A stretch of DNA of 64,000 nt from a virus (IMGVR_UViG_3300028558_000001:64001-128000); one strand, 5' to 3'. Positions 1 to 64,000 are shown, numbered from the stretch's first letter. The notes: generated by a model from the sequence alone, not told the origin. Numbers and translations: made by a program.

Positions 1-468
1 TGGATCAATATCATTGTTTGCACCGCGCCAACAAAATCCATGCTTCTGTAGAATTGTAGCAAACTTCTCATCAATCATCTGTCCACCAGTATACTTATGA
101 GGGAATGGATTATGTTGTGGGTCCATATCAATAGCACATCCCCATGAATGTACTGATAGACGTGAACCGCCGCGTTCAAGGCGATAACAGAAGGTTCCAC
201 CAGTAATATTGAGTCTCTTGGCAACAATGTAATCATGACCAAGTGTATTAAGTACGTCAGTAAAAGCAGCGTCGAATGTCTCTAGTGTCTTTTTATGAAC
301 TTCTAGATGTAACATCGCTTCTTTTGGATTGCCAGAATAGAACATTGGATATGGAGTAACCCAATGTGTCATGTTTTCGGCATACCACTTTGGATCAACG
401 TTGCCGTTTCTTCCTCTTGGATTGCCATAAAAAGCATCTAGTTCAACAATATTTTCTTTAGGCCACAT
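1..468 (-). CDS. M15-family (L-Ala-D-Glu/D,D-) peptidase endolysin, 3'-truncated by window edge
   Basis: Manual translation from ATG at 468: MWPKENIVELDAFYGNPRG...GGTFCYRLERGGSRLSVHSWGCAIDMDPQHNP...QKHGFCWRG..DIDP. Contains the SxHxxGxAxD Zn-binding motif of M15 peptidases. Not in the ORF track. Confidence 0.85.
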   Translation of the reverse strand, partial: MWPKENIVELDAFYGNPRGRNGNVDPKWYAENMTHWVTPYPMFYSGNPKEAMLHLEVHKKTLETFDAAFTDVLNTLGHDYIVAKRLNITGGTFCYRLERGGSRLSVHSWGCAIDMDPQHNPFPHKYTGGQMIDEKFATILQKHGFCWRGANNDIDP

Positions 469-504
469 TATGAATTTTCCTCTGTTAGTTATATATTCTA
501 TTTA

Positions 505-1149
505 TTAGGAAACAGGCCAAACAACTGCATCAATTTCAGCAGTTGTAGTAATTGAATTGTTACTAATTCCATTTAGAACTGTGCCATATGTAATATAAGT
601 ATTAGAAATCCAATTTCCTACTTCTGTGGCTAGTGTGATACATTCTGACCCTAGAATTGAAGTAGCAACTCCATTGTTATCAATCCAAGTCTTAGACTGA
701 GTTGGATAATTCTGACCAAAGAGGGCTAGAAGTGATAATGATGCTTGCGTTGATGAAGTACCATCACATAGAATTTCTTTTGGAGTAGAATTGGCTTCCG
801 CTACATTAACAGTAATGCCTTTATATAGGACATTGTAATGAACTAGATCAGTATATACATTTAATGATACTGATGGAGAAGGGGCAACAGTCTGATACAT
901 AGAAGTTGCAACAATGGTGTTGGCAAATCTTTCATATGTAATACCACAAACTACCTGATTGTTTGCTGGTTGTTGAACAGGATCAGCTACCCTATAAATG
1001 TTTAGGGGTAATAGATCAGCATCGGCCATTGCCCATAATGTTGACCATGCGTATGAAACTGTATTAGCACCAGCACCAGTTGTAACTGGATTGCCGGGCG
1101 CTAATGGAATTATTGCCCCTGATGCATCTAAACTTACTAAAGTAGTCAA
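505..1149 (-). CDS. Tail-fibre-associated protein (DUF4376-like C-terminus)
   Basis: C-terminal W..NNG...TTAEIDAVVWP pattern typical of DUF4376/tail fibre assembly proteins; lies downstream of the fibre and adhesin genes. Confidence 0.55.
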   Translation of the reverse strand: MTTLVSLDASGAIIPLAPGNPVTTGAGANTVSYAWSTLWAMADADLLPLNIYRVADPVQQPANNQVVCGITYERFANTIVATSMYQTVAPSPSVSLNVYTDLVHYNVLYKGITVNVAEANSTPKEILCDGTSSTQASLSLLALFGQNYPTQSKTWIDNNGVATSILGSECITLATEVGNWISNTYITYGTVLNGISNNSITTTAEIDAVVWPVS

Positions 1150-1160
1150 TTATATTCTCC

Positions 1161-1934
1161 TTAACCCCAAGATATTAAAACTCGTCCATTACCACCAGTG
1201 CCGCCTTGTGAATAACCTGATATAAGACCACCGCCGCCACCGCCGCCTACTGTTACGGACAGTCCTGTTCCTACTGCTATATTTCCAATGTAATAAGTAG
1301 ACTGTGAATAACCAGCGCCACCGCCTCCCCCGCCGCCGATCCCGCCACCGGAATTATAACCGCCGCCACCGCCACCACCCGGCCATGATCCTCCACCACC
1401 GGCTGTTCCCCCCGCAGCACCGCCGCCACCACCACCCGGCGAGCCGCCACCAGCACCGGCATAACCTAATCCACCAGAACCACCAGAATTACCACCGTCG
1501 TTTACTTGATTACCACCACCAGCAGAACCACCACCGCCTCCAGCATAATATCCAGAACCACCACCGCCTCCAGAAGCCCACAAATATCCACTTATTTGTG
1601 ATGTTCCACCACCAGAACCACCAGCATAAACATAATTAGTATAGCCAGCAGTACCGCCGCCGCCGCCACCCCAAACTTGGAATGTTATCCAGTTGAAGTG
1701 AGGAACATACCAAGTATAAGTTCCGGGCGTTCCTTGGTCCCATGAACCGGGAACGGCAGAAGTAGTTCCATAGAATTGTTTAATATCAATCAGACCTGAT
1801 GTGGGTACACCAGCGTTAGCAGAAATATTAGGAACGTATGAACCACCGCGATAATATGATTTTAAATCATTACCACCACCGAATTCGTTAATAATATTTT
1901 TTAAGCTTATTAGTCCAGAAGATGGAAGAGTCAT
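1161..1934 (-). CDS. Glycine-rich fibre-tip adhesin (gp38-like analogue)
   Basis: N-terminus MTLPSSGLISL..I..EFGG, followed by many polyglycine runs (WGGGGGG...GGNGRVLISW); ATGA overlap with the upstream fibre gene. Confidence 0.65.
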   Translation of the reverse strand: MTLPSSGLISLKNIINEFGGGNDLKSYYRGGSYVPNISANAGVPTSGLIDIKQFYGTTSAVPGSWDQGTPGTYTWYVPHFNWITFQVWGGGGGGTAGYTNYVYAGGSGGGTSQISGYLWASGGGGGSGYYAGGGGGSAGGGNQVNDGGNSGGSGGLGYAGAGGGSPGGGGGGAAGGTAGGGGSWPGGGGGGGYNSGGGIGGGGGGGAGYSQSTYYIGNIAVGTGLSVTVGGGGGGGLISGYSQGGTGGNGRVLISWG

Positions 1935-3757
1935 TTACTTTCCAGTATTTTGATTCTATCTTGTAGTTCTTTAATTTGCTTTTGTTGAGCCTGAACCGCG
2001 CCAATTAAATCGAAGATAATCTTATTTTCAGAAACAGTTAAATATGGATTTCCATTTTCATCTTTAGATGTTTCATTAATATGAACTGCATCTGGATTAA
2101 TTGGTACAACTTCCTGTGCGATCAAACCTCTTTGACGTTCACCTTCTTCTTTACCATTGATAGAACGTCCAATAGTATTCCAAGAGAAATCAACTACTCT
2201 ATATGAGTTTACTCTATGTAGACCTTCAACTGCATTAACAGAGACAATGTTTTCCTTAAGTCTTTCATCTGACCATGAAGCGTAAAGATCGCCAGTAGTA
2301 TAGAAGTTTCCATCATAGTTCATTAACCATTTAATAGTATTAGTATGGTCATTGAAACCATGTTGGTAGGAAGAGCCATTAGCAGCGGAAACATAAGTAG
2401 AGGTTCCGTTAGGTGTTATTTGAATTCTGGCAACAGAATTAGCATCATAGATATAACCAGTTGTAAGAATATGATTTGTGGATGATATTAATCCACCAAA
2501 GTTAGTTCCTGCTCCAGTACCGTCAATATTTACAACGCCAGTTGAAAGGTTCCAAGAAAGAGGTCTAAAGCTATTATATGTTCCTGTAGTATTGCCAGAT
2601 GCAGTCTGCATGAAGTACATAGAAGCACCATCATTACGGAAGAAAGTAGCATATGTTCCTCCGACTAATCTATATTGACCACCAGTACCGGAAGCATCAG
2701 TAGCAATTGCTAAGATAGAATTTGCTGCGATAGTATTGGCATTAATAGTATTTGATGTATGGGCAACAATAGTAGTTGTATTTGCTACGATAGTATTTGC
2801 GGTAATTGCAACCAAGTTAGCATTATTAGCTGTTACTGAATTGGAAGTAACAGATACTAAGTTAGCGGTATTAGATGTTAAAGCAGTAATTGTTCCGGTA
2901 TTGCTTCCAAGATTTACGGTAGAAACAGTATTAGTAGAAACAGTATTAGAAACAGTTAATATGCCTGTTGTACTATTGTATGTAAATGCCGCAGAAGCAC
3001 CCATTGTTCCAGAGCTATTAAACTGAACCTGTGTGTTAGCACCACCAGCAGCTACTAATGACGCAATAGAAACATATGAACCATTAGCATTTAAATAAAA
3101 TGATCCATTTGAAATGGCCGCTGTAGAAGGAACGGTAATATTAATGTTAGAGGTAGAGTTAGCTACCGCTATACTTGATGGTGTTAGAGTAACCTTGACA
3201 GTTGAGTTACCAACTAATACTGTATTATTTGTAGTTAGATTGGCATTAAGTGTTACAGTATTTCCAAATGTAGTTGGAGCATTTACAGTTAGGTTGTTTG
3301 AGGTAACTACTAGATTATTAGAATTAAATGCAGTATTAGAAACATTGAATGTAAGTAGGTTGGTGTTTACAGTATATGTATTAGAAGTAACTGATGAGTT
3401 TACAACAGATACAGACCATATAGAAGTATTAACTGAAACAGAGTTTGACGGAGTTAATGCAATATTCAGAGGGGTCATTGAGAAGAAGGTATTTGTAGTA
3501 TTGGCAAATACCGTATTGGTAACAATATTTAAAGTATTTGGAGCATTGATGGTCCCGCCACCAATGGAGTTACCGACGTTTAATACATTGATACCAATAT
3601 AGCCGTTACATACACCATTACCAGTTGTTACTGATCCAGTAGTGCTAGAATCTACAGTAAAGGTATTTGATGAAATGATTGTAGCAATCTGGTTAGTTCT
3701 GGTTAACCAAACTCCAAATGACTGACTATTTGCAACTGTAGAGACTGTAATTGACAT
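1931..3757 (-). CDS. Tail fibre protein with C-terminal intramolecular chaperone (peptidase S74)
   Basis: N/T/S-rich beta-repeat body, GANTQVQFN motif, C-terminal SDERLKENI...GLIAQEV...coiled coil. Confidence 0.85.
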   Translation of the reverse strand: MSITVSTVANSQSFGVWLTRTNQIATIISSNTFTVDSSTTGSVTTGNGVCNGYIGINVLNVGNSIGGGTINAPNTLNIVTNTVFANTTNTFFSMTPLNIALTPSNSVSVNTSIWSVSVVNSSVTSNTYTVNTNLLTFNVSNTAFNSNNLVVTSNNLTVNAPTTFGNTVTLNANLTTNNTVLVGNSTVKVTLTPSSIAVANSTSNINITVPSTAAISNGSFYLNANGSYVSIASLVAAGGANTQVQFNSSGTMGASAAFTYNSTTGILTVSNTVSTNTVSTVNLGSNTGTITALTSNTANLVSVTSNSVTANNANLVAITANTIVANTTTIVAHTSNTINANTIAANSILAIATDASGTGGQYRLVGGTYATFFRNDGASMYFMQTASGNTTGTYNSFRPLSWNLSTGVVNIDGTGAGTNFGGLISSTNHILTTGYIYDANSVARIQITPNGTSTYVSAANGSSYQHGFNDHTNTIKWLMNYDGNFYTTGDLYASWSDERLKENIVSVNAVEGLHRVNSYRVVDFSWNTIGRSINGKEEGERQRGLIAQEVVPINPDAVHINETSKDENGNPYLTVSENKIIFDLIGAVQAQQKQIKELQDRIKILESK

Positions 3758-3772
3758 TTATATCCTATTTCT

Positions 3773-3991
3773 TTACGTTAATTTCTGTAAAATTAAGTTT
3801 AACTTTTCGTTAATATCTTCTACTTGCTTTTTAATATCATCATGCTCTACAATCATCTTCGTCAATTTAATTCTATTTTCACGTTCTTTCTTATAACCAT
3901 TTAGACCTTCAACATTGGTGTTCAAGATCGCTTTGGAATGAGAATCTCTTACTAAATATGGGTTATTTTCAACTTTAATATAGGATGACAT
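3773..3991 (-). CDS. Conserved T4-like small coiled-coil protein
   Basis: IKVENNPYLVRD..SKAILNTN motif; late promoter TATAAATA just upstream. Confidence 0.55.
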   Translation of the reverse strand: MSSYIKVENNPYLVRDSHSKAILNTNVEGLNGYKKERENRIKLTKMIVEHDDIKKQVEDINEKLNLILQKLT

Positions 3992-4009
3992 GCATAAATT
4001 CCTTTATGT

Positions 4010-4017
4010 TATTTATA
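4010..4017 (-). promoter_or_regulatory. T4-type late promoter TATAAATA
   Basis: Exact T4 late consensus on minus strand, 19 nt upstream of ORF 3773-3991. Confidence 0.7.
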
Positions 4018-4020
4018 AGA

Positions 4021-7000
4021 TTAAGCGGATGAAGGCGTAGCGATTGCTCTCAAATCACTTAATCTTGGATATAGGTATGATCCTGCATTTGATAGTAGGA
4101 CTACCTTAACAGCAAATGTGCTGTATGTGGTATATACCTGTCCAGTATTAGCTACATAAGTCAAGATACTTGTATTAGCTGGATCGAGATATGCAGTAGC
4201 ATTGCTTGGACTTGGAGCAGTAACAGGTAATGTAAAGATATATTCCTTGGTATCCTGCTTATTTACAGTAGATGATCTTACTGTATTTGTAGTGTTCATA
4301 GGAGTCCATAGTTTATTATTGAATGGATCAGAATCATATTGATTTAGGAATTTACCATATACATAAATCTGTGTGCCAGTAGGCCAATAAGCACCTAGAT
4401 ATACGATCAAATCTTCTGCATCCATACCTGTAGTTAGGGTAACTGTCTGAGAAATATATCTATTGACGGCCTGACCGTTATTGTTCAACTCAGATGTATA
4501 AACATCGTTGTTTGCATCTTCTGCATTGATTACAGTATGTAGGCATACTGCACCTAGCTTAGCAGTATCAATAATAGGTGAAATTAGGCTTGTCTGAGAT
4601 ACAAATGATGCATTGATTACAAGTGACTTATTTCCGTTCTTATAGATCAATTCATTTGAACGAGACATTACAACACGTTCCTGATCAATGAATGGAGTCG
4701 AAACACCAAATGATAGACCAGTTGAAGTTGTATCTGTTACATATGAAGTCGCTGAATTAGAAGTTCCAATTAAGTTATATGTTAGTGCAGTATCATTCAT
4801 TGCAGTAACAGCAAGTTTAGGCATTAATTCGCCATAATAAATATCGTTTAATGTAACTGTATTAGCATATGCTCCACTTGTTGAACCAATCAAGTACATG
4901 TTATTTGAGAACTGGATTGTTGAATTTGCCGTAGAGTTAGTGATATATAGGCTTGAGCTATTAGCAATAGAGACAATGCCAGTCAATCCAGTATTGCCAA
5001 TGATATTACCGATAGCAACTGTGCTGCTTGTAAATGTTGGTGCTGTATTGATAGAGAACGTTGTTCCAGTTAGAATGCTATTAACGTTAGCAACAAAAGC
5101 CTGTGACGTTGCAGAGTTTCTAAGAACAATCTTAGAGTTTGCTGTAAATAGACCTGAATTTGGAACAGTAATAATAGTATTACCTGATGTAGTTGCACCT
5201 GTTGTTACAACATCATTGGCAACAGGATATACTGCTTCTCCAAGCTGGAAGCTTCCACCATTAGTATTAGTAATAGTGAAGTATTCAGTATTATCATTTA
5301 CTAATTGTGCTGTGCCATTTAATGCAGTAAATGCATAAGTATATAGGTTAAACTTCAATCTCTTTGTCTGATCGGCAGTCCATGTTGTATTCTGAGAAGA
5401 CGTGAACAAATCACCTGTTCCGGTTAAGGAATAGATTGGTGAACCTGAAATAGTATCAGTTTTGCCAAGTTCTGCAACCCATAAGTTGTAGTTTGGATTT
5501 GAACCGTCTGGCATAATAACGATGCAATATTGTGTACCTGTCTGTAGAAGTACAGGAGCCTCAAATTGTACATTGGTTGCAACTGATGAATCAGATGAAA
5601 CATTGATCTGAGAAGGTGTTAAGTGAACTTGTGAGAAGTTCTGAATCGTCGCACCGGGATAACCATTCTGCATGTCACGGATCATAACTGTAACACCCAA
5701 GATTGGGTCTACTGATTCAAAGAACAAATCTACAGAAGAAACGAAAACCCCTTGAATATCATTTGATCCAAATACTTCATTGGTAATTGTAATACCCTGT
5801 GCTAATGGATCGACAATATAGTTAGATACGCCCTGAATAGTTGACGTAGTTGATGAAGTTGTCATAGTATTTGACACTTTTGTTGCAACTATCTGTGGGG
5901 TAATTGTATTAAGAGTTACGTTATTTTCTGCATAGGCAATATTAGTACCATAATAGGTAGCTGATGCAGTTGTAGTAATTGCATTTGATAGCGTTACCAT
6001 GTTATTAACATCACAAAGATTAAATGTTCTATTACCTGATCTAAAGGTAGCCGCTGGTAGGTAGAACATACCATAGATAGTTCCAGTAGAATCAGTAACT
6101 AGATTTTGACCGGCTTTAATATTGAAGTTAGAATCAGTTAATACGCAATCAGCAGATACGTTGGTATCATCCATCCAAGCATATAGTCTTGTATTTGGCT
6201 TCAAACCAGTTGCAATAAATTTAATTAGTTTAGCTTGACAATATGGCTGGATACTTACGTTTGTAACGTATGTTCCTAGATTATAGCTATTATTAGCTGC
6301 GGTTACGCCATATTTAGTACCATACTGAACATAATTATTATTTACAGTAGTAGTAGATACGGTAGCATTGGCATATGCAGTAAATGCCTGTGAAATATTT
6401 GGATTGCCTTCTGATACAATTAGAGGGCTTCCGTTATATGTTCCAGTAATTAAATTGCTTAGGCTTACTGCACCAGCCTTAATATATTGCTGAGAAGTAC
6501 TAGTAGAAGCAGATGAAGATGTTTCCTGCCAATTTCCCCATTGAGTAGGCCAAGCATTTGATATATTGGAGAAATTAGAGTATGAGTTATCTGTAACTAC
6601 AACATCTGGATTTACTGTTACGTCTGGTTGATAATCGCCAGTTGGGTTTAGAGTAATCGTACCTGACCATACATATAAGCTGTCTTGGGCAGCATTCATT
6701 GTCTCAGAAGCAAATGGCTGAGCAATGAATGGAGAAGAATTCTGGTTTGCAGTTAGTGAAACAATTCTACCATCAGATGAAACAGAGCAATTATCTCCAT
6801 TAATCTTATTATATTGTAGATGTACTAATTGTTGATTAAAAATAGGACGTGCTTCGCAGTTTGCAGAGTCAATAGCGATATTGAAATTAATATCACTAGT
6901 ATTACAAATTGTGAAATTCTGGAATGGGTCTGCTAGAATACCATTCTGCATTCTGTTCTGACCAGATGAATTTGTAATCATTAGGTTTTTTGCAGATAAT

Positions 7001-9969
7001 TCTAATGATGATAATGAAGTATAGTATTCTACTTGCTTTAGGCGAGCATCAAGACCACCAATATCCTTCATGGTATAACGTTTATTTGAGTTATATTGAA
7101 ATGTAACGATACCTGTTGTAGTATCATCTACAGTTAGAGTAGGATATGGAGGAACAGATACAGTTGCTAGAGTAATACCAGCAGTAATATCAGAAGGAGG
7201 AACGGGATTTTCCGCTGGAGTTCCTTCAATAATAACAACGGAACCTTTAGGAGTAAATCCTACTTTATCATAACGACCAAGATAATACTGTACCGCTGAC
7301 TGGAATGGAGAATCAATTACAGGAATATAACCATTATTAATGAATGTAAGTGTATTTGCTGGATTTAATACTGTACTTGGAGTAGCAATAACAGCAGCAA
7401 GGTTAGCAGCATATGGGATAGTATTCTGTGTAAATAATCTGAAATCTACACAGTTTCTAAGAGGATATGTGGCACCAGTTGATGGTGAGGTATATAGTGG
7501 AATATTTTTAGTATAAATGGTATTAGCAGTTACGCCAGTATCATCCACTGGATATGAATCAACTGAGAAGAACCCGATACCAGCCGATGTACTCATTGAG
7601 TATGATGTAACGCCTACTAGAAGTTTAGTTGAAGATGTGATAGTAGCACCATGATTATATAGTGATGCTAGACCATAATATGTATCACGCTGTCCATTGT
7701 CCAACTGCATTAGTGAACTTACATTTAGATTAGTATTTGAATATGAAGTACCAGCAAAAACAACAGCATTTTGTACGTCTGGAATACCTAAGCACCAAGG
7801 GCCAGTTGCTCCGTTGGGGTGAGTTGAACAATCAATTGTAACCCAAGTTAGGTTATTCAAAGTTTTTAAAGCTGGAGAAGCTGATGATCTTTGAACTGGA
7901 TAAATGATATTAGCATTGAAAGCAGAAGCAGTTGTGATGCCCAAATTGATAGTAAATGATGTTGAGCTATTAATAGTAATTGAAGGATTAGGAAAATGCT
8001 GACCAGCTACATATACCTGATTGTGAGCAGCAGTAGTCCAAGCATAAGTTGTTGGAGAAGAAACACTTAATGAAGTGCTATTAGCAATTGCGGTAATCTG
8101 ACGAATATCAGTTACAGTTGAGTTACCAATCTGAATATAGTCACCAACAATGTAAGCTGTATTGAATGCTGTGCTTAGACCACTTACAGTTGTTGTTGTG
8201 GTATTAGCTAGAGTCACAGTACCAGCGGCGGCTGAAAGGCTTGTTGTAGTAGAGTTAGTGATAATGAAATCAGATTGTACCTGTACCGCTGATAAAGTTC
8301 CAGTACCAAATGGGAGAGCATTAACGCCACCGACATAGGTTGGAATTGTTACGGTAGCTTGACCTGATGTATTAAAGCTAATTGAAGTATCTACGTTAAA
8401 GTCAAACTGACCAGATGTAGTATTTGTTGCATCTTTAAGAGTCTTAATAGCAGACTGATTAAATGGATATACTAAGCAACCTAGAGTGCTCTCATTTAGA
8501 GTACAATTTCCATTAACGTCTAGGATAACATCTGATACACCACCAGAAACGTATATAGAACGTACACTCTGGAAATTAGCACCAGATTGTAGGACAATAT
8601 TTGTTAAAAATACTAGATACTGTGCTGATGGTGTGCCGGGAACACCAGAGTAATATTCTACACCAATAACAGTTGCAGTTCCTAGTAAGGAACCAGCAGC
8701 AGAGATAGAACCAACGCCAATTCCCTTGGCTAGGTTCAATGAAATTCCATGAGAAGTAGCAGAACGTAGCTGTACAGACTGACCAATGGTTGGATTGAAT
8801 GCGCCAGCAAATTCATTTACAATTAGATAATTACCAAGAGTTGTGGTAATAGTTTGTGATGCTGCCTGTGCAACATCATTACCTTTACGGACTTTATTAA
8901 CTAACATTCCATTAGTTTGGACTTTATATCCATGAACATAAGCAGAACCCGGATCAATAGAAAGCTTAACATAGCTAGTATTTGGAGTTACGCCATCTGG
9001 TTGATATAAAGTAGTACAACGTAGATTGAATGGGCTAATAATAAAGTTGCCGCTCGTATCATCTGAAATCTGCGCCATTGCATCGCCAATAGTAGCATAA
9101 TCAGAAGCTTGACGGATAATGGCAGGATTACCACCTACGAAATCAACGATAGAGAAGAAGTTATTGGTTGAGCTTGAGCTTGTTGCTCTTTCTATCAATG
9201 TAGGAGTTAATTGAAGGCGATGAGCGCCGGGACCAGCATAGTTAGGAGAACCAGCAGAGTTATCGAGAAGTGAGCTATTTTCTTCTGGAGTTACAATAGT
9301 TTCAACTGTATTGAAACCAATTGAAATCTGATCTGGAGTATTATTATATTTAGAAACAATCATTGACTGCTTCTGAACGTCAAGGAAATATCCCTTATGG
9401 AAGATAGTACCATCTGAAACAGATAGAGAATATCCAACACCAGTTGCAGCAGAATTAGCACCGGAAATAGAGGAATTGGCAACAGTAATTGAACCAACTG
9501 CGACGTTAGCTGCATTGTAAATAGTTAGAACTTCATTCTCTTGGAATGTCTTAATGGTAGTGTCGTTTGATGAATTTAGATAATTCACATAGAGGGTATT
9601 TAGGTCAGGAGCTTGTGATACGTAACCAGCATATGTGTCAGTGATATATGCTCTCAGTCCGTTAGTAGATTGAACGTATGATCCTTTGAAATTTGAAATA
9701 GTAAAGGCAGAACTATTAGCATAAGAATCTAGAATTTTTACATATGGGAGAGAAGAATTAAAGGTAATTTTGCAGCCGTCAACGATTGAACCATCAACAA
9801 AGATATTCTTACCAAATTTTTCAATTTGGTACTGAGCCATTGTCTGTGTCTGGTTTACTTCTCTGATTTGGATCGGAGCAGTTGGTCTATGAAGGATTCT
9901 ATAAAATTGGTTATTAGAATTAAAGTCATCAAAATAAGGATATTGATTTAGATCAGTGTCAATTGACAT
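4021..9969 (-). CDS. VrlC-like / DUF4815 large virion structural protein
   Basis: 1982 aa; starts DLNQYPYFDDF...YRILHRP, contains GPGAHRL, DPLAQ and C-terminal PRLSDLRAIA; adjacent to gp8. Confidence 0.8.
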   Translation of the reverse strand: MSIDTDLNQYPYFDDFNSNNQFYRILHRPTAPIQIREVNQTQTMAQYQIEKFGKNIFVDGSIVDGCKITFNSSLPYVKILDSYANSSAFTISNFKGSYVQSTNGLRAYITDTYAGYVSQAPDLNTLYVNYLNSSNDTTIKTFQENEVLTIYNAANVAVGSITVANSSISGANSAATGVGYSLSVSDGTIFHKGYFLDVQKQSMIVSKYNNTPDQISIGFNTVETIVTPEENSSLLDNSAGSPNYAGPGAHRLQLTPTLIERATSSSSTNNFFSIVDFVGGNPAIIRQASDYATIGDAMAQISDDTSGNFIISPFNLRCTTLYQPDGVTPNTSYVKLSIDPGSAYVHGYKVQTNGMLVNKVRKGNDVAQAASQTITTTLGNYLIVNEFAGAFNPTIGQSVQLRSATSHGISLNLAKGIGVGSISAAGSLLGTATVIGVEYYSGVPGTPSAQYLVFLTNIVLQSGANFQSVRSIYVSGGVSDVILDVNGNCTLNESTLGCLVYPFNQSAIKTLKDATNTTSGQFDFNVDTSISFNTSGQATVTIPTYVGGVNALPFGTGTLSAVQVQSDFIITNSTTTSLSAAAGTVTLANTTTTTVSGLSTAFNTAYIVGDYIQIGNSTVTDIRQITAIANSTSLSVSSPTTYAWTTAAHNQVYVAGQHFPNPSITINSSTSFTINLGITTASAFNANIIYPVQRSSASPALKTLNNLTWVTIDCSTHPNGATGPWCLGIPDVQNAVVFAGTSYSNTNLNVSSLMQLDNGQRDTYYGLASLYNHGATITSSTKLLVGVTSYSMSTSAGIGFFSVDSYPVDDTGVTANTIYTKNIPLYTSPSTGATYPLRNCVDFRLFTQNTIPYAANLAAVIATPSTVLNPANTLTFINNGYIPVIDSPFQSAVQYYLGRYDKVGFTPKGSVVIIEGTPAENPVPPSDITAGITLATVSVPPYPTLTVDDTTTGIVTFQYNSNKRYTMKDIGGLDARLKQVEYYTSLSSLELSAKNLMITNSSGQNRMQNGILADPFQNFTICNTSDINFNIAIDSANCEARPIFNQQLVHLQYNKINGDNCSVSSDGRIVSLTANQNSSPFIAQPFASETMNAAQDSLYVWSGTITLNPTGDYQPDVTVNPDVVVTDNSYSNFSNISNAWPTQWGNWQETSSSASTSTSQQYIKAGAVSLSNLITGTYNGSPLIVSEGNPNISQAFTAYANATVSTTTVNNNYVQYGTKYGVTAANNSYNLGTYVTNVSIQPYCQAKLIKFIATGLKPNTRLYAWMDDTNVSADCVLTDSNFNIKAGQNLVTDSTGTIYGMFYLPAATFRSGNRTFNLCDVNNMVTLSNAITTTASATYYGTNIAYAENNVTLNTITPQIVATKVSNTMTTSSTTSTIQGVSNYIVDPLAQGITITNEVFGSNDIQGVFVSSVDLFFESVDPILGVTVMIRDMQNGYPGATIQNFSQVHLTPSQINVSSDSSVATNVQFEAPVLLQTGTQYCIVIMPDGSNPNYNLWVAELGKTDTISGSPIYSLTGTGDLFTSSQNTTWTADQTKRLKFNLYTYAFTALNGTAQLVNDNTEYFTITNTNGGSFQLGEAVYPVANDVVTTGATTSGNTIITVPNSGLFTANSKIVLRNSATSQAFVANVNSILTGTTFSINTAPTFTSSTVAIGNIIGNTGLTGIVSIANSSSLYITNSTANSTIQFSNNMYLIGSTSGAYANTVTLNDIYYGELMPKLAVTAMNDTALTYNLIGTSNSATSYVTDTTSTGLSFGVSTPFIDQERVVMSRSNELIYKNGNKSLVINASFVSQTSLISPIIDTAKLGAVCLHTVINAEDANNDVYTSELNNNGQAVNRYISQTVTLTTGMDAEDLIVYLGAYWPTGTQIYVYGKFLNQYDSDPFNNKLWTPMNTTNTVRSSTVNKQDTKEYIFTLPVTAPSPSNATAYLDPANTSILTYVANTGQVYTTYSTFAVKVVLLSNAGSYLYPRLSDLRAIATPSSA

Positions 9970-10014
9970 ATTTATTTCTTCTCTCTTTTATATGGCTTTA
10001 TATCTATTTATCTA

Positions 10015-13000
10015 TCAAAATTTAATGATAAGCTTAATTTCTTCTTTTGATACCAATGATTTCGTAATTGGCGCAATATCATTAATATAAATTACCTTAC
10101 CAGTATTTCTAATTAGATCAGGATATTCCATTGTATTCTGGAAGGTAGAATATCCAACAGCACCGGAAGTATTTCCAATAAAGCTATTGGTAGTCTGGAA
10201 TGTTCCATTAACATCGTTCAGACGTAATACTGGATATGTATTAGAAATTGTTCCATTTGCAGTCAAAGTAGTAATAGTATTATTTGTAGACCATGCAGAT
10301 GAATTTGAAATCAATTTAATATATGTAGTATTAGCGAATGTAATTACACCATTTGCACCAGTATTAGCATTGGTTAGGACCAATCCTTTGGTAAATACGC
10401 CAGTATTTGCAGTATATAGTAAATCAATTTCATCAGAGGTTGAAATAATTCTTCCAGATGCACCGCTTATGGCTTGGTTAATGTATTCATTATTTGCAAA
10501 TACTCCAGAATTTGAAGACAAGGTAATTCTAGCAGTCTGATTAAATCTTACACCAAAATTATTTGTTACATCTACTGTATTATTTGATATAGCAACGTTA
10601 GCAACAGTAGCATAAGTATTTGAATTATAATCAATAAGAGTATCATTTGCAGAAATGATACCAGAGACGTTACTTAGACGAATATGGTTTTGATCAATAA
10701 CCTGTGTTATTGTGGCAGTGGCCCAAGAAGTTCCATCAGATACAGACTCTACGTTTGAACTAATAGAGAATGATGTAACGTTTGCAGATACAACATTTGA
10801 TGTTGCACCAGAAGTCAACCCAACAACATTTGCTCCTGTTACATATGTTCCCTGTACGTTTGCCAATTCAATGAATGATGAATTAGAATATACCAAGATG
10901 CCACAAGCATTAGAAGAAGGCTGAGTAACGAATTCGTTAACAACATAGTTCGTTAACATATTTGAAACATTCAATTTAACGCGAGAGAAATTGTTTACGG
11001 TTAGATATACGTCATTAAATGATGGATTCTTAATGATACCTGCACGTCTGTAACTTCCATATGTAGGAAATTTATATAGTTCATTAGATGAAGTATCGAA
11101 TGTTAGTGATACACCAGCATATGTTGCTCCTAGTTCTGAGTATACATCAGAACCATGACCAGTAATTGGGCTTACAGAGGCATATACAGCGGCATTTGAA
11201 CCAAATAAGCCATTTGCTTCGATAGTAACATTTGCATATGTATAGTTGTTACCGGAATTAAGGAGTATGATGTTATCAATCTCATATGATGAATATTGGT
11301 TTGTATTACATACACAATAAGCAGCCGCGCCTACGCCATCACCCACAATATTAACAGTTGGTGAAATAATATATTCTGTTAGGCTATTTGGTGAAGTAGA
11401 AAATGTCAGAACTGTTGCATTTGCAACTAACTGACCAAGATTAGAAATAATATTTATGGGCTGTCCAGAAGTAAATGCTCCAGAAGTAGATGATACCGTA
11501 ATATTAGGGAAGCTATTCATGTTTGCAATACGTGAATTTAAGGTAGATGACTGACCTGTAATGTACGTATTGACAGAGAACACTCCCTGAATGTTATTCA
11601 GAACTAAGGTTGAGGAATTAGCAAAAATAACAGTTCCGTTTGCTGATAAATCTACACCAGTTGAAGTGAAACACTTAACTATTTCACCATTAATATATGA
11701 TAGATTTGGTGAAGATACCGTATCAAATGTTAGCTTAATAGAAGATAAGTTTGTCTGAGTGATTGTACCAACAGTGTCGGTAACAGTCAATGAGGTTGGT
11801 TCTAGAGCAGATGTAACAGCATAGTGAACATTAGCAGAGAATGAATTATAAAATGGTACTGATACAGTAATAATTGATGAGTTAACAGCAGTAATTCTTC
11901 TAATATTGTTGTTAGTGTCTGAACCAACTCTAATATATTGATTTACTGCATAATCGGTAGTAAACTGAGTACCAGAGATTGCGGTAATTTGGTTATTACC
12001 ATTAGTCACAGTAACCGTACCGTTTTTAATACTACCACCTTGATTAGTATTAAAAATTGGAGTATTATTAGAAACGTTAAAATATGTATTTGAAGTTTTG
12101 TAAATATTTACAACAGAAGAGTTGGCAGAAATTACCGCGCCTGTAGCGCCATTATCTGTCTGATATACTGTATCGTTGACATTAAAAAATCCAGACTGAT
12201 ATACATATGCAATAGAATCTGTTCTCTGTTCTACTGATTGACCAGTCTGAATTGTTCCGTTAATATTTCCTAGATTTAAATTAACGTAAACATTAAATGG
12301 AGTATATACAGTTACTAACTTACTGGAACCAGAGTATGATGCAATCTTTCTGATCTGACCAGAACCAAATCCACTCTTAAAGTAGATTGATGAATTTGCA
12401 TAAAAATTATCAAGACTAGAAGCAGTATTGGCAACCTGTACTGAATATTGGTTAACAAATGACTGTAGTATTCCATCATGATATGCTTGATAATTAGAAC
12501 CAGAATTAGTGATATTTAAATTATCAATGGTGCCGGGAATGGCAGATGCAGCAACATTAACATCTTGTAAAACAGGAACGAATTGTGCTGTGGCAAAGTT
12601 ACTATAGCTGATTGAATCAATAGTATACATATACTTCCATAGATAACCGTCACCAGTAGAAAATGTTCCAGATGGTGAAGTTAGAAATGGCTTGATGGTA
12701 GATGGAGCGCCATTATTATTATCAAGGCATTTATATACTTGATTTGAATCGTTAACAACATAAAACTGCTTAGTAAATAACAAACTGTCAGTTGGATCAT
12801 ATTGAGCATATACTACATTAGAAGTCCAAGGATAGTTTGGAATCATAAATGAAATATTAGAAGCATTTAACAATTTACCATAAGTCATGTCATGGTAAAT
12901 TGATTGCTCGTATTCATAATATGAATTTACAGCAGATGGAGGACTAGTATCGTTTGTCCAAGGATTAGTGCGCCCCATGAAAACGTAATAGTTATTCTCA

Positions 13001-13068
13001 GTATTCGTTAAATCATTTATTAGATTTTGAATAACGTTAACATAGTGCTGATTGGTAAGTATTGCCAT
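10015..13068 (-). CDS. gp8: Baseplate wedge subunit gp8 (extended)
   Basis: YYVFMGRTNPW, FYVVND..VYKCLDNNNG, DGYLWKYMYTI and C-terminal EEIKLIIKF motifs; synteny gp6-gp7-gp8. Confidence 0.8.
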   Translation of the reverse strand: MAILTNQHYVNVIQNLINDLTNTENNYYVFMGRTNPWTNDTSPPSAVNSYYEYEQSIYHDMTYGKLLNASNISFMIPNYPWTSNVVYAQYDPTDSLLFTKQFYVVNDSNQVYKCLDNNNGAPSTIKPFLTSPSGTFSTGDGYLWKYMYTIDSISYSNFATAQFVPVLQDVNVAASAIPGTIDNLNITNSGSNYQAYHDGILQSFVNQYSVQVANTASSLDNFYANSSIYFKSGFGSGQIRKIASYSGSSKLVTVYTPFNVYVNLNLGNINGTIQTGQSVEQRTDSIAYVYQSGFFNVNDTVYQTDNGATGAVISANSSVVNIYKTSNTYFNVSNNTPIFNTNQGGSIKNGTVTVTNGNNQITAISGTQFTTDYAVNQYIRVGSDTNNNIRRITAVNSSIITVSVPFYNSFSANVHYAVTSALEPTSLTVTDTVGTITQTNLSSIKLTFDTVSSPNLSYINGEIVKCFTSTGVDLSANGTVIFANSSTLVLNNIQGVFSVNTYITGQSSTLNSRIANMNSFPNITVSSTSGAFTSGQPINIISNLGQLVANATVLTFSTSPNSLTEYIISPTVNIVGDGVGAAAYCVCNTNQYSSYEIDNIILLNSGNNYTYANVTIEANGLFGSNAAVYASVSPITGHGSDVYSELGATYAGVSLTFDTSSNELYKFPTYGSYRRAGIIKNPSFNDVYLTVNNFSRVKLNVSNMLTNYVVNEFVTQPSSNACGILVYSNSSFIELANVQGTYVTGANVVGLTSGATSNVVSANVTSFSISSNVESVSDGTSWATATITQVIDQNHIRLSNVSGIISANDTLIDYNSNTYATVANVAISNNTVDVTNNFGVRFNQTARITLSSNSGVFANNEYINQAISGASGRIISTSDEIDLLYTANTGVFTKGLVLTNANTGANGVITFANTTYIKLISNSSAWSTNNTITTLTANGTISNTYPVLRLNDVNGTFQTTNSFIGNTSGAVGYSTFQNTMEYPDLIRNTGKVIYINDIAPITKSLVSKEEIKLIIKF

Positions 13069-13097
13069 TTCTATCCTGTTAATCCTTGATTAAGTTC

Positions 13098-15221
13098 TTA
13101 TAATCCGAAAGTAAATACTGGCACGTAACCACTATTATATGTTACAGTAAAGTTTACGCCATTGGCGGCATATGTTACTGAGGTATTTGCGACTCCAACA
13201 CTAGTATTTATTTCATTATCTACTAATGCTGACGTAGAATTTAGTTCCATGTCCCTCAAAGAGTATTTACCAAATAATTTCATACCGCATGGATGAACAA
13301 AATCTTCAACTAATTGTTGATATGTAGATAACATTCGTGGAGCAATTAGTTCATATGAGTAAGCCTGATAATAATCAGAGTCTTGTAGATAATTTGTAGA
13401 AGATAATATACCCTTATTATCTTTATAATAACCTGCTGATACACCATTCAAATCAACTACTGCTACGCCTGACACGGATGTTACATTATTTGATGTTAGA
13501 GAAACAATTTCATTTGGTTGATAACCAAATCCAGAATCAATTACCTGAACACCACCAATAATACCAGAAGCCGAATTAGCAGTAGCAGATACCACGGCAT
13601 CAGAACCCCAAAATCCACCAGAACCATCAGAAATCATTAATGGAGAGATAGCAGTATCAACAATACTTACAGTTGGACTAGATGAATAACCAATACCGGG
13701 ATTGATGTTATTTAGATATGATATTTTACCAATAATCATTGTGGTAAATGTTAGGGCATTTTGAATTTGAGTATCTAGATTCTCAATATCTGGAATATTA
13801 ACAGCAGGGAAACCCCAATTAGTTTGTCTGTTTGATGATGTAATAGTAGCAATAGCGCCAGAAGTTGCGCCACTAATGCTGATATTATTAACAAAGTGAC
13901 CGTTGGTAGTATTAAGAGAAACTGATGTAGAATTAGTTGCCGTGACAATACCATTTGCAACAAGAGTTGTTTTAGCTATGGTTGAATTGATCGTAATAAC
14001 ATTATTATTTGAACTGACTAGGGTAATTCCGGTATGTGGTAATGGATCAATCTTAGCTAAGGAAGTATTATTACCAGAAACTAGAATATAGCTTCCTTGT
14101 GATTCATCAACTGTTAATCCAGCAATTGATAATGTGGTATTTGATAAAGTTTCTCCGCTTACAATTGTATTACCTGATACATACTTTACGTCCAAACCAA
14201 CGACGTTGGCGGATGAGTTAACTGTTTCTCCGATAGAGAATGTTCCACTTAGGCCGGTATAATATAAAATATAACCATATGATGGAATTTCTAACTGAGT
14301 GCCATTATATGTATTGGCAATATCGGAGTTTAAGTAATATACTTGTTTATCTAATAGACCACCAATAGAGAAGGTTGCCCCTGAACCACCGCCACCAGTA
14401 ACAGAAATAACAGCATTTGCTGAATAACCAAATCCACCATTAAGAAGCTGGAAAGAGACCTTACCGTTTTGTGTTAAGGTACTAGTAACTATGGCTTTAG
14501 CTCCACTACCAGTACCATTAACGCTCAATACGTCGCCAACATTATAATTAGCACCACCCTGTACGATAGAAACAGTAGATAATGAACCGAAAATGATAGG
14601 GGCAAGTGATACATTCATTCCAGAAATATCATCTGAAAGAACTAACTCTCCATAAGCAAATTTACCATTAATATTAGATAGAATTAGCACATTAATTAAT
14701 CTATTATTAATGTTTTTAATTACATACTGTTCTACAATAGCATTCGCATTGGTTGTAGTTCCAGTAATTTTGGTTCCAACTAATTGTTCTAGATATGGTG
14801 AATCTGAAACTTCAATGTACTGAGGAACAACCCATGTTCCGTCAGATGCTTTTAGGATAGATTCAGATGGGATATTAATGTCTACATCTTCATTGAATAC
14901 CATACGAAATAGGAGTTGGGTGGCTCTAAAAGAACCCTTTGCCTTATAAAATTCATTAATATGTTTTACTAAAAGTCTTTTATCAGATAGAATATTCGCT
15001 GGAAGACCGTTTAGATATGTGTCAGTAAAATATGATAAAAAGCTATCTAACGTGTTATCAATGTCTGTATAATCAGCAATTGATCTTATTAAATAATTAA
15101 CGTTTCCTTCTTGTTCCATCCACTCATAATATGCTTGCATGAATGCAACCAGATTAGGGCCATCTGTTCTATAAATTTCTGGAAATTGCTTAGCAATTAG
15201 TGGAGAAATTATTTTATCCAT
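13098..15221 (-). CDS. gp7: Baseplate wedge initiator gp7-like
   Basis: QFPE..R.DGPNLVAF..AYYEWME, FYKAKGS, QDSDYYQAYSY, VHPCG motifs. Confidence 0.75.
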   Translation of the reverse strand: MDKIISPLIAKQFPEIYRTDGPNLVAFMQAYYEWMEQEGNVNYLIRSIADYTDIDNTLDSFLSYFTDTYLNGLPANILSDKRLLVKHINEFYKAKGSFRATQLLFRMVFNEDVDINIPSESILKASDGTWVVPQYIEVSDSPYLEQLVGTKITGTTTNANAIVEQYVIKNINNRLINVLILSNINGKFAYGELVLSDDISGMNVSLAPIIFGSLSTVSIVQGGANYNVGDVLSVNGTGSGAKAIVTSTLTQNGKVSFQLLNGGFGYSANAVISVTGGGGSGATFSIGGLLDKQVYYLNSDIANTYNGTQLEIPSYGYILYYTGLSGTFSIGETVNSSANVVGLDVKYVSGNTIVSGETLSNTTLSIAGLTVDESQGSYILVSGNNTSLAKIDPLPHTGITLVSSNNNVITINSTIAKTTLVANGIVTATNSTSVSLNTTNGHFVNNISISGATSGAIATITSSNRQTNWGFPAVNIPDIENLDTQIQNALTFTTMIIGKISYLNNINPGIGYSSSPTVSIVDTAISPLMISDGSGGFWGSDAVVSATANSASGIIGGVQVIDSGFGYQPNEIVSLTSNNVTSVSGVAVVDLNGVSAGYYKDNKGILSSTNYLQDSDYYQAYSYELIAPRMLSTYQQLVEDFVHPCGMKLFGKYSLRDMELNSTSALVDNEINTSVGVANTSVTYAANGVNFTVTYNSGYVPVFTFGL

Positions 15222-16981
15222 TATAGATTTACGACCTGTACAGAAATTGTTGTTGGATCAATTTGCAGTATTGTATTATTTTGTCCATAAATGTCTTTGG
15301 ATTTTGAAGTAGCATAGAAAACTACGCCGGGAGAATTCAAGTAGTCATTTACAGTTATGGCACTCGTAGAAACTACACCAGTATCGTAATTAACATTTCC
15401 AATTTTAGAATAAATTGAAGGGCTGGTATAATTGACAAGATACAACGTTCCATCTGTAGCTACACCGCTTACTGTATCAGTGATGTAATAGCTAATGCCA
15501 CTAGAAAGAAAATTTGGAGTAAAAACTGATCCCGAAGTAATTGCATTATAGAAATTCATAGTACAACTATATGGAGTGTTTAGAGTTGCTTCAATCTGTA
15601 TTTTCATAGTAACAGTTGTTTCATTGGATAGAATATATTGATCTAGGGAATCAATCATGTCTGTTAGTTTAGAGAATCTTAGAGTAGTATCAAATTTATT
15701 TAGATTAGTAGTATTAAAATTGATGATACCATTAGAAACGATGCTCTGATATTCTGGGATAGTTAATGATGTATTAGAAATATCTACATGAAGTAAAGTA
15801 GATACATCTAGAAGCATGTCGCTTGGATCAACCATGACTGGAGAAATACCTACTGTATTTCTTTGTGAAATGAAATTAACTACATCTGCTTTTTGAGATA
15901 GTGAAATTGGTTCACCGGCAGTATTGATAACTGATATAAAAACTCTACCATAATCAACAGAAGTAGAGGTAGCAGTTCCGCCGTATACGTTAACATCTGA
16001 AACGTTCTGGAAATTTTCTTTAATTAGTTGCTTATAATCAGATGCAACTACTGCTCTATTCTGCGCCTTTGATGAATTAATGGCATTGAATTTAATAGAG
16101 TTAATATCTTCTGATGCACCACCACCAGAAGATGGACTTACAACATTAATTGTCAATGAATTAATAGTTGTGTTATTAATAGCTCCTAAGTTATCTGATA
16201 GAGTAAATGTTGTTACGCCATCTGCATCTGGACCAGCACACATTCTATATGTAGCCTGAATGACAGAATTGTTTAATGGTCTATGGCCGGTAACTCCATC
16301 ACCAAATACGATAGTGTACTTATCATCTGTTGATGCTTGAATAAAATAAATGTAAGAATTTGAATCAATCCCGAATAGATCACTCTGTAGTGATAGAGTA
16401 TATGTATTACCATTCTCAGTTAAGTAAACTGTTAGACTATCAGTATCAATATTTGGGTTTGATAAATCAAAAGATTGATTTTCATTGGTGTAATCTACAA
16501 CGAATGTTTCCGTAGTATAAAATCCATCATATACTGTTAGTGATGGAATATTGAAATAACCATTAGAAGAGAAATATATAGAATTTTCATTGGTCATGAA
16601 CTGATATGATGAATTACTATTCAGCCCGGAAAATCTTAATCCTGCTGGTAATTCTAGGCTATTTGTATTTGAGGTCTGAATCTGTAAATTCAGAATAGCC
16701 TCTGATGACTTCATAGAGCGAGGAAGATATTGCATTTCCTTAACTCTAGAAATTACAGAATTCTTCAATTGAGCAGTATCTAGAAATGATTCTGAGAACA
16801 TCATATTCATATAGAATGCATTCTGATACGTATTCTGTGCTAGAATATCTAGTAATACATTCATAGTTGATCCAGTAAAATCATAATCCTTAAAAATCGT
16901 CTGTGATTTAAGGTAAGTGATTAGATTTTGTTTATATGTATCTGGGTCTAGTACAGCAAAAGAAGGTGAACTATTAGCCAT
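15221..16981 (-). CDS. gp6: Baseplate wedge subunit gp6
   Basis: FKDYDFTGS.MNVLLDILA.NT, ESFLDTAQL, FGDGVTG, QNRAVVASDY motifs. Confidence 0.92.
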   Translation of the reverse strand: MANSSPSFAVLDPDTYKQNLITYLKSQTIFKDYDFTGSTMNVLLDILAQNTYQNAFYMNMMFSESFLDTAQLKNSVISRVKEMQYLPRSMKSSEAILNLQIQTSNTNSLELPAGLRFSGLNSNSSYQFMTNENSIYFSSNGYFNIPSLTVYDGFYTTETFVVDYTNENQSFDLSNPNIDTDSLTVYLTENGNTYTLSLQSDLFGIDSNSYIYFIQASTDDKYTIVFGDGVTGHRPLNNSVIQATYRMCAGPDADGVTTFTLSDNLGAINNTTINSLTINVVSPSSGGGASEDINSIKFNAINSSKAQNRAVVASDYKQLIKENFQNVSDVNVYGGTATSTSVDYGRVFISVINTAGEPISLSQKADVVNFISQRNTVGISPVMVDPSDMLLDVSTLLHVDISNTSLTIPEYQSIVSNGIINFNTTNLNKFDTTLRFSKLTDMIDSLDQYILSNETTVTMKIQIEATLNTPYSCTMNFYNAITSGSVFTPNFLSSGISYYITDTVSGVATDGTLYLVNYTSPSIYSKIGNVNYDTGVVSTSAITVNDYLNSPGVVFYATSKSKDIYGQNNTILQIDPTTISVQVVNL

Positions 16982-16997
16982 TTATTATTTTTACCTT

Positions 16998-17417
16998 TTA
17001 ACGAAGACGTTTAAGAATTAATGATAGTGTTATCGGAGCAGGGTTGTTTACTAATGAAAATGTCAGAGATACATTTAAATAATTTTCATCTGAACTTGGC
17101 GAAACATCTAGAGAAACAATCTTTACGCGAGGTTCATTGAATTCAATTGTATTTGTTATAGCGAATTTTATAGTATTTATCCCAATATCAACGTTCTGTT
17201 CGAACAATTGGCGCTTAACATCTGATCCAATAGTAGAATCATACCATCTTTCCCCAAGATTTGTTAGGATAAGACATTTTAGTGACTGCTTAATCGCCTG
17301 TTCATTAGTAACAACAGCAAGTCCATTAGATAATGGATTCATATCAAGGTTCATTGGTATATCAGAGAAATATACCTCTTGCTTTTTATTTGGTGTAATG
17401 AAATCAGAACGACTCAA
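16998..17417 (-). CDS. gp25: Baseplate wedge subunit gp25
   Basis: AIKQSLKCLILTNLGER...GS...EPRV motifs; upstream of gp6. Confidence 0.9.
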   Translation of the reverse strand: MSRSDFITPNKKQEVYFSDIPMNLDMNPLSNGLAVVTNEQAIKQSLKCLILTNLGERWYDSTIGSDVKRQLFEQNVDIGINTIKFAITNTIEFNEPRVKIVSLDVSPSSDENYLNVSLTFSLVNNPAPITLSLILKRLR

Positions 17418-17431
17418 TGTAGTATCCTTAT

Positions 17432-18175
17432 TTAAGAAATATTGACTTTTCCAGAAGCAGTAAGATCAATGTCGCCTCCGTCAGCCTTAAGAGTAATTTT
17501 ACCAGATGATTCAACCATAATATCACCAGCAGCAGTTTTAATCGTTACAGTTTGTGCATTAATAGTAGTAGTACCAGATGCCTTGACGGTAAAATTTTGA
17601 CATGCTAGTTGATAATTTCCATTGACTTTAATATCATAGTTTCCTTCAACATATGATCCTTTTTCTGATGCACAGTGTTCATATCTAACACCAGAAATAA
17701 ATTCGATAGAATCACCATCTGTTGAATGGTGAATAGAACCATCATGAGCGGTAACAGTATCTCCAGACGAACTTTGTTCATTGCCGTGCTTGGCATGTTG
17801 GTAGCCAGAAGCACCAGAAACACTAATTACAGACTGTCCTACTGCACCTGATACCGTTCCGCCATGCTCGGAATGATGATCACCATCCGTTTGTTTAACT
17901 GATGATCCGGCAATCTTAGTGTGATGATTGCCTTCTGTTGTGCTTGTCGTGCCGCCTTGGTTGTAATTATGAACTGTATTAGTAGAAAAGTGTTTCCAGC
18001 TTCCATCAGATGCAAATTCATGATAAGAACCTGTCTTATGTCCCCAACCTAAACTCTCAGAACCGGGAGTAGAATCTTGACGATGCCAAGAACCGTCTCT
18101 AAATTGATAGAAATCAACGTAGGGATATGTACCATTATTTGCTAAATCAGGAAGTTTCTGATTTTTATCTGTCAT
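17432..18175 (-). CDS. Baseplate central spike gp5, C-terminal beta-helix part
   Basis: YPY...DSTPGSE...HKTGSYHE..DG followed by VxGxxxxx-type repeats (YVEGNYDIKVNGNY). Confidence 0.75.
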   Translation of the reverse strand: MTDKNQKLPDLANNGTYPYVDFYQFRDGSWHRQDSTPGSESLGWGHKTGSYHEFASDGSWKHFSTNTVHNYNQGGTTSTTEGNHHTKIAGSSVKQTDGDHHSEHGGTVSGAVGQSVISVSGASGYQHAKHGNEQSSSGDTVTAHDGSIHHSTDGDSIEFISGVRYEHCASEKGSYVEGNYDIKVNGNYQLACQNFTVKASGTTTINAQTVTIKTAAGDIMVESSGKITLKADGGDIDLTASGKVNIS

Positions 18176-19512
18176 TTAAATAGTGTTCCTACAACCGATT
18201 TAATTTGGTTTATCTGTGCTGTTGGTAGATTTAAACCAAGACCATTTACAATATTTACCATATTTCCATTGAGCATACTCGCGGCTGGAGAACAGGCCAA
18301 TTCGGCAAGAGCTTTTTTACCAGACTCAGGCATTTTAAGAATTGCTTGGTTCTTGGCAAATTTCTGTAACGCTTGTTGTACTGTGCTAACATTTAATACA
18401 GAATTTGGTAAATGATCTGTGTTAGTTTTCTGAATTAAGTTACCAATTACTGGAATTAATTGTGCGACGTTATTCAGAATATTTCCCTGAGTGATACCAG
18501 AACCTAATGAATTAGACGTTGTTGCGTCATTCATCTGTGAAATATATTGTTGAATTAATGCTTCAAGAGTTAAATCTGTTAAAGTACCAGAGTTAATTAA
18601 ATTTAATAGATCACTAGCAAATTGACTTCCCTGTGATTGAACAATAGACTGAACATCTGGAGTGTAGCTAGTTTGTGTTTCTAACTGCATTAATGCTGAA
18701 TAGATAACTTGTCTTGAAGTATCTGAAATATTAGTTGAATTTAGAGCATTAACTAATGCTTGAATAATGTACTCCATTGACGTAGAAGATGCCGCCTGTG
18801 AAATACCAGATGATACAGATGATCCAGTTGTTTGAATATTCCCCATTGGAGAAGATATATTCATTAACTGTTTTAATTTTGTTAGAGCCTGTACAGCCTG
18901 TGGTAGTGATGCTGATAGATTGTTTGGATCGACTTGCTGTAATTGTCCTAGAACAGATTGTACAGAGCCGGGGAGAGAAGCAATAGTTGGTGCTGTTCCT
19001 AATTTAGTAACTTGTTTTGCTAATGCAACAATATCTCTAGCATCATTATCTGTTGTTGCTGGCGGCATATTGCTTCCGCTATCATCATTCTTAATATTCT
19101 TATTAGCTCTTGTTGAGAATGCATTATTAGCAACTCTTGCACCGGGAGGGGTGGAATTGGTTTTAGGATCAACTTGAACCTGTCCATTTACCGTAGTTCC
19201 AGCAACAGGATCGCCTGATTTTGCAATTGTTCCGAGCATGATTGGATATTGATGATCTGCATCTAAGAACATACCAAATACAGTAGAACCTTTTATAACT
19301 CCTACGGGAGCGGAACCAATTTGATTGTGTGCGGCTGATTTAATATTTTGAAGTGGAATACCCCAAGGATAATCGGATTCAGGAATACCAGCAGGATCAT
19401 CATATTTTCCATGAATCTTTAACTGTACTCTACCAGCTTTATCTTTATCATCTAAATTATGAACTTCTGCAATGAAGAATGAGCCGCCTTGTCCAAAGTT
19501 ACGATCAGTCAT
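18172..19512 (-). CDS. Baseplate hub gp5 N-terminal OB-fold protein with novel C-terminal region
   Basis: FFIAEV...D...GRVQLKIHG...PW..P...GSTVFGMFLD...PIMLGTI is the gp5 OB-fold; no T4 lysozyme motif follows. Confidence 0.75.
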   Translation of the reverse strand: MTDRNFGQGGSFFIAEVHNLDDKDKAGRVQLKIHGKYDDPAGIPESDYPWGIPLQNIKSAAHNQIGSAPVGVIKGSTVFGMFLDADHQYPIMLGTIAKSGDPVAGTTVNGQVQVDPKTNSTPPGARVANNAFSTRANKNIKNDDSGSNMPPATTDNDARDIVALAKQVTKLGTAPTIASLPGSVQSVLGQLQQVDPNNLSASLPQAVQALTKLKQLMNISSPMGNIQTTGSSVSSGISQAASSTSMEYIIQALVNALNSTNISDTSRQVIYSALMQLETQTSYTPDVQSIVQSQGSQFASDLLNLINSGTLTDLTLEALIQQYISQMNDATTSNSLGSGITQGNILNNVAQLIPVIGNLIQKTNTDHLPNSVLNVSTVQQALQKFAKNQAILKMPESGKKALAELACSPAASMLNGNMVNIVNGLGLNLPTAQINQIKSVVGTLFK

Positions 19513-19515
19513 CTA

Positions 19516-20733
19516 TTAAACTCCATTTTCCAATGAACCCTTAATACATTCAATATAGTCTACATAACGTGGTCTATCCGTAGCAGAACCAATCTCACGA
19601 TGAATTCTAGAGACTAAGAAATTACCGGAAATAAGAGGATCATTTGGAACATTAGTTGTTATTGCTACTTTCTGTGGTAGATTTAAATATATAACATCAC
19701 CGGCTTTGACTTTAGTATCTCCATTAACTTTTAACTTAACTGCGATCTGAGACATGTCAGCGACATATGCCATTTGATTTGGAGTAGTTTGATCAATATG
19801 TGTGTTCTGTCTATTATTTGAATCAACTGGAATGAAGCTGAATAGGCCAGCAGTTGCGCCAAATAAGCTTTTAAAAGTATTTGAGTTGAAACCACCAGTA
19901 CCGCCGACCCCATTACTTTGGTCTGGAGTTACAGTTTTAGTGACATACTGCCTTGTTCTAAAATCATATGTAGATACTTTTTGAGAAAGAGCGCCCATAT
20001 TAACACGATCAATAGCATCTGCCTGTTTAATAACTTCAAATGAAATTATGTTAGCATCCGTCAAGCTGGTTAGCGTTGATCCAACAGAATCGCTTTGATA
20101 GAAAGTTTTAACTGGACCTTGTGAAAATAGGTATTCCATTGTCTTGAAATGAAATCCAACAGCATTTTCAAAATATAGATAGGATGAAGATTTAGAAGTA
20201 GATGATGTTGCTCTGCGTCTAATCATATCAATTGCTTCATATGGCTTTTTATTAGGAACAACAATTTTTTGCGTTCCATCCGTTGCCTCTGTAGAAATTG
20301 ATTTAGAACTCTTCAAAAATGTTTTATGAATATCTGAAATGATAGACGAAATAAGATCATTATATGACTTAGATACATAATTAGCTTTTGCATGGATAGC
20401 TTCAATAGATACGCATCTTAGCGTATAGACCTTGGCTTTCATTATTCCTAAATCTTTATTGTTCTCAACTGAATTTAAATGAAATGTGTAATCAAGCACG
20501 TCGCCACCGGGAGCGGCAAAGGAAAACTCAACAGTCTCATCGCCAACTATTTTTAGATTACCTAATGAATCATCCATATCAAGAACGTTAATATCACATA
20601 CAATGCCGGGAGTGAAAATAGATTCATAGACTGACGCCATAACGAAACAGTTACCTAGATTAAGTGTTCCTCTTTCACAAGTTAACATAAGTGTATATAT
20701 TAAAATGTCGCCGGGATTAAAACTATTTCCCAT
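19516..20733 (-). CDS. Baseplate hub protein (gp27-like)
   Basis: YESIFTP, YLYFEN..GFHFK, GD..VKAGDVI, SGNFLVSRIH motifs; position between gp53 and gp5. Confidence 0.7.
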   Translation of the reverse strand: MGNSFNPGDILIYTLMLTCERGTLNLGNCFVMASVYESIFTPGIVCDINVLDMDDSLGNLKIVGDETVEFSFAAPGGDVLDYTFHLNSVENNKDLGIMKAKVYTLRCVSIEAIHAKANYVSKSYNDLISSIISDIHKTFLKSSKSISTEATDGTQKIVVPNKKPYEAIDMIRRRATSSTSKSSSYLYFENAVGFHFKTMEYLFSQGPVKTFYQSDSVGSTLTSLTDANIISFEVIKQADAIDRVNMGALSQKVSTYDFRTRQYVTKTVTPDQSNGVGGTGGFNSNTFKSLFGATAGLFSFIPVDSNNRQNTHIDQTTPNQMAYVADMSQIAVKLKVNGDTKVKAGDVIYLNLPQKVAITTNVPNDPLISGNFLVSRIHREIGSATDRPRYVDYIECIKGSLENGV

Positions 20734-21611
20734 TATTTAAGAAGCCTTGTTAATTCTATTGATACTTGTGTCGCATATGAATTATTCAATAATCTAATAG
20801 ACTTGTTATTGTTATTCTTCTCATCTTCATAATCATAATAGGTGACTGGTGAATAGTATACTAACTCATCATTAGGAACGTTACTATAAACTGTAAATGT
20901 TAAATTCTGTGATGAAAGATAAGTGAAAGTAGCTCCAGATGTTCTACCAACTAATCTAACTTTGCAATCACTTGTAGGAACAACCGTTCCATTGATATGC
21001 TGGATTGATAGTGAATTAGTTCCAGAAGCAATTACAGTTCCATATCCATTTGTTACATCTTCAAGATAAACGTCAACGATTTCTCCTTTAGTGAATATTA
21101 CATTATCTATAGGAGAAATATTTACCATCATATTTGTATTAATAATCCAGTCTTCTTGTATTCTAGTATAAGCAGATATAACATTATTATATCCTAATAC
21201 TGGAGCATAATACTTTTGGATATTTGGAGGGTATGCTGCATATACAGATGGATCAATTGGATTTGGATTATCATACCAATTATTTCTATAATATATTACT
21301 GTTTCTTGAGCTTGTTGGACAGAGCCATATTGAGAAATAATGTATGTAGTAAAGTCATCATAGGGAAGATACCAGTCATAATATGGGTCAACCACTTGAT
21401 TAGACATGAATACTAGCCAATTCATATATGGATCGGAATAATATGCTTCTGCAACCTGATCTGATCTAATATCATTAGAAATATCATATGAATAATATAG
21501 ATATGGGTCTTTTGCAACAGTGTTTAAAAATGAGACACGCTCAGAAATATTTACTGCTTGCTGACCATTATAATTAATGATTGGGAATTTAGAAAAATAT
21601 GTCTGTGTCAT
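20733..21611 (-). CDS. gp53: Baseplate wedge subunit gp53
   Basis: YFSKFPIINY, R.DQVA..YY.DP...W, VDPYYDW, YDYEDEKN...IRLL motifs. Confidence 0.88.
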   Translation of the reverse strand: MTQTYFSKFPIINYNGQQAVNISERVSFLNTVAKDPYLYYSYDISNDIRSDQVAEAYYSDPYMNWLVFMSNQVVDPYYDWYLPYDDFTTYIISQYGSVQQAQETVIYYRNNWYDNPNPIDPSVYAAYPPNIQKYYAPVLGYNNVISAYTRIQEDWIINTNMMVNISPIDNVIFTKGEIVDVYLEDVTNGYGTVIASGTNSLSIQHINGTVVPTSDCKVRLVGRTSGATFTYLSSQNLTFTVYSNVPNDELVYYSPVTYYDYEDEKNNNNKSIRLLNNSYATQVSIELTRLLK

Positions 21612-21612
21612 A

Positions 21613-22488
21613 TTAATTCCTATCTATCTGTTTAACAGTGCCATCACCATTGACTTGCCAATCACTCTTAAGATGATATTCGATTTCTAATAGGCTAATG
21701 CTCATTACTACTGACGCTGGACCTTTACTATCACCAAAAAAAGCAGGAGAACCTTCACCAGCATAATCTACTTCTACTGCTTCAATTACGCATGGCTTGA
21801 ATTTATACATATAATCGTTAGCTGGAGAAATAGAAATATAAACCATATCTGGATATGAAAGAAGAGTACCAGCCACGGCGGCGGTTGTATCTGGTAATGC
21901 ATGATATTTAAATGCATTAGTAATATTTTTCACGGCATTTGTTTCATCTAAATTTTTAGGAGTGAACTTCCATGAAAAGGTATGTTGTTTGAATGTAGGT
22001 GAATTAAATAGGACCGTAAGGAATGGATTAACGGCAACACCTGAAAGGCTTAGGACATTGTTTAGACTTGTTCCAGCCCCAGAAGCGACGTTTTGCGCGG
22101 CCATGACGGCTAGACCAGCACCAGCACCTAATGCGCCAGTAGCTAGTGATGAAAGAACGGCGGTTGCACTGTTTGTTGCACTCTTTCCACCAGAAATGGC
22201 AGATTCAATTGCTGCGCCAACGGCGGGATTTTGTGGTCCTCTATCATATGCAATTGTTTGATGATCAATTAATTTTGTAGGAAGAGGAAGTGATATACCA
22301 TCAGTGGCGCGATTAAAGCCCCTCTTGAAAATATCTGGTCTTTCATATTGGACAAACTGAAACATCATATAATAGTTTGAAGTATCAAGATCAGAAGGGA
22401 ACTTTAGTTTAGCCCCGACGCCGAGTCCAGTGCCTCCAGACTGTCCATTAAGAAATTGAATTACATTTGTGTCGAAATTGATAGCCAA
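21613..22488 (-). CDS. gp48: Baseplate tail-tube cap gp48
   Basis: ISLPLP, VNPFLTVLF.SP.FK...FSWKFTPKN..E, YP, KFKPCVI motifs. Confidence 0.85.
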   Translation of the reverse strand: MAINFDTNVIQFLNGQSGGTGLGVGAKLKFPSDLDTSNYYMMFQFVQYERPDIFKRGFNRATDGISLPLPTKLIDHQTIAYDRGPQNPAVGAAIESAISGGKSATNSATAVLSSLATGALGAGAGLAVMAAQNVASGAGTSLNNVLSLSGVAVNPFLTVLFNSPTFKQHTFSWKFTPKNLDETNAVKNITNAFKYHALPDTTAAVAGTLLSYPDMVYISISPANDYMYKFKPCVIEAVEVDYAGEGSPAFFGDSKGPASVVMSISLLEIEYHLKSDWQVNGDGTVKQIDRN

Positions 22489-22524
22489 CTTATATCCTAT
22501 AATAAATATTATATCTATTTAAAC

Positions 22525-22532
22525 TATTTATA
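22525..22532 (-). promoter_or_regulatory. T4-type late promoter TATAAATA for baseplate operon
   Basis: Exact consensus on minus strand upstream of gp48; a divergent AATAAATA at 22501-22508 on plus lies upstream of gp4. Confidence 0.7.
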
Positions 22533-22577
22533 GGAAAACGCGCGACTTATCTCTAGGAGTATTTATGGAAAAGTATA

Positions 22578-23039
22578 GTGGCATATAAGTACTATAATGG
22601 TTATTATAAACCCAAGAATCCAAAGAAGTATAATGGTAAGGATTTAAATAATATTGTTTATCGTTCTGGTCTTGAATTAAAACTCTTTATGTACTTGGAT
22701 GCTCATCCTGACGTGATTTATTGGGGAAGTGAAGAACTAACCGTAGATTACATATCACCAAAAGACAACCGTAAACATAGATACTTTCCAGATGTAATTG
22801 TTAAACTTAAAGATCGCAACGGAAAGATTATTACTATGATGATCGAAATAAAGCCCTCGGATCAAGTTAATGAACCGAAGGCTATTGAGCGTGGTAAGCA
22901 ACCAACTAAACGACAGATTAATGAAATAATTACTTATGGTGTTAATCAAGCCAAATGGGCGGCAGCTAAAGTTTTCTGTGCCCAACAAGGTTGGGTATTT
23001 GAAATCATGACAGAGAAAGATATTAAAGGGTTGAAATAA
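22578..23039 (+). CDS. gp4: Head completion nuclease gp4 (TnsA-like)
   Basis: YKPKNPKKY.G, IVYRS..E, W.SEE, HRYFPD, IEIKP, NQAKWAAA, F.IMTEK. Confidence 0.92.
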   Translation: MAYKYYNGYYKPKNPKKYNGKDLNNIVYRSGLELKLFMYLDAHPDVIYWGSEELTVDYISPKDNRKHRYFPDVIVKLKDRNGKIITMMIEIKPSDQVNEPKAIERGKQPTKRQINEIITYGVNQAKWAAAKVFCAQQGWVFEIMTEKDIKGLK

Positions 23040-23412
23040 TATACTCAATAGCTTGAGGTACATGTTCAACAGTATTAAATTCACCGTTTAAAATATCTTC
23101 AATATGATAGATAGATACAATCTCATCTGTCTTGGAAGTAAAATACATCGGAGAAATAGTAGTATAATAGATGAACATTATTGCATCATCATATTTAATT
23201 GTTTCTGATAAAATGAAATTTTCTTCATCAACATTACAACCAGCTTCTTCTAATAGTTCTCTTTTAGCAGCAGTACGTGGAAGTTCACCTTCCTCTACTT
23301 TACCACCAATACCATTTAGTTGATCCTTCTGCCAATCTGGTCTTTTCTTTCGGATAAGAAGAACCTTATCCATAGTTTGGTTAAAAACAAACGTTAGTAC
23401 ATATTCTTGCAT
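23023..23412 (-). CDS. NUDIX hydrolase
   Basis: Nudix box GGKVEEGELPRTAAKRELLEEAG. Confidence 0.9.
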   Translation of the reverse strand: MQEYVLTFVFNQTMDKVLLIRKKRPDWQKDQLNGIGGKVEEGELPRTAAKRELLEEAGCNVDEENFILSETIKYDDAIMFIYYTTISPMYFTSKTDEIVSIYHIEDILNGEFNTVEHVPQAIEYIISTL

Positions 23413-23663
23413 TAATATTGCTCCTGTAAATTATTCCTTGTAAAAGTTAATGAAATCTTATTATCTACTACTTTAGATTCATAACTAACCAAAACTCCAT
23501 ACGTTACACCATTATGATAACGGTCAATAGCATGTGCCATAATGGTGGATACATTATATCCATACATAGCCGCAAAATCATGAGCAAATTCTGGAGAATA
23601 CTCATACTCAATACCTTTATAACAACCTTTAATTGTTCCAGTTATTCCATCATACATAGCCAT
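23412..23663 (-). CDS. Small protein containing a major-capsid (gp23)-like segment
   Basis: YSPEFAHDFAAMYGYN resembles gp23 YSIELAQDLRAVHGMD. Confidence 0.6.
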   Translation of the reverse strand: MAMYDGITGTIKGCYKGIEYEYSPEFAHDFAAMYGYNVSTIMAHAIDRYHNGVTYGVLVSYESKVVDNKISLTFTRNNLQEQY

Positions 23664-23941
23664 TAAATTTCCTTAATATCAATTACAATTTGATTATTAT
23701 CAATCATTATAGGAGTATTGTTAGTAGAATCACATACTATATTAAAAACTTCTAATTCTGGAAATGAAAAGTTAATAATACTACGAACATTAAGTCTAGT
23801 TAAAGCATCATTCATTTCAAATAAAATATAATCATAGATAACTTTTTTAATAGTTTCTCTTAAAGGTAAAGAGATTAAATTTGATATATTATCATCTACA
23901 TTAATGATAATAGTATCTTTTGGTGACATTACATTTAACAT
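23663..23941 (-). CDS. Stand-alone tail-sheath (gp18) C-terminal-domain-like mini protein
   Basis: LFEMNDALTR...F.IVCDSTNNTPIMIDNNQIVIDI resembles sheath FE.ND..TR...VVCDETNNTP..ID.N..V.DI. Confidence 0.7.
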   Translation of the reverse strand: MLNVMSPKDTIIINVDDNISNLISLPLRETIKKVIYDYILFEMNDALTRLNVRSIINFSFPELEVFNIVCDSTNNTPIMIDNNQIVIDIKEI

Positions 23942-23953
23942 TAATTATTCCTT

Positions 23954-26167
23954 TTAAATTAAGCATCCATCTGCACCGTTGCCGACACATGCAGCAGCAC
24001 CGGTAGTTGAAACATCAATGTATTTCTTTTCAAAGAGAGAATTTTCCCAATCAATGTCAACTAGGTTTTGCTGAATCTTTTCCCACTTGTGAAGTAGATA
24101 TACGTCCTTGAGACAATATTCAGCGTCTTTTCTTACTCCACTAAAGTAATTGACACGATACTTCTCAAAGCGACGAATCCAATCCTTCTTAAGAAGATTA
24201 TCATGATCATCAGAGGAAATATCTGCACCAATTCCATATACAGCAGAACAAGCTGTCCATAGATTTCCAAAGGCTCTAAGAGCTTCGACAACTAATCCAG
24301 ATGCAAAGATTGCTCCTGTACCATAATATTCAATGATTTCTTCACCGCTCATGACTTTAGTGAATGGAGCCTGATCGTAATCTTTATCTCCTGATCCTGC
24401 TAGGAATGAAATACCAGCAAAAGTTTCCTTATGGTTAAAGACATATTCTTCTACTGTATCCCAATCATCAACTGTTACTGTATTAGAAATATTATGTCTA
24501 ACTGTTGGATCAACACATAGATCAAGATTAGTACCAGCTTCAACCCAATTTTTCTGAGCCTTAGCAATTAGTTCAAGATGCTTAACTCCTAACAAATCCT
24601 TATTGAAGATAGAAGTCTCAGGAGCAATAACAGGGAATGATACAACATAATCCGTTTTATTAGCTGACCATACTGATTCTTCTACCATATATGGATTGGT
24701 CTTCTTGATTAACTGAGCTACTTCGGTATCCTTGTTTAACTGCATGTTTCTTAGATACATTGGTGCATGTTCGCCACCAATACCAGAAGCAGTCATTAGA
24801 AGAACAGATGCATTACCAGATGGCTTGGAGCATGTGGTACGAGCAGCAGGATTAATGCCAATCATTTCGGCAACAATCTTATTAGTTTTCTTAACGATTT
24901 CAGCACCAGTTCTTAGAACTTCTTCATCAAATAGAATAGCAGGATTATTCATCCAACCAGTAATTGATACTCCTAATAGTGCTTCTCTCTCAAAAATCTT
25001 CTTTGAGGTCTCTGGTAAGAAGTTAAAGGTAGTATAACCAGCCTGTAGTGTACCGATAATTGCTCCTACCTTACATGCTCGATAGAATGTTTCAATATCA
25101 GAACACATACCGCCATTGGTTTCTACAAGATTACAGCCCTGCCAACCAGTCTGACCTTCATATTGAGGGAACATACCAATTTCTACACAAGGATTGTAGA
25201 CATGTTCTTCTGAATCAACAAAGACGAATCCGGGTTCACCAAATTCCTTAACACTCTTCATAAGTGAAGCGAACTTTTCTCTAGTAATCTTGGAGCGAAC
25301 AATGACTGCGGAGTTATTGGAACGTCCTCTTTGTGGGTTATCTGTGAACCAATTACCAGTCTTTGCCGTTGCCATTTCCTCATCTTCTGGTGAGAATAGG
25401 CAAATTGTAGCAGAACGACGAACACCACCAGAAATGACAGCATCAGCAGCATACATTACAATATCATAGACATGAATTGGTTTTAATTCAATTCCGCCCT
25501 TCTTGGAAAGTGTTAGTCCCTGTAATAGATACTCGATCTTATCTAGAGCTAGACGGAGAGGTTCTGGACCCGGAGCCTTGAAGCCACCTGAAATCATTGA
25601 ATTCTTAAGTCTAATTAGGGATAGATCAAAGTAAACTCTGCGGCCTTCGTATTCAGGATACTTACCGCCGCCCTCAAAGAAGGAAGCCATTAGAACGTCT
25701 AATGCTGTTGCCCATCCTTCAATAGAATCTTCAACGACATGAAGCTTGGGCTGCTTGGTGCGGAGTTTAATTTTGGGGAGTTTAGAGATATGGTGCTTTT
25801 GTACAGAGAAACCAGCACCAGCACCACATAACATAACCCAAAAGATTTCACCAAAAAATTCTGGTCTATCTGCATATGTAGAAGTACAATTATACATCTT
25901 CATATGGTTCTTAAGGATTTGATCGCCACCGAACTGTAAAGCTCTCTGAGCGCCTAGAACTAACTTGTCTTGATATGCGGAAGTTGCTTCTTCGATTAGT
26001 TCTAGTAATTGTGGTGTTAATTTATCTTCATAATACTTTTTATGCATATTCATAACTCTTAAGACTGATTCATTCCAAGTCTCGTATCTTCCAAGTTCCT
26101 CATCCCATCTAGAATAACCTTCATAAAACTTGGTGTCAGACATTAATTGACGTGTATTCAAATACAT
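23954..26167 (-). CDS. Ribonucleotide reductase catalytic subunit (NrdJ-like or NrdAk-type; class uncertain)
   Basis: YSRW...YETW, MYNCT, GGVRRSA, NPCVEI, CNLVE, KPSG and C-terminal Cys pair; 737 aa. Confidence 0.9.
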   Translation of the reverse strand: MYLNTRQLMSDTKFYEGYSRWDEELGRYETWNESVLRVMNMHKKYYEDKLTPQLLELIEEATSAYQDKLVLGAQRALQFGGDQILKNHMKMYNCTSTYADRPEFFGEIFWVMLCGAGAGFSVQKHHISKLPKIKLRTKQPKLHVVEDSIEGWATALDVLMASFFEGGGKYPEYEGRRVYFDLSLIRLKNSMISGGFKAPGPEPLRLALDKIEYLLQGLTLSKKGGIELKPIHVYDIVMYAADAVISGGVRRSATICLFSPEDEEMATAKTGNWFTDNPQRGRSNNSAVIVRSKITREKFASLMKSVKEFGEPGFVFVDSEEHVYNPCVEIGMFPQYEGQTGWQGCNLVETNGGMCSDIETFYRACKVGAIIGTLQAGYTTFNFLPETSKKIFEREALLGVSITGWMNNPAILFDEEVLRTGAEIVKKTNKIVAEMIGINPAARTTCSKPSGNASVLLMTASGIGGEHAPMYLRNMQLNKDTEVAQLIKKTNPYMVEESVWSANKTDYVVSFPVIAPETSIFNKDLLGVKHLELIAKAQKNWVEAGTNLDLCVDPTVRHNISNTVTVDDWDTVEEYVFNHKETFAGISFLAGSGDKDYDQAPFTKVMSGEEIIEYYGTGAIFASGLVVEALRAFGNLWTACSAVYGIGADISSDDHDNLLKKDWIRRFEKYRVNYFSGVRKDAEYCLKDVYLLHKWEKIQQNLVDIDWENSLFEKKYIDVSTTGAAACVGNGADGCLI

Positions 26168-26213
26168 TAACTTACTTACCTCTTTATAATTTTTGATTAA
26201 ATTTCATAGCGAC

Positions 26214-26221
26214 TATAAATA
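26214..26221 (+). promoter_or_regulatory. T4-type late promoter TATAAATA for gp2
   Basis: Exact consensus; implies the true gp2 start lies downstream (ATG 26250 or TTG 26262). Confidence 0.7.
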
Positions 26222-26249
26222 CTTACATACTATATTTAACTCTCTAATA

Positions 26250-26954
26250 ATGGATTTTTACTTGGCAGACTACCTTTTTCAACAAATTCGCAAAGAAGCT
26301 AAAACATTCCGAGACGAAGACGGTCAACCGATCAGTCTCAGACGAAATGAAGAAAAGGCCAGAGAATGGTATCAGAACGCGGCTGAGCAAGTAGCATCAG
26401 TCAATAATAACAGACTATTCCAGTCTATGGACCCATTTACTCGTTTCCAACGTATTGACTCAAGGTCAATTGGAAAAATGTACATGTTCCAATACGCAGC
26501 CAAGCATAGGGATAGACTTCCCTATTATGACATGTTTCCAATCGTTTTTCCAATAGAAATTTATTCTAATGGATTTCTTGGTATTAACCTCCATTACCTT
26601 CGCCCATATCATAGAGCATGGTTAATGGATGAACTTTTCAAGTTGAAAAATAATGATAGCTGGAATAAGAACACTAAACTCCAAGAAGATAAAGAAGCCG
26701 CTCTTTCATATCAATTCTTGAAGTCAGTTATTCCTTCCCCACTATTCAAGCCTACACTTCACAGGTATCTCATTTCAGATTCATCTAAAGGATATTACGC
26801 TGGTGTAGTATCTCCAAATTTCTATTATATCAATCCCGGTTTATGGGATTACGCTGCCCTTCTACCAACTCAACGTTTCGTAAAGGGTATCCACAATACG
26901 GCAATCTCATCAGAGCAAGTCTGGTTGGATTCAAACTCTGCTCGTTATCGGTGA
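26250..26954 (+). CDS. gp2: DNA end protector protein gp2
   Basis: GKMYMFQY.AKHRDRLPYYD.FP, GFLGINLHYL, W..AALLPTQRF, VW.DS motifs. Confidence 0.9.
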   Translation: MDFYLADYLFQQIRKEAKTFRDEDGQPISLRRNEEKAREWYQNAAEQVASVNNNRLFQSMDPFTRFQRIDSRSIGKMYMFQYAAKHRDRLPYYDMFPIVFPIEIYSNGFLGINLHYLRPYHRAWLMDELFKLKNNDSWNKNTKLQEDKEAALSYQFLKSVIPSPLFKPTLHRYLISDSSKGYYAGVVSPNFYYINPGLWDYAALLPTQRFVKGIHNTAISSEQVWLDSNSARYR

Positions 26955-27026
26955 TAAGAATAGTATTATAGCAAAGAATACTCGTCCTGCCAAGTAGAAA
27001 TATTTGGCAGGATTTGTCTTTTTTAC

Positions 27027-27055
27027 TTGACACGTTTTTTGGAACTTGGTATAAT
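27027..27055 (+). promoter_or_regulatory. Sigma70-type promoter upstream of primase
   Basis: TTGACA-17 nt-TATAAT perfect consensus, intergenic. Confidence 0.85.
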
Positions 27056-27135
27056 CCATATGTGTTCAGCAAGATAGTAATTGTTTTTGGTGACACTACA
27101 GGATCAACAGTTAGTAATAGGCGAAGTTAGGTATC

Positions 27136-28155
27136 ATGAATTATCTTGAATTGAAATATATGAATTTAGTTGCCTACAAGTTAAGGAACTATAAGCAACG
27201 ATCCAATAGACTCATTAACTTTTCATGTCCATATTGTGGAGATTCTTCTCATAAGAAGAATAGAGCTAGAGGATATATTCTAGAGAAGAATGGTTCTTCT
27301 GTATTCTATTGTCATAATTGTTCTGTTACAAAATCAGTAGAACAATTTATTAAATTTCTTGATGAAACAACATATCAAGAAATGATGATGGAAAAGTTTG
27401 AAGACACTAGAAAAGAAAAGAAAGATGAATATCAGGTTGACTTTTCGACGGTCAAGAGGACTTTTTCTAATAAGATATTAGGCGGAATGAAAAAGATTTC
27501 ACAACTGAAACATGATCATCCTGTCAAGAAATATATTGAATCAAGAATGATCCCAACTAATCTTCATTATAAGTTATATTACTGTCCAAAGTTCATGGCT
27601 TGGGTAAATTCGATCATTCCAGATAAGTTTTCAAAAGAAGCACTTGCCTATGATGAACCTAGACTCCTTATTCCTTTTTGGGACAAGGAGGGCAATATCC
27701 ATGCGTTTCAGGGAAGAAGTTTCAAGAGAAAGACCGATACCAAGTATATCACAATCGTCTTGGATGAATCAACGCCAAAATTATATGGGCTTGACACTCT
27801 GGACGAAAGGGCTAGAATCTACGTTCTTGAGGGTCCAATTGATTCTATGTTCATACCAAATGCCATAGCAACGGCTGGTGGAGATATGGTATCGGCAGTC
27901 TCAGGATTTGATAAAGAGAACCTTGTTATCGTATATGATAATGAACCACGTAGTATTGAAACTCATCATAAACTTGACAAAGCTATAGATAACGGGTATA
28001 ATGTTTGTATATTTCCAGATGCGGTCACTGAAAAAGATATTAATAAAATGCGCGAAGCTGGAAGAAGTTCGCCCGGTATTAAGTCAATAATTGATTACAA
28101 TATCTATTCTGGTTTAGAGGCCAAGCTAAGATTAGCCGAATGGTCCAAGAGATAA
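27136..28155 (+). CDS. gp61: DNA primase gp61
   Basis: CPYCGDS...CHNC zinc finger, QGRS, EGPIDSMF TOPRIM, YDNEPR, KDIN. Confidence 0.95.
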   Translation: MNYLELKYMNLVAYKLRNYKQRSNRLINFSCPYCGDSSHKKNRARGYILEKNGSSVFYCHNCSVTKSVEQFIKFLDETTYQEMMMEKFEDTRKEKKDEYQVDFSTVKRTFSNKILGGMKKISQLKHDHPVKKYIESRMIPTNLHYKLYYCPKFMAWVNSIIPDKFSKEALAYDEPRLLIPFWDKEGNIHAFQGRSFKRKTDTKYITIVLDESTPKLYGLDTLDERARIYVLEGPIDSMFIPNAIATAGGDMVSAVSGFDKENLVIVYDNEPRSIETHHKLDKAIDNGYNVCIFPDAVTEKDINKMREAGRSSPGIKSIIDYNIYSGLEAKLRLAEWSKR

Positions 28156-28167
28156 TAAGGAAAAAGA

Positions 28168-28368
28168 ATGAATGAGAAATCCGAAGCCCAATTGCTAATT
28201 GACAAAGTTACAAAAACTTTTTATGATTATGATAATGAGACAATGTATGTTGGTATATTAGATTTTATGATGCTATTAATTGATGCAGCAAAATTGATAG
28301 ATAAACAGGAAAAAGAAATTTTATCTCTTAAGGACGACATTTATAATGACAAATGGAGATATTCTTGA
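28168..28368 (+). CDS. Hypothetical protein
   Basis: ORF with AAGGA SD, co-oriented in operon. Confidence 0.5.
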   Translation: MNEKSEAQLLIDKVTKTFYDYDNETMYVGILDFMMLLIDAAKLIDKQEKEILSLKDDIYNDKWRYS

Positions 28369-28393
28369 GAGAAGTATGGTTTGGAGATAATTA

Positions 28394-28582
28394 GTGAATA
28401 CAGTTTCACCTTTTAAACGAGTCACAGTTAAAGATATAAGTGGAAACATAATATATAGTATTGTTGGATACACAAATAATTTTGTTATTAATTCCGATAT
28501 AACACAAGAATTGGGATTTGATATTATTGATGTGATCATAACAGATGATAGCCATGAAGTAATAGTGAGGAAGCAACATTGA
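28394..28582 (+). CDS. Hypothetical protein
   Basis: GGAG SD, GTG start, overlaps td start. Confidence 0.45.
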   Translation: MNTVSPFKRVTVKDISGNIIYSIVGYTNNFVINSDITQELGFDIIDVIITDDSHEVIVRKQH

Positions 28583-29463
28583 AACAGTACCTTGATCTTA
28601 TACAAGATGTTCTAGATAATGGTGAAGAACATGATGATCGTACCGGAACTGGTACGCGCTCTGTTTTTGCTCGCCATGTACGCTTTGACCTATCCAAGGG
28701 GTTCCCTCTAGTCACAACCAAGAGGGTTCCATTTAAGGCTGTGTATGGTGAACTTCTATGGTTCCTTGAAGGTTCTACGGATGAGCGTAGGCTTGCTGAA
28801 ATTACTTTTGGCACTCGCGATCTAGATAAGAAAACAATCTGGACTGATAATGCTTTTGCTAATTATTGGAAAGATTATGCAAGTTTTTTTGGAGATTGTG
28901 GTAGAATCTATGGAATACAGTGGCGGAAGTGGCGTGGAACAGAGATTGTAAAAAACAACTGGAACAAGAAAGTTGAAGAACCAATCATCATTGACCAAAT
29001 CAAGAATGTGATCAAGTCAATTAAGGATGATCCTTCTGGCCGTAGGCATGTTGTAATGGCATACAATCCCGGTGAATTGAATCAGATGGTTTTGCCTCCG
29101 TGCCATATGTTTTTTCAGTTTTGGGTTTCTAACAAGAAAAAGCTATGTTGCCAGTTCTATATGAGAAGCAATGATGTTTTTCTTGGTCTTCCATTTAATA
29201 TTGCATCATATGCTCTACTTACTCATATGATGGCGCAAGTTTGTGGTCTTGAGGCTGGTGAGCTAATCTATACTGCTGGTGATGTACATCTATATCAAAA
29301 TCATATTGATCAGGCAATTGAACAGTTAAGCAGGGAACCATATCCACTTCCTCGGATTGAAATTGATCCGACTATTATGGACATTGACGATTTTAAACTT
29401 GACTCCATCAAGTTGGTAGATTATAAGTGTCATCCTGCAATTAAGGCACCAATGGCCGTCTAA
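28579..29463 (+). CDS. td: Thymidylate synthase
   Basis: DRTGTGT, ELLWFLEG, LPPCH, RSNDVFLGLPFNIASY, GDVHLYQNH, KAPMAV; no intron. Confidence 0.97.
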   Translation: MKQYLDLIQDVLDNGEEHDDRTGTGTRSVFARHVRFDLSKGFPLVTTKRVPFKAVYGELLWFLEGSTDERRLAEITFGTRDLDKKTIWTDNAFANYWKDYASFFGDCGRIYGIQWRKWRGTEIVKNNWNKKVEEPIIIDQIKNVIKSIKDDPSGRRHVVMAYNPGELNQMVLPPCHMFFQFWVSNKKKLCCQFYMRSNDVFLGLPFNIASYALLTHMMAQVCGLEAGELIYTAGDVHLYQNHIDQAIEQLSREPYPLPRIEIDPTIMDIDDFKLDSIKLVDYKCHPAIKAPMAV

Positions 29464-29472
29464 GGAATTAAT

Positions 29473-29973
29473 ATGAAAGTTAAAATCATTGCATGTATGG
29501 CGAACAATGGAATTATCGGTAAGGATGGTTCCATTCCTTGGAAGTGTTCTGATGATATGCATTTTTTCAAGTTTATGACTTGGGATAGAATTGTCATTAT
29601 GGGAAGAAAGACTTTTGAGTCGATCCCTAATGGACCGCTTGAGGGCCGTACTAGCTACATCATCACTTCTGCAAATGTGGATGAGATTCCTTTTACAATC
29701 GGTAAGAGGTATTTTAATTCTCTAGAAGAAGCTATTGAACGCGCCAAGTTTACAGAGAAGCTTTATCCTGATATGGATGATTGTTGGATCATTGGTGGCG
29801 CGTCCATCTACAAGCAAGCTATTCCCCTTGCTGATGAAATCTTTCTAAATGTTCTATATGATGATTATGAAGGTGATACCCACATGCCTCCCTTTGAGGA
29901 TAAGTATCGTCTTGTTTCGTCAAAGAACAAGAAGAATTTTATTGCCGAACATTATGAGAGGATCAAAGAATGA
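29473..29973 (+). CDS. frd: Dihydrofolate reductase
   Basis: IG.DGSIPW...D...F, IMGRKTFES, IIGGASIY, GDT. Confidence 0.95.
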   Translation: MKVKIIACMANNGIIGKDGSIPWKCSDDMHFFKFMTWDRIVIMGRKTFESIPNGPLEGRTSYIITSANVDEIPFTIGKRYFNSLEEAIERAKFTEKLYPDMDDCWIIGGASIYKQAIPLADEIFLNVLYDDYEGDTHMPPFEDKYRLVSSKNKKNFIAEHYERIKE

Positions 29974-30191
29974 GCAGTAGGTTTGATAGGATAATTGAAG
30001 AGGTATTTGATTTGCCTTGGTATAAAGGAATATTTTTTATTATTGGACTAGCAATCCTTACAATTATATTCATGCCAATAGCAGTAATGTTTACTGTTGG
30101 CTTTGTTATGGTCATGCCAAAGTTTATTTTTCTACTCTTTGGTCTTTTCTGTGTCGGATATTTCATATACACATTCAATCGTGTAAAATGA
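29970..30191 (+). CDS. Small membrane protein
   Basis: Two long hydrophobic stretches; ATGA coupling to frd. Confidence 0.55.
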   Translation: MSSRFDRIIEEVFDLPWYKGIFFIIGLAILTIIFMPIAVMFTVGFVMVMPKFIFLLFGLFCVGYFIYTFNRVK

Positions 30192-30224
30192 AAGGCTAAA
30201 TAGCAATAAAGGATTATTGCTATT

Positions 30225-30635
30225 TTGTGGTTGTATAACGAAAATGAATTTGGTATCAAAGATATTGGTGATGACGTTGCTTTTGTTTATCTCATTACCA
30301 ATCTTCTAACTAATAAGAAATATATTGGTAAAAAGAACTTCTATTTCCAGAAGACCAGACAGGTTAAAGGAAAGAAGAAACGGTATAAAGAAATCTCCGA
30401 TTGGTTGTCATACTATGGTTCTAATGAAGAACTAAAGAATGATGTTCTCCAATATGGAGAAGGTGCTTTTAAAAGAGAAATACTTAGGTTATGTAAGACA
30501 AAAGGTGAAGCATCTTACTTTGAAGCAAAATTCCAATTTGAAACAGATTGTATCCTAAGCGAACAATATTACAATTCATGGATTAGCTGTAGAGTTAGAA
30601 AATCTCACCTTAAAAATCTTCAACAGGCCACTTGA
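30225..30635 (+). CDS. GIY-YIG-family nuclease-like protein
   Basis: FVYLITN...KKYIGKK...W.SYYGS...FKREIL...YYN. Confidence 0.75.
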   Translation: MWLYNENEFGIKDIGDDVAFVYLITNLLTNKKYIGKKNFYFQKTRQVKGKKKRYKEISDWLSYYGSNEELKNDVLQYGEGAFKREILRLCKTKGEASYFEAKFQFETDCILSEQYYNSWISCRVRKSHLKNLQQAT

Positions 30636-30725
30636 CAGACAAATAGCCTATCTCTAAAAGAGACTCACTGAATAGTCAGTAATTCAAATATCTTTCAAAC
30701 CAACTAAGGAACTAGGACTATATAA

Positions 30726-30911
30726 ATGCGTGAATACGTGAAGAATATTGCTCATGATCGTTCAAAAAAGAATGAAACTTATGATGAGCCTTATGAAATT
30801 GATTTATCTGAGGAACATGAAGCTTCGAAGAAAAATCGCTCTGAAAAGAGAAATCACAAGGACAAGGATTATCGGCGCAAATATGAGGATGATGATGATG
30901 GATGGAATTGA
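30726..30911 (+). CDS. Small charged hypothetical protein
   Basis: AGGA SD, highly charged 61 aa. Confidence 0.45.
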   Translation: MREYVKNIAHDRSKKNETYDEPYEIDLSEEHEASKKNRSEKRNHKDKDYRRKYEDDDDGWN

Positions 30912-31092
30912 TTTAAAAGATATTTCGGATGACTATCTAGTTGATCGTTATGATTACCTAGATGCTCTGATCAATATTGATGGATGGGATTGGAATCCTT
31001 CTATCCTCTCTGCTTTTGAGGTAGAGAAATCATTGGTATGGAAAGAGTTCATGACAAGAACTGACCCTAAAAAACATGAAGTGGAGAAGTAA
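30898..31092 (+). CDS. Hypothetical protein (start approximate)
   Basis: 3' part of track ORF 30748-31092 (MDGIDLKD...). Confidence 0.4.
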   Translation: MDGIDLKDISDDYLVDRYDYLDALINIDGWDWNPSILSAFEVEKSLVWKEFMTRTDPKKHEVEK

Positions 31093-31095
31093 ATT

Positions 31096-31320
31096 TTGTT
31101 AACAGCTATTATGCTTGTTCTACTACTTTATTGCTTCTATCGCATCGTGAAGTTTATTTGGTTCCGAGCACCACCTTACGCTGATTATTCGTCATCTTAT
31201 CTTGACTCGGCGGAAGAAGTATACTATAATACTGAAATTGAAGGTCGAACAGATCGCTATTACGATCCAAAGACCCATAATATGCACGTTCCCTATAAGA
31301 AGGAAGAAAATGGAAATTAA
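31096..31320 (+). CDS. Small membrane-anchored hypothetical protein
   Basis: N-terminal hydrophobic helix, GGAG SD. Confidence 0.45.
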   Translation: MLTAIMLVLLLYCFYRIVKFIWFRAPPYADYSSSYLDSAEEVYYNTEIEGRTDRYYDPKTHNMHVPYKKEENGN

Positions 31321-32293
31321 TGAATTAAATAGGAACGCCAAGGGAGGAACAGAACTTCTGATGGAAAGGCTTTACTCCACCATTCCATCAGAAGTTCTAG
31401 ATAAGTTTCAAATCATTCCCTCTCGCGTTAGAGAGTTAGATAAATATAAGATTAGAATCTTATATGCCCATGACCTAGCAGAAGACCCTGAATCAGAAGC
31501 GGCTCTAGAACATGGTAAGTGGCAGAATTTCCATAAAATTGTTTTCGTATCTAATTGGCAGATGCAATCATTTATCAATAGGTATAGAATTCCTTGGTCA
31601 TCATGTCTAGTGATTCCAAATTCAATCGAACCTATTAAGTGGGTCGATAGGCCAAACGGAAACATTAAGATAATTTATCATTCAACCCCTCATCGTGGTT
31701 TGAATATCCTAGTTCCAGTATTTGAGAAACTAGCAGAAGTAGATAAAGAGATTGAACTAGACGTTTATTCATCATTTGAATTATATGGATGGAAAGAACG
31801 TGATGCTCCTTTCGAAGAACTTTTCGAGAAGTGCCGTACTCATCCACAAATTCGGTATCATGGCTCTCAGCCTAATGACGTGATCCGTCAGGCCGTATCG
31901 GAAGCTGATATTTTCGCTTATCCCAATACGTGGCAAGAAACCTCCTGTCTTTGTTTAATTGAAGCTATGGCCGCTGGCTGTCTATGTGTCCATCCTAACT
32001 ATGGCGCTCTCTATGAGACTGCTATGAACTGGACGAACATGTATCAGTGGCATGAAGACATTAACGTACATGCTAATGGATTTTATTCATTACTGTTACA
32101 GGCAATCTCACAGGTACGTTCTGGGGATATGGCTACTCGTCTTAGAAGTCAGTCAGAAATGTCTAACATTATCTATGACTGGAATAACAGAAAATATCAG
32201 TGGGAAGGTCTATTAAACAACCTTCTATCTACGGTAACTGATACGTCTCTAAATTATGATAATAAAGTAATAACATTTAACACAGGATCATAA
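31310..32293 (+). CDS. Glycosyltransferase (GT-B, GT4-like)
   Basis: GGTE, FVSNWQ, YHSTPHRGL, YPNTWQETSCLCLIEAMAAG; true start at ATG 31310. Confidence 0.88.
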   Translation: MEINELNRNAKGGTELLMERLYSTIPSEVLDKFQIIPSRVRELDKYKIRILYAHDLAEDPESEAALEHGKWQNFHKIVFVSNWQMQSFINRYRIPWSSCLVIPNSIEPIKWVDRPNGNIKIIYHSTPHRGLNILVPVFEKLAEVDKEIELDVYSSFELYGWKERDAPFEELFEKCRTHPQIRYHGSQPNDVIRQAVSEADIFAYPNTWQETSCLCLIEAMAAGCLCVHPNYGALYETAMNWTNMYQWHEDINVHANGFYSLLLQAISQVRSGDMATRLRSQSEMSNIIYDWNNRKYQWEGLLNNLLSTVTDTSLNYDNKVITFNTGS

Positions 32294-32295
32294 TT

Positions 32296-32709
32296 TTGAG
32301 TACAGTTTCAAATAATATTTTAAGTTTTCCAGTAAATGATAATCTTCCTTATACGCCTCCAAAGACGAGGGAACAAATTAGAGAGAACATTGATTTAATC
32401 AGACAGATTCATGTTCAGGAAGCTCTTGAAATTGTTATGGAACTAATGTTTACCCATCTGCAATTAGCCGGGTTTAATATTGATGATGAGAATACTCCTT
32501 CACAAAGAGAAGGCGCTTTCATCGCAGAATCCATTCGGTCAGTTCTCCTAAATATCTATGGGATTGATCATCCCTTCCAGAAGATTTGTGACAACATCTT
32601 CGTTGAACGGAAAGATGGTTCTCTTGATATTGCTAAGGAAATTGCATTAGTTCTTAAGGAAGATAGTCCTGAACCTGAATTAGAATTAGAATTAGAAAAT
32701 GAGGAATAA
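32296..32709 (+). CDS. Conserved T4-like hypothetical protein
   Basis: NNILSFP...ESIRS.....GIDHPFQ; directly upstream of RNase H. Confidence 0.55.
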   Translation: MSTVSNNILSFPVNDNLPYTPPKTREQIRENIDLIRQIHVQEALEIVMELMFTHLQLAGFNIDDENTPSQREGAFIAESIRSVLLNIYGIDHPFQKICDNIFVERKDGSLDIAKEIALVLKEDSPEPELELELENEE

Positions 32710-33572
32710 TGATAATTATTGATATTAGTCAAACCATTATTAGTAATATAATGGTTTCTCCTGAAATGAAAGAATCAAAGAACCTAAATCTTGAAATGGT
32801 TCGCAGTATGGTTCTAAAGACAATCAAATCATTCAATAATAAGTTTAAGAATGAGTATGGTAAGTTAGTTATTGCCGTCGATGCTGGTAATACATGGCGC
32901 AGGGAATATTTTCCTTATTATAAAGTAAAGCGTCGTGAAGCACATGCAGAGTCAGTAATTGACTGGAAGAAAGTCTATGAAATTATCAGGATCATCAAGA
33001 ACGAATTGAAAGAAACCTTTCCTTATCCGGTGATTGAAGTTGAAGGAGCCGAAGCTGACGATGTTATTGCTTCTCTCTGTAAACATTTTGGTGAAGAAGG
33101 ATTTGGTGCTTCTGAAAAGATTTTGATCTTATCAAGAGACAAAGACTTTATCCAGCTACACAAGTATTCTAATGTGGATCAATTTGATCCTATTGGAGAC
33201 AAGTGGATTAGAAATATTGATCCAGAATTATATCTCAAAGAACATATCATCCGTGGTGATTCTGGAGATTCAATTCCAAACATCTTATCTGCTGATGATT
33301 GTTTTGCCTTAAAGATTAGGCAGAAGTCAATCATGACCAAGAAAGTTGATGTATGGCTAGGACAGGATTGGAAAGAATTCTGTGACGAAGATACATTGAA
33401 AAGAGTAGAAAGAAACACCACTCTTATTGATCTAACTAGAATTCCTCCAGCTATTGGGGTTAAGGTCATTGAAGAGTATTCCGCCCAACAAGGTAAACCC
33501 CGCAATAAGATTTTTAACTATATGATTAAGAATGGTTTAACAAGTCTTATGGATGACTTACAGGATTTTTAA
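32709..33572 (+). CDS. rnh: RNase H / 5'-3' flap exonuclease
   Basis: IIID, WRR..FPYYK..R, EADDVIA, S.DKDF.QL, GDSGDSIPNI. Confidence 0.93.
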   Translation: MIIIDISQTIISNIMVSPEMKESKNLNLEMVRSMVLKTIKSFNNKFKNEYGKLVIAVDAGNTWRREYFPYYKVKRREAHAESVIDWKKVYEIIRIIKNELKETFPYPVIEVEGAEADDVIASLCKHFGEEGFGASEKILILSRDKDFIQLHKYSNVDQFDPIGDKWIRNIDPELYLKEHIIRGDSGDSIPNILSADDCFALKIRQKSIMTKKVDVWLGQDWKEFCDEDTLKRVERNTTLIDLTRIPPAIGVKVIEEYSAQQGKPRNKIFNYMIKNGLTSLMDDLQDF

Positions 33573-33836
33573 ATGAATTTAGAAGAATTTTTAAAAAGAT
33601 ATACTGATGAAGTAGATACAGAAGATACTTTTAGATCACTGTTTCTTTCTGCTCAGTTAATGGAAGATTTAAAGGCAATTCAGGGTGTTGATGCTATTGA
33701 AGAGTTATATCAGATTATGAAGGTAGAGTTTACTGCTAAGGCTTCTTTAGAATTACTTACCGTAGATATGCTTGAATATATCTTAGAAAGAAAGAGAGAT
33801 AATGGTACAGAAGATAATCAACAGAACACTCAATAA
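33573..33836 (+). CDS. Small protein containing a major-capsid (gp23)-like segment
   Basis: LSAQLMEDLKAIQGVDAIEELYQIMKVEF resembles gp23 YSIELAQDLRAVHGMDADAELSGILATEI. Confidence 0.7.
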   Translation: MNLEEFLKRYTDEVDTEDTFRSLFLSAQLMEDLKAIQGVDAIEELYQIMKVEFTAKASLELLTVDMLEYILERKRDNGTEDNQQNTQ

Positions 33837-34245
33837 TTTTTTTAATAGTGTTCAAGAAACCGAAATTGGTTCAGGAGTTAGATTTCCTATCAGAGCAACT
33901 ATTAAGTTGATTCTAGAAAATCAAGAATTGTTTTCTTTAAAGACAACAGCAGATGCACCAACATTTCTTTATAATGACCTTGCATATCTTGTTATGTCAA
34001 AGGCATTAAAAACTAAATTTGATTTATCTCAGACAATTGATGATAGGTTAATGAATCCAAAGCATTATGAAGATGATTATATAGATTTGGTAGTTAATGA
34101 GTTAGTATCCCTTATTAAAAGAGAAACAGAAGATGGTTCAATTTATATTATGTATGCACCAATCATTCTTGTGAAAGCTATTGATCCTGTTACCTATCAG
34201 CCTCAGATTGCATTTAAGACTAGATATGGTCTAGTAAAGAAGTGA
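33802..34245 (+). CDS. Mini major-capsid-like protein (gp23 N- and C-terminal motifs)
   Basis: RATIKLILENQE (gp23 N-term ..LENQE) and YAPIILVKAIDPVTYQPQIAFKTRYGLV (gp23 C-term ..DP..FQP.MGFKTRYG). Confidence 0.75.
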   Translation: MVQKIINRTLNNFFNSVQETEIGSGVRFPIRATIKLILENQELFSLKTTADAPTFLYNDLAYLVMSKALKTKFDLSQTIDDRLMNPKHYEDDYIDLVVNELVSLIKRETEDGSIYIMYAPIILVKAIDPVTYQPQIAFKTRYGLVKK

Positions 34246-34283
34246 TAACACAAGAAAGATTAAAAGAATTCGCTAATTTTTAA
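34242..34283 (+). pseudogene. Remnant N-terminus of an HNH/AP2-type homing endonuclease
   Basis: GTG ATA ACA CAA GAA AGA TTA AAA GAA... = MITQERLKEFANF*, matching the typical M(I/L)TQERLKE start. Confidence 0.4.
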
Positions 34284-34306
34284 TAAAAAAAGGAGTTACT
34301 ACCATT

Positions 34307-34765
34307 TTGCTATCAATTTCTGAAATTCTCGGCAAGTATGCCGAACTAAAGACCAAGGATGAAAAGATTGCTTGGTTACGTAAGAATGAATCATATGCTT
34401 TAAAGATGGTTCTCGTTGGTGCATATGATCCTAACGTTGTTTGGGATTTGCCAGAGGAAGACCCTAAGTATACTCCAAGTCCTTATCTAGATCAGGAGTC
34501 AATGCTCTATAAGGAAGCACGTAGATTTTATCTATTCACTCCTAATGGTAATCCAAACATTTCTAAGGAAAAGAAGATTTTACTTTTCACTCAGCTACTA
34601 GAAATGGTTACTCCGTCAGATGCTACTATGTTACTACATATGCGTGATAAGAAGTTACCATATGCTGGTCTAAATGCCAAGAGCATTAATGAGGCTTTCC
34701 CCGGTCTAATTCCAATGGTTGAATCATCTAAGGAAAAGAAGAAACTAGATTCTGAAACAACCTAA
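34307..34765 (+). CDS. Conserved T4-like protein (DUF6433-like)
   Basis: ISEIL...K..KI..LR, YDPNVVWDLPE, LYKEARRFYLF, EAFPGLI. Confidence 0.65.
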   Translation: MLSISEILGKYAELKTKDEKIAWLRKNESYALKMVLVGAYDPNVVWDLPEEDPKYTPSPYLDQESMLYKEARRFYLFTPNGNPNISKEKKILLFTQLLEMVTPSDATMLLHMRDKKLPYAGLNAKSINEAFPGLIPMVESSKEKKKLDSETT

Positions 34766-34805
34766 TAAGATAAATATTAGGAGTTCAATTGAACGGAGTA
34801 AATTA

Positions 34806-35030
34806 TTGCCTACATATACTTTTTTGAATAAAGAGACTAATGAAGAATTTACTGACTTCATGAAGTGGAGTGATCTAGAACAATACTTATCAGACAATCC
34901 AAATTTACTATGTCTTCCATCTGCGCCTAGAATTGTTTCTGGGGTGGATACTAGACCTACAAATAATTTTAATGATCGTCTCAAAGATATTAAGAAATCA
35001 CATATGCATTCTACTGTTAAAACTTTCTGA
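34806..35030 (+). CDS. FmdB-like small regulatory protein
   Basis: MPTYTF.NKET.EEF; typical position upstream of phoH in T4-like phages. Confidence 0.65.
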   Translation: MPTYTFLNKETNEEFTDFMKWSDLEQYLSDNPNLLCLPSAPRIVSGVDTRPTNNFNDRLKDIKKSHMHSTVKTF

Positions 35031-35090
35031 TTGCATATTTTGTTGTCATTGAACTTAAATTCCCCAACAATACTAATAATAAAGGGTAAA

Positions 35091-35861
35091 ATGACCGATT
35101 TAGAAGAATCTGACCTTCCTCGTAGCAGGAAAGAACGTCGCCGCGCTCGTCGTGGAGGCAAAAGAAATCCCAATAATAACAATAATCAACCACAACCAAC
35201 TAAAGTTAATCTTGTATTAAAGACAGTTAATCCCTTAACTAAAAATCAAGATATTGCTTTTAAAGCCTATAGAGAAAAGCATTTATTACTTCATGGTTAT
35301 GCTGGTACAGGTAAAAGCTTCTTAGCTCTTTACTTTGCATTAAATGACGTATTAAATAATCAACTCTATGATAAAGTGATTATTATTAAATCGGCAGTTC
35401 AATCTAGAAATCAGGGTCATATGCCCGGAAATCAGGAACAAAAGCAAGCAGTCTTTGAGGCTCCATATCATTCCATTTGTTCAGATTTATTTGGACGCGG
35501 TGATGCATATGATGTTCTAAAGCAGAAGCGTATTGTTGAATTCACTACCACTTCATTCCTACGTGGTGAAACTCTTAATAATGCAGTAGTAATTCTAGAA
35601 GAAGTTCAGAATATGAACGATACTGAAATTAATACTTGTGTCACTAGATTAGGTGAAAATTCTAAGCTAATCATCAATGGTGACTTTAGACAGAATGATC
35701 TAGCTAATAGAAGAAATGAAGAATCAGGTATTGGTAAACTACTAGAAGTAGTAGATTATATGGGATGCTTCACCAAGATCGAAATGCAAATTGAAGATAT
35801 TGTTAGAAGTAAGTTAGTAAAAGACTGGATTGTTGCTCGTTCAAGAATTGGTCTAGTATAA
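35091..35861 (+). CDS. phoH: PhoH-family ATPase
   Basis: PLTKNQ, GYAGTGKS, FLRGETL, EEVQN, TRLGENSK, GDFRQ.D, DIVRS. Confidence 0.92.
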   Translation: MTDLEESDLPRSRKERRRARRGGKRNPNNNNNQPQPTKVNLVLKTVNPLTKNQDIAFKAYREKHLLLHGYAGTGKSFLALYFALNDVLNNQLYDKVIIIKSAVQSRNQGHMPGNQEQKQAVFEAPYHSICSDLFGRGDAYDVLKQKRIVEFTTTSFLRGETLNNAVVILEEVQNMNDTEINTCVTRLGENSKLIINGDFRQNDLANRRNEESGIGKLLEVVDYMGCFTKIEMQIEDIVRSKLVKDWIVARSRIGLV

Positions 35862-35862
35862 G

Positions 35863-36519
35863 GTGTTCAATCACTATTTGTTTCCGCGTACTGAAATCTC
35901 TGATCAGATAATAAATGATCAGAGATTTTATACAATACCGGATGGTCAAAAGTTCAAGTCAGTGACTACTCGTATTTCTGAATATTTAGAAAAGACTGGT
36001 GGACATGATTACCTTCATGCATGGCGAGAAGCCATTGGCGATGAAGAAGCCAATAAACAAATGGAGTTTGCCGCAGTACGCGGTTCAATTATTCATAACC
36101 TGTGCGAACAGTATGTTATGAATAATAAGTTTTGGAAGCGTGGAACTATGCCGTTCCACCTAGAAAGCTTCCTTCTACTTAAGAAAGAACTTGACAATCA
36201 CTTGACAATGGTTTATGGTATAGAATATCCGTTGTACTCTACTCGCCTAAAGACAGCCGGTAGGACTGATTTGATTGGTCAGTGGGATAAAGTGCCTTCA
36301 ATCATTGACTATAAAACGTCGAAAAAACTAAAAGAAGAAAAAAATATCTTAGGCTACTTTATTCAGAGCGCGTGTTATGCTATAATGCTCAATGAATTGA
36401 TCGGGACTAATATCAAGCAAGTTGTTATCCTTATAACAGTCGATCATGAACCAAACGCCCAAGTTTTTATTAAACCCGTTTCAGACTATAAGGATTTAGT
36501 CGAGGAAGTGTTTGGATAG
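35863..36519 (+). CDS. PD-(D/E)xK exonuclease (Cas4/RecB-like)
   Basis: SVTT, RGS.IH, E..LYS, AGRTD, IIDYKTS, Q..CYA.M. Confidence 0.85.
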   Translation: MFNHYLFPRTEISDQIINDQRFYTIPDGQKFKSVTTRISEYLEKTGGHDYLHAWREAIGDEEANKQMEFAAVRGSIIHNLCEQYVMNNKFWKRGTMPFHLESFLLLKKELDNHLTMVYGIEYPLYSTRLKTAGRTDLIGQWDKVPSIIDYKTSKKLKEEKNILGYFIQSACYAIMLNELIGTNIKQVVILITVDHEPNAQVFIKPVSDYKDLVEEVFG

Positions 36520-36588
36520 GAATAAAATGTTACTTATATGGTACATGGCTTATATTGTATATTGGATTGGAAAATTCGAAACTAATTA

Positions 36589-36795
36589 ATGGAGTTAATT
36601 ATGATTAAAACATTTGTGTATTCATTTCTAATGGTGATGGTATTATTAGTTACTATTTTTGGTTCATTTTTTGCATTTATTGGATTATGTGGTTTTGTAT
36701 TATCAATGCCGCTTTCACTTCTTGTTGGAACCATATTATCAGCAAGTTTTGATATTGCAGTAATTGTTACACTACTAGAACATTTAGAAGGATAA
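36589..36795 (+). CDS. Small membrane protein
   Basis: Two hydrophobic segments. Confidence 0.5.
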   Translation: MELIMIKTFVYSFLMVMVLLVTIFGSFFAFIGLCGFVLSMPLSLLVGTILSASFDIAVIVTLLEHLEG

Positions 36796-36799
36796 AATT

Positions 36800-37249
36800 A
36801 TGAGTGTTATTGAACGAATTCGAGCAGATCAATTAACTGCCCGAAAGGCAAAGGAATTACAAAAGGTTGCCATGCTTTCTACTCTACTTGGTGAAATCAC
36901 TAAGGTTGGTAAAGATAATGGAAATCGTGAAACAACTGAGGCAGAAGCAATTGCTGTAATTAAGAAGTTTGAAAAGAATGTTCTTGATACAATGTTGATT
37001 GTAGAAAAGACCAATCCTTCTAGGATCAAGGAATTTCTAGACGAAGCTTCCGTATATAATTCATATCTTCCACAACAATTATCAGATCAAGAACTAAATA
37101 AGATTATTGCTCTTTTCATTGTTGAGAATTCAACTATGGATATTGTTGTTCAAATGAAAGATATTATGGCTTTCTTGAAGAATGAATATGCTGGTCTTTA
37201 TGATGGTAAGTCAGCATCTACTATTGCAAATCAATTATTGAAAGGTTAA
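36800..37249 (+). CDS. GatB/YqeY domain protein
   Basis: ARKAK...L.TLLGE, YLPQQLS..EL, IM..LK..YAG.YDGK. Confidence 0.85.
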   Translation: MSVIERIRADQLTARKAKELQKVAMLSTLLGEITKVGKDNGNRETTEAEAIAVIKKFEKNVLDTMLIVEKTNPSRIKEFLDEASVYNSYLPQQLSDQELNKIIALFIVENSTMDIVVQMKDIMAFLKNEYAGLYDGKSASTIANQLLKG

Positions 37250-37251
37250 AA

Positions 37252-37452
37252 ATGGATACTCAAAATGGTGGCTTAGGAGTACTAAGCGTATTAGGAATTA
37301 TTTTTATTGTACTTAAGTTGACTGGTGTTATTGCTTGGTCATGGTGGCTAGTTCTAGCTCCTATCTATATTCCTCTTGTTCTTTCTTTTATTGCTATTGG
37401 TTTGGGAATTTATGTAGTAACCCGAATTAAGAAGTATGGTAAGGACAGTTAA
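37252..37452 (+). CDS. Small two-TM membrane protein
   Basis: IFIVLKLTGVIAWSWWLVLAP motif common in phage membrane proteins. Confidence 0.7.
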   Translation: MDTQNGGLGVLSVLGIIFIVLKLTGVIAWSWWLVLAPIYIPLVLSFIAIGLGIYVVTRIKKYGKDS

Positions 37453-37454
37453 TA

Positions 37455-38537
37455 TTGACAATAACAAGACAAGATTGTATCAGAGAAATACAAAATATTG
37501 TTAATGAATCTGGACTTGAGAATATTACTAGAGATTACTTTAGATTAAACGCAAGTATTTCAGAACGTGATTGGATTTCTCATTTCGGTAATTTCCCTGA
37601 GTTTAAAAGACAGGCTGGCCTAGTTCCTTCCCGTCATGCTCAGAAGATCATTACACAAACCGCTCGTCATGCATCAGTAGATACGCTTCGATCATTTAAT
37701 GTTGAGAAGTATGGATATGAAGGAAAGTATACTAGAGACTCATCTAAGGTTTACCAAACCGTTTTAGTTGCCTCTGATATTCATGATACCCATGCTGATC
37801 CTTTTTACATGCGAATGCTTATTGAAGCCGCTAAGCGAGTACAACCAGAACGTATTGTTCTGAATGGAGACATTTTTGATTTTCCAGAATTTTCAAAATA
37901 TACTGTTGATCCTAGAGAATACGATGTATTGGGCCGTATTAAATGTGTCCATTCATATCTAGAAGCTCTACGTGAAGCAGCACCAGATGCACAGATTGAC
38001 CTAAATTCAGGTAATCATGAACATCGTTTGCTAAAGCATCTTGCAGAAGCAACACCGGCATTGGTAAACCTTCTATCTGATCTACATGGATTTACTATCT
38101 CATCATTACTAGGATTAGATAAGTATGAGATTAATTTCATTTCCAAGGATGACTTATCTGTTTTCTCTGAAAAGGATATGAAGAATGAGTTGAAGAAGAA
38201 CTATGTTGTAATTAATAATCAACTTCTTTTCCATCATTTTCCAGAGGGACAGCAGTTAGGGATTCCCGGTAGTAACGGGCATAACCATAAATTCTTATCT
38301 ACTTCAAAATTTAATCCAGCATATGGTTCATATCATTGGATTCAAACAGGTTGTGGACATATTCGCCATGCAAATTATTGTGATGGAAATAAATGGAATA
38401 ATGGTTTCTTACTCTACCATATGAATACTGAAACTAAACGTTCTCAGCCTGAATATGTAGATTGTACAAATGACTTCTGTATGCTTGGTGGAGTATTATA
38501 CCAAAGAACAGATAGTGAAATGAATTATTACGTTTAA
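37455..38537 (+). CDS. Calcineurin-like metallophosphoesterase with N-terminal DNA-binding-like repeat
   Basis: SDIH, LNGDIFD, GNHE, GHNH motifs; N-term HFG.F..FK..AGL. Confidence 0.85.
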   Translation: MTITRQDCIREIQNIVNESGLENITRDYFRLNASISERDWISHFGNFPEFKRQAGLVPSRHAQKIITQTARHASVDTLRSFNVEKYGYEGKYTRDSSKVYQTVLVASDIHDTHADPFYMRMLIEAAKRVQPERIVLNGDIFDFPEFSKYTVDPREYDVLGRIKCVHSYLEALREAAPDAQIDLNSGNHEHRLLKHLAEATPALVNLLSDLHGFTISSLLGLDKYEINFISKDDLSVFSEKDMKNELKKNYVVINNQLLFHHFPEGQQLGIPGSNGHNHKFLSTSKFNPAYGSYHWIQTGCGHIRHANYCDGNKWNNGFLLYHMNTETKRSQPEYVDCTNDFCMLGGVLYQRTDSEMNYYV

Positions 38538-38552
38538 GTAAAGGAAACTATA

Positions 38553-39116
38553 TTGTCTATTCCAGTTAATTATGGTAGTCTAACTGAAATCCAAATGCAG
38601 TTAGATGAACTTTCCTATATGGAAAATATTATCAAAGAAATGCCATCTGATGGTTTGATGGTAGAGTGGGGTTCTGGTGGATCGACAGTTCATTGGTTAA
38701 AGACCATGAAAGATGATCAAAGACTTATCAGCATTGAACATAATCCTACTTGGTATAAGAAGGTAGATGAAAATCTAACTGATCATTATGCAGAGGAAAA
38801 GAAGCGTCTAACGTATTATTATAAGAGAGAACAATATGGATTTGAGCATGGATATGCTTCTGTAATTGAAGAGCATCCATTTGGTACTGATCAATATTTA
38901 GTTCCTGATCTTGATATTATGAATGCTGACGTATTCTTTATTGATGGAATTGCCAGAGCAACCGTTGCTCTACTTGTTCTTGCCTTCTCTGCTAAGGAAG
39001 CTCCACCAATTTTCATTCATGATTATGTTGGCAGAGAAGCATGGTATCAATGGGCGGTCCAGTTCTACCCCAAGAAAGAAGTAGTCGGAAAGACATTGTT
39101 GAGACTATGGAAGTGA
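38553..39116 (+). CDS. Class I SAM-dependent methyltransferase
   Basis: MVEWGSGGST, SIEHN..W, FIDG..R, IHDY. Confidence 0.8.
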   Translation: MSIPVNYGSLTEIQMQLDELSYMENIIKEMPSDGLMVEWGSGGSTVHWLKTMKDDQRLISIEHNPTWYKKVDENLTDHYAEEKKRLTYYYKREQYGFEHGYASVIEEHPFGTDQYLVPDLDIMNADVFFIDGIARATVALLVLAFSAKEAPPIFIHDYVGREAWYQWAVQFYPKKEVVGKTLLRLWK

Positions 39117-39122
39117 TGATAC

Positions 39123-39130
39123 TATAAATA
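39123..39130 (+). promoter_or_regulatory. T4-type late promoter TATAAATA
   Basis: Exact consensus 20 nt upstream of the nucleotidyltransferase gene. Confidence 0.7.
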
Positions 39131-39150
39131 ATTATAAACGGAGTTTATAA

Positions 39151-39864
39151 TTGTTATCATTTAAGCGATTCATCCTAGAAAAGACCACACTTGAATATCA
39201 TGATGAACTAAACCCTTCATTGTGGTCAGGTTTTCGCTTAAAGAAAGCCGTTAGAAGTAAGTTACTTCAACTAGCCAGAGAATGGCAAACCTTCTCAAAA
39301 ATACCAGACAACATTGTAGTTGACATTATCTTTACTGGAGGTAATGCCAACTACAATTACACTCAAGTATCTGATATTGATGTTCACATTGTTATTGATA
39401 AAAATAATATGTTCCCTGACCGTGAATTTCTAGATGAATATCTAAAAGATAAAAAGTTATTATGGTCCCTCATGCGTCATAACCGAGTAAGAGGATACCA
39501 AGTAGAATTTTACGCTCAAGACCAAGACGATAACTTAGTAGCATCTGCCGTATACTCTTTGAGACATGATAAGTGGATCAAGAAACCAGTACATGGTAAG
39601 TATAACTTCGAAGACGAAGGACTAGAGAAGAAAGTACAAGAGTATCGCACACTAATTGATACTTTCATTGAAAAGGGGGTTGACGCGCAAGACTTTGAAG
39701 TGGTAAAATCTAAACTTAGAGAACTACGTGCCACTTCATTGACGACAGGAGACGAATACTCGGAAGGTAATCTTATTTTCAAATCATTACGAAATGAAGG
39801 TTATCTTGACAAAATCAATTCATATCTTAATTCTCTAAAAGACAGAGAACTAAGTTTAGATTAA
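39151..39864 (+). CDS. Pol-beta-superfamily nucleotidyltransferase
   Basis: hG[GS]..NYNY...SDIDVH motif, third acidic residue in VEFY; N-term MLSFKRFILE. Confidence 0.8.
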   Translation: MLSFKRFILEKTTLEYHDELNPSLWSGFRLKKAVRSKLLQLAREWQTFSKIPDNIVVDIIFTGGNANYNYTQVSDIDVHIVIDKNNMFPDREFLDEYLKDKKLLWSLMRHNRVRGYQVEFYAQDQDDNLVASAVYSLRHDKWIKKPVHGKYNFEDEGLEKKVQEYRTLIDTFIEKGVDAQDFEVVKSKLRELRATSLTTGDEYSEGNLIFKSLRNEGYLDKINSYLNSLKDRELSLD

Positions 39865-39874
39865 AAGGAATTTA

Positions 39875-40051
39875 ATGTTCATAATTACCTATCTATTAAT
39901 AGGGGCTGCACTTGCCCTTTATTCACAACCCCAAGTTGAACGTCTCGCAACCGAAAATAACAAGCATGTGATCACGGCGCTTATCGTGGCTTTCTGGCTT
40001 CCAATGGTCATGCAAATAGTTATAATGAGGAGTAAAAAGGATAATGATTGA
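39875..40051 (+). CDS. Small membrane protein (58 aa)
   Basis: Manual translation MFIITYLLIGAALALY...ALIVAFWLPMVMQIV; AAGGA SD. Confidence 0.5.
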   Translation: MFIITYLLIGAALALYSQPQVERLATENNKHVITALIVAFWLPMVMQIVIMRSKKDND

Positions 40052-40307
40052 TATTGTAATTTATTCCAAGGATAATTGCACATATTGCGAACAGGCCAAG
40101 AATCTTCTAAAAATCAATGACTTAGAATTTCGGGAATTGAAATTAAATGAAGATTTTTCACGCGATGAGATTTTAGAACTATTTCCGACCGCCCGTACCT
40201 TTCCAATTATCGTGATTAATAACACGTACATTGGTGGATATTCACAGTTGACAACCGAAATGGAGCACGGTATAGATAATCTCGGTAAGACGGTGATTTT
40301 GGGCTGA
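40044..40307 (+). CDS. Glutaredoxin
   Basis: YSKDNCTYC..AK, TFP.I, YIGGY. Confidence 0.92.
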   Translation: MIDIVIYSKDNCTYCEQAKNLLKINDLEFRELKLNEDFSRDEILELFPTARTFPIIVINNTYIGGYSQLTTEMEHGIDNLGKTVILG

Positions 40308-40395
40308 GTTAGCCCCTCCATCTTATCAATCACAATTATGTGAAATTATCTGTGGCCATAGAAAAACAAAATGTCCCACGGATGATAAAAATGGG

Positions 40396-40860
40396 ATGGT
40401 GGTTGTTATGATTAATACTATGAGTAAAAATGCCTATATTGCCAAGGATGCACATGTTTTTGGCAATGCAAAAGTGTTTGGTACATCTGTTATGAAAGAT
40501 AGTGCCGTTATTTCTGGCAATGTGAAACTATATGATGCTTGTCAAATTTACGATACTGCTCATATTTCAGGAGATATGAGAGTGGCGGGAACTGCCAAGA
40601 TTTATGGAAACACAAAACTATTTGGAGTTGGTCATATTCAAGGGGAAGCAGATATTTCCTCGTCAAATGATTGGCTTACTATGGTTTATGCCGGGAAGGT
40701 AATAACCATCTACAAGTCCCGCTGTGATACTGGCTTTGAAGTTAACCTTGATGGAGTCAATACTAATCTTGTTGAACTTTCCGTCTTGGTTTCTGATAAG
40801 GTGGCGCGATACCTTAACCAACTGGTTAAGGAGCGGAAGTGGGTCACTAAAAAGAAATGA
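40396..40860 (+). CDS. Left-handed beta-helix (hexapeptide repeat) protein
   Basis: Repeats AHVFGN/AKVFGT/AVISGN/AKIYGN. Confidence 0.7.
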   Translation: MVVVMINTMSKNAYIAKDAHVFGNAKVFGTSVMKDSAVISGNVKLYDACQIYDTAHISGDMRVAGTAKIYGNTKLFGVGHIQGEADISSSNDWLTMVYAGKVITIYKSRCDTGFEVNLDGVNTNLVELSVLVSDKVARYLNQLVKERKWVTKKK

Positions 40861-40911
40861 ACCAGTGAAGGGGATAGAATGAACTATCCCCTTCTAAAGT
40901 AAGGATATATA

Positions 40912-41982
40912 ATGGCGAAGAATAAAAAGAATGCATCTGATTTAGCAGTTATTAATAAAAAATATTTCGGCTCTGAGCCTGTTAGTTTTGATTACTCTTA
41001 TGATGCAATGATGGGCGCATATACCTTTTATAATTATATGTGTGACCTTTCTGATGCTAGAGAATACTTAGTTAAATATCTTCTTGATAATCATCGCAGG
41101 GATGAAGCTAAATCAATCAATAGTCTCAAGGAATGCTGGATTCCGACCACGGCGGCATGGATCGCCCGCGTTATCTCCAATGGTAATGACGTTCCAGATA
41201 CTTCAATTGATTTTATGAATCGTAAAATCAAAGAAGCACTTTCTCATAAAATCGAAGATGAAGATAATCCCAAACCATCTGTACAATCATTTATCTCTGA
41301 TAAGAGCAATGATGTAATTGCTAATATCGAAGATATTATTGATTCTGGATATGACTCCTCATTTTCATATTATAACTATTTCAAGACTCATGAATTATCT
41401 GCCAATATCCTACGAAAAGTCAAGGACTATTATCTTCCCCTCCTAAATGAATATGAGAGCATTTCCGTTGACAGGGATTTGAAGGAAGGCTATCGGTTCC
41501 TTACGAAGAAGGACATTGCGATTCGAGTCGATTATCTCAAGAAGATGTTTTCTGATATTGATACCATTATCAATAACAAGAAGCAGATGCGTAAAAAGCC
41601 AGTACGTACTAAGACAGTCAAGAGTAAGAAAATAAACTTACTTGACTTCCAGTACATGAAGGAAGACGTAGGTAACAAATTAGTATCAGTTGATCCTAGT
41701 AAACTCATTGACAAGCGCGAAGTTTGGTTATATAATACAAAGTATAATGCATTGTCTGTCCTTTATTCTGATGAAGGTTTCTCTATCAAGGGAACTACAA
41801 TTCATAATATTACTGACAAGTCCGTGAGTAAAAAAATCGGAGCTTCGAAAACAAAGGTGTTGACTCGGGTCATGACAGACACTAAGGTACAGCTAAGGAA
41901 GTTGATGGGCGACATTAAGAGTGCCGCTCAAGAGGCAACGGGGCGTACAAATGAAAACGTTTTGATATTAAGAGTGTTTTGA
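40912..41982 (+). CDS. Conserved T4-like hypothetical protein
   Basis: 356 aa; G.EP, SVDP..LI...VWLYNTK, F.IKGTT, TGR.NEN.LILRVF. Confidence 0.65.
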   Translation: MAKNKKNASDLAVINKKYFGSEPVSFDYSYDAMMGAYTFYNYMCDLSDAREYLVKYLLDNHRRDEAKSINSLKECWIPTTAAWIARVISNGNDVPDTSIDFMNRKIKEALSHKIEDEDNPKPSVQSFISDKSNDVIANIEDIIDSGYDSSFSYYNYFKTHELSANILRKVKDYYLPLLNEYESISVDRDLKEGYRFLTKKDIAIRVDYLKKMFSDIDTIINNKKQMRKKPVRTKTVKSKKINLLDFQYMKEDVGNKLVSVDPSKLIDKREVWLYNTKYNALSVLYSDEGFSIKGTTIHNITDKSVSKKIGASKTKVLTRVMTDTKVQLRKLMGDIKSAAQEATGRTNENVLILRVF

Positions 41983-41986
41983 ATAT

Positions 41987-42060
41987 GCGGGTATGGTATA
42001 TAGATTGTGCCTTGGGTTTCCAACCCAATGAAGGGGGTTTGAGTCCCTCTACCCGCTCCA
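41987..42060 (+). tRNA. tRNA-Gly(UCC)
   Basis: Cloverleaf GCGGGTA...TACCCGC-T-CCA; anticodon stem TTGGG/CCCAA with loop TT-TCC-AA. Confidence 0.88.
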
Positions 42061-42069
42061 ATTTCAATT

Positions 42070-42146
42070 GGTTCCGTAGCTCAGCAGGATAGAGCAACTG
42101 ACTTCTAATCAGTAGGTCGTAGGTTCGAGTCCTACCGGGATCGCCA
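42070..42146 (+). tRNA. tRNA-Arg(UCU)
   Basis: Anticodon arm ACTGA-CT TCT AA-TCAGT; GGTTCGAGTCC T-arm; CCA end. Confidence 0.93.
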
Positions 42147-42154
42147 TTTAACAT

Positions 42155-42232
42155 GGACACTTAGCTCAGTTGGTTTAGAGCAACGGACTTTTAATCCGTG
42201 GGTCGAGGGTTCGAATCCCTCAGTGTCTACCA
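42155..42232 (+). tRNA. tRNA-Lys(UUU)
   Basis: Anticodon arm ACGGA-CT TTT AA-TCCGT; GGTTCGAATCC; CCA end. Confidence 0.93.
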
Positions 42233-42251
42233 TTTATGAAAGGAACTCATC

Positions 42252-42419
42252 ATGTTTGGTTTGCTTTGTGAAGGATCAAATAGAGTAACCTGTGAACCTT
42301 GTACTTCTAACGATAAACTATCAATTGTCTATATGGATAGTTTTGGAGAAAGTATTGAAAAGATTTTTTGTGAACATTGTAAGGAACTAATAATTCCTAA
42401 AGAAAGTGGAGCGTGGTAA
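42252..42419 (+). CDS. Small CxxC...CxxC protein (55 aa)
   Basis: Manual translation MFGLLCEGSNRVTCEPC...FCEHCKELIIPKESGAW; AGGA SD. Confidence 0.5.
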   Translation: MFGLLCEGSNRVTCEPCTSNDKLSIVYMDSFGESIEKIFCEHCKELIIPKESGAW

Positions 42420-42749
42420 ATGGGACATTATGATGATTGTCGGGAAGCATATGCAGAAGTGAAAGCTGACGAGGCTAGGGGAACTACTACTTCCTTTCCA
42501 AAGAAAGCACCAGTTGTACCGCCAACGACTAAGAAGCCAAAAGTTATTAAAGATAATAAGTTTATGGTGCTTAGTCATAACCCAAACTATTATAGTTTTG
42601 CTATTGTTAGTAATGAACCAGTGGAATATGAAAAGGCACTTGATGTAGCTAGAGAATCTGCATCTAAAAATATTGGTTATGAATACATTGTTGTTGAATT
42701 TAAGTCTCTTGTTAAGCCTTTTATTAAAACAGATGTAGTAGAATTTTAA
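42420..42749 (+). CDS. Hypothetical protein
   Basis: GGAG SD, coupled to the preceding ORF. Confidence 0.55.
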   Translation: MGHYDDCREAYAEVKADEARGTTTSFPKKAPVVPPTTKKPKVIKDNKFMVLSHNPNYYSFAIVSNEPVEYEKALDVARESASKNIGYEYIVVEFKSLVKPFIKTDVVEF

Positions 42750-42754
42750 GAACA

Positions 42755-42860
42755 TCTTGGTAAGATAAGTAAACGGAGGATGGGAAATGGGTATGTGGAT
42801 AGCAATCCCTGATACCCCACCGGCCAAGACTAGGGGGAGAGTGAAGCTGGCTCTCCCCCG
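42755..42860 (+). ncRNA. Candidate structured RNA within tRNA cluster
   Basis: GC-rich non-coding island with nested pairings TCTTGG/CCAAGA, GGGTAT/ATACCC, GGAT-AGCA-ATCC, then GGGGGAGAG/CTCTCCCCC. Confidence 0.45.
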
Positions 42861-42870
42861 GCGCTATTAT

Positions 42871-42946
42871 CGTCTTGTAGCTCAATTGGTTAGAGCAAGC
42901 ACCTTATAAGTGTTCGATCTGGGTTCAATTCCCGGCAGGACAACCA
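42871..42946 (+). tRNA. tRNA-Ile(UAU), C1:A72 mismatch
   Basis: D-arm TAGCTCAATTGGTTAGAGC, anticodon arm AGCAC-CT TAT AA-GTGTT, T-arm CTGGG-TTCAATT-CCCGG, ACCA end. Confidence 0.8.
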
Positions 42947-42955
42947 ATATTTAAC

Positions 42956-43031
42956 GGGAGTGTAGCTCAATTGGTAGAGCCGGTCGCTCATAACGGCCTC
43001 GTTGTAGGTTCAAGTCCTGCCACTCCCACCA
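42956..43031 (+). tRNA. tRNA with CAU anticodon (probably Ile2; elongator Met possible)
   Basis: GGGAGTG...CACTCCC-A-CCA; anticodon arm GGTCG-CT CAT AA-CGGCC; lacks initiator features. Confidence 0.85.
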
Positions 43032-43055
43032 TAAATATCCATACAAGGAGTATGT

Positions 43056-43508
43056 ATGGATATTTATATTACCGGAAAATCCCCCAAGATTACTAAACCA
43101 GAGATAAAGAAAGCAGTACGATTCTATGGATCGAAATTGCTCCGCTCTGATACTTATGATAAAATATACTTGGAAATCGCCTTGACCTCTCAGACAGATG
43201 GTTTTTATGGCTTTTGTGAGTGGATCGGAACTAATTACCGTCCCAAAGATTTTCTCATAACTCTTAACAATAGATTATGCAGAAAAACAACTCTCCAAAA
43301 TCTAGCACATGAAATGGTTCATCTTAGGCAGTATGCCACTAATCAACTATTTGATTATATGAATAATGATAATGTTAGATGGAAGAAATCATTATATGAT
43401 CAGGACGAAGTTAAATACATGGATCGTCCTTGGGAAATACAAGCTTATGAACTAGAAGATATATTATATGAACAATATGTAAAGGAATTTGATGACAACA
43501 TTACTTAA
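43056..43508 (+). CDS. Zincin-like metallopeptidase
   Basis: LAHEMVHLRQY (HExxH) and PWE.QA; CATAAATA late-like promoter upstream. Confidence 0.75.
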   Translation: MDIYITGKSPKITKPEIKKAVRFYGSKLLRSDTYDKIYLEIALTSQTDGFYGFCEWIGTNYRPKDFLITLNNRLCRKTTLQNLAHEMVHLRQYATNQLFDYMNNDNVRWKKSLYDQDEVKYMDRPWEIQAYELEDILYEQYVKEFDDNIT

Positions 43509-43734
43509 ACAGATAGAAATTAATACTCTAGCATTTGAAGATGATATTGAACGATTGGTTTCTAAAAAGAAGATGACTTATCTGGAAGCAGTTATTCATT
43601 GGACCGAATCAAAGGGGATTGAAGTTGAATACGCTGCAACCCTCATTAAAAAGGACAATGTAATGAAGTCCAAACTTAAGGCCGAAGCGGAAGACCTTAA
43701 TTATATCCATCGCGGAGCCACCTTACCGATTTGA
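43489..43734 (+). CDS. gp33: Late promoter transcription co-activator gp33
   Basis: F...IE.LV...MTYLEAVI......IE.E..A.L.....K.KL..EA..LN; synteny gp33-gp59-gp32. Confidence 0.85.
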   Translation: MMTTLLKQIEINTLAFEDDIERLVSKKKMTYLEAVIHWTESKGIEVEYAATLIKKDNVMKSKLKAEAEDLNYIHRGATLPI

Positions 43735-43740
43735 GTTTAT

Positions 43741-44313
43741 ATGTCAGCACTAACCGTATACTCCGACTACCTAGCTTTAAAAAGACATTTCTCGGATGAG
43801 AAATTTGATTACTTCAAATACGCTAGATTACCTGTCACAGTTGACAGCCTAGAGAAGCGTAAAGATAAGTACTACTTTTTAAAACTCTCTAAAGATAGAG
43901 AGTATAAACACTTCCTAATTGCTAACTTTGTAAAAGATAAAGACTTCTGGATTGGCGATATGTCAAGTCAGGATCGGATTATTACGTTCCAAGAATGGAA
44001 TAAGAAAATCCAATCTCTATCGTATACATTTAGGAATGAGTTGGGAAACCTTGACGAAGACTTCAATTCGAACTTCGTAATCAAGAATAACCAACACCCC
44101 AACGTAGTAAAGTTGTACCTAAAACGAAAGATTTCTCTTGAAACCTTAGTAATACTGGTTGACATTACTAACACGTTCAACTATAATATGCGTAAGTTGG
44201 ATGATGTGATCTGGAAGGATGTTGCTTTCAAGATCAAGAAATATTATCCATTCTTATCTCGTTATTATGCTAAAGAAAAATTAAAGGAAGAAGTTAAAAA
44301 ATATTTCGATTAA
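43741..44313 (+). CDS. gp59: Helicase loader gp59
   Basis: Y..YLALK.HF...FDYFKY, KRKDKY.F.KL, SLSY.F, ISLETL. Confidence 0.9.
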   Translation: MSALTVYSDYLALKRHFSDEKFDYFKYARLPVTVDSLEKRKDKYYFLKLSKDREYKHFLIANFVKDKDFWIGDMSSQDRIITFQEWNKKIQSLSYTFRNELGNLDEDFNSNFVIKNNQHPNVVKLYLKRKISLETLVILVDITNTFNYNMRKLDDVIWKDVAFKIKKYYPFLSRYYAKEKLKEEVKKYFD

Positions 44314-44365
44314 TTTTTCTTATATGGTGTGTGAAAACAATAAATAATGATGAAGCTTTGGCTTC

Positions 44366-44416
44366 TATACAAACATACAGAATATAAACACACAAACATA
44401 TAGGATATACAAACAT
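44366..44416 (+). repeat. A/C-rich ACAAACATA repeats in gene 32 leader (putative autogenous operator)
   Basis: Three copies of ACAAACATA flanking the SD of gp32. Confidence 0.6.
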
Positions 44417-45337
44417 ATGGTAAATTTTGCCCAATTAAAGAAGAACCGTCAGGCTAATTTCGATAAGCTAGTACAAGAGACGGAAAAGTTAGACTCCAAA
44501 CAATTCACCAAAGATGAACGTTTCTGGCAACCAACTGTAGATAAGTCTGGTTCTGGTTATGCTGTTTTCCGCTTTCTACCAGAATATGGTGAGGAAGATA
44601 CTCCATACGTCCGCGTATTCGAGCATGGCTTTAAGGGTCCAACGGGTCAGTGGTATATTGAGAATTCACTAACAACTCTAGGTAAGCCTGATCCACTATC
44701 AGAACTAAACTCTAAGTTATGGAATTCTACTGAGGATGACAACCATCCAAACCGTAAGCAAGCCCGCGATCAAAAGCGTAAGCTAACTTTTATCTCAAAC
44801 ATTTACATGATTTCTGATCCTGCAAATCCTGAGAATAACGGTAAGGTCTTCTTATATAAGTATGGTAAGAAAATCTTTGACAAGCTAAAGGCTAAGATGC
44901 AGCCTGAGTTTGCGGATGAAGTAAAGATCAATCCTTTCGATCTTTGGGATGGCGCTACGTTCCGTCTAAAGATTTCTAAGGTAGCCGGTTATCGTAACTA
45001 CGATAAGTCAGACTTCGATGCAGCCGCACCACTATTTGCGGATGATAAGAAGTTAGAGGAAGTCTATAACAAGATGTATCCTCTAGCTCCATTCATTGAT
45101 CCTTCAAACTTCAAGGATTACAATACTCTCAAGGCACGTCTAGACGTTGTTCTAGGTGCAACTTCTGGTAAGTCATCTGTTGCTTCAACATTTGACGAAG
45201 AGGATGATGAGACAATTCCTTTCGAAACAACTTCCAGAAATCGGAAGACCGAAGCGAAGTCTCATAAGACAAGAGATATTGCTGAGACTGATATTGAAGA
45301 TGACGATGCTTTCATGGCAAGTCTTCTTGCAGATTAA
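44417..45337 (+). CDS. gp32: Single-stranded DNA-binding protein gp32
   Basis: DERFW....DKSGSGYAV.RFLP, HGFKGPTGQWYIENS, GKVFLYKYGKKIFDK, NYDKS.F, acidic tail. Confidence 0.96.
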   Translation: MVNFAQLKKNRQANFDKLVQETEKLDSKQFTKDERFWQPTVDKSGSGYAVFRFLPEYGEEDTPYVRVFEHGFKGPTGQWYIENSLTTLGKPDPLSELNSKLWNSTEDDNHPNRKQARDQKRKLTFISNIYMISDPANPENNGKVFLYKYGKKIFDKLKAKMQPEFADEVKINPFDLWDGATFRLKISKVAGYRNYDKSDFDAAAPLFADDKKLEEVYNKMYPLAPFIDPSNFKDYNTLKARLDVVLGATSGKSSVASTFDEEDDETIPFETTSRNRKTEAKSHKTRDIAETDIEDDDAFMASLLAD

Positions 45338-45343
45338 GTAAAT

Positions 45344-45371
45344 TAAAGGAGGGGAAATTTCCCCTCCTTTA
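45344..45371. terminator. Intrinsic terminator (perfect palindrome, likely bidirectional)
   Basis: TAAAGGAGGGGAAATTTCCCCTCCTTTA directly after the gp32 stop. Confidence 0.8.
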
Positions 45372-45386
45372 TCTTATTATGAGTAC

Positions 45387-45415
45387 TTGACAGGTACGTT
45401 GAGTGCGTGTACTGT
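45387..45415 (+). promoter_or_regulatory. Sigma70-type promoter
   Basis: TTGACA-17-TACTGT with TG extension, upstream of GGAGG SD and ORF 45456. Confidence 0.6.
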
Positions 45416-45455
45416 GATTGATACAGTGATTAATTCTAATTAATGGAGGTTTGTT

Positions 45456-45815
45456 ATGTTTAAAAAGTTTATGACTGCCGTGGCCGTATTTGGTTTGATG
45501 GCAATTACGAGTCCTGCCTTTGCAGAAGCAGCAGCAAAAACAAGTGAATGCACTGATCCAAAAAACTTTTCAGCCATGTTGGGTAGTAGTGGCTTCAAAC
45601 CTCTTATCATTGCAATGGACGTTGATAAGAATATGAACCAATTTGAGGTTCTAGTTAATAGTGAAACAAATGAAGTAATCGTTATCAATTATAATGTCAA
45701 TAAGCATGATGATCCCATCAGTAAAGTTTGTTTTACTGTATATGGGAATCATGTACATGTTGATAATGATGGACTTGCTTCCGTATACGACAAATACATG
45801 CCAACTCCTAAGTAA
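45456..45815 (+). CDS. Exported/periplasmic hypothetical protein
   Basis: Sec signal peptide MFKKFMTAVAVFGLMAITSPAFA; two Cys. Confidence 0.65.
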   Translation: MFKKFMTAVAVFGLMAITSPAFAEAAAKTSECTDPKNFSAMLGSSGFKPLIIAMDVDKNMNQFEVLVNSETNEVIVINYNVNKHDDPISKVCFTVYGNHVHVDNDGLASVYDKYMPTPK

Positions 45816-48566
45816 TTAGGCAAAGCTTCCATAACCAGCGAACAACTTCTTTAGATGAGCGTCAGCGGGGGCAACTTCTGCGGTCTTTTCCTTTTTAGGA
45901 GTTGTTGTATCACTCTTGCTACTTCCAGTAGAAGTTTGGACACTAACCGATGAAGATGATGGAGTAGTTTTTGCTACTTCATTATCTGTAGATATATCGT
46001 CTAATTGTTTACCAGTAGATGGGTCTTGATCTAAAATAGTATTTTTAAATGTATTCTGATTATCAGCATTTAATGGGTCTATTCTAGATGCGTCTCTAAT
46101 ATCAGAATTCATTCTTCCACCAGAATCCCTCAACATTTCACCAACGCTTTTTCTCATTGGTGTTGGAGCGCCAATACTATTACCAAAAGTGTTCTGGTTA
46201 TCAGCACTAGTTAAATCATTATCAGTTGGAGTAATATTATATGGAGGTTTATATTCTACTTGTGAAGGAAGCGGAGTAGCTTCTTCTTCATTTAGTTGAC
46301 TTGGTGGACTTGGATTTGGATTTATACTAGTAGGTATATCTCTTTGACTCCAAGAAATAACTCGGTCCCTTACTTCCTCTGGAACTTTATTAAATTGACT
46401 TGGAGTCATTTTTTGAAGTTGTCTTAATGTAGGATCAGTTTTTAATGGCTTTTGTGGTATTGGTGACTTATAGACACGATCATCACCTTTATCAGAATCA
46501 AGAGAAGCTTTATCTGTTTTTACTACTGGTGCAGCATCTTTAGCTGGTGCATCATCTTTTTTAGCTGGAGCAGGTTCTTCTTTAGGTGTTAAATCAATTT
46601 TTCCTGCATCTTCTATTTTCATATTTTTTAAGTTATTATATAACTCTTCGGGATTAGTCCCTTGCTGAGCAGCCGCAGCCGCGACTTTCGCAAAGTACCC
46701 GCCATCATGTTCGCCACGAAATGATTTAATAAATTCTGCATATGATCTAGAATGTTGTGCTAGAGATACTAAGCTTTTCTGTGCTAAACTACCATACATT
46801 TGACGGTCATGTTCAGTTGCGCCTAACTCACCTTTACCACCATAACCCAATACAGGATCATTTGGATTTCTAAGCATTCTCTGACCTTGATCAATTAATT
46901 TATCAAGGTGTACTTTTTCTGCATCTGATAACTTATCATAATTTTGCTTTTTAAAGTTTTCCCAATACCCCTTTGTAATTTGAATTGGACCATATGCTGA
47001 TGATGATCTTCCCCCATTTTGAGAAGGTGTGACCCTTGTTCTGATGAATCTATTTTCATCAGTTATAGCCCCTGCATTTCCAGTCTCGGCTTTCATAATA
47101 GAACGCATCATTGTATCGGCAGGGGAGCTTACGAATGGACTCTTTGTATTAGGGCTACTTCTATTGTCAGGAGTGGCGTCACCACCACTCTGCTTTTCTC
47201 TCATTCTAGCAGAATAAGCATCTGATTCTTTATTAAATGCATCTTCATCATGAACTTTATCGCCCATACCAAATGCCTTTAACATAGAATCAGCATTTTT
47301 ACCGGCATTAACTCCAGTAGTTGCATTGTTAAATGCATTGCCTAACATTGCACCGCCAAGACCAAGCGCCCCGGCAATACCAAGTACAGTAGCTAATTTA
47401 GATTTAAACTCTTGGAATTTAGTTTCTAGATTTTTCTCACTTTTAGAAACCTTAACAGGCTTACCATCTGCCTCAGTAATATTATGTAGAAGTCTTTCAA
47501 CCTTTTCTTCTGTTTCAGCAATACGTTCTAGGAACTTGTTAGTGATCTTAGCTTCTTTAGGAAGTTCTTGTGCTTCTTTATCTAAGTCTTGTTCTTCGAG
47601 CTTATGAACAATATCTCCATTTGGCTTAATATAAAAATTAGCACTATCAGGACGCATACCATTTGTATTACGGAAGCCAGCCGCCGCAGAAAAACCACCA
47701 GATGATGTAGGCTTTCCAGCAAGAAATTGCTCACGCTCTTTCATTACTTCCTGCATTGTTTTATTATTTTCTTCCAAAACTTTTGCTAGTTTTGTATTTT
47801 CAGTTTTTCTAACAGCTTCAATAAGATCATTTGGCTTAGAACGTTTTACTTCTATATCACGATCTTCTTTTTCGTGTTCTACTCTTCTTTTAGTATTTTT
47901 AGCTACTTGCTGTTTTTGAACTAATTTTGCAACATTATATTGATAATCAGCTTCATCACTGGCTTTATTTAATGCAGTTAATTTGTCTCTATAAGCTTTA
48001 GTATTAAAAGCTCCTTTAATGCCTTTATGTTCTCTACGATGCTCAGAGATTTTTAATTTAGCTGATTTTCTATCAACGTCCATTTTCTGAACGGTTTCAT
48101 ATAAGTCAGATGTTTTGATTCTATCAGCAGCAGCTTCTTCACGTCTTTTAGCGTCTAGTGCTTCTCTAGCTTTTCTGTCTTGTTCTGCTTGTGCATCAAC
48201 TACTTTTTTTATTTCAGCATTACTAAGCTTCGAAGCAGCCGTAGCAGCAGCTTCTAGGTCTCTGATTTTTCTATCAAATGCCTTTTCCATAGCATCAATT
48301 TCTGCTTGGAATTTTTTGCGAGCGTTTTCATCGGCTCTCTGAGCCTTTTCATGAAGGTCTCTTAATTGTCTTTGGGCTGTAGCTAATTGATTATTGAGAG
48401 AACCTAAGTGTCTTTTCTGTTGTTCTTGTTCTCTATCTTGACGGTCAGCTTCACGTTTAGCTTTACGAGCATTAGCATCCATTGCTTTATATACATCTGG
48501 AAATGCTCTCTTTACAAGAAAATTAAAAGGATCGAATCCTGAGTTATTATTTTTATTATCACTCAT
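45816..48566 (-). CDS. gp29-like baseplate hub/tape-measure protein with lysozyme-like domain
   Basis: Coiled-coil N-term, central hydrophobic segment, IMKAETG...SSAYGPIQIT transglycosylase-like motif; downstream of gp26-gp51. Confidence 0.6.
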   Translation of the reverse strand: MSDNKNNNSGFDPFNFLVKRAFPDVYKAMDANARKAKREADRQDREQEQQKRHLGSLNNQLATAQRQLRDLHEKAQRADENARKKFQAEIDAMEKAFDRKIRDLEAAATAASKLSNAEIKKVVDAQAEQDRKAREALDAKRREEAAADRIKTSDLYETVQKMDVDRKSAKLKISEHRREHKGIKGAFNTKAYRDKLTALNKASDEADYQYNVAKLVQKQQVAKNTKRRVEHEKEDRDIEVKRSKPNDLIEAVRKTENTKLAKVLEENNKTMQEVMKEREQFLAGKPTSSGGFSAAAGFRNTNGMRPDSANFYIKPNGDIVHKLEEQDLDKEAQELPKEAKITNKFLERIAETEEKVERLLHNITEADGKPVKVSKSEKNLETKFQEFKSKLATVLGIAGALGLGGAMLGNAFNNATTGVNAGKNADSMLKAFGMGDKVHDEDAFNKESDAYSARMREKQSGGDATPDNRSSPNTKSPFVSSPADTMMRSIMKAETGNAGAITDENRFIRTRVTPSQNGGRSSSAYGPIQITKGYWENFKKQNYDKLSDAEKVHLDKLIDQGQRMLRNPNDPVLGYGGKGELGATEHDRQMYGSLAQKSLVSLAQHSRSYAEFIKSFRGEHDGGYFAKVAAAAAQQGTNPEELYNNLKNMKIEDAGKIDLTPKEEPAPAKKDDAPAKDAAPVVKTDKASLDSDKGDDRVYKSPIPQKPLKTDPTLRQLQKMTPSQFNKVPEEVRDRVISWSQRDIPTSINPNPSPPSQLNEEEATPLPSQVEYKPPYNITPTDNDLTSADNQNTFGNSIGAPTPMRKSVGEMLRDSGGRMNSDIRDASRIDPLNADNQNTFKNTILDQDPSTGKQLDDISTDNEVAKTTPSSSSVSVQTSTGSSKSDTTTPKKEKTAEVAPADAHLKKLFAGYGSFA

Positions 48567-48600
48567 CTATTGGTTGCTTTCTTTCCTTTTAGTTTTCTTT

Positions 48601-48608
48601 TATTTATA
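48601..48608 (-). promoter_or_regulatory. T4-type late promoter TATAAATA
   Basis: Exact consensus upstream of the gp29-like gene. Confidence 0.65.
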
Positions 48609-48785
48609 TTATTTTGCTGCTTTTTTCCGCCTATCTTCTATTTCTCTCATGGTATTGACTACCATCTGTACATTAATGTCTCGTTCAAAGGGGAACCTGT
48701 TTTCCTGTTCCTCTATGTCCCATCCGTGATGTTGTTTCATTGAATATTCAGTAGTATAATAGTTGCTTAGACTATTATAGCTCAT
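48609..48785 (-). CDS. gp51: Baseplate hub assembly catalyst gp51-like (58 aa)
   Basis: Manual translation MSYNSLSNYYTTEYSMKQHHGWDIEEQENRFPFERDI...; follows gp26. Confidence 0.8.
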   Translation of the reverse strand: MSYNSLSNYYTTEYSMKQHHGWDIEEQENRFPFERDINVQMVVNTMREIEDRRKKAAK

Positions 48786-49498
48786 AGAAAGTAAAAAAAA
48801 TCCATAAATGTTGTTAATTCAATTTTACGATCAGTGTCTAGTGAATTCTTATACTTAATGACATGTTCAATGTTTGGAAGATTATTTAGGAAGGTCTGAA
48901 TCTTTTCAAATGCCTTGGCATCTAGATTTTCTTCGATCCATGTAACTACTTCTTCCTTTGGATATGAAGAAGGATCATAAACTGTATCGCCTTCATAAAT
49001 TTTATCAATTGTATTGATAATTAATTCAAATAATGATTCATTAACATCAGTTAAGTTAAGAAACTCTTTATCTTCATATAGAGAAGCGGCAGGATATTTT
49101 AGAGTTACAACAATGTCTTTTGTTACCTGAATCTTCTTATCGACGGTCTCAGGAAAATTGACGTGTAACTCGTCTAGAGGAATTTCAAAGTTATAAACTT
49201 TGTCGTCCATATTGTCCTTGAAGGCAGCTTTGATTTTATTGTTTACGGATGCGGCATATAGCTTGAGATAGATATACTCAAGATCGAAAATAGCGATATT
49301 GTCAACGTTAAAGTCAGTATCAATAGCGCAGTTGTTGACGATCTGCTTTACAGCTAATAGAACATCTGACACATTACCGGCAGTCTTGGCAATGAGAAGA
49401 ATCTTCTCTTCCTTAACTAGGAATGGTCTGAACTTTGCTTTCTTTTTTGTTGAGGGAATATCAATATTAAAAATAGGATGTTTAATCTTAGGAAGCAT
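48782..49498 (-). CDS. gp26: Baseplate hub subunit gp26
   Basis: LPKI..P.F...IPST...KFRPFLVKEEKILL, FDLEY.YL.L, LKYP, DFF. Confidence 0.9.
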   Translation of the reverse strand: MLPKIKHPIFNIDIPSTKKKAKFRPFLVKEEKILLIAKTAGNVSDVLLAVKQIVNNCAIDTDFNVDNIAIFDLEYIYLKLYAASVNNKIKAAFKDNMDDKVYNFEIPLDELHVNFPETVDKKIQVTKDIVVTLKYPAASLYEDKEFLNLTDVNESLFELIINTIDKIYEGDTVYDPSSYPKEEVVTWIEENLDAKAFEKIQTFLNNLPNIEHVIKYKNSLDTDRKIELTTFMDFFYFL

Positions 49499-49516
49499 TA
49501 AATAGAAACTCCAATA

Positions 49517-50092
49517 TTATGTTAATTGCAAACTCCAAGTAAAGTAGGAAATGCCTACAGTTACTTTCATTAAATTAGAACCATTTTCCCAACTTAAAGG
49601 TATTTCTTCTAAGTATGTAGGAAACGCCTTATTTAATGTATGGGTCATGACTGGATTTCCCTCATTTTCAAAAGTCTTAATTGTTATACTAGTTGTATAA
49701 TTGTCTTTATATGCTAATTGAAATGAAGGGATTCCTCCATTATTTATAGTAGAAAATTGAATTATATAGTTTAACCACCCATAAAAGAAGTTGTATATTT
49801 CTCCATTGGCGTCTGAAATAAAGGATATTGTACTATCAGTATATGTTATATTATATGGCATCTTCTGTGCTGGACCGATACCATAAATTAGGTTATCTCC
49901 AGTCTGTATTTTTAATCCCGGTAAAGCAGTATCACATGCCCTAAACGTCATTAGCTTAGCTAGATCAGATGATCCCATTGTAGAAATTTTACCTAACGCC
50001 GCATTAACAGGAATGGACACTTCAAATTTGTTATTTTGAAGTGTTCCATAATTTCCTATATTTTGTTTAAATGCGTTAACGTCAAACGCCAT
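49517..50092 (-). CDS. Tail tube initiator gp54-like
   Basis: True start MAFDVNAFK at 50092; N.FEV, LPG, MPY..TY, AFP..L..IPLSW motifs. Confidence 0.75.
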   Translation of the reverse strand: MAFDVNAFKQNIGNYGTLQNNKFEVSIPVNAALGKISTMGSSDLAKLMTFRACDTALPGLKIQTGDNLIYGIGPAQKMPYNITYTDSTISFISDANGEIYNFFYGWLNYIIQFSTINNGGIPSFQLAYKDNYTTSITIKTFENEGNPVMTHTLNKAFPTYLEEIPLSWENGSNLMKVTVGISYFTWSLQLT

Positions 50093-50544
50093 TAAGGATG
50101 AACTTTCTGTACTAATGTTATAGCGGTATAACCATATTGACCGATCCACATTAATACAGCACCGCCACCAACAGCTAACCAAATATATTTTGTTAGGGAA
50201 TCAAGCTTGCTACCAAGAGAATCAATTTTAGTAGATAATACTTTAATGTCTTCATCTTTCTCGGTTAACTTCTTTTCTACGGTTGCGTAATGATCCTTGA
50301 GCTTATTATCTAGTTCTGTACGGCTTTTATCGAGTGAGTCTCTATAATTATTATTGTTCTGTTCGTGATATGCCAAACGCTGTTCGTGAACTGCTAATAG
50401 ATTAGTTACATTAGATGAAACCTCAGTTAACTTATCTATCGTAATATCCATCTTTTCAACTAGAATAGATATTTGTGCCATGTTTTTTTGAAGCTCCGAT
50501 ACGTCGTCTCGTATTTTTTCTACACGTTCTACTGACACGATCAT
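50092..50544 (-). CDS. Coiled-coil protein with C-terminal TM helix (holin-like candidate)
   Basis: LAVHEQRL coiled coil; KYIWLAVGGGAVLMWIG TM segment. Confidence 0.5.
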   Translation of the reverse strand: MIVSVERVEKIRDDVSELQKNMAQISILVEKMDITIDKLTEVSSNVTNLLAVHEQRLAYHEQNNNNYRDSLDKSRTELDNKLKDHYATVEKKLTEKDEDIKVLSTKIDSLGSKLDSLTKYIWLAVGGGAVLMWIGQYGYTAITLVQKVHP

Positions 50545-50717
50545 GCCCCTTTTCTTTTTATGATAGAGTAAAGAGGCTTCTTTTTCTTACGGGTGTCTTT
50601 TCCGGGTTCTGCTTGATTTGGAAGGTTAGGATTATTTACACCAATGCCAGCAACGTTTCCGCCGCCCGCACAATTTGTAGGAGTTCCATCCTCCGCTATT
50701 GTTTTTATTTTTGACAT
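50541..50717 (-). CDS. Small conserved T4-like peptide (58 aa)
   Basis: Manual translation MSKIKTIAEDGTPTNCAGGGNVAGIG...EPGKDTRKKKK. Confidence 0.55.
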   Translation of the reverse strand: MSKIKTIAEDGTPTNCAGGGNVAGIGVNNPNLPNQAEPGKDTRKKKKPLYSIIKRKGA

Positions 50718-50728
50718 TCCATTTCCCT

Positions 50729-51115
50729 TTATATTTTTCTTAATATGTCTATAATGCCAACGTCCATAGGGACGGCGGCGGTTTCTATATGTACGCCCTT
50801 AATATTATAAACATATTCTGGTAAAATATTTAGAGTTAAGAGAAACGGTTTAATTAACTCTAAATATTTTTCCATTTTTAAAAATATAATTCTACACAAC
50901 GCCTCTGGACCGAAAACATTATTTAGGATAATAAGGTGATTTAGAACTAGACGTTCATCTATTAAACCACTTGTCTTATACTTAGTTAGTGTTTTCTTTA
51001 TGTATTTAATGCGTTTTAAATCATCAAGAAATTCTTCTGTTGAATGACAATGAATATTATCATATTTGTTTGCACAGTATAGAATGAAGTTATCGTCATT
51101 CAATTCAGGTATCAT
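50729..51115 (-). CDS. Conserved T4-like hypothetical protein
   Basis: ELN.DNF.LY....YDN..C...EEF.DDLKRIKYIK...ERL.LNH.I.L.NVFG. Confidence 0.7.
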   Translation of the reverse strand: MIPELNDDNFILYCANKYDNIHCHSTEEFLDDLKRIKYIKKTLTKYKTSGLIDERLVLNHLIILNNVFGPEALCRIIFLKMEKYLELIKPFLLTLNILPEYVYNIKGVHIETAAVPMDVGIIDILRKI

Positions 51116-51119
51116 TTAC

Positions 51120-51407
51120 TTAAAATGCTCCTAGAGCTACTCTCTTTAATACATTGTTGGCTACTGCCACATAGAGATAATTTAAATCCATAAAAATAGA
51201 CCCCTGTGAAACAGTGATTGAACTGTTCGCAGGGGTATTAGCAACATTAATTGAATTAGCAGTAGTATAGATATTACTAATTGATATTGTTTCTAACGCA
51301 GGGTTAGAAGGGTTAGCGAGTGAGACTAGAACTAGTCTGTCACTCGTCCCTGCTGTGTTAGCAATTGGTAATTGTGAAAATTTTATAGTATTAGTATTCG
51401 CGCTCAT
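51120..51407 (-). CDS. Small virion structural protein (putative)
   Basis: KFSQLP...TPANSS...G.I..D.NYLYVA...KRVAL. Confidence 0.55.
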   Translation of the reverse strand: MSANTNTIKFSQLPIANTAGTSDRLVLVSLANPSNPALETISISNIYTTANSINVANTPANSSITVSQGSIFMDLNYLYVAVANNVLKRVALGAF

Positions 51408-51420
51408 GCTACTTTATTCC

Positions 51421-51969
51421 TTATGGAACGTTAGCTGTAGCTTGAATTGTTCCTGCTGCAACTAGTGTTTCATACTGTTTACGTCCTGCGCGACCACCAA
51501 ATGTTAGTGAAAATGCTGCTAGAGTACCGTTTGCTGTACCGCCTGTTGAGTTGGCTACAACTGCTGTTTCAGTACCAAGGAATCCAGAAGATGAACTTGT
51601 TAGTGTAACAGTATTAATAGTACCATTTGCATAGGTAGTAATAGCGCCTAGGGCAGGAGCATTGTTTGTATCATATGATACAACCTTAGCAATGTCTAGA
51701 TTTGAATAACCAGAACCACCATTAGTTACAGTAAACTTAGTGACTGGACCAGTGCCAGTACGGACTAGAACCCAACCATCATGGGACATTTTAAATCCAT
51801 TATTATTTGCTGTAGTTGAATTTGCTGGAAATACACCTACAACTTGGTTCTGTGTAAATGCATCTAGATTTGTATTAGAATACAAAGTATTACCACGCGC
51901 TTTGCTCGTAGCTAGAATGTGATACTTAGGTGCTGAGTTAGCGTTTGCTGTGTTTCCCCAAAGAGACAT
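51421..51969 (-). CDS. Virion structural protein (putative head decoration)
   Basis: MSLWG...H.GWV....GGRAGR..YETLVA motif seen in T4-like virion proteins. Confidence 0.6.
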   Translation of the reverse strand: MSLWGNTANANSAPKYHILATSKARGNTLYSNTNLDAFTQNQVVGVFPANSTTANNNGFKMSHDGWVLVRTGTGPVTKFTVTNGGSGYSNLDIAKVVSYDTNNAPALGAITTYANGTINTVTLTSSSSGFLGTETAVVANSTGGTANGTLAAFSLTFGGRAGRKQYETLVAAGTIQATANVP

Positions 51970-52319
51970 TATTGATTTCCTTCTGTGTTGTTGATTATTT
52001 TGTCGAAATGAGCAATTTCTGAATCAGAAAAAGTCACATCAATATTTTCACGTACAGAAGATTTCTTCTTTGGCTTTACGGACTTTTCTTTCTTTTCTTT
52101 GTCCTGTAAATTATCATCGTCTTTTTCTTCATTTCCGTCCCCATCGACACCATTAATTTTTGGGTCGGTTTCGACTTCTGTTTTTTCCGTTGGCTTCGTC
52201 TTAACGTCGCCTTCGTCTTTTTCTTCTTTATCAGTATCTTTAGCTTCTACTATCTTAGCGATAGTATTTAGAAAATCTTTTGATACCAATTCTCTAATAT
52301 CTGTAATAAAAATAGACAT
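51969..52319 (-). CDS. Highly charged late protein (prohead core/internal protein-like)
   Basis: K/E/D-rich; tandem AATAAATA late-like promoters at about 52345-52362. Confidence 0.45.
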   Translation of the reverse strand: MSIFITDIRELVSKDFLNTIAKIVEAKDTDKEEKDEGDVKTKPTEKTEVETDPKINGVDGDGNEEKDDDNLQDKEKKEKSVKPKKKSSVRENIDVTFSDSEIAHFDKIINNTEGNQ

Positions 52320-52381
52320 TTGTTTCCCTATATAATAAAAACTATATTTATTATATTTATTGGAATCAAATGCCTATTAAA

Positions 52382-52579
52382 TTAAATAGCAATCTGTTTG
52401 AGGATTTTTCTTGCAGTACCGGGAGCTAGGTTTCCTTCATGTCTTGGGAGGGCGACAATTATACAAAACTCAGGATGAGAGTAGATTTCATGCGGGCCAC
52501 TGTTTCGTTTCAGGGACCATCCCTTTTTATAGAGAAGGGTTTTCATTTCTGATCGGGAGAATTGAATATTAGTTTTCAT
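52382..52579 (-). CDS. HicA-family mRNA interferase-like protein
   Basis: L.KKGW...R..GPH....HP......P.H..L..GT...ILKQ; start MKTNIQF at 52579. Confidence 0.8.
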   Translation of the reverse strand: MKTNIQFSRSEMKTLLYKKGWSLKRNSGPHEIYSHPEFCIIVALPRHEGNLAPGTARKILKQIAI

Positions 52580-52580
52580 A

Positions 52581-52793
52581 TCAATTCTCCGTGGAAGGTA
52601 AGCCTTCGACGGTAAAGAACTTTGGAATCCAACCTTCAAATGCCTTACCATCCTTTAGGTTAGAAAGAACTTTGTTTGCGGCAGAATATGTAGGGAAGTT
52701 ACCAAACATGATTTCAGAAGTCTTTTCATAGATAGCGAACTTGTTCTGATTAGTAGTTCTTAACTCATATACGTTTGTTAGGTTGTCCATCAT
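52581..52793 (-). CDS. Conserved hypothetical protein
   Basis: IYEKTS...L..G.AFEGW.P.FF motif. Confidence 0.55.
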   Translation of the reverse strand: MMDNLTNVYELRTTNQNKFAIYEKTSEIMFGNFPTYSAANKVLSNLKDGKAFEGWIPKFFTVEGLPSTEN

Positions 52794-53101
52794 TCGTCTT
52801 CCCCTGAACGAAAATAAGTATCGGATTCTTTAATCTTATTATAAAGATTTACGATTTCTGTTTGAGTAGAATCATGTATATCTGATAACCAATTAATAAG
52901 TTTATTTCTCTTCTCTACTAAAAGCTGTATTCTCTGATACTCTGCTTCCCTTCGTGTAGCAAAGGTATTAGCGAAAGGGATATAATAACGATTTTCTAAT
53001 TCATCGCCAACTAGGTATTCCTTAGCTTCATATTCTGTTCTAAGCACTTCGTATTTATATAAATCGTAAGTAACATCTGCTATAAACCATACTGTAGACA
53101 T
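52790..53101 (-). CDS. Hypothetical protein
   Basis: GGAG SD; operon context. Confidence 0.5.
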   Translation of the reverse strand: MSTVWFIADVTYDLYKYEVLRTEYEAKEYLVGDELENRYYIPFANTFATRREAEYQRIQLLVEKRNKLINWLSDIHDSTQTEIVNLYNKIKESDTYFRSGEDE

Positions 53102-53110
53102 GCTATTCTC

Positions 53111-53563
53111 CTAGTTTAAGTGGATTGTGGGTGGATCGTAGAGAAGTATTCCGGTTTCATTTTCGAACTTTTCTTTATTATCTTCTGGAAGATAGATTGA
53201 TGCTTGTACATACGACCTTTTAAAGTTTCTATTGAAACAATATAGATCGTTCAACCTTCCTCCATTTGTCATCAAAGAAAAACAGAATTCACCAAGAACT
53301 TTCTTTGATAACGATAATTTCTTACCGTCCTGACCAGCATCAGGAGTTACGTAATTCTTACCATTACAAATATGAATTTTTTCAAACATATTGTACTGTT
53401 CACGAAATAACTGAAAAATTCTGGTAATCTTATCAGAGGTAGCTTTCTTTTTATTAAGATAGTCTTTAACCATCATGGTAATATCCATATCATTCAAGTC
53501 TGGTTCAAGAATATCGAATAACGCATCCCACATATTAAAATATTCCTTAAATCTATTTACCAA
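53111..53563 (-). CDS. Hypothetical protein
   Basis: 150 aa ORF in operon. Confidence 0.5.
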   Translation of the reverse strand: MVNRFKEYFNMWDALFDILEPDLNDMDITMMVKDYLNKKKATSDKITRIFQLFREQYNMFEKIHICNGKNYVTPDAGQDGKKLSLSKKVLGEFCFSLMTNGGRLNDLYCFNRNFKRSYVQASIYLPEDNKEKFENETGILLYDPPTIHLN

Positions 53564-53721
53564 TGATGCACCACGTTTACTATTAGTATCAAATTAGTGA
53601 CAATGTATACCAATACAATTCCACTTCTTATTAAAGCAACTTTATCGGATTCTGAATGGGAATGAGGCAAAGCCTTGTCTCCAAGGGCTTTGCTCCAATA
53701 ATACCATATATTATCAATCAT
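53557..53721 (-). CDS. Small membrane protein (54 aa)
   Basis: Manual translation MIDNIWYYWSKALGDKA...SDKVALIR...TN..IV.NVVHHW. Confidence 0.6.
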   Translation of the reverse strand: MIDNIWYYWSKALGDKALPHSHSESDKVALIRSGIVLVYIVTNLILIVNVVHHW

Positions 53722-53730
53722 ACGTTATTC

Positions 53731-55161
53731 CTATGAGAAATTATCAAATAGACTTTTGTTGAATTTACCTTTCTTCCTAGAACGGTCATTATCCTGTTCT
53801 CCAAAGAAAGTAGAATCCATAACAGGTCTATCGTCCTGAATTACTCCATCCCCATCAACGAGCAAGTTCTGGGCTGAGTCGTCTACATTGTAGAGACGCA
53901 TCTTAGACTTGTCAACTCCGACTACGAACTTATTATGTAGATCAAGAGAACCAAATCTATTTTTCAATTGCTTGAATACTAATTGTCCGAGTTTTCTAAG
54001 TTCTTCATTCTCGATAATGCCAAGCATGAAGTCTACCGTAAATGGAAGACCAGCAGATTCGGAAGTATCGGCAAGTGTAGGATCGGAGGATGACATGCCC
54101 TGTCTATTATACTGAGTACCAGAAATAATAGGAACATTTGCTTCTACTGCAAGACCACGTAATTCTTCTGCAATAGCTTTAATGTAGGAATATGAGTTAA
54201 CCGTTCCGCCCATCTTAATTCTAGATGAACAACAAATATTGATATAGTCAATATAGATAACATCTGGAATGAACTTCTTTTTAATCTTTAGTTCGTTTAG
54301 AAGATAACGGAAATGGGAAGCCCCGGCTGATCCAGTTGGATATTCTTTGATAATAAGTTTGCCGGTTGTTTTCTTCTTAACTCTGGCGATCTTCTTGTTA
54401 TACATTTCCTCTGGAATAGTTCCCATTTCGTCAAGAGGAATGTCGAGAAGGTTCGCGTCAATACGTTCTGCAATTCTTTCTTCTGCCATTTCAAGTGTGA
54501 TGTATAGGACGTTCCTACCATCCATTAGATTTGTAGCGGCCATGTGACACATAGCGCCGGTTTTAAACACGCCAGTACCGCCTAGAAGTACTGAGAGGGA
54601 CTTGCGAGGCAATCCGCCCTTTGTGATCTTGTTTAGATAATCAATATCGAATGGAATACGTTCTTCGATCTTATGATAGAATTCATATCTCTGATTAAAA
54701 TCTTCTAAGAAGTCATGTCCGATATTGGTATCAAAAGAAACTGCTAGGGCGTCTTGGAGAATGCCGGGAATGGCATCCTTAGTTAATGTTGACTTCTCCT
54801 TTTCATTTAAAATTTTAATTGATGAATGAATAGCATTATAGATAGATTTGTCCTGACAGAATGTTTCTGTTTGATCAAATAGCCAGTCTGTTGACGTTTT
54901 CTCGTCAAGCGAGAAGTTGGCGATCTTATCTTTGATTTCTTCAAATTGATCATCTGAAATCTTACTTGAATTTGATAGGTCAATGGCTAGTGATTCCTGT
55001 GATGGGAATGAGCCGTACTTGTTAACGTATGTATCAATTAGTTCAAATAAAACTTTGTCTTGATAGTCTGAGAAGTATTCTGTTTTGAGGAAGGGGAAAA
55101 TCTTTCTAGAATATGTTTCATTTAGTATTAGATTAGAAAAAATGATATTCTCGAAACTCAA
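53731..55161 (-). CDS. gp41: Replicative DNA helicase gp41
   Basis: FCQDK.IY.A, LNKITKGG, YITLEMAEERIAERIDAN, IKEYPT, IDY.NI, IAEELRGLAVE, SES, KQLKNR. Confidence 0.96.
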   Translation of the reverse strand: MSFENIIFSNLILNETYSRKIFPFLKTEYFSDYQDKVLFELIDTYVNKYGSFPSQESLAIDLSNSSKISDDQFEEIKDKIANFSLDEKTSTDWLFDQTETFCQDKSIYNAIHSSIKILNEKEKSTLTKDAIPGILQDALAVSFDTNIGHDFLEDFNQRYEFYHKIEERIPFDIDYLNKITKGGLPRKSLSVLLGGTGVFKTGAMCHMAATNLMDGRNVLYITLEMAEERIAERIDANLLDIPLDEMGTIPEEMYNKKIARVKKKTTGKLIIKEYPTGSAGASHFRYLLNELKIKKKFIPDVIYIDYINICCSSRIKMGGTVNSYSYIKAIAEELRGLAVEANVPIISGTQYNRQGMSSSDPTLADTSESAGLPFTVDFMLGIIENEELRKLGQLVFKQLKNRFGSLDLHNKFVVGVDKSKMRLYNVDDSAQNLLVDGDGVIQDDRPVMDSTFFGEQDNDRSRKKGKFNKSLFDNFS

Positions 55162-55164
55162 TTA

Positions 55165-55407
55165 TTATCCTTCGTATGGTTGTTGTGGGATTGACTTAAT
55201 TACCAGATTGATTGTTTTTACTTGATGTTCAATCGTAGAATTAATATAAGCTACCGCTTCTTCCTTTGAAGAAAACTGGTGATATGTGGCGTTGTTTGTC
55301 ACAACGCCACTATCTGGATGCTCGGAGATAATTCTAAAATTAGTCTTAAAGTCATATAGAACGTAGTCGAAAACAACGTACCACGTTAAGGCTAATTCAT
55401 TACTCAT
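55165..55407 (-). CDS. Hypothetical protein
   Basis: AAGGAG SD; between uvsX and gp41. Confidence 0.5.
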   Translation of the reverse strand: MSNELALTWYVVFDYVLYDFKTNFRIISEHPDSGVVTNNATYHQFSSKEEAVAYINSTIEHQVKTINLVIKSIPQQPYEG

Positions 55408-55432
55408 AATATATCACTCCTTCAAGTAATTG

Positions 55433-56536
55433 TCAATGCAACATTTGCTTTCCTGTAGACCAATCTGGATCGGAGTCAGTATCAATTTCGTAGTCGGTTG
55501 GTTCAGACTCATAAGTATCATTATGAGAATTAACTAACTTGAACTTGTCAGATACGAACTTCGTAAACTTTGGATTGGCTAGAATATCATCCCAAAACTC
55601 GGCTGTATTTGTCGCACTTTCGCGAAGACTTGGTTCTGAGACAACCCCATCTTCATCTACCTTGGCGTACCAACCAACTTTAGGTTTAACAACAATTCCG
55701 CAGTCAAGAGCTAGATCAAGTAGACCAGAATACTTCTGAATTCCCTTGTCATAAAGAACTTGGAATGGTAACTTGGAACGTTCCTTGACGAAACGGGACT
55801 TCTCTACATTGAGAGTAAAGTTCCAACCGACAATATCAGTTCCTACTTTTTCTTGTGCCTTAGAGATAATGAAAGCCTGATTGGCAGAATACATTAGTCC
55901 AGTACCACCAGAAATAATGGTTTTGCCATACATCTTCATTTCTTCATAAGTGTGACAGATAGCAATACAAGGAACGTCCTTGGCTACGAGAGAGGGTGTT
56001 ACCATACGGAACAGTCCCTTCATAACCTTTGCTCTTTGCATTTCTGCCTTGCTCTCACCATCTAGAGCATCTTCTAGTTCCTTAAGAGAAGCAGTATTGC
56101 CTACTGAGTCAATTAGGAAGATTACCTTATCTCCACGATTGATTTCCTTTAACTGCTTAACAATATCGTACTTAAGCATTTCAAGATGTTCAATCGGAAC
56201 GTGCATAACACGTTTCGGATCAATGCCCTGAGATTCTAGATATTTTGGAGTAATTCCACCTTCTGAGTCATAGAAGATACAGACAGCATCTTCATACTTG
56301 CTTAAATAAGCTCTGACACATACTAGTGAGATATTTGTTTTGAATGTCTTACTTGGACCGGCAATGAGGGTTAGACCAGAAGATAGTCCACCATCAACTT
56401 CACCTGAGAACGCAATATTAACGATTGGAATATCGGTAGCAATTACGTCTTTATCATTAAAAAATTCGGATTCATCTAAGACAGAAGCAAATTTTGTTGG
56501 AGAGTTTTTTAATAGCCTCTGCATAAGTTTATTCAT
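55433..56536 (-). CDS. uvsX: UvsX RecA-like recombinase
   Basis: N.AFSG...GGL, AGPSKTFKT, FYDSE.G, DS.GN.AS.KE, GGTG..YSA, KSRFVKE. Confidence 0.95.
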   Translation of the reverse strand: MNKLMQRLLKNSPTKFASVLDESEFFNDKDVIATDIPIVNIAFSGEVDGGLSSGLTLIAGPSKTFKTNISLVCVRAYLSKYEDAVCIFYDSEGGITPKYLESQGIDPKRVMHVPIEHLEMLKYDIVKQLKEINRGDKVIFLIDSVGNTASLKELEDALDGESKAEMQRAKVMKGLFRMVTPSLVAKDVPCIAICHTYEEMKMYGKTIISGGTGLMYSANQAFIISKAQEKVGTDIVGWNFTLNVEKSRFVKERSKLPFQVLYDKGIQKYSGLLDLALDCGIVVKPKVGWYAKVDEDGVVSEPSLRESATNTAEFWDDILANPKFTKFVSDKFKLVNSHNDTYESEPTDYEIDTDSDPDWSTGKQMLH

Positions 56537-56600
56537 TTAGTTTCCTTTTGTTATGAGTTTATTGTAGTTAATGTCCGTTCTCACGCGGACATACTATTTA

Positions 56601-57035
56601 TCAAACATCATAACCAAAACTCATCTTTGTCCTTTCTTTTAATGGCATACCTAACCATGTAAATTCATCAGAATCGTTACCCTCTAGAATATCTAGAAAT
56701 CTAGCTGGCAACTTGACATTATCTAAGTCCATAGTTTCTTTGAATAGTGGAGCAATTTCTTCTGGAGTATAACCAGCAAGACCGCATCCAATTTCTGTAA
56801 CCATAAAAGTAAAGACTCCATGAATTTTGGCGTCTTTGATAAATTCGTTTACATAGACTTTGATCTTATCTAGGTCTAGTGTTTTTAGTTTTCTATCTTT
56901 AGTTGGAATTGCATAGGAATAGCCTTGAATTCCTACGCCCTGACCAATGATAGCGCCATGATTTTTATAGGCGAACAGAGCGGCACCCGCGCCATGTCTA
57001 CCAGCTTCGTTAGAACCGAATACGAAAATGTTCAT
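56601..57035 (-). CDS. Macrodomain-like phage protein (A1S_2505-like family)
   Basis: IFVFGSN.AGRHGAGAA, YAIPT, F.VT.IGCGLAG, IAPLF. Confidence 0.75.
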   Translation of the reverse strand: MNIFVFGSNEAGRHGAGAALFAYKNHGAIIGQGVGIQGYSYAIPTKDRKLKTLDLDKIKVYVNEFIKDAKIHGVFTFMVTEIGCGLAGYTPEEIAPLFKETMDLDNVKLPARFLDILEGNDSDEFTWLGMPLKERTKMSFGYDV

Positions 57036-57037
57036 GA

Positions 57038-57367
57038 TTAATCCGTTGTGGTTGGAGTTGCCAAAGGTACTGCTTGATAGTGATCAAATAAACTACTCAT
57101 ATCATATTCAATATATTGTACTCCATGAGTTTCTTGGGGGATTTCAACAGTATATTCAGAACTTAAATTCCTAGCTCCTTCCTGTACTGTAGTACGAACA
57201 TATTCAATTGGTGGGGAATATTCATACTGGAGAGTAGCGCCACCACAGGGATTCTGCCCTGTTGGAAAAGGTTCACTAGTTTCCGTTACTTCGTCTACCC
57301 AAGCTATATTATATTTCTTTATTGGTGGCTCTATTACAGAATATTCAACTAATGGGTGTTTAAACAT
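57038..57367 (-). CDS. Small protein containing a major-capsid (gp23)-like segment
   Basis: RTTVQEGARNLSSEYTVEIPQE resembles gp23 K.TV.AKSR.LKAEY(S/T).ELAQD. Confidence 0.5.
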   Translation of the reverse strand: MFKHPLVEYSVIEPPIKKYNIAWVDEVTETSEPFPTGQNPCGGATLQYEYSPPIEYVRTTVQEGARNLSSEYTVEIPQETHGVQYIEYDMSSLFDHYQAVPLATPTTTD

Positions 57368-57382
57368 AATATTCTCCTTTTG

Positions 57383-59893
57383 TTACCAACCTAGATCAAA
57401 TATGTCGTCTAAAGTAGCTGACTTATTTGGTTCCCATCCTACTGCTTTAAGAATAGTTGTGATTGGTGTTAGATAGTTCTTCTCAAACTGACGTTGATAA
57501 TCAATATATTGATCTAACCCTAATTCTTCTGGAAGCTCATCCACTACAGAAATAACTTCACTAAATGTAGGATTAGGCATTTTAAGATAAGTAATTCTGA
57601 TCTTATCTTCACTCTTAACCAAAGGTAGTTTTTTATCAAGTTTTTTCTTGACTAGAAAATCATTATAGACTAATGCCCCTTTGACATGATAAGGAGAACC
57701 TTTAAGATAGATGTTAGAAGAAGACTGATAACCTTTTAGATTATTAGCTGTGCCGGGAGTTGAAATATCTTTAAATGATTTGGTAAAGAAGTCTTTCTTT
57801 ACTTCCTCAATATATTTGACAACAGTATCCTCATCTGTTGTCATAATAAGTTTAATAGACTTCTTCAAATAATCTTTACAAATCATAGGTGTAGAAGACC
57901 TATTTGTTTCTAGTCCAACAGTTTTTAACTTAGGCTCGTCATAAGTAATTCCTTTGGAATTCATTACACTAAGAGCGTAGTGCTTCTTACCTGTCCAGAT
58001 TGCACGATCAGCAATATTCTCTCGCGCCATCCGAATCTTGTTTTTATAAGAATTCATGTAGACATGAAGTTCTTCAAAGGCGTCCTTAATGACCTTATCA
58101 AGATGGTTATTATAGAACTTCTCAAGGGCTTTGACAATCTCTTTTTTGTCAGTAATGCCAAGTTTTTTGACTAGAGCCTCAAGTGTAAAGTAGCAAGAAT
58201 CGGTATCTCCACCGACTAGATAATCTACGTCTACCGTCTTGAGAACTTTGTTTAGATACTTGTTGATCCTGTCTGCTACCCACCGTACTGCTAACTGACC
58301 AGAGAGCGTTACAGCTTCCGCCAGATCGACAGAATACCAACGACAATACTTGTTTGACAACATTCCATAGAAAGCGTTAATAGCGATCTTTAGTGCCATC
58401 TGCATAGCATCTAGGGAAGCCATCTTGTTCTTTGTCTCTAAGTCAATCTCTTTCCCGTTTGTTTCTTTCTCTAGTTTCTCTAACTGATCCTGATAGAAAG
58501 CTCTCTTATCGAAGAATGATTCCATGATTTCTGCCATAAATCCTTTGTTACCTTTAGAGAAGCAACAAAGATTTCCAGCAACAGACATATCATTAGCATC
58601 AATCTGACCGCGATGAACTTCTAGCGCACCATCAAGTAACTGATCAATAGTTAGTCTACCAATTTTTCCTAAGAATGATTCAGGAGAAATATTATAACTC
58701 ATAATCTGATGTGGATAACTTGATTTAATATCAACTGACAAAAGCCAGTGATACATTCCCGGTTCAGTTTCCTTAACGAAACCTCCTTCAAATGGGCGCA
58801 TGATTTCGGGCATGTCAAACTTGGGAATGACTTGATTCTTATCACCAAGAATATGATGAATACCAACATCCCAAGGCTTCACGGTTCCAAAAGCGTCTTT
58901 ATAATTACATTTATAAAGATAAGCTAGAGAGAATGCAACATTAAGAAATCCTAGCTTGGCGTCAAGCATATCGACTAGAACAACGTCATGAATATTATAA
59001 TCAATAAACAATTCAAAATTCTTTTCATATAGATCATTTAGATTTTTATAACCCAATGTTCTATAATCAATCTTGTTCTCGTTTAATTCAACTGATACGA
59101 TATAATCTAGAGAATATGATTCTTGGTTCTTAAATGAGAACTTCTTATATAGAGCCATATAATCTAGGACAGCTACACCAGCAATATCCCATACCTGATT
59201 TTCATCACCGAACTTGCCAGCTACCTCGTGTGACTCAAGAAGACCCCAAGGAGACATGCGCTTGGCAGCTTCTTCTGATAATACAAGACTGATACGATTG
59301 ATTAGAAATGGAATATCGTATGTTTCAATATTCCATCCGGTAACTACATCTGGATCAAGCATTTGCCAGATTTCAAGGAATTTATATAGTAATTCCTTTT
59401 CATCTTTACAAAGGTAGTAGAAGATATTATCTTCCTTTACTTTGTAATACTTTGTTCCAATGATATATGTCTTGCCATCTTTTCTTAATGTGATAGCCGT
59501 GATAGGTACTGGAGTGTTACGAACATCAATTGGACCATCAATCCAATTTTCAATATCCAATGAAACAACAGAAATAAGGGAACGGTCAAAATGAACCTCT
59601 CCCTTAAATTCATCATTAATATAAAGATATTCGAAATTTGTTAAACCAAAGTAATCAAAACCAGAAGTATCTTTATTTTCCCATAGATACTTTTTGGCAG
59701 AAGAAATAGAATCAAACTCTTTCTTATAGACGTGCTTTCCTTCTACGGTAGTATAACCAGTAGGCTTATTTGATGGAAGAAAGATATATGGTTCATAATT
59801 GAACTTCTCTTGAATTCTTTTACCATTCTGAATACCACGATATAAAATCTTACCCTTATGTACTCGACAGTTTGTATAAAATGTATTATTCAT
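57383..59893 (-). CDS. gp43: Family B DNA polymerase gp43
   Basis: DIE, TGWN...YDIP, YN..DV, D.KSSYP, K..IN..YG, DTDS, KKHY. Confidence 0.97.
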   Translation of the reverse strand: MNNTFYTNCRVHKGKILYRGIQNGKRIQEKFNYEPYIFLPSNKPTGYTTVEGKHVYKKEFDSISSAKKYLWENKDTSGFDYFGLTNFEYLYINDEFKGEVHFDRSLISVVSLDIENWIDGPIDVRNTPVPITAITLRKDGKTYIIGTKYYKVKEDNIFYYLCKDEKELLYKFLEIWQMLDPDVVTGWNIETYDIPFLINRISLVLSEEAAKRMSPWGLLESHEVAGKFGDENQVWDIAGVAVLDYMALYKKFSFKNQESYSLDYIVSVELNENKIDYRTLGYKNLNDLYEKNFELFIDYNIHDVVLVDMLDAKLGFLNVAFSLAYLYKCNYKDAFGTVKPWDVGIHHILGDKNQVIPKFDMPEIMRPFEGGFVKETEPGMYHWLLSVDIKSSYPHQIMSYNISPESFLGKIGRLTIDQLLDGALEVHRGQIDANDMSVAGNLCCFSKGNKGFMAEIMESFFDKRAFYQDQLEKLEKETNGKEIDLETKNKMASLDAMQMALKIAINAFYGMLSNKYCRWYSVDLAEAVTLSGQLAVRWVADRINKYLNKVLKTVDVDYLVGGDTDSCYFTLEALVKKLGITDKKEIVKALEKFYNNHLDKVIKDAFEELHVYMNSYKNKIRMARENIADRAIWTGKKHYALSVMNSKGITYDEPKLKTVGLETNRSSTPMICKDYLKKSIKLIMTTDEDTVVKYIEEVKKDFFTKSFKDISTPGTANNLKGYQSSSNIYLKGSPYHVKGALVYNDFLVKKKLDKKLPLVKSEDKIRITYLKMPNPTFSEVISVVDELPEELGLDQYIDYQRQFEKNYLTPITTILKAVGWEPNKSATLDDIFDLGW

Positions 59894-59900
59894 GATTTCC

Positions 59901-60140
59901 TTAGTGTAGTGTTACGGTTTTGTCAATATATTCTTGTGGCATAACGTATAGTGAACTTTCTACACTATCATAAAGATAGACTGGAGTCAACCCTGCATTT
60001 TCATAAATCAGTCCCTTGGCAAACGCTCGCCCGTAACCAGTGTCAAGACCAGCTTTATACATAGCCGTGATGATCGAATACGTTGGAATTACCTGTACAT
60101 CATCAAGGTTAAATTCTTTTGCCATTTTAGTTCCTTTCAA
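59901..60140 (-). CDS. Hypothetical protein
   Basis: Y..AGLTPVYL motif; upstream of gp43. Confidence 0.5.
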   Translation of the reverse strand: MKGTKMAKEFNLDDVQVIPTYSIITAMYKAGLDTGYGRAFAKGLIYENAGLTPVYLYDSVESSLYVMPQEYIDKTVTLH

Positions 60141-60170
60141 TAAATAGTATTATATAACCAAGGAGTATTT

Positions 60171-60539
60171 ATGTTAGCGTTTTTATTAAGTCCACTAGGA
60201 AAAATTGCTATGTATGTTGTGGCAGGACTTACAGCAATTACCATTGTTTGGGGAGCCGTGGCCTACCACGATAGCCAAGTCAAACAAATGGCTACATACG
60301 AATATAACCAGAAGCAGCTTGAACAGACTGTTAAAGATCAGGCCGACCAGATCAGTAAGCTTCGACAAACAGATGTTGACCAGCAAGCAATTGTTGATGC
60401 TGTTTCCCAAAAGAACAATGATCTAAATCAAAAAACTGATGCTATTAATAATTACATTTCAAATCAACCAGCAGATAAGAATGCTGTTTCTCCAATTATT
60501 ATTGATACTCTAAACAAGTTAAAGGTATTACAACAATGA
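60171..60539 (+). CDS. Inner-membrane spanin (Rz-like)
   Basis: Single N-terminal TM helix followed by coiled coil; overlaps the lipoprotein gene. Confidence 0.75.
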   Translation: MLAFLLSPLGKIAMYVVAGLTAITIVWGAVAYHDSQVKQMATYEYNQKQLEQTVKDQADQISKLRQTDVDQQAIVDAVSQKNNDLNQKTDAINNYISNQPADKNAVSPIIIDTLNKLKVLQQ

Positions 60540-60811
60540 AGAAACTTTTTATTCTACCAATCCTTTTAATGCTAGGTGCATGTGATCCTACTGGTGGTCA
60601 AGTAATAAGAGCTAATAGCTATATTGTTATCTCACCGCCAGCAGAATTATATAACTGTCCTGTTGTGCGCGTTCCTGATACCAAAGGATTGACAAATCAA
60701 GATGTTGCTAGATTTATTCTACAACAATATAAGGCAAATGTCACATGCTATAATAGCTTAATGGCTATCAAGAAATACGCAGATCAGGTTAAGAAAATCT
60801 ATACAAATTAA
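60536..60811 (+). CDS. Outer-membrane lipoprotein spanin (Rz1-like)
   Basis: Lipobox LLMLGAC, Pro-rich PPAELYNCP, second Cys. Confidence 0.78.
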   Translation: MKKLFILPILLMLGACDPTGGQVIRANSYIVISPPAELYNCPVVRVPDTKGLTNQDVARFILQQYKANVTCYNSLMAIKKYADQVKKIYTN

Positions 60812-61118
60812 CCAGCCTCACTCAATGGTTCATATCGAATAATATAAAAAGAAGTCCCTACATAATAGCCGACTTCCCACATATTCAATTCAATATTATA
60901 ACGTTTTGTTAATTTCTGTTCCATTAGTCTACCCCTATTAATGGTTTTCCAACTAAAGTAAAATTCTTGTAGAGAGACGAAAGCCTCTCTACAAATCGTT
61001 TGGCGTCTATAAACGAATCAAATCTAATTCTCTTTTCGATTAGAAAGTTTCTATTGACAGCCGACTTAATGTTATATGAAACTGTTACTGACATTATCGG
61101 CTCCTTTTCTTTTTAAAA

Positions 61119-61424
61119 CTAATCCACCAAATCATGAAGTTTAGCAGAAGTTAAAATAGATGTTAGGCATCTTGGTAGAATGGCTGGCTTGAAACGAGAA
61201 ATATCGAATCCTTGTGGGTCTCTTTTTCTATTAATTTCATCTACCACAACTATAAAACCAGAAATAGACCTTTCCCATATCTCAATTGACCTAACAGTAT
61301 AAAGACTTCCTTTTTTCAATCCATCTAAATCATCATCATATTTAATATGCTTTAATTGACATGATGTAGGATTATCATCAATACAAATGATAAAAGCTCC
61401 GGGTTGAGTCATTGCTGAAATCAT
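61119..61424 (-). CDS. Hypothetical protein
   Basis: ICIDD...GLKKG..YTV...F...RF pattern. Confidence 0.5.
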   Translation of the reverse strand: MISAMTQPGAFIICIDDNPTSCQLKHIKYDDDLDGLKKGSLYTVRSIEIWERSISGFIVVVDEINRKRDPQGFDISRFKPAILPRCLTSILTSAKLHDLVD

Positions 61425-61426
61425 TA

Positions 61427-61651
61427 TTAAAGCCCTTTCTCTCCTAGCTCAGTTTTACAATACAAGTCTAGAGCAGTTAACACGTCTATATAGGATGAAT
61501 ATGGACCAATCTTATTTCCCCACGTTTCATCCCAAAAGTAGAAATCTTCTCCATCCTGCAAAACAACTTTATCTAAAAAGTCTTGCTCGTAATGTCGCAT
61601 CCAAAGCTTATTGGTAATATTTGACACCATACATACTCCTGAGCACGTCAA
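61427..61651 (-). CDS. Hypothetical protein
   Basis: YFWDETW...GPY...A...YC motif. Confidence 0.5.
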   Translation of the reverse strand: MTCSGVCMVSNITNKLWMRHYEQDFLDKVVLQDGEDFYFWDETWGNKIGPYSSYIDVLTALDLYCKTELGEKGL

Positions 61652-61853
61652 TTGTAATATCCTGCTTGTAGTACGAATCTACGAACATTTTGATTTCATC
61701 ATCTAGGAAATCATAATGGTCATAGTTGGTCAGACCTTCCGTAAAATCTTCAAAGTCCTCTTCGCTCAGCATTTCCCTCATTATGTCTTTGTAAGTGTCC
61801 TGATAGCTTCTTCTGCCATTACGGAAATGGTCTAGATAAATTAATACGCACAT
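61608..61853 (-). CDS. Hypothetical acidic protein
   Basis: AAGGAG SD upstream. Confidence 0.4.
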   Translation of the reverse strand: MCVLIYLDHFRNGRRSYQDTYKDIMREMLSEEDFEDFTEGLTNYDHYDFLDDEIKMFVDSYYKQDITIDVLRSMYGVKYYQ

Positions 61854-62025
61854 TCTAATTCCAACTCCTTATTTCACCAAAATAACTGCGAATCAATCGC
61901 TTAGTTATTTGATATGCCACATTATGGACTAATTCAAGCAACCTGCGCCATCGAAATTACACAATTATCCACAGTGTCTTTTATGTCACTGTAAAATGGT
62001 TTAATACCAATTTGTGGAGGATTGC

Positions 62026-62199
62026 TTAAATTACGAGCATGTCAACGACTTGACCAGATGCATTAACAGCCCGTATCCTGCAACCGGGATGGGACCGGGA
62101 AGCCGATTGCATTGCCTGTAGGATTCGCTGAGAATTATTCAGGGTAGACGACGATGTTCGCCAAACTCCTGACTTATCTTGATATTGAATTTGAATCAT
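62026..62199 (-). CDS. Hypothetical protein
   Basis: True start MIQIQYQDKSGVWRT with AGGAG SD. Confidence 0.55.
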   Translation of the reverse strand: MIQIQYQDKSGVWRTSSSTLNNSQRILQAMQSASRSHPGCRIRAVNASGQVVDMLVI

Positions 62200-62200
62200 A

Positions 62201-62473
62201 TTAGTCTCCTTTCTCAAATACCCAATATTCAGAACATAGGTCACAAAGATCAAAGAAGGGAAGACGACGAATCTCTTTACAGTCTGGTAGATCAAACCAA
62301 AGGGAATGAAGGCGCTGGTATAGAGAACGATGGTCTTGATAAACTAACTCTTCGTTAGCAGCATTATCATCAAAATTAATATCAAAGCTTTTTGCATAGC
62401 CCTTTAGATGCGGCAAAATCGCCCTAGCGGCGATCCACCAATCTTCTTTGTTCTTTATGTCCATTTTCCTCAC
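62201..62473 (-). CDS. Hypothetical protein
   Basis: Operon context. Confidence 0.5.
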   Translation of the reverse strand: MRKMDIKNKEDWWIAARAILPHLKGYAKSFDINFDDNAANEELVYQDHRSLYQRLHSLWFDLPDCKEIRRLPFFDLCDLCSEYWVFEKGD

Positions 62474-62961
62474 CCTTTGCGGTTAAATCGAATTACTTCG
62501 ATTTCATTAATTCCCTCTGATTCTTGGGGATATTCATAACTATACCGCATCCGCTTCTGAACGTCAAGTGGAATATTTTTTCCGGGGCGGGAATTTAAGT
62601 TGATTTCTAAATCTTCGCCAGAGATTTCAAAAACAACTGCCTTAATATAGTGAGTATTCCGTAACTTGTCAATTGTCTTTTTTCTAGACTTTGGGGAAAG
62701 ATTCGTCCGATCTACAACAACGTTAACGCGCAAATCTACGGCGTAGTCGATACAGCTATTGAAATGACCTTCTGCGTCCTTAATGAAATCTTTAAACACG
62801 TCAGAATACGTTAGGCCATTCCGAAGGGCGATATAGTCAATATAATCATCAGAGGAAGCCTGAACATAAAAATCAGGGAGGGAAGCCCTATATGTTGACT
62901 TTCCAGAACCCGGCATTCCAATCAATAATAAAGCTACTGGTTTAACAGTTAAATCTGCCAC
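62470..62961 (-). CDS. AAA_33 / polynucleotide-kinase-like P-loop kinase
   Basis: LIGMPGSGKST, SSDD, VVDRTNL...R, R..K.IP, P...EG. Confidence 0.85.
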   Translation of the reverse strand: MADLTVKPVALLLIGMPGSGKSTYRASLPDFYVQASSDDYIDYIALRNGLTYSDVFKDFIKDAEGHFNSCIDYAVDLRVNVVVDRTNLSPKSRKKTIDKLRNTHYIKAVVFEISGEDLEINLNSRPGKNIPLDVQKRMRYSYEYPQESEGINEIEVIRFNRKG

Positions 62962-63173
62962 TTAAAAATCCTTTCAAAGATATTTGCTTTCTCAAATAGT
63001 TTTCTTTCTGATCCACATTTACTGAATTGAAAAATAGGATTAGTCTCAACATCACAATATCCTACAATGACATGTGATTGAGAAGTAACAATAGTATTAC
63101 CACATTTATCAAATCTACCAGAGAATGGAGAAATCACTGATTTAAAACAAAACTTACATTCACGACACGTCAT
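62949..63173 (-). CDS. Small Cys-rich protein
   Basis: CRECKFC...KC...YC...CG. Confidence 0.5.
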   Translation of the reverse strand: MTCRECKFCFKSVISPFSGRFDKCGNTIVTSQSHVIVGYCDVETNPIFQFSKCGSERKLFEKANIFERIFKWQI

Positions 63174-63715
63174 TAAACTTCTCCCAATACTTCATCAAGA
63201 ATATCATCATATGTGAAAAGGCTTTGATAATTAGCCAGATTATAAACTTTAATTCCCCTCAGAGAGGCAATAGAAATAGCCATACCAGTTCCCCCGGTAT
63301 CTCTAGTTCTTTGGGAATCATGCTCACAACCATCTTTCGTATAACATATAACAAATCGCGAGGGGGAAGTCAAGTCAAATCCCAATACTTGATAGACATT
63401 CCGAGCCATTAATTTCTTAGCGGCTCCTGATAATCTATCCCATACAGGATGATGTTTAGATGCAATCTCCATAGCGCCCATAGACACTACTTGAAACTGT
63501 GATTTGTTTCCATTAAAATTCTTCCAAGGTAGAAAAATTTCCTTATTGCTACTTCCTCTTTCAAAGGCGGTATCCGCACCATCTGCGCCACCAGAACGAA
63601 GGGTAAACCCATGATGGTTTAATTCCTTGGCAATTTTAGTCATTTGTCTTAGGATACGATCAGGAGTTTCCCTTGACCCAATACCAGTATAAGGAAGATA
63701 CATATTACTCTCCAA
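63173..63715 (-). CDS. DprA/SMF-like SLOG-superfamily protein
   Basis: YTGIGSRETP, LRSGGADGADTAFE, LPW, ARN..QVLG, GGTGMA. Confidence 0.85.
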   Translation of the reverse strand: MESNMYLPYTGIGSRETPDRILRQMTKIAKELNHHGFTLRSGGADGADTAFERGSSNKEIFLPWKNFNGNKSQFQVVSMGAMEIASKHHPVWDRLSGAAKKLMARNVYQVLGFDLTSPSRFVICYTKDGCEHDSQRTRDTGGTGMAISIASLRGIKVYNLANYQSLFTYDDILDEVLGEV

Positions 63716-63887
63716 TTAAATTAGTAATAATAACTTTCCAATCATAGCCACTTGCGATTCCTTCATTAGTTACATATCCATCATAACCAATGCGTTTGGC
63801 GATAGTTAGCGCCTTCATAGCTGTTTTAAAATTACCAAATATGTACATTACTTCTTTTCCTTGTATTTGATAATCATAATCAACCAA
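63705..63887 (-). CDS. Hypothetical protein
   Basis: Short ORF upstream of the SLOG gene. Confidence 0.35.
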   Translation of the reverse strand: MVDYDYQIQGKEVMYIFGNFKTAMKALTIAKRIGYDGYVTNEGIASGYDWKVIITNLIGE

Positions 63888-64000
63888 ATTAGGTTAGTCC
63901 CGAACATAACAATTGCGGCGGAAGCCGACCAGTATTGGTGTAGAGTTGGATAATAGAAGCAATTCCAAAGTCCCCATATTGTAAAGAAGATTGGACTAAT

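Follow-up and report, generated by a model that had tools for sequence, protein, structure and literature searches.

Five small genes packed among replication genes

The window analysed here, a stretch of 64,000 nucleotides from an uncultured T4-like phage, contains five small open reading frames (ORFs A-E; Table 1) at three loci directly downstream of genes for ribonucleotide reductase (RNR), RNase H (rnh) and DNA polymerase. The earlier note had presented all five as intact genes, and their coordinates, tight packing and coding signals bear this out: each begins 0-15 nt from the upstream stop, and their in-frame codon usage is gene-like, falling in the top 3-9% when ranked against 292 chance ORFs. 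At the first locus B starts 12 nt past the stop of the RNR gene, and A has 1-nt overlaps with B on its upstream side and with a NUDIX gene on its downstream side. A TnsA-like endonuclease gene adjoins this locus. At the second, the start of C immediately follows the stop of rnh, and C and D overlap by 35 nt in different frames. The rnh product shows 73.6% amino-acid identity to its counterpart in a related contig (L007), while the DNA polymerase reaches at most 41% identity to that of any cultured phage in tblastn searches.

Table 1. The small ORFs, their neighbours and related features. Positions are counted from the first nucleotide of the window unless marked as genome coordinates.
Feature	Position	Strand	Evidence or context
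ORF A, 83 aa	23412..23663	-	weak resemblance to gp23 strand and spine helix, residues 5-47 against gp23 203-243
ORF B, 92 aa, tail-sheath C-terminal-domain fragment	23663..23941	-	PHROGs, tblastn, own gp18, PDB
Class II RNR	23954..26167	-	upstream of B and A; its homologues (66-73% identity) carry the name ribonucleotide reductase in their sources
Sigma-70-type consensus promoter	27027	+	
Sigma-70-type consensus promoter	31202	+	
rnh (RNase H)	32709..33572	+	upstream anchor of the C/D locus; matches annotated cyanophage Rnh genes
ORF C, 87 aa	33573..33836	+	BLASTP to own gp23, hhalign
ORF D, mini-gp23, 147 aa	33802..34245 (genome 97802-98245)	+	Pfam Gp23, orthologue P0002, structure model, gp24 match; flanked by rnh and DUF6433/PhoH
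ORF E, 109 aa	57038..57367	-	flanked by DNA polymerase and a gene of PHROG 2072
gp43-type DNA polymerase	57383..59893	-	upstream of E; tblastn to phage DNA polymerases
54-aa ORF with LVRRxMPN segment (Gol region)	genome 141037-141204	-	hhalign 92%; outside the window
Genuine gp23	genome 157273-158625		near portal, tube and sheath genes; outside the window
Genuine gp18	genome 168.1-170.3 kb		outside the window

The positions of the genuine gp23 and gp18 genes agree with the proposal that the small genes stand apart from the morphogenesis modules. As had also been noted, the late promoter motif TATAAATA is absent beside all five, and no terminator-like sites are present between 31.2 and 34.3 kb, downstream of the second of the two sigma-70-type promoters. 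Transcription units with such promoters and replication genes do contain small genes of capsid and sheath origin, and the pattern seen for D recurs in other T4-like phages.

A truncated capsid protein and its family

ORF D matches the Pfam Gp23 family (PF07068) over profile positions 311-350 with 26.9 bits against a cut-off of 24.4 (30.8 bits in a genome-wide search), and BLASTP aligns it to residues 386-419 of the phage's own gp23 with 59% identity (E 3e-12), a score reached by none of 500 shuffled sequences. Its structure model is confident (pLDDT 89.7, pTM 0.83) and consists of N-terminal helices, a short sheet, the spine helix and one long hairpin, with nothing else in its 147 residues. 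When this model was compared with 48,161 chains using VIA-align, the top match was T4 gp24 (1YUE; Z 8.7, rmsd 3.3, 126 of the 147 residues, model residues 13-147 lying on chain residues 13-384), and nearly all of the top 50 were HK97-fold capsid or encapsulin proteins. D thus shares with T4-type gp23/gp24 (PF07068; 1YUE, 7VRT) the N-arm helices, the base strands of the E-loop as a stub, the spine helix and the P-domain hairpin (PYxP...QPxIxFKTRYG), and carries the motifs SRAxKxxY..QD, PYxP and DPxTYQPxIxFKTRYG, whereas C has only a strand and the spine helix. It lacks the insertion domain, both A-domain segments (gp23 ~256-385) and the C-terminal ~32 residues of gp23, such that the P-domain, spine helix and N-arm of the HK97 topology are present while the complete fold with its A-domain is absent. 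The missing A-domain marks D as a derivative of a capsid protein rather than a capsid protein; as modelled, it is a compact HK97-fold 'mini capsid protein' from which domains have been deleted at domain boundaries. In HK97-type proteins the A-domain makes the center of the capsomer, and given the three missing elements D could form no such center. D further differs from gp23 in its length (the gp23 of this phage has 451 residues) and in its location between rnh and a DUF6433 gene, as gp23 is normally found with the portal, protease and scaffold genes.

The orthologue of D in L007 (P0002) is 46% identical over residues 1-147, occupies an open frame of equal length and has the same neighbors, rnh and DUF6433, with ATGA overlaps. 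Between the two genomes dN is 0.55 for D as against 0.19 for the genes on either side (dS is saturated, at 1.5 or more), which indicates that D evolves fast (about three times faster than its neighbors) yet under constraint. By our calculation from the 37% GC content, the chance of a neutral frame of 147 codons remaining open is about 3e-5. Constraint, for which the earlier note had suggested dN/dS as a check, is accordingly seen for D in the comparison with L007; searches for similar-size relatives of B, C, A and E brought up none, and these ORFs are so far singletons.

Around 12 more distant relatives of D, 167-237 aa in length, align over its residues ~37-146 and end 0-25 residues after KTRYG. 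In profile alignments the family corresponds to gp23 ~195-252 fused straight to ~384-421, the alignment stopping 2-4 residues past KTRYG, and at the family level hhalign relates it to gp23 with a probability of 99.6%. The most conserved residues are common to the family and gp23 (PYxP, DPxTFQP, GFKTRYG and SRAxKxxY), and the N-terminal regions preceding the conserved core vary between helical, Trp-rich and twin-arginine signal-peptide types, the last opening 4 of the 12 relatives. Pfam, PHROGs and NCBIfam contain no model specific to this family. Every member with an informative context (two further contigs were too short) is surrounded by T4-type replication or recombination genes, namely rnh/DUF6433 in L007, gp45/GIY-YIG/gp44 in L009-L011, gp62/regA/PhoH in L016, uvsW/gp47/gp46 in L017 and ligases in L008. 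D therefore belongs to a conserved, unnamed family whose members are scattered among the genes for replication and recombination in divergent T4-like phages. A GIY-YIG gene adjoins the member P0006.

Sheath, capsid and portal fragments

ORF B recovered the tail sheath C-terminus in PHROGs (PHROG 10581, E 8.9e-8; PHROG 23, E 1.4e-4), residues 569-625 of T4 gp18 in the PDB (E 2.5e-4) and, by tblastn, the sheath genes in 1448 phage records. Against the phage's own gp18 BLASTP gave 38% identity over residues 620-676 (E 6e-10, 0/500 shuffles), within a match region of ~620-683. Like the C-terminal domain of T4 gp18 (3J2M, 9MKB) it carries the motifs LFE.N.A.TR and VCD.TNNTP..D.N; unlike gp18, which has 708 residues in this phage, it is a fragment of only 92 residues downstream of RNR, without the outer domains and stopping ~25-30 residues short of the gp18 end, and hence without the full-length polymerisation-capable ends. 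A single-sequence model of B, with no relatives aligned, had a pLDDT of 43.7 and did not confirm the fold. On sequence grounds, B genuinely derives from the C-terminal domain of the sheath protein, of which it copies all but the last ~30 residues.

ORF C is a free-standing copy of gp23 ~211-262, comprising the last E-loop strand and the spine helix, to which a leader of 19 aa and a polar tail are added. C is 46% identical to own gp23 219-255 over 37 aa (BLASTP E 8e-7, 0/500 shuffles), and hhalign gave a probability of 66% (P 5.8e-5). The remaining two ORFs resemble gp23 more weakly. A aligns with gp23 206-255 at 28% identity (BLASTP E 1e-3, 0/500 shuffles; hhalign 12%, P 2.5e-3) and E with gp23 204-271 at 23.5% identity (E 6e-3, 1/500 shuffles; hhalign 16%, P 1.6e-3), the resemblance of E extending over gp23 185-269 (TTVQEGARNLSSEYTVEIPQE versus TTVTAGSRGLQGSYSIELAQD). 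When all 1933 open frames of the genome were searched with a gp23 profile, E ranked fifth (E-value 0.067) and A sixth (0.29). Pfam and PHROGs reported nothing for either, and relaxing the Pfam limit to E 10 gave no match for C, A or E. These scores do not establish a kinship of A and E to gp23; the two are probably small genes that are either unrelated to it or very decayed.

The earlier note had counted four ORFs with gp23 motifs and one with a sheath motif. This stands for D and C as well as for B, both on the motifs and on comparison with the phage's own proteins, but not for A and E (P about 0.002). Similarly, the shared segment YS.ELAQDL.A.HG.DA is real in C and degenerate in D, and is unproven in A and E. 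The view of the five as a single dispersed family is contradicted: a profile search for members of the mini-gp23 family returned C only at E 8, and A and E not at all, placing all three outside the conserved family of D.

Beyond the window, the genome carries two additional late-gene fragments, one from the Gol region of gp23 (Table 1) and one from the portal. An all-against-all search identified three late genes (gp23, gp18 and portal) as sources of fragments; it found none from the equally conserved replication genes for DNA polymerase, RNR and UvsX. Only a single gp23 homologue of full length is encoded in the genome, which has no vertex protein of the gp24 type. In no cultured phage record was a second gp23-like or sheath-like place found; one such search gave 1924 places in 1922 records, and the statement covers all of these but the two extra places.

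Possible competitive mimics and competing explanations

The initial observation is thus partly confirmed, and the initial interpretation is partly supported, in the origin and placement of the genes rather than in their putative activity as decoys, assembly poisons or assembly modulators. The kinship of B with gp18, and of C and D with gp23, far exceeds what chance would give. A reading that we prefer tentatively, as plausible though short of probable, is that these are real small accessory genes, which originated when late virion genes were partly duplicated, were kept among replication genes and act as competitive mimics or chain terminators; A and E are not required for it. The mini-proteins would be produced along with the early or middle genes and might display conserved contact surfaces, those of the P-domain of the capsid protein or of the core domain of the sheath, while missing the parts that extend the lattice, which for D are the A-domain and the C-terminal tail and for B the last ~30 residues. 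With the contact surfaces kept and the lattice-extending parts lost, they could bind a partner of unassembled gp23 or gp18 without polymerising. Candidate partners include an assembly factor, a host sensor, and a structural protein either of this phage or of one that co-infects the cell, and the outcome would be a competitive mimic or a chain terminator. The C-terminal domain of gp18 is the driver of sheath polymerisation, and the loss in D and B of exactly the lattice-extending parts fits a mimic. A non-polymerising mimic is our leading reading of the function of these genes, at low confidence.

Several considerations weigh on this reading. The known capsid sensors (CapRel, Avs and Lit with Gol) are activated by binding, which makes a simple decoy mechanistically awkward: a mimic is expected to trigger such sensors unless its binding is unproductive. 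If it poisoned assembly, a mimic would be a danger to the head of its own phage as well. The twin-arginine-type signal peptides in the family of D are a poor fit with a purely cytoplasmic decoy, as proteins in the periplasm would not be expected to bind capsid subunits, sheath subunits or sensors in the cytoplasm. Finally, B, C, A and E, being without similar-size relatives and in variable slots, could be young, neutral fragment ORFs.

This last point leads to the foremost alternative, which we regard as rather unlikely: that B, C, A, E and the fragments outside the window are relics of late genes, scattered into variable slots between replication genes by illegitimate recombination or by co-conversion driven by homing endonucleases. 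Their frames would be open and packed through youth or deletion of dead DNA, and they would be functionless or raw material for genes. The slots are indeed variable: C is missing from L007, where rnh abuts the orthologue of D; the slot of E is empty in the relative L020, where gp43 abuts uvsX; and the sequence 3' of RNR is unrelated in three relatives, with homing endonucleases there. The endonuclease genes beside A/B and P0006, the lack of similar-size relatives and the three source genes, which look like the work of a general process, point the same way, and the remaining pieces are the most conserved motifs, as detection bias would leave. However, D is clearly no relic, given its orthologue, family, confident compact fold and domain-precise deletions; all the ORFs have gene-like codon usage and coupled starts; no fragments of DNA polymerase, RNR or UvsX genes turned up in the all-against-all search; and 38-46% identity to the parent genes implies a divergence too old for chance-open frames at 37% GC.

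It is less likely still that the mini-HK97 domain is a re-used fold, a stable scaffold for a job unrelated to capsids, such as a membrane or periplasmic role in superinfection exclusion or the binding of replication proteins, with the N-terminal modules directing its location. This is consistent with the variable N-terminal regions around a conserved core, the constant proximity to replication and recombination genes, and the fast evolution and patchy distribution typical of accessory conflict genes; but the residues conserved most strongly in the family are also those conserved most strongly in gp23, suggesting selection on capsid-type contacts, and the sheath and portal pieces of the same genome are left unexplained. 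Least probable is that D and B are morphogenesis helpers of their own phage (e.g. a nucleator or chaperone templating the gp23 P-domain, a protein that holds monomers of gp18 until the tail is assembled, or a part of the neck or of a special vertex), for while D keeps the inter-subunit contact elements of the fold, B keeps the sheath core domain and a single gp23 without a gp24-type protein makes a structural job possible for an extra capsid-like protein, neither the head nor the tail module contains these genes, the late promoter motif is absent from them, their patchy distribution, with no second such place found in the cultured phage records, makes an essential assembly role unlikely, D evolves about three times faster than its neighbors and the signal-peptide variants fit badly.

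A broader extension of the mimic reading, which we consider unlikely at present, is that T4-like phages carry early-expressed, non-polymerising mimics of their own virion proteins as antagonists in biological conflicts. A 2026 review of phage counter-defences discusses capsid proteins as triggers and mentions no capsid-fragment decoy (PMC13728456). If the extension holds, the P-domain-only capsid protein, the truncated sheath core domain and the spine-helix, Gol-region and portal peptides would constitute a class of mimics that occupy host sensors of unassembled capsid or tail proteins, or alternatively cap capsids or sheaths as these grow in co-infecting phages, tailocins or secretion systems.

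Two known systems offer partial parallels. The Gol peptide of T4 gp23, together with the Lit protease and EF-Tu, constitutes an established exclusion system, and is a precedent for a host factor recognising a short conserved segment of gp23 on its own; the 54-aa ORF carries this LVRRxMPN region. In contrast, the parts of gp23 that C, A and E resemble fall within ~203-262, outside the Gol region, and Gol activates the defence rather than blocking it. No Lit-like partner is known for the host of this phage. The Ccm protein of SaPIbov5 (7RWZ), which matches D at Z 5.1, is likewise an accessory protein derived from an HK97-fold capsid protein. Ccm acts on capsid assembly, a role that is only putative for D; it is satellite-encoded, retains the full HK97 fold and co-assembles into shells, whereas D is without the A-domain and is encoded by the phage itself.

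The five small ORFs and the kinship of three to capsid and sheath proteins

Positions 64001-128000 of the source record (176,660 bp, with direct terminal repeats) make up the window; the record represents a metagenomic T4-like myovirus. No cultured phage shares more than 41% identity with its DNA polymerase, and its genuine gp23 and gp18 genes occur in a normal gp18-gp19-gp20...gp23 module. The five small ORFs (A to E) which the earlier note had attributed to fragments of the capsid protein gp23 and the sheath protein gp18 were all found as it described them. C starts on the very next base after the rnh stop codon, B and E start 12 and 15 nt after those of RNR and the DNA polymerase respectively, and single-base overlaps are seen between B and A and between A and a NUDIX gene. 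Codon usage within their frames (0.31-0.43 per codon) is close to that of the genome's real genes (0.46 ± 0.17) and lies in the top 3-9% among 292 chance ORFs overlapping long genes.

Coordinates of the small ORFs, related full-length genes and associated features
Feature	Coordinates	Strand	Description
ORF A	window 23412-23663	-	83 aa, locus after RNR
ORF B	window 23663-23941	-	92 aa, locus after RNR
ORF C	window 33573-33836	+	87 aa, locus after rnh
ORF D	window 33802-34245	+	147 aa, locus after rnh
ORF E	window 57038-57367	-	109 aa, after gp43-type DNA polymerase
Genuine gp23	genome 157273-158625	-	451 aa, outside the window
Genuine gp18	genome 168148-170271	-	708 aa, outside the window
54-aa ORF	genome 141037-141204 (L003:1585-1749)	-	gp23 LVRRxMPN N-arm segment, from all-against-all search
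60-aa ORF	genome 152292-152471	-	resembles portal residues 321-367
600-aa frame	genome 165607-167406		should be the gp20 portal, by position
TnsA-like endonuclease gene	window 22578-23039	+	Pfam 2e-22
Tail tube paralogue	window 49517-50182	-	full-length, 221 aa
Terminator-like hairpin	window 26984-27013		13-bp stem
Sigma-70-type consensus promoter	window 27027-27055	+	perfect 12/12, extended -10 TG
Sigma-70-type consensus promoter	window 31202-31230	+	11/12
Duplicated gene pair	genome 62423-63217 and 150544-151239		outside the window, far apart

The proposed capsid or sheath origin stood for three of the ORFs, each of which matches the phage's own protein. D scores 26.9 bits against the Pfam Gp23 model (curated cut-off 24.4) and shows 59% identity to residues 386-419 of the phage's own gp23 (BLASTP E 3e-12); its nearest clusters in the ESM Atlas are short gp23 pieces. 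C is 46% identical to residues 219-255 of the same protein (E 8e-7). B recovers residues 620-676 of the phage's own gp18 (E 6e-10), residues 569-625 of T4 gp18 in the PDB (E 2.5e-4), the PHROG tail-sheath families (8.9e-8) and sheath genes in 1448 phage records; a single-sequence fold model of B was unusable. The real scores of B, C and D were not equalled in any of 500 shuffles, and we regard the evolutionary and structural identity of these three as solid.

The gp23 kinship of A and E is unproven. Both align weakly to the same stretch of gp23, about residues 203-270 (BLASTP E 1e-3 for A and 6e-3 for E), with hhalign probabilities of 12% (P 2.5e-3) and 16% (P 1.6e-3) respectively. Across the whole genome (1933 open frames) the six best matches to a gp23 profile were gp23 itself, D, an ORF from beyond the window, C, E and A, with E-values of 0.067 for E and 0.29 for A. 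By eye the first ~25 residues of A might prolong the sheath C-terminal tail beyond B, a suggestion that was supported by no search and was dropped. In language-model features of the ESM Atlas the clusters nearest to E (score 0.93) are ~92-aa, partly viral proteins automatically named CDC50/LEM3, an identity not supported by Pfam, which finds no such domain in E. At the DNA level C matches gp23 at 29 of 32 nt and uses the same codon at seven of eight shared residues, versus a 50% baseline in D; given the P of about 0.04, recent gene conversion between C and gp23 is not claimed.

D as a minimal HK97-fold protein

A full HMMER search with D against 1.84 billion representative proteins recovered a 149-aa orthologue (P0002), 46% identical across the whole length, and about 12 further relatives of 167-237 aa aligning to D residues ~37-146. 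Profile-profile comparison of this mini-gp23 family with gp23 (99.6% probability, E 7e-25) maps it to gp23 ~195-252, i.e. the last E-loop strand and the spine helix, fused straight to ~384-421, which forms the PYxP...DPxTFQPxIGFKTRYG hairpin. Absent from the family are the insertion domain of gp23, an A-domain segment of ~130 residues and the last ~32 residues; since the C-terminal tail of the HK97 fold goes back to the A-domain, the loss in D is domain-precise. The AlphaFold model of D, built from only 14 sequences, has a pLDDT of 89.7 and a pTM of 0.83, and exhaustive structure comparison gave T4 gp24 (1YUE) as its best match (Z 8.7, rmsd 3.3 Å over 126 residues, with model residues 13-147 superposed on chain residues 13-384); HK97-fold capsid or encapsulin proteins make up nearly all of the 50 best matches. 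Together, the profile mapping, the confident model and the structural matches show D to be a minimal HK97-fold protein comprised of an N-arm, an E-loop stub and a P-domain. A Foldseek search of the PDB got no further than the 33-36-residue C-terminal hairpin of D, aligned to T4 gp23 (E about 0.1): the gap left by the A-domain breaks the local alignment, and an exhaustive aligner was required. Homology beyond the stop codon of D, hinted at by the genome search, was rejected, as the read-through translation contains nothing gp23-like.

On its 1.57-kb contig the orthologue is lodged between rnh and a DUF6433 gene with ATGA overlaps, and ORF C is absent. An alternative in which C and D represent a single frameshifted copy of the C-terminal half of gp23 is contradicted by this relative, and also by D alone covering the strand, spine helix and hairpin. 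The genes flanking D are 74-76% identical to those of this contig, versus 46% for D, with dN of 0.19 and 0.55 respectively and dS saturated at 1.5 or more. D evolves roughly three times faster than its neighbors and yet is constrained; by our own calculation a neutral 147-codon frame at 37% GC would stay open with a probability of ~3e-5. Other family members occupy differing sites, all of them in replication or recombination regions. In L009-L011 the site has gp45 on one side and a GIY-YIG gene with gp44 on the other; in L016 it is flanked by gp62/regA and PhoH, in L017 by uvsW and gp47/gp46, and in L008 it falls among ligases. Pfam, PHROGs and NCBIfam hold no family for D-type proteins, only partial matches to the capsid family being recovered, and NCBIfam returned nothing for the five ORFs or the family relatives tested. 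Searches of cultured phage records with D or the relative P0011 turned up no record with more than one gp23-like place, while the relative P0009 found 1924 such places in 1922 cultured phage records.

Possible functions of the mini-genes

Among the major triggers of bacterial immunity are capsid and tail proteins (PMC13728456), and our literature search recovered capsid proteins as such triggers and no phage-encoded cut-down capsid or tail copies. We favor as the leading reading that D and B are candidate non-polymerising mimics, because both retain the conserved elements of contact while exactly the parts that extend the lattice are missing from them. In addition, the mini-genes behave like accessory conflict genes in being patchy, fast-evolving and sometimes found beside homing endonucleases. 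The known capsid sensors fire upon binding, which makes a simple decoy of the kind raised in the earlier note awkward. An uncontrolled complex prediction for the phage's gp23 with D (alignment A2 and the family alignment A1) gave a score of 0.00, which counts neither for nor against the mimic reading.

A rival to the mimic reading is that everything except D is a neutral fragment relic. The slots of B, C, A and E are variable: three relatives have an unrelated gene set downstream of RNR, and in the relative L020 gp43 abuts uvsX. No similar-size relatives of B, C, A and E turned up, and searches by protein word index missed every relative of D as well as of B; since the 46% identical orthologue of D surfaced only with full HMMER, the negative result for these four weighs little. 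Nothing informative came from scanning IMG/VR with RNase H, DNA polymerase, B, E and A. A TnsA-like gene on the opposite strand separates a late tail-cap gene from the NUDIX/A/B/RNR array, and is possibly a mobile endonuclease bordering the variable slot.

The mini-genes might alternatively help the phage to assemble its own particles. A further rival is a re-used fold doing an unrelated job. As read from the sequences, 4 of the 12 relatives of D (P0007, P0008, P0009 and P0018, from loci L008 and L016) open with twin-arginine-type signal peptides, e.g. MKRRDFLVGSAATAIAASATSALA, which would suggest export of the capsid-derived domain to the periplasm, and these variants point away from the mimic reading.

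A confidently folded HK97-fold protein with no A-domain would represent a novel, minimal version of one of the commonest folds in the virosphere; its conservation among replication genes, with seemingly exported variants, would also be new. D, its relatives and B are concrete small proteins open to expression. If the fragments are neutral, they still record phages making new small genes from old pieces.

Expression context and further structural fragments

The perfect sigma-70-type promoter, preceded by the terminator-like hairpin, leads the rightward replication-gene block, and no terminator-like sites were found between 31.2 and 34.3 kb. The sequence TATAAATA occurs directly upstream of late genes at 22525 and 48601 and is absent from the mini-genes; overall it is no commoner than expected by chance. 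We infer early or middle expression of the mini-genes.

In the all-against-all search DNA polymerase, RNR and UvsX yielded no fragments. The 54-aa ORF it recovered is the sixth structural-fragment mini-ORF of this genome, with an LVRRVMPN...P..P pattern matching the phage's own gp23 at ~64-126 (hhalign 92%, P 7e-7), a segment known in T4 gp23 as the Gol peptide. The 60-aa ORF is 38% identical over 47 aa to the presumed portal frame (E 3e-4). The tail tube paralogue, distant from the tail module, shows 24% identity to gp19 over 196 aa (PHROG tail tube 1.4e-33) and is probably a tube initiator of the gp48/gp54 type. The proteins of the duplicated gene pair are 62-70% identical.

What the first reader, a model, noticed from the sequence alone, without database searches (positions are those of the whole stretch)
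23663..23941. Stand-alone tail-sheath C-terminal domain (92 aa)
Seen: LFEMNDALTRLNVRSIIN...FNIVCDSTNNTPIMIDNNQIVIDIKE matches the conserved sheath C-terminal signature FE.ND..TR...VVCDETNNTP..ID.N.F..DI. Established: this domain forms the inner handshake mesh of contractile sheaths. Inference: a free copy could cap or poison sheath polymerisation of rival myoviruses, tailocins or T6SS, or decoy a sheath-sensing defence.
Basis: partly seen in the sequence, partly recalled or inferred. Interest (0 to 1): 0.75.

Follow-up and report, generated by a model that had tools for sequence, protein, structure and literature searches.

The report
Free-standing tail-sheath docking domain gene
An uncultured T4-like phage carries, in a gene block inserted far from its tail genes, a small intact gene that encodes only the docking domain of the tail sheath; it probably acts as a molecular mimic of that domain, but what it binds is untested.

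Summary
Window 23663-23941 (minus strand) is an intact 92-aa gene with a ribosome-binding site. It is translationally coupled to its neighbours.

Its product is a diverged copy of the C-terminal domain of T4-type tail sheaths:
- PHROG tail sheath: E 9e-8.
- hhalign against a sheath alignment: 97% probability, E 4e-11.
- BLASTP against the phage's own sheath: E 4e-10.

Pfam's own model does not detect it. The phage has a complete 708-aa sheath gene about 80 kb away, so this is an extra, domain-only copy. It corresponds to T4 gp18 residues about 548-631, the module on which neighbouring subunits, gp15 and gp3 dock, and it lacks both donor arms.

It lies in a 3.15-kb block (RNR, this gene, an 83-aa ORF, Nudix) inserted between gp4 and gp2, which are adjacent in five relatives. 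Fourteen related phage records lack any such copy. Other uncultured phages carry comparable mini-proteins among replication genes, some with Tat-like leaders. This genome also holds mini-ORFs that copy capsid and portal blocks.

Co-folding with the phage's own sheath passed (0.62 against 0.00 for controls), but this may only reflect likeness to solved sheath structures. Function is untested. The candidates are an acceptor-only competitor of sheath assembly, an immune decoy, or a remnant. This scan has noted similar mini-genes in other genomes.

The parts
23663..23941 (-). 92-aa gene (P0001) encoding only the tail-sheath C-terminal domain. It is equivalent to own-sheath residues about 577-678 and T4 gp18 residues about 548-631. 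It has no N-terminal arm, no Phage_sheath_1 domain, and lacks the last ~30 residues of a sheath.
23949..23953 (-). Shine-Dalgarno-like AAGGA, 7 nt upstream of the ATG. It follows directly after the RNR stop codon (23954-23956). A second in-frame TAA at 23945-23947 rules out a read-through fusion with RNR.
   Evidence: read
23412..23663 (-). 83-aa ORF (P0143) coupled to P0001 by a TAATG stop/start overlap. It has no family hit. Residues 10-46 weakly resemble the phage's own major capsid protein at 206-242.
   Evidence: Smith-Waterman 58 against 29.9 +/- 4.5, 0 of 2000 shuffles; BLASTP not significant
23023..23412 (-). Nudix hydrolase gene, the last gene of the block. Its start overlaps the ORF83 stop by one base.
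23954..26167 (-). Ribonucleotide reductase gene (phrog_367), the first gene of the block. P0001 starts 12 nt after its stop codon.
23023..26167 (-). 3.15-kb minus-strand block (RNR, P0001, ORF83, Nudix) inserted between gp4 and gp2. These two genes are directly adjacent in five related near-complete phage genomes.
22578..23039 (+). gp4-type head completion gene (phrog_218), the left flank of the insertion.
26193..26954 (+). gp2-type DNA end protector gene (phrog_429), the right flank of the insertion. A TATAAATA late-promoter motif lies at 26214-26221.
33573..33836 (+). 87-aa mini-ORF from the same genome's repertoire. Residues 26-62 are 46% identical to own major capsid protein residues 219-255.
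33802..34245 (+). 147-aa mini-ORF. Its C-terminal 34 residues are 59% identical to own major capsid protein residues 386-419, and Pfam Gp23 matches this place at 30.8 bits.

Best explanation
P0001 is a real accessory mini-protein, probably made early or in the middle of infection. It consists of just the C-terminal domain of a T4-type sheath: two helices packed on a small antiparallel sheet.

In a sheath, this domain is the acceptor. It receives strands from neighbouring subunits and, on the top ring, from the terminator gp15. Its helix lies against the tube and gp3. P0001 keeps the acceptor but has neither the N-terminal arm nor the C-terminal ~30 residues that a subunit gives to its neighbours.

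The most likely mechanism is therefore competitive mimicry. P0001 would bind the strands or surfaces that normally dock on a sheath C-domain, most plausibly those of T4-type sheath protomers, and it cannot pass the contact on. It would then cap or sequester protomers instead of extending the lattice.

Shown: homology, domain boundaries, an intact and coupled gene, accessory status, and a co-fold pass with the phage's own sheath.

Inferred: expression timing, actual binding, and who gains from it (restraint of the phage's own sheath polymerisation, or interference with a co-infecting T4-like phage).
For: Homology and boundaries:
- Sequence and profile matches to sheath C-termini.
- The AF2 model has pLDDT 85.1 with the elements E10-15, H25-38, H46-65, E66-69 and E84-91.
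- Foldseek's top hits are the KP1 and T4 sheaths: probability 0.92-0.98, TM 0.51, 72-77 columns.
- The ESM Atlas holds this exact sequence with a single-sequence model at pLDDT 0.82.
- T4 gp18 residues 548-631 are described as a domain of two strands and two helices. It forms a shared five-stranded sheet with gp15 that caps the sheath, and its helix contacts gp3 (PMC12929629).

Signs of a maintained gene:
- No stop in frame, against 4-19 in the other frames. The chance of an open frame at this composition is 9e-5.
- GC1 > GC2 > GC3, the pattern of the phage's other genes.
- 15 of the 21 residues identical to the own sheath use different codons.
- It matches the sheath consensus at 25 of 56 columns that are >=90% conserved, but at only 2 of 26 columns that are 50-90% conserved.
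- Shine-Dalgarno sequence and TAATG coupling.

Binding: the co-fold of own sheath plus P0001 scored 0.62, with the best of 3 controls at 0.00. That mark was reached by 58 of 80 solved complexes and 2 of 110 mismatched pairs. These counts hold only roughly here, because my own alignments were used. The runs agree in at least 77% of contacts, and the partner's pLDDT is at least 72. The interface joins P0001 residues 28-48 and 79-91 to sheath residues 538-546, 580-599, 648-651 and 681-692.

Context:
- The block is an insertion.
- No TATAAATA late-promoter motif precedes RNR or P0001, whereas gp48 and a 916-aa ORF have one.
- Comparable stand-alone proteins elsewhere also sit among replication and nucleotide-metabolism genes.
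Against: - The co-fold pass may come from likeness to solved sheath lattices, or from the model completing a partial domain with the homologous parts of chain 1. I could not inspect coordinates to tell a lattice-like contact from an intramolecular-like one.
- A cap that binds the conserved surface would also harm the phage's own tail assembly unless its timing or dose prevents that.
- The gene is a singleton. The exhaustive search found nothing closer than about 45% identity over about 60 residues.
- It is absent from 14 related records, so purifying selection could not be measured.
- Some relatives carry Tat-like export leaders, which fits poorly with a cytoplasmic sheath-poison role for the family as a whole.
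Confidence: 0.35

Rival explanations
1. Immune decoy. P0001 would be one of several early-made mimics of conserved virion-protein surfaces (sheath, capsid, portal). Each would occupy a host sensor of virion proteins without activating it, or activate it harmlessly.
For: - The genome holds a set of such mini-ORFs: capsid blocks at window 33573-33836 and 33802-34245 and at G000 141034-141198, a block of the portal-position protein at G000 152289-152438, and P0001.
- ORF83, which is coupled to P0001, weakly resembles a capsid block.
- Capsid and portal proteins are proven targets of bacterial sensors, and many core virion folds are sensed (10.64898/2026.01.04.697583).
- P0001 lies in an inserted, lineage-specific block.
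- A stand-alone relative sits two genes from an Acb1 anti-CBASS gene.
- Stand-alone copies have very long branches, 1-3.4 changes per site against 0.03-0.3 for real sheaths, as expected for arms-race genes.
Against: - No defence system that senses a tail sheath is known.
- P0001 and ORF83 have no hit in PADLOC.
- The host and its defences are unknown.
- I know of no validated case of a truncated structural protein acting as a decoy in phages, and the paper searches found none.
- The mini-ORFs share no common tag.
Confidence: 0.25
2. Functionless fragment. A piece of some sheath gene was captured when the RNR-Nudix block was inserted. It is still open by recency or luck and has no role.
For: - It is a singleton with no close relative in 1.8 billion representative proteins or in IMG/VR.
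- It is absent from 14 related records and from 80 loci with a related RNR.
- It has the lowest G+C of the neighbourhood (0.21; GC3 0.11).
- 31 of the 56 columns conserved in real sheaths have changed.
- Pfam does not detect it.
- The tree cannot exclude an origin from the phage's own sheath lineage (p-AU 0.34).
Against: - An open 92-codon frame at this composition has a chance of 9e-5, and the other five frames carry 1-19 stops.
- It has its own Shine-Dalgarno sequence and start codon, and it is coupled on both sides.
- What is retained is exactly the invariant core (F41, E42, N44, D45, R49, C70, D71, T73, N74, N75, I80, D88), kept through synonymous codon differences.
- The boundaries coincide with a structural domain.
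- It is predicted to fold alone.
- Similar domain-only genes recur in other phages.
Confidence: 0.25
3. Part of the phage's own virion or tail-assembly line. Examples would be an extra ring or adaptor at one end of the sheath, or a dedicated sheath chaperone.
For: - The domain is the one used at both sheath ends: gp25-type initiators and gp15 terminators dock on or imitate it (and general knowledge of gp25/TssE).
- The co-fold with the own sheath passed.
Against: - It is absent from all 14 related records, which build the same kind of tail.
- It is not encoded with tail genes and has no late-promoter motif.
- The phage already has a gp25-type gene at 16998-17417.
Confidence: 0.08

Closest known systems
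C-terminal domain of T4-type tail sheath proteins (T4 gp18 residues 548-631; Pfam PF17482 Phage_sheath_1C; PDB 9mkb, 3j2m, 9ev2)
   Same: P0001 has the same domain: the motifs LFExND..TR, V-C-D-x-T-N-N-T-P and ID.N...D, and two helices with antiparallel strands. It is 33-40% identical to real sheaths over 55-86 residues.
   Different: P0001 is only this domain, 92 aa instead of about 650-710. It has no N-terminal arm, no Phage_sheath_1 domain, no outer domains and none of the last ~30 residues. A loop is 9 residues shorter. It is encoded in an RNR-Nudix block, not with tail genes. It falls below Pfam's detection.
Undescribed stand-alone sheath C-domain mini-proteins of uncultured phages (P0004, P0005, P0007, P0009, P0011, P0013, P0018, P0020, P0022, P0024, P0264)
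   Same: These are 81-161 aa proteins built on the same motif core, encoded among replication or nucleotide-metabolism genes: after DnaB, near Acb1, and downstream of an RNR. In a tree P0001 falls among them, with weak support.
   Different: P0001 is the shortest form and ends right after the ...V-I-D-I strand. Most of the others keep the next strand, and some keep the C-terminal arm. Seven (P0004, P0009, P0011, P0013, P0018, P0020, P0264) have a Tat-like RR leader, which P0001 lacks. Identity to them is only 23-44%.
T4 gp15 tail terminator (and the short C-terminal strands of other myophage terminators)
   Same: gp15 works by beta-sheet augmentation on the sheath C-domain, which caps polymerisation (PMC12929629). 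The proposed mechanism for P0001 uses the same interface logic.
   Different: gp15 donates strands to the sheath domain. P0001 is the acceptor domain itself. There is no sequence relation.
gp25/TssE sheath initiator
   Same: It is a small single-domain protein that stands in for a sheath core domain in the handshake. This rests on general knowledge and was not tested here.
   Different: P0001 has no Pfam or PHROG match to gp25. The phage has its own gp25-type gene at 16998-17417. gp25 is a late baseplate protein.
DSAD1 of phage SPbeta (inhibitor of DSR2, which senses the tail tube protein)
   Same: It is a phage protein that competes at a sensor of a tail protein, and so is a functional precedent for the decoy reading.
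   Different: DSAD1 is not a fragment of the sensed protein. No sheath sensor is known.
Eukaryotic microProteins (single-domain dominant-negative derivatives of multi-domain proteins)
   Same: They keep one interaction domain of a larger assembling protein and form non-productive complexes. This is a concept from general knowledge.
   Different: They belong to a different kingdom and different folds. Nothing comparable has been validated in phages.

Membership tests
Pfam PF17482 Phage_sheath_1C | Match to the Pfam model at or above its gathering score (26.9 bits) | tested here: not met
   There is no Pfam hit at E <= 1 or at E <= 10. The phage's real sheath scores 50.6 bits.
T4-type sheath C-terminal domain (homology in the wider sense) | Significant profile or pairwise similarity to the C-terminal ~100 residues of sheath proteins | tested here: met
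   phrog_10581 E 8.9e-8; hhalign 97.2%, E 4.3e-11; BLASTP to own sheath E 4e-10; T4 gp18 residues 569-625 at E 2.5e-4.
T4-type sheath C-terminal domain (homology in the wider sense) | Invariant motif residues (FE.ND..TR; VCD.TNNTP; ID.N; D) | tested here: met
   All 12 invariant or >=90% conserved columns of alignment A1 that carry a P0001 residue are kept in P0001. It matches 25 of 56 columns that are >=90% conserved in 120 sheaths.
T4-type sheath C-terminal domain (homology in the wider sense) | Fold: two helices on a small antiparallel sheet, superposable on solved sheaths | tested here: met
   The AF2 model has pLDDT 85.1. Foldseek's top five hits are the KP1 and T4 sheaths: probability 0.85-0.98, TM 0.51-0.52, rmsd 3.0-3.9 A, but E only 0.05-0.23. 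The model rests on an alignment made mostly of sheaths.
Functional contractile sheath subunit (gp18 type) | N-terminal arm plus Phage_sheath_1 domain (PF04984) that build the core together with the C-terminal part | tested here: not met
   P0001 has only 92 aa and covers own-sheath residues about 577-678 only. The conserved core needs both the N- and C-terminal parts (PMC9230969).
Functional contractile sheath subunit (gp18 type) | C-terminal ~30 residues after the domain (next strand and terminal arm) | tested here: not met
   P0001 stops at ...V-I-D-I-K-E-I, where the own sheath continues for 32 residues.
Functional contractile sheath subunit (gp18 type) | Encoded with tube and other tail genes | tested here: not met
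   It lies between RNR and Nudix in an inserted block. The real sheath sits next to a tube-position gene and a portal-position gene.
gp25/TssE sheath initiator | Sequence match to the gp25 family; baseplate gene context | tested here: not met
   P0001 has no such hit. A gp25-type gene (phrog_261) is present at 16998-17417.
Stand-alone sheath C-domain mini-proteins (undescribed group) | 80-160 aa, sheath C-domain motif only, gene placed among replication or nucleotide-metabolism genes | tested here: met
   Whether the group is monophyletic is unresolved (p-AU 0.49).
Stand-alone sheath C-domain mini-proteins (undescribed group) | N-terminal Tat-like leader (RR + hydrophobic stretch), seen in a subset | tested here: not met
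   The P0001 N-terminus (M-L-N-V-M-S-P-K-D-T...) has no RR motif and no hydrophobic stretch. Compare P0011, P0013 and P0264.
Phage anti-defence decoys (DSAD1-like in function) | Binds and blocks a host sensor of a virion protein | not testable with these tools
   The host is unknown. No sheath sensor has been described. P0001 has no PADLOC hit.

The most novel reading that the evidence does not exclude
P0001 is one member of a genome-wide set of early-expressed 'virion microproteins'. The set comprises a sheath docking domain, three or four capsid blocks and a portal block. T4-like phages would use them as decoys or dominant-negative baits against host sensors of conserved virion folds, or against co-infecting relatives. 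That would be a class of phage counter-measure not yet described.
Probability: 0.25. Interest if true: 0.85.

Novelty: new variant of a known kind. Interest (0 to 1): 0.6.

Why it matters
The sheath C-terminal domain is the hub of contractile-tail assembly. Neighbouring subunits, the terminator and the tube terminator all dock on it.

A phage that expresses this hub alone, from a replication-type operon, suggests that phages use isolated assembly domains as soluble competitors or baits. If it caps sheath growth, it would be a natural, genetically encoded inhibitor of T4-type tails and a tool for controlling sheath polymerisation. If it is a decoy, it predicts a bacterial sensor for tail sheaths that has not yet been found.

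The gene is also one instance of a wider pattern that I did not find described in the paper library searched: small genes that copy conserved blocks of capsid, portal and sheath proteins.

Tried and rejected
- Pfam on P0001 and ORF83 at E <= 10: no hits. PADLOC: no hits for either.
- Word-index search for proteins of similar length: only the query itself.
- IMG/VR pattern scans with P0001, ORF83 and gp4: no relatives.
- 80 IMG/VR loci with a 64-72% identical RNR: no sheath-domain ORF nearby, and a different gene order, with RNR following primase.
No read-based test was possible.
- The strongest hit of the exhaustive search, P0003 (1241 aa, E 5.5e-15), is a repeat protein that matches a 19-28 residue stretch about twenty times. 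I judged it spurious.
- A profile search with alignment A1 returned mostly contig-end fragments of ordinary sheath genes. Two begin with M-L-F-R-S, which is translated adapter sequence. That list was not used as evidence for stand-alone genes.
- First AF2 run with 15 sequences: pLDDT 63.7, too weak to use.
- Tree of C-domains: P0001 falls among the stand-alone proteins, but those branches are long. AU tests reject neither an origin from the phage's own sheath clade (p 0.34) nor a single stand-alone clade (p 0.49).
- Search for a peptide tag shared by the six mini-ORFs of this genome: none, all z < 2.
- Capsid-like neighbours beside five other stand-alone sheath-domain genes: none.
- Flanking repeats around the inserted block: only short chance-level matches.
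- Read-through fusion with RNR: excluded by a second in-frame TAA.

Full report
**What is there.** The window is part of a 176,660-bp IMG/VR phage record with direct terminal repeats, and the window covers bases 64001-128000 of it. The genes are those of a T4-superfamily myovirus:
- baseplate genes of the gp6, gp25, gp5, gp53 and gp48 types;
- gp4 and gp2;
- primase, DNA polymerase, UvsX, a DnaB-type helicase and gp32.

The nearest cultured relatives by sheath protein are Stenotrophomonas phage DLP6 (49%), Caulobacter phage Cr30 (46%), the Sinorhizobium phiM12 group and Pelagibacter phage HTVC008M. Genome G+C is 37%.

The flagged ORF at 23663-23941 on the minus strand is open for 92 codons. 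Its start codon follows AAGGA by 7 nt. The RNR stop codon lies directly before that AAGGA, and a second in-frame TAA excludes a read-through fusion. The ORF's stop overlaps the start of an 83-aa ORF as TAATG, and that ORF overlaps the Nudix gene in the same way. The four genes RNR, P0001, ORF83 and Nudix therefore form one tightly coupled minus-strand unit.

**Is the sheath likeness real?** Yes.
- PHROG tail-sheath families match at E 8.9e-8 and 1.4e-4, both at the C-terminal end of the profiles.
- tblastn finds 1448 phage records, one place each. All 40 listed places lie in sheath genes.
- BLASTP to the phage's own sheath gives 38% identity over residues 39-89 against 620-676, E 4e-10.
- The Smith-Waterman score is 104, against 33 +/- 5 for shuffles.
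- hhalign against 56 sheaths gives 97.2% probability, E 4.3e-11.
- T4 gp18 residues 569-625 match at E 2.5e-4 in the PDB sequence set.

Membership of that Pfam family by its own criterion is therefore not met, although homology is secure.

**It is an extra copy.** The genome has a complete 708-aa sheath gene at G000:C1:168145-170271. That protein carries Gp18_domIII_N, Phage_sheath_1 and Phage_sheath_1C. It sits next to a tube-position gene and a 596-aa portal-position gene. The 92-aa gene is about 80 kb away.

**Exact anatomy.** With an 83-row alignment, AF2 gives pLDDT 85.1. The elements are a strand at 10-15, helices at 25-38 and 46-65, a strand at 66-69, a short helix at 77-81 and a strand at 84-91. 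Foldseek's best matches are the sheaths of Klebsiella phage KP1 and T4, with probability 0.92-0.98 and TM 0.51 over 72-77 columns. The E-values are weak (0.05-0.2), as is usual for so small a query. The ESM Atlas holds the same sequence with a single-sequence model at pLDDT 0.82.

The recent T4 neck-tail structure defines the gp18 C-terminal domain as residues 548-631, with two antiparallel strands and two helices. The paper reports that these strands join three strands of the terminator gp15 in a shared five-stranded sheet that probably caps the sheath, and that the domain's helix contacts the tube terminator gp3 (PMC12929629).

By the alignment, P0001 corresponds to that domain and to nothing else. 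It lacks three things:
- the N-terminal part that completes the conserved sheath core (PMC9230969);
- all outer domains;
- the last ~30 residues of a sheath.

A loop between the second helix and the V-C-D strand is 9 residues shorter than in the own sheath.

**Gene or relic?** Several observations argue for a maintained gene.
- The frame has no stop. The other five frames of the same 279 bases have 1-19 stops. At this composition (G+C 0.21), an open frame of 92 codons has a chance of about 9e-5.
- Codon-position G+C falls from 0.30 to 0.22 to 0.11, the pattern of the phage's other genes.
- Of the 21 residues identical to the own sheath in the two motif blocks, 15 use a different codon. The likeness is therefore kept at the protein level and does not come from a recent DNA copy.
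- Against 120 sheaths of the phage's own clade, P0001 matches the consensus at 25 of 56 columns that are >=90% conserved, but at only 2 of 26 moderately conserved columns. It keeps every invariant or nearly invariant column of the mixed alignment.

Other observations argue the other way. P0001 is far more diverged than any real sheath, since 31 of the 56 conserved columns have changed. It has no close relative anywhere, so dN/dS cannot be measured. No read data could be obtained.

**Accessory status.** In five related near-complete genomes, with sheath identity of 50-55%, gp4 and gp2 are directly adjacent and co-directional, next to gp48, gp53 and the genes that follow. In this phage, a 3.15-kb minus-strand block is inserted between them.

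In 30 other phage contigs with a 64-72% identical RNR, that gene follows the primase gene, and no sheath-like ORF lies within 5 kb. A profile search of 14 related records, five of them at least 86% complete, finds only their sheath genes.

Among 50,697 isolate phage records, second copies are very rare: 1448 places in 1448 records for P0001, 2599 in 2594 for P0005, and 2244 in 2243 for P0013.

The T4-type late-promoter motif TATAAATA lies upstream of gp48 (22525) and of a 916-aa ORF (48601), and on the plus strand at the gp2 start. None precedes RNR or P0001 on the minus strand. A sigma-70-like TTAAAT-16-TATAGT lies about 50 nt upstream of the RNR start (read). This is a consensus match only. 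Early or middle expression is therefore inferred, not shown.

**Relatives of the design.** The exhaustive search returned about a dozen proteins of 81-161 aa that start with Met and carry the same motif core. Six of them have a Tat-like leader, with RR followed by a hydrophobic stretch.

Where context was available, they lie among small early genes:
- one directly after a DnaB-type helicase;
- one two genes from an Acb1 anti-CBASS gene;
- one (P0264, Tat-type, on a 51.8-kb IMG/VR contig) about 3 kb downstream of an RNR and before a DNA methyltransferase and a RuvC-type resolvase.

The ESM Atlas lists several viral clusters of 51-181 members and 108-148 aa as nearest neighbours. Some of these may be gene fragments.

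In a tree, P0001 falls among the stand-alone proteins. All of them have very long branches, and AU tests leave the origin open. Searches of the paper library for the Pfam name or accession, and for decoy or truncated structural proteins, found no description of such proteins.

**The same genome holds more mini-copies.** A self-comparison of small against large ORFs finds the following:
- window 33573-33836: 87 aa, 46% identical to capsid residues 219-255;
- window 33802-34245: 147 aa, 59% identical to capsid residues 386-419, and also a Pfam Gp23 match of 30.8 bits;
- G000 141034-141198: 54 aa, matching capsid residues 86-129;
- G000 152289-152438: 49 aa, matching residues 317-363 of the 596-aa portal-position protein;
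- P0001.

ORF83, the gene coupled to P0001, aligns to capsid residues 206-242 with a Smith-Waterman score of 58, against 29.9 +/- 4.5 for shuffles (0 of 2000). BLASTP and the profile libraries do not support this match, so it remains a weak lead. The mini-ORFs share no common tag.

Earlier notes of this scan describe similar capsid and sheath mini-genes in other uncultured phages. I treated those notes as leads and checked only what concerns this genome.

**Mechanism.** A sheath subunit has one acceptor, the C-domain sheet, and donor segments that reach neighbouring subunits. P0001 is the acceptor alone.

The co-fold of P0001 with the full own sheath passed the tool's mark. The score was 0.62, with the best of three controls at 0.00. 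That mark was reached by 58 of 80 solved complexes and by 2 of 110 mismatched pairs. These counts are only rough here, because my own alignments were used. The runs agree in at least 77% of contacts, and the partner's pLDDT is at least 72.

The confident contacts pair the last strand of P0001 (79-91) with sheath residues 681-692, the strand that follows the sheath's own C-domain. They also pair the F-E-M-N-D segment of P0001 (39-45) with sheath residues 538-546 and 586-587. This fits an acceptor that takes up a strand of another protomer. It fits equally well a model that completes a partial domain from memory of sheath structures, and I could not inspect coordinates to decide between the two.

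I therefore rank 'acceptor-only competitor of T4-type sheath contacts' first at 0.35, the immune-decoy reading at 0.25, a functionless captured fragment at 0.25, and a virion or assembly part at 0.08.

A T6SS target is unlikely. The profile of these proteins matches T4-type sheaths at 1e-25 to 1e-28, matches other injection-system sheaths only at 1e-3 to 1e-6, and matches no TssC chain.

The protein is a new architectural variant of a well-known domain. It is one case of a recurrent pattern that appears to be undescribed. This scan has noted comparable mini-genes before, on other DNA.

Noticed in passing
window 33573-34245 (+): Two overlapping small ORFs (87 and 147 aa), just downstream of the 287-aa nuclease-like ORF at 32709-33572, each carry one conserved block of the phage's own major capsid protein: residues 219-255 at 46% identity and 386-419 at 59% identity. 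Pfam Gp23 matches the second block at 30.8 bits.
   Followed up: partly
G000:C1:141034-141198 (-) and G000:C1:152289-152438 (-), outside the window: Two more mini-ORFs copy blocks of virion proteins. A 54-aa ORF resembles capsid residues 86-129 (39%, E 5e-7). A 49-aa ORF resembles residues 317-363 of the 596-aa portal-position protein (38%, E 3e-5).
   Followed up: no
window 23412-23663 (-): The 83-aa ORF coupled to the sheath-domain gene has no family hit. It aligns to capsid residues 206-242, around the motif Y-S-x-E-x-A-x-D, with a Smith-Waterman z of about 6. BLASTP finds nothing significant.
   Followed up: partly
window 23023-26167 and loci L192-L196: The RNR-to-Nudix block is inserted between gp4 and gp2, which are adjacent in five related genomes. 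In other phages with a related RNR, that gene follows the primase gene. Here the primase gene (27136-28155) lies just beyond gp2, which suggests a local inversion or transposition of the RNR region.
   Followed up: partly
window 23023-23412 (-): The Nudix hydrolase of the block matches the PADLOC candidate-defence model PDC-S07 (E 7e-11). A phage Nudix enzyme placed beside mimic-like genes might act on signalling nucleotides.
   Followed up: no
L197:3936-4370 (+); proteins P0004, P0009, P0011, P0013, P0018, P0020: A subset of the stand-alone sheath C-domain proteins of uncultured phages carry a Tat-like leader, with RR followed by a hydrophobic stretch. This implies export of a folded sheath domain. 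The copy in L197 lies about 3 kb downstream of an RNR gene.
   Followed up: partly
window 45816-48566 (-): A 916-aa ORF with a TATAAATA late-promoter motif about 35 nt upstream (48601-48608) has no PHROG hit at E <= 0.001. It is probably an unrecognised virion protein.
   Followed up: no
database proteins P0016 and P0107: Their N-termini read M-L-F-R-S, which is the translation of ATGCTCTTCCGATCT, an Illumina adapter sequence. These 'proteins' are contig-end artefacts of sheath genes and not stand-alone genes.
   Followed up: yes
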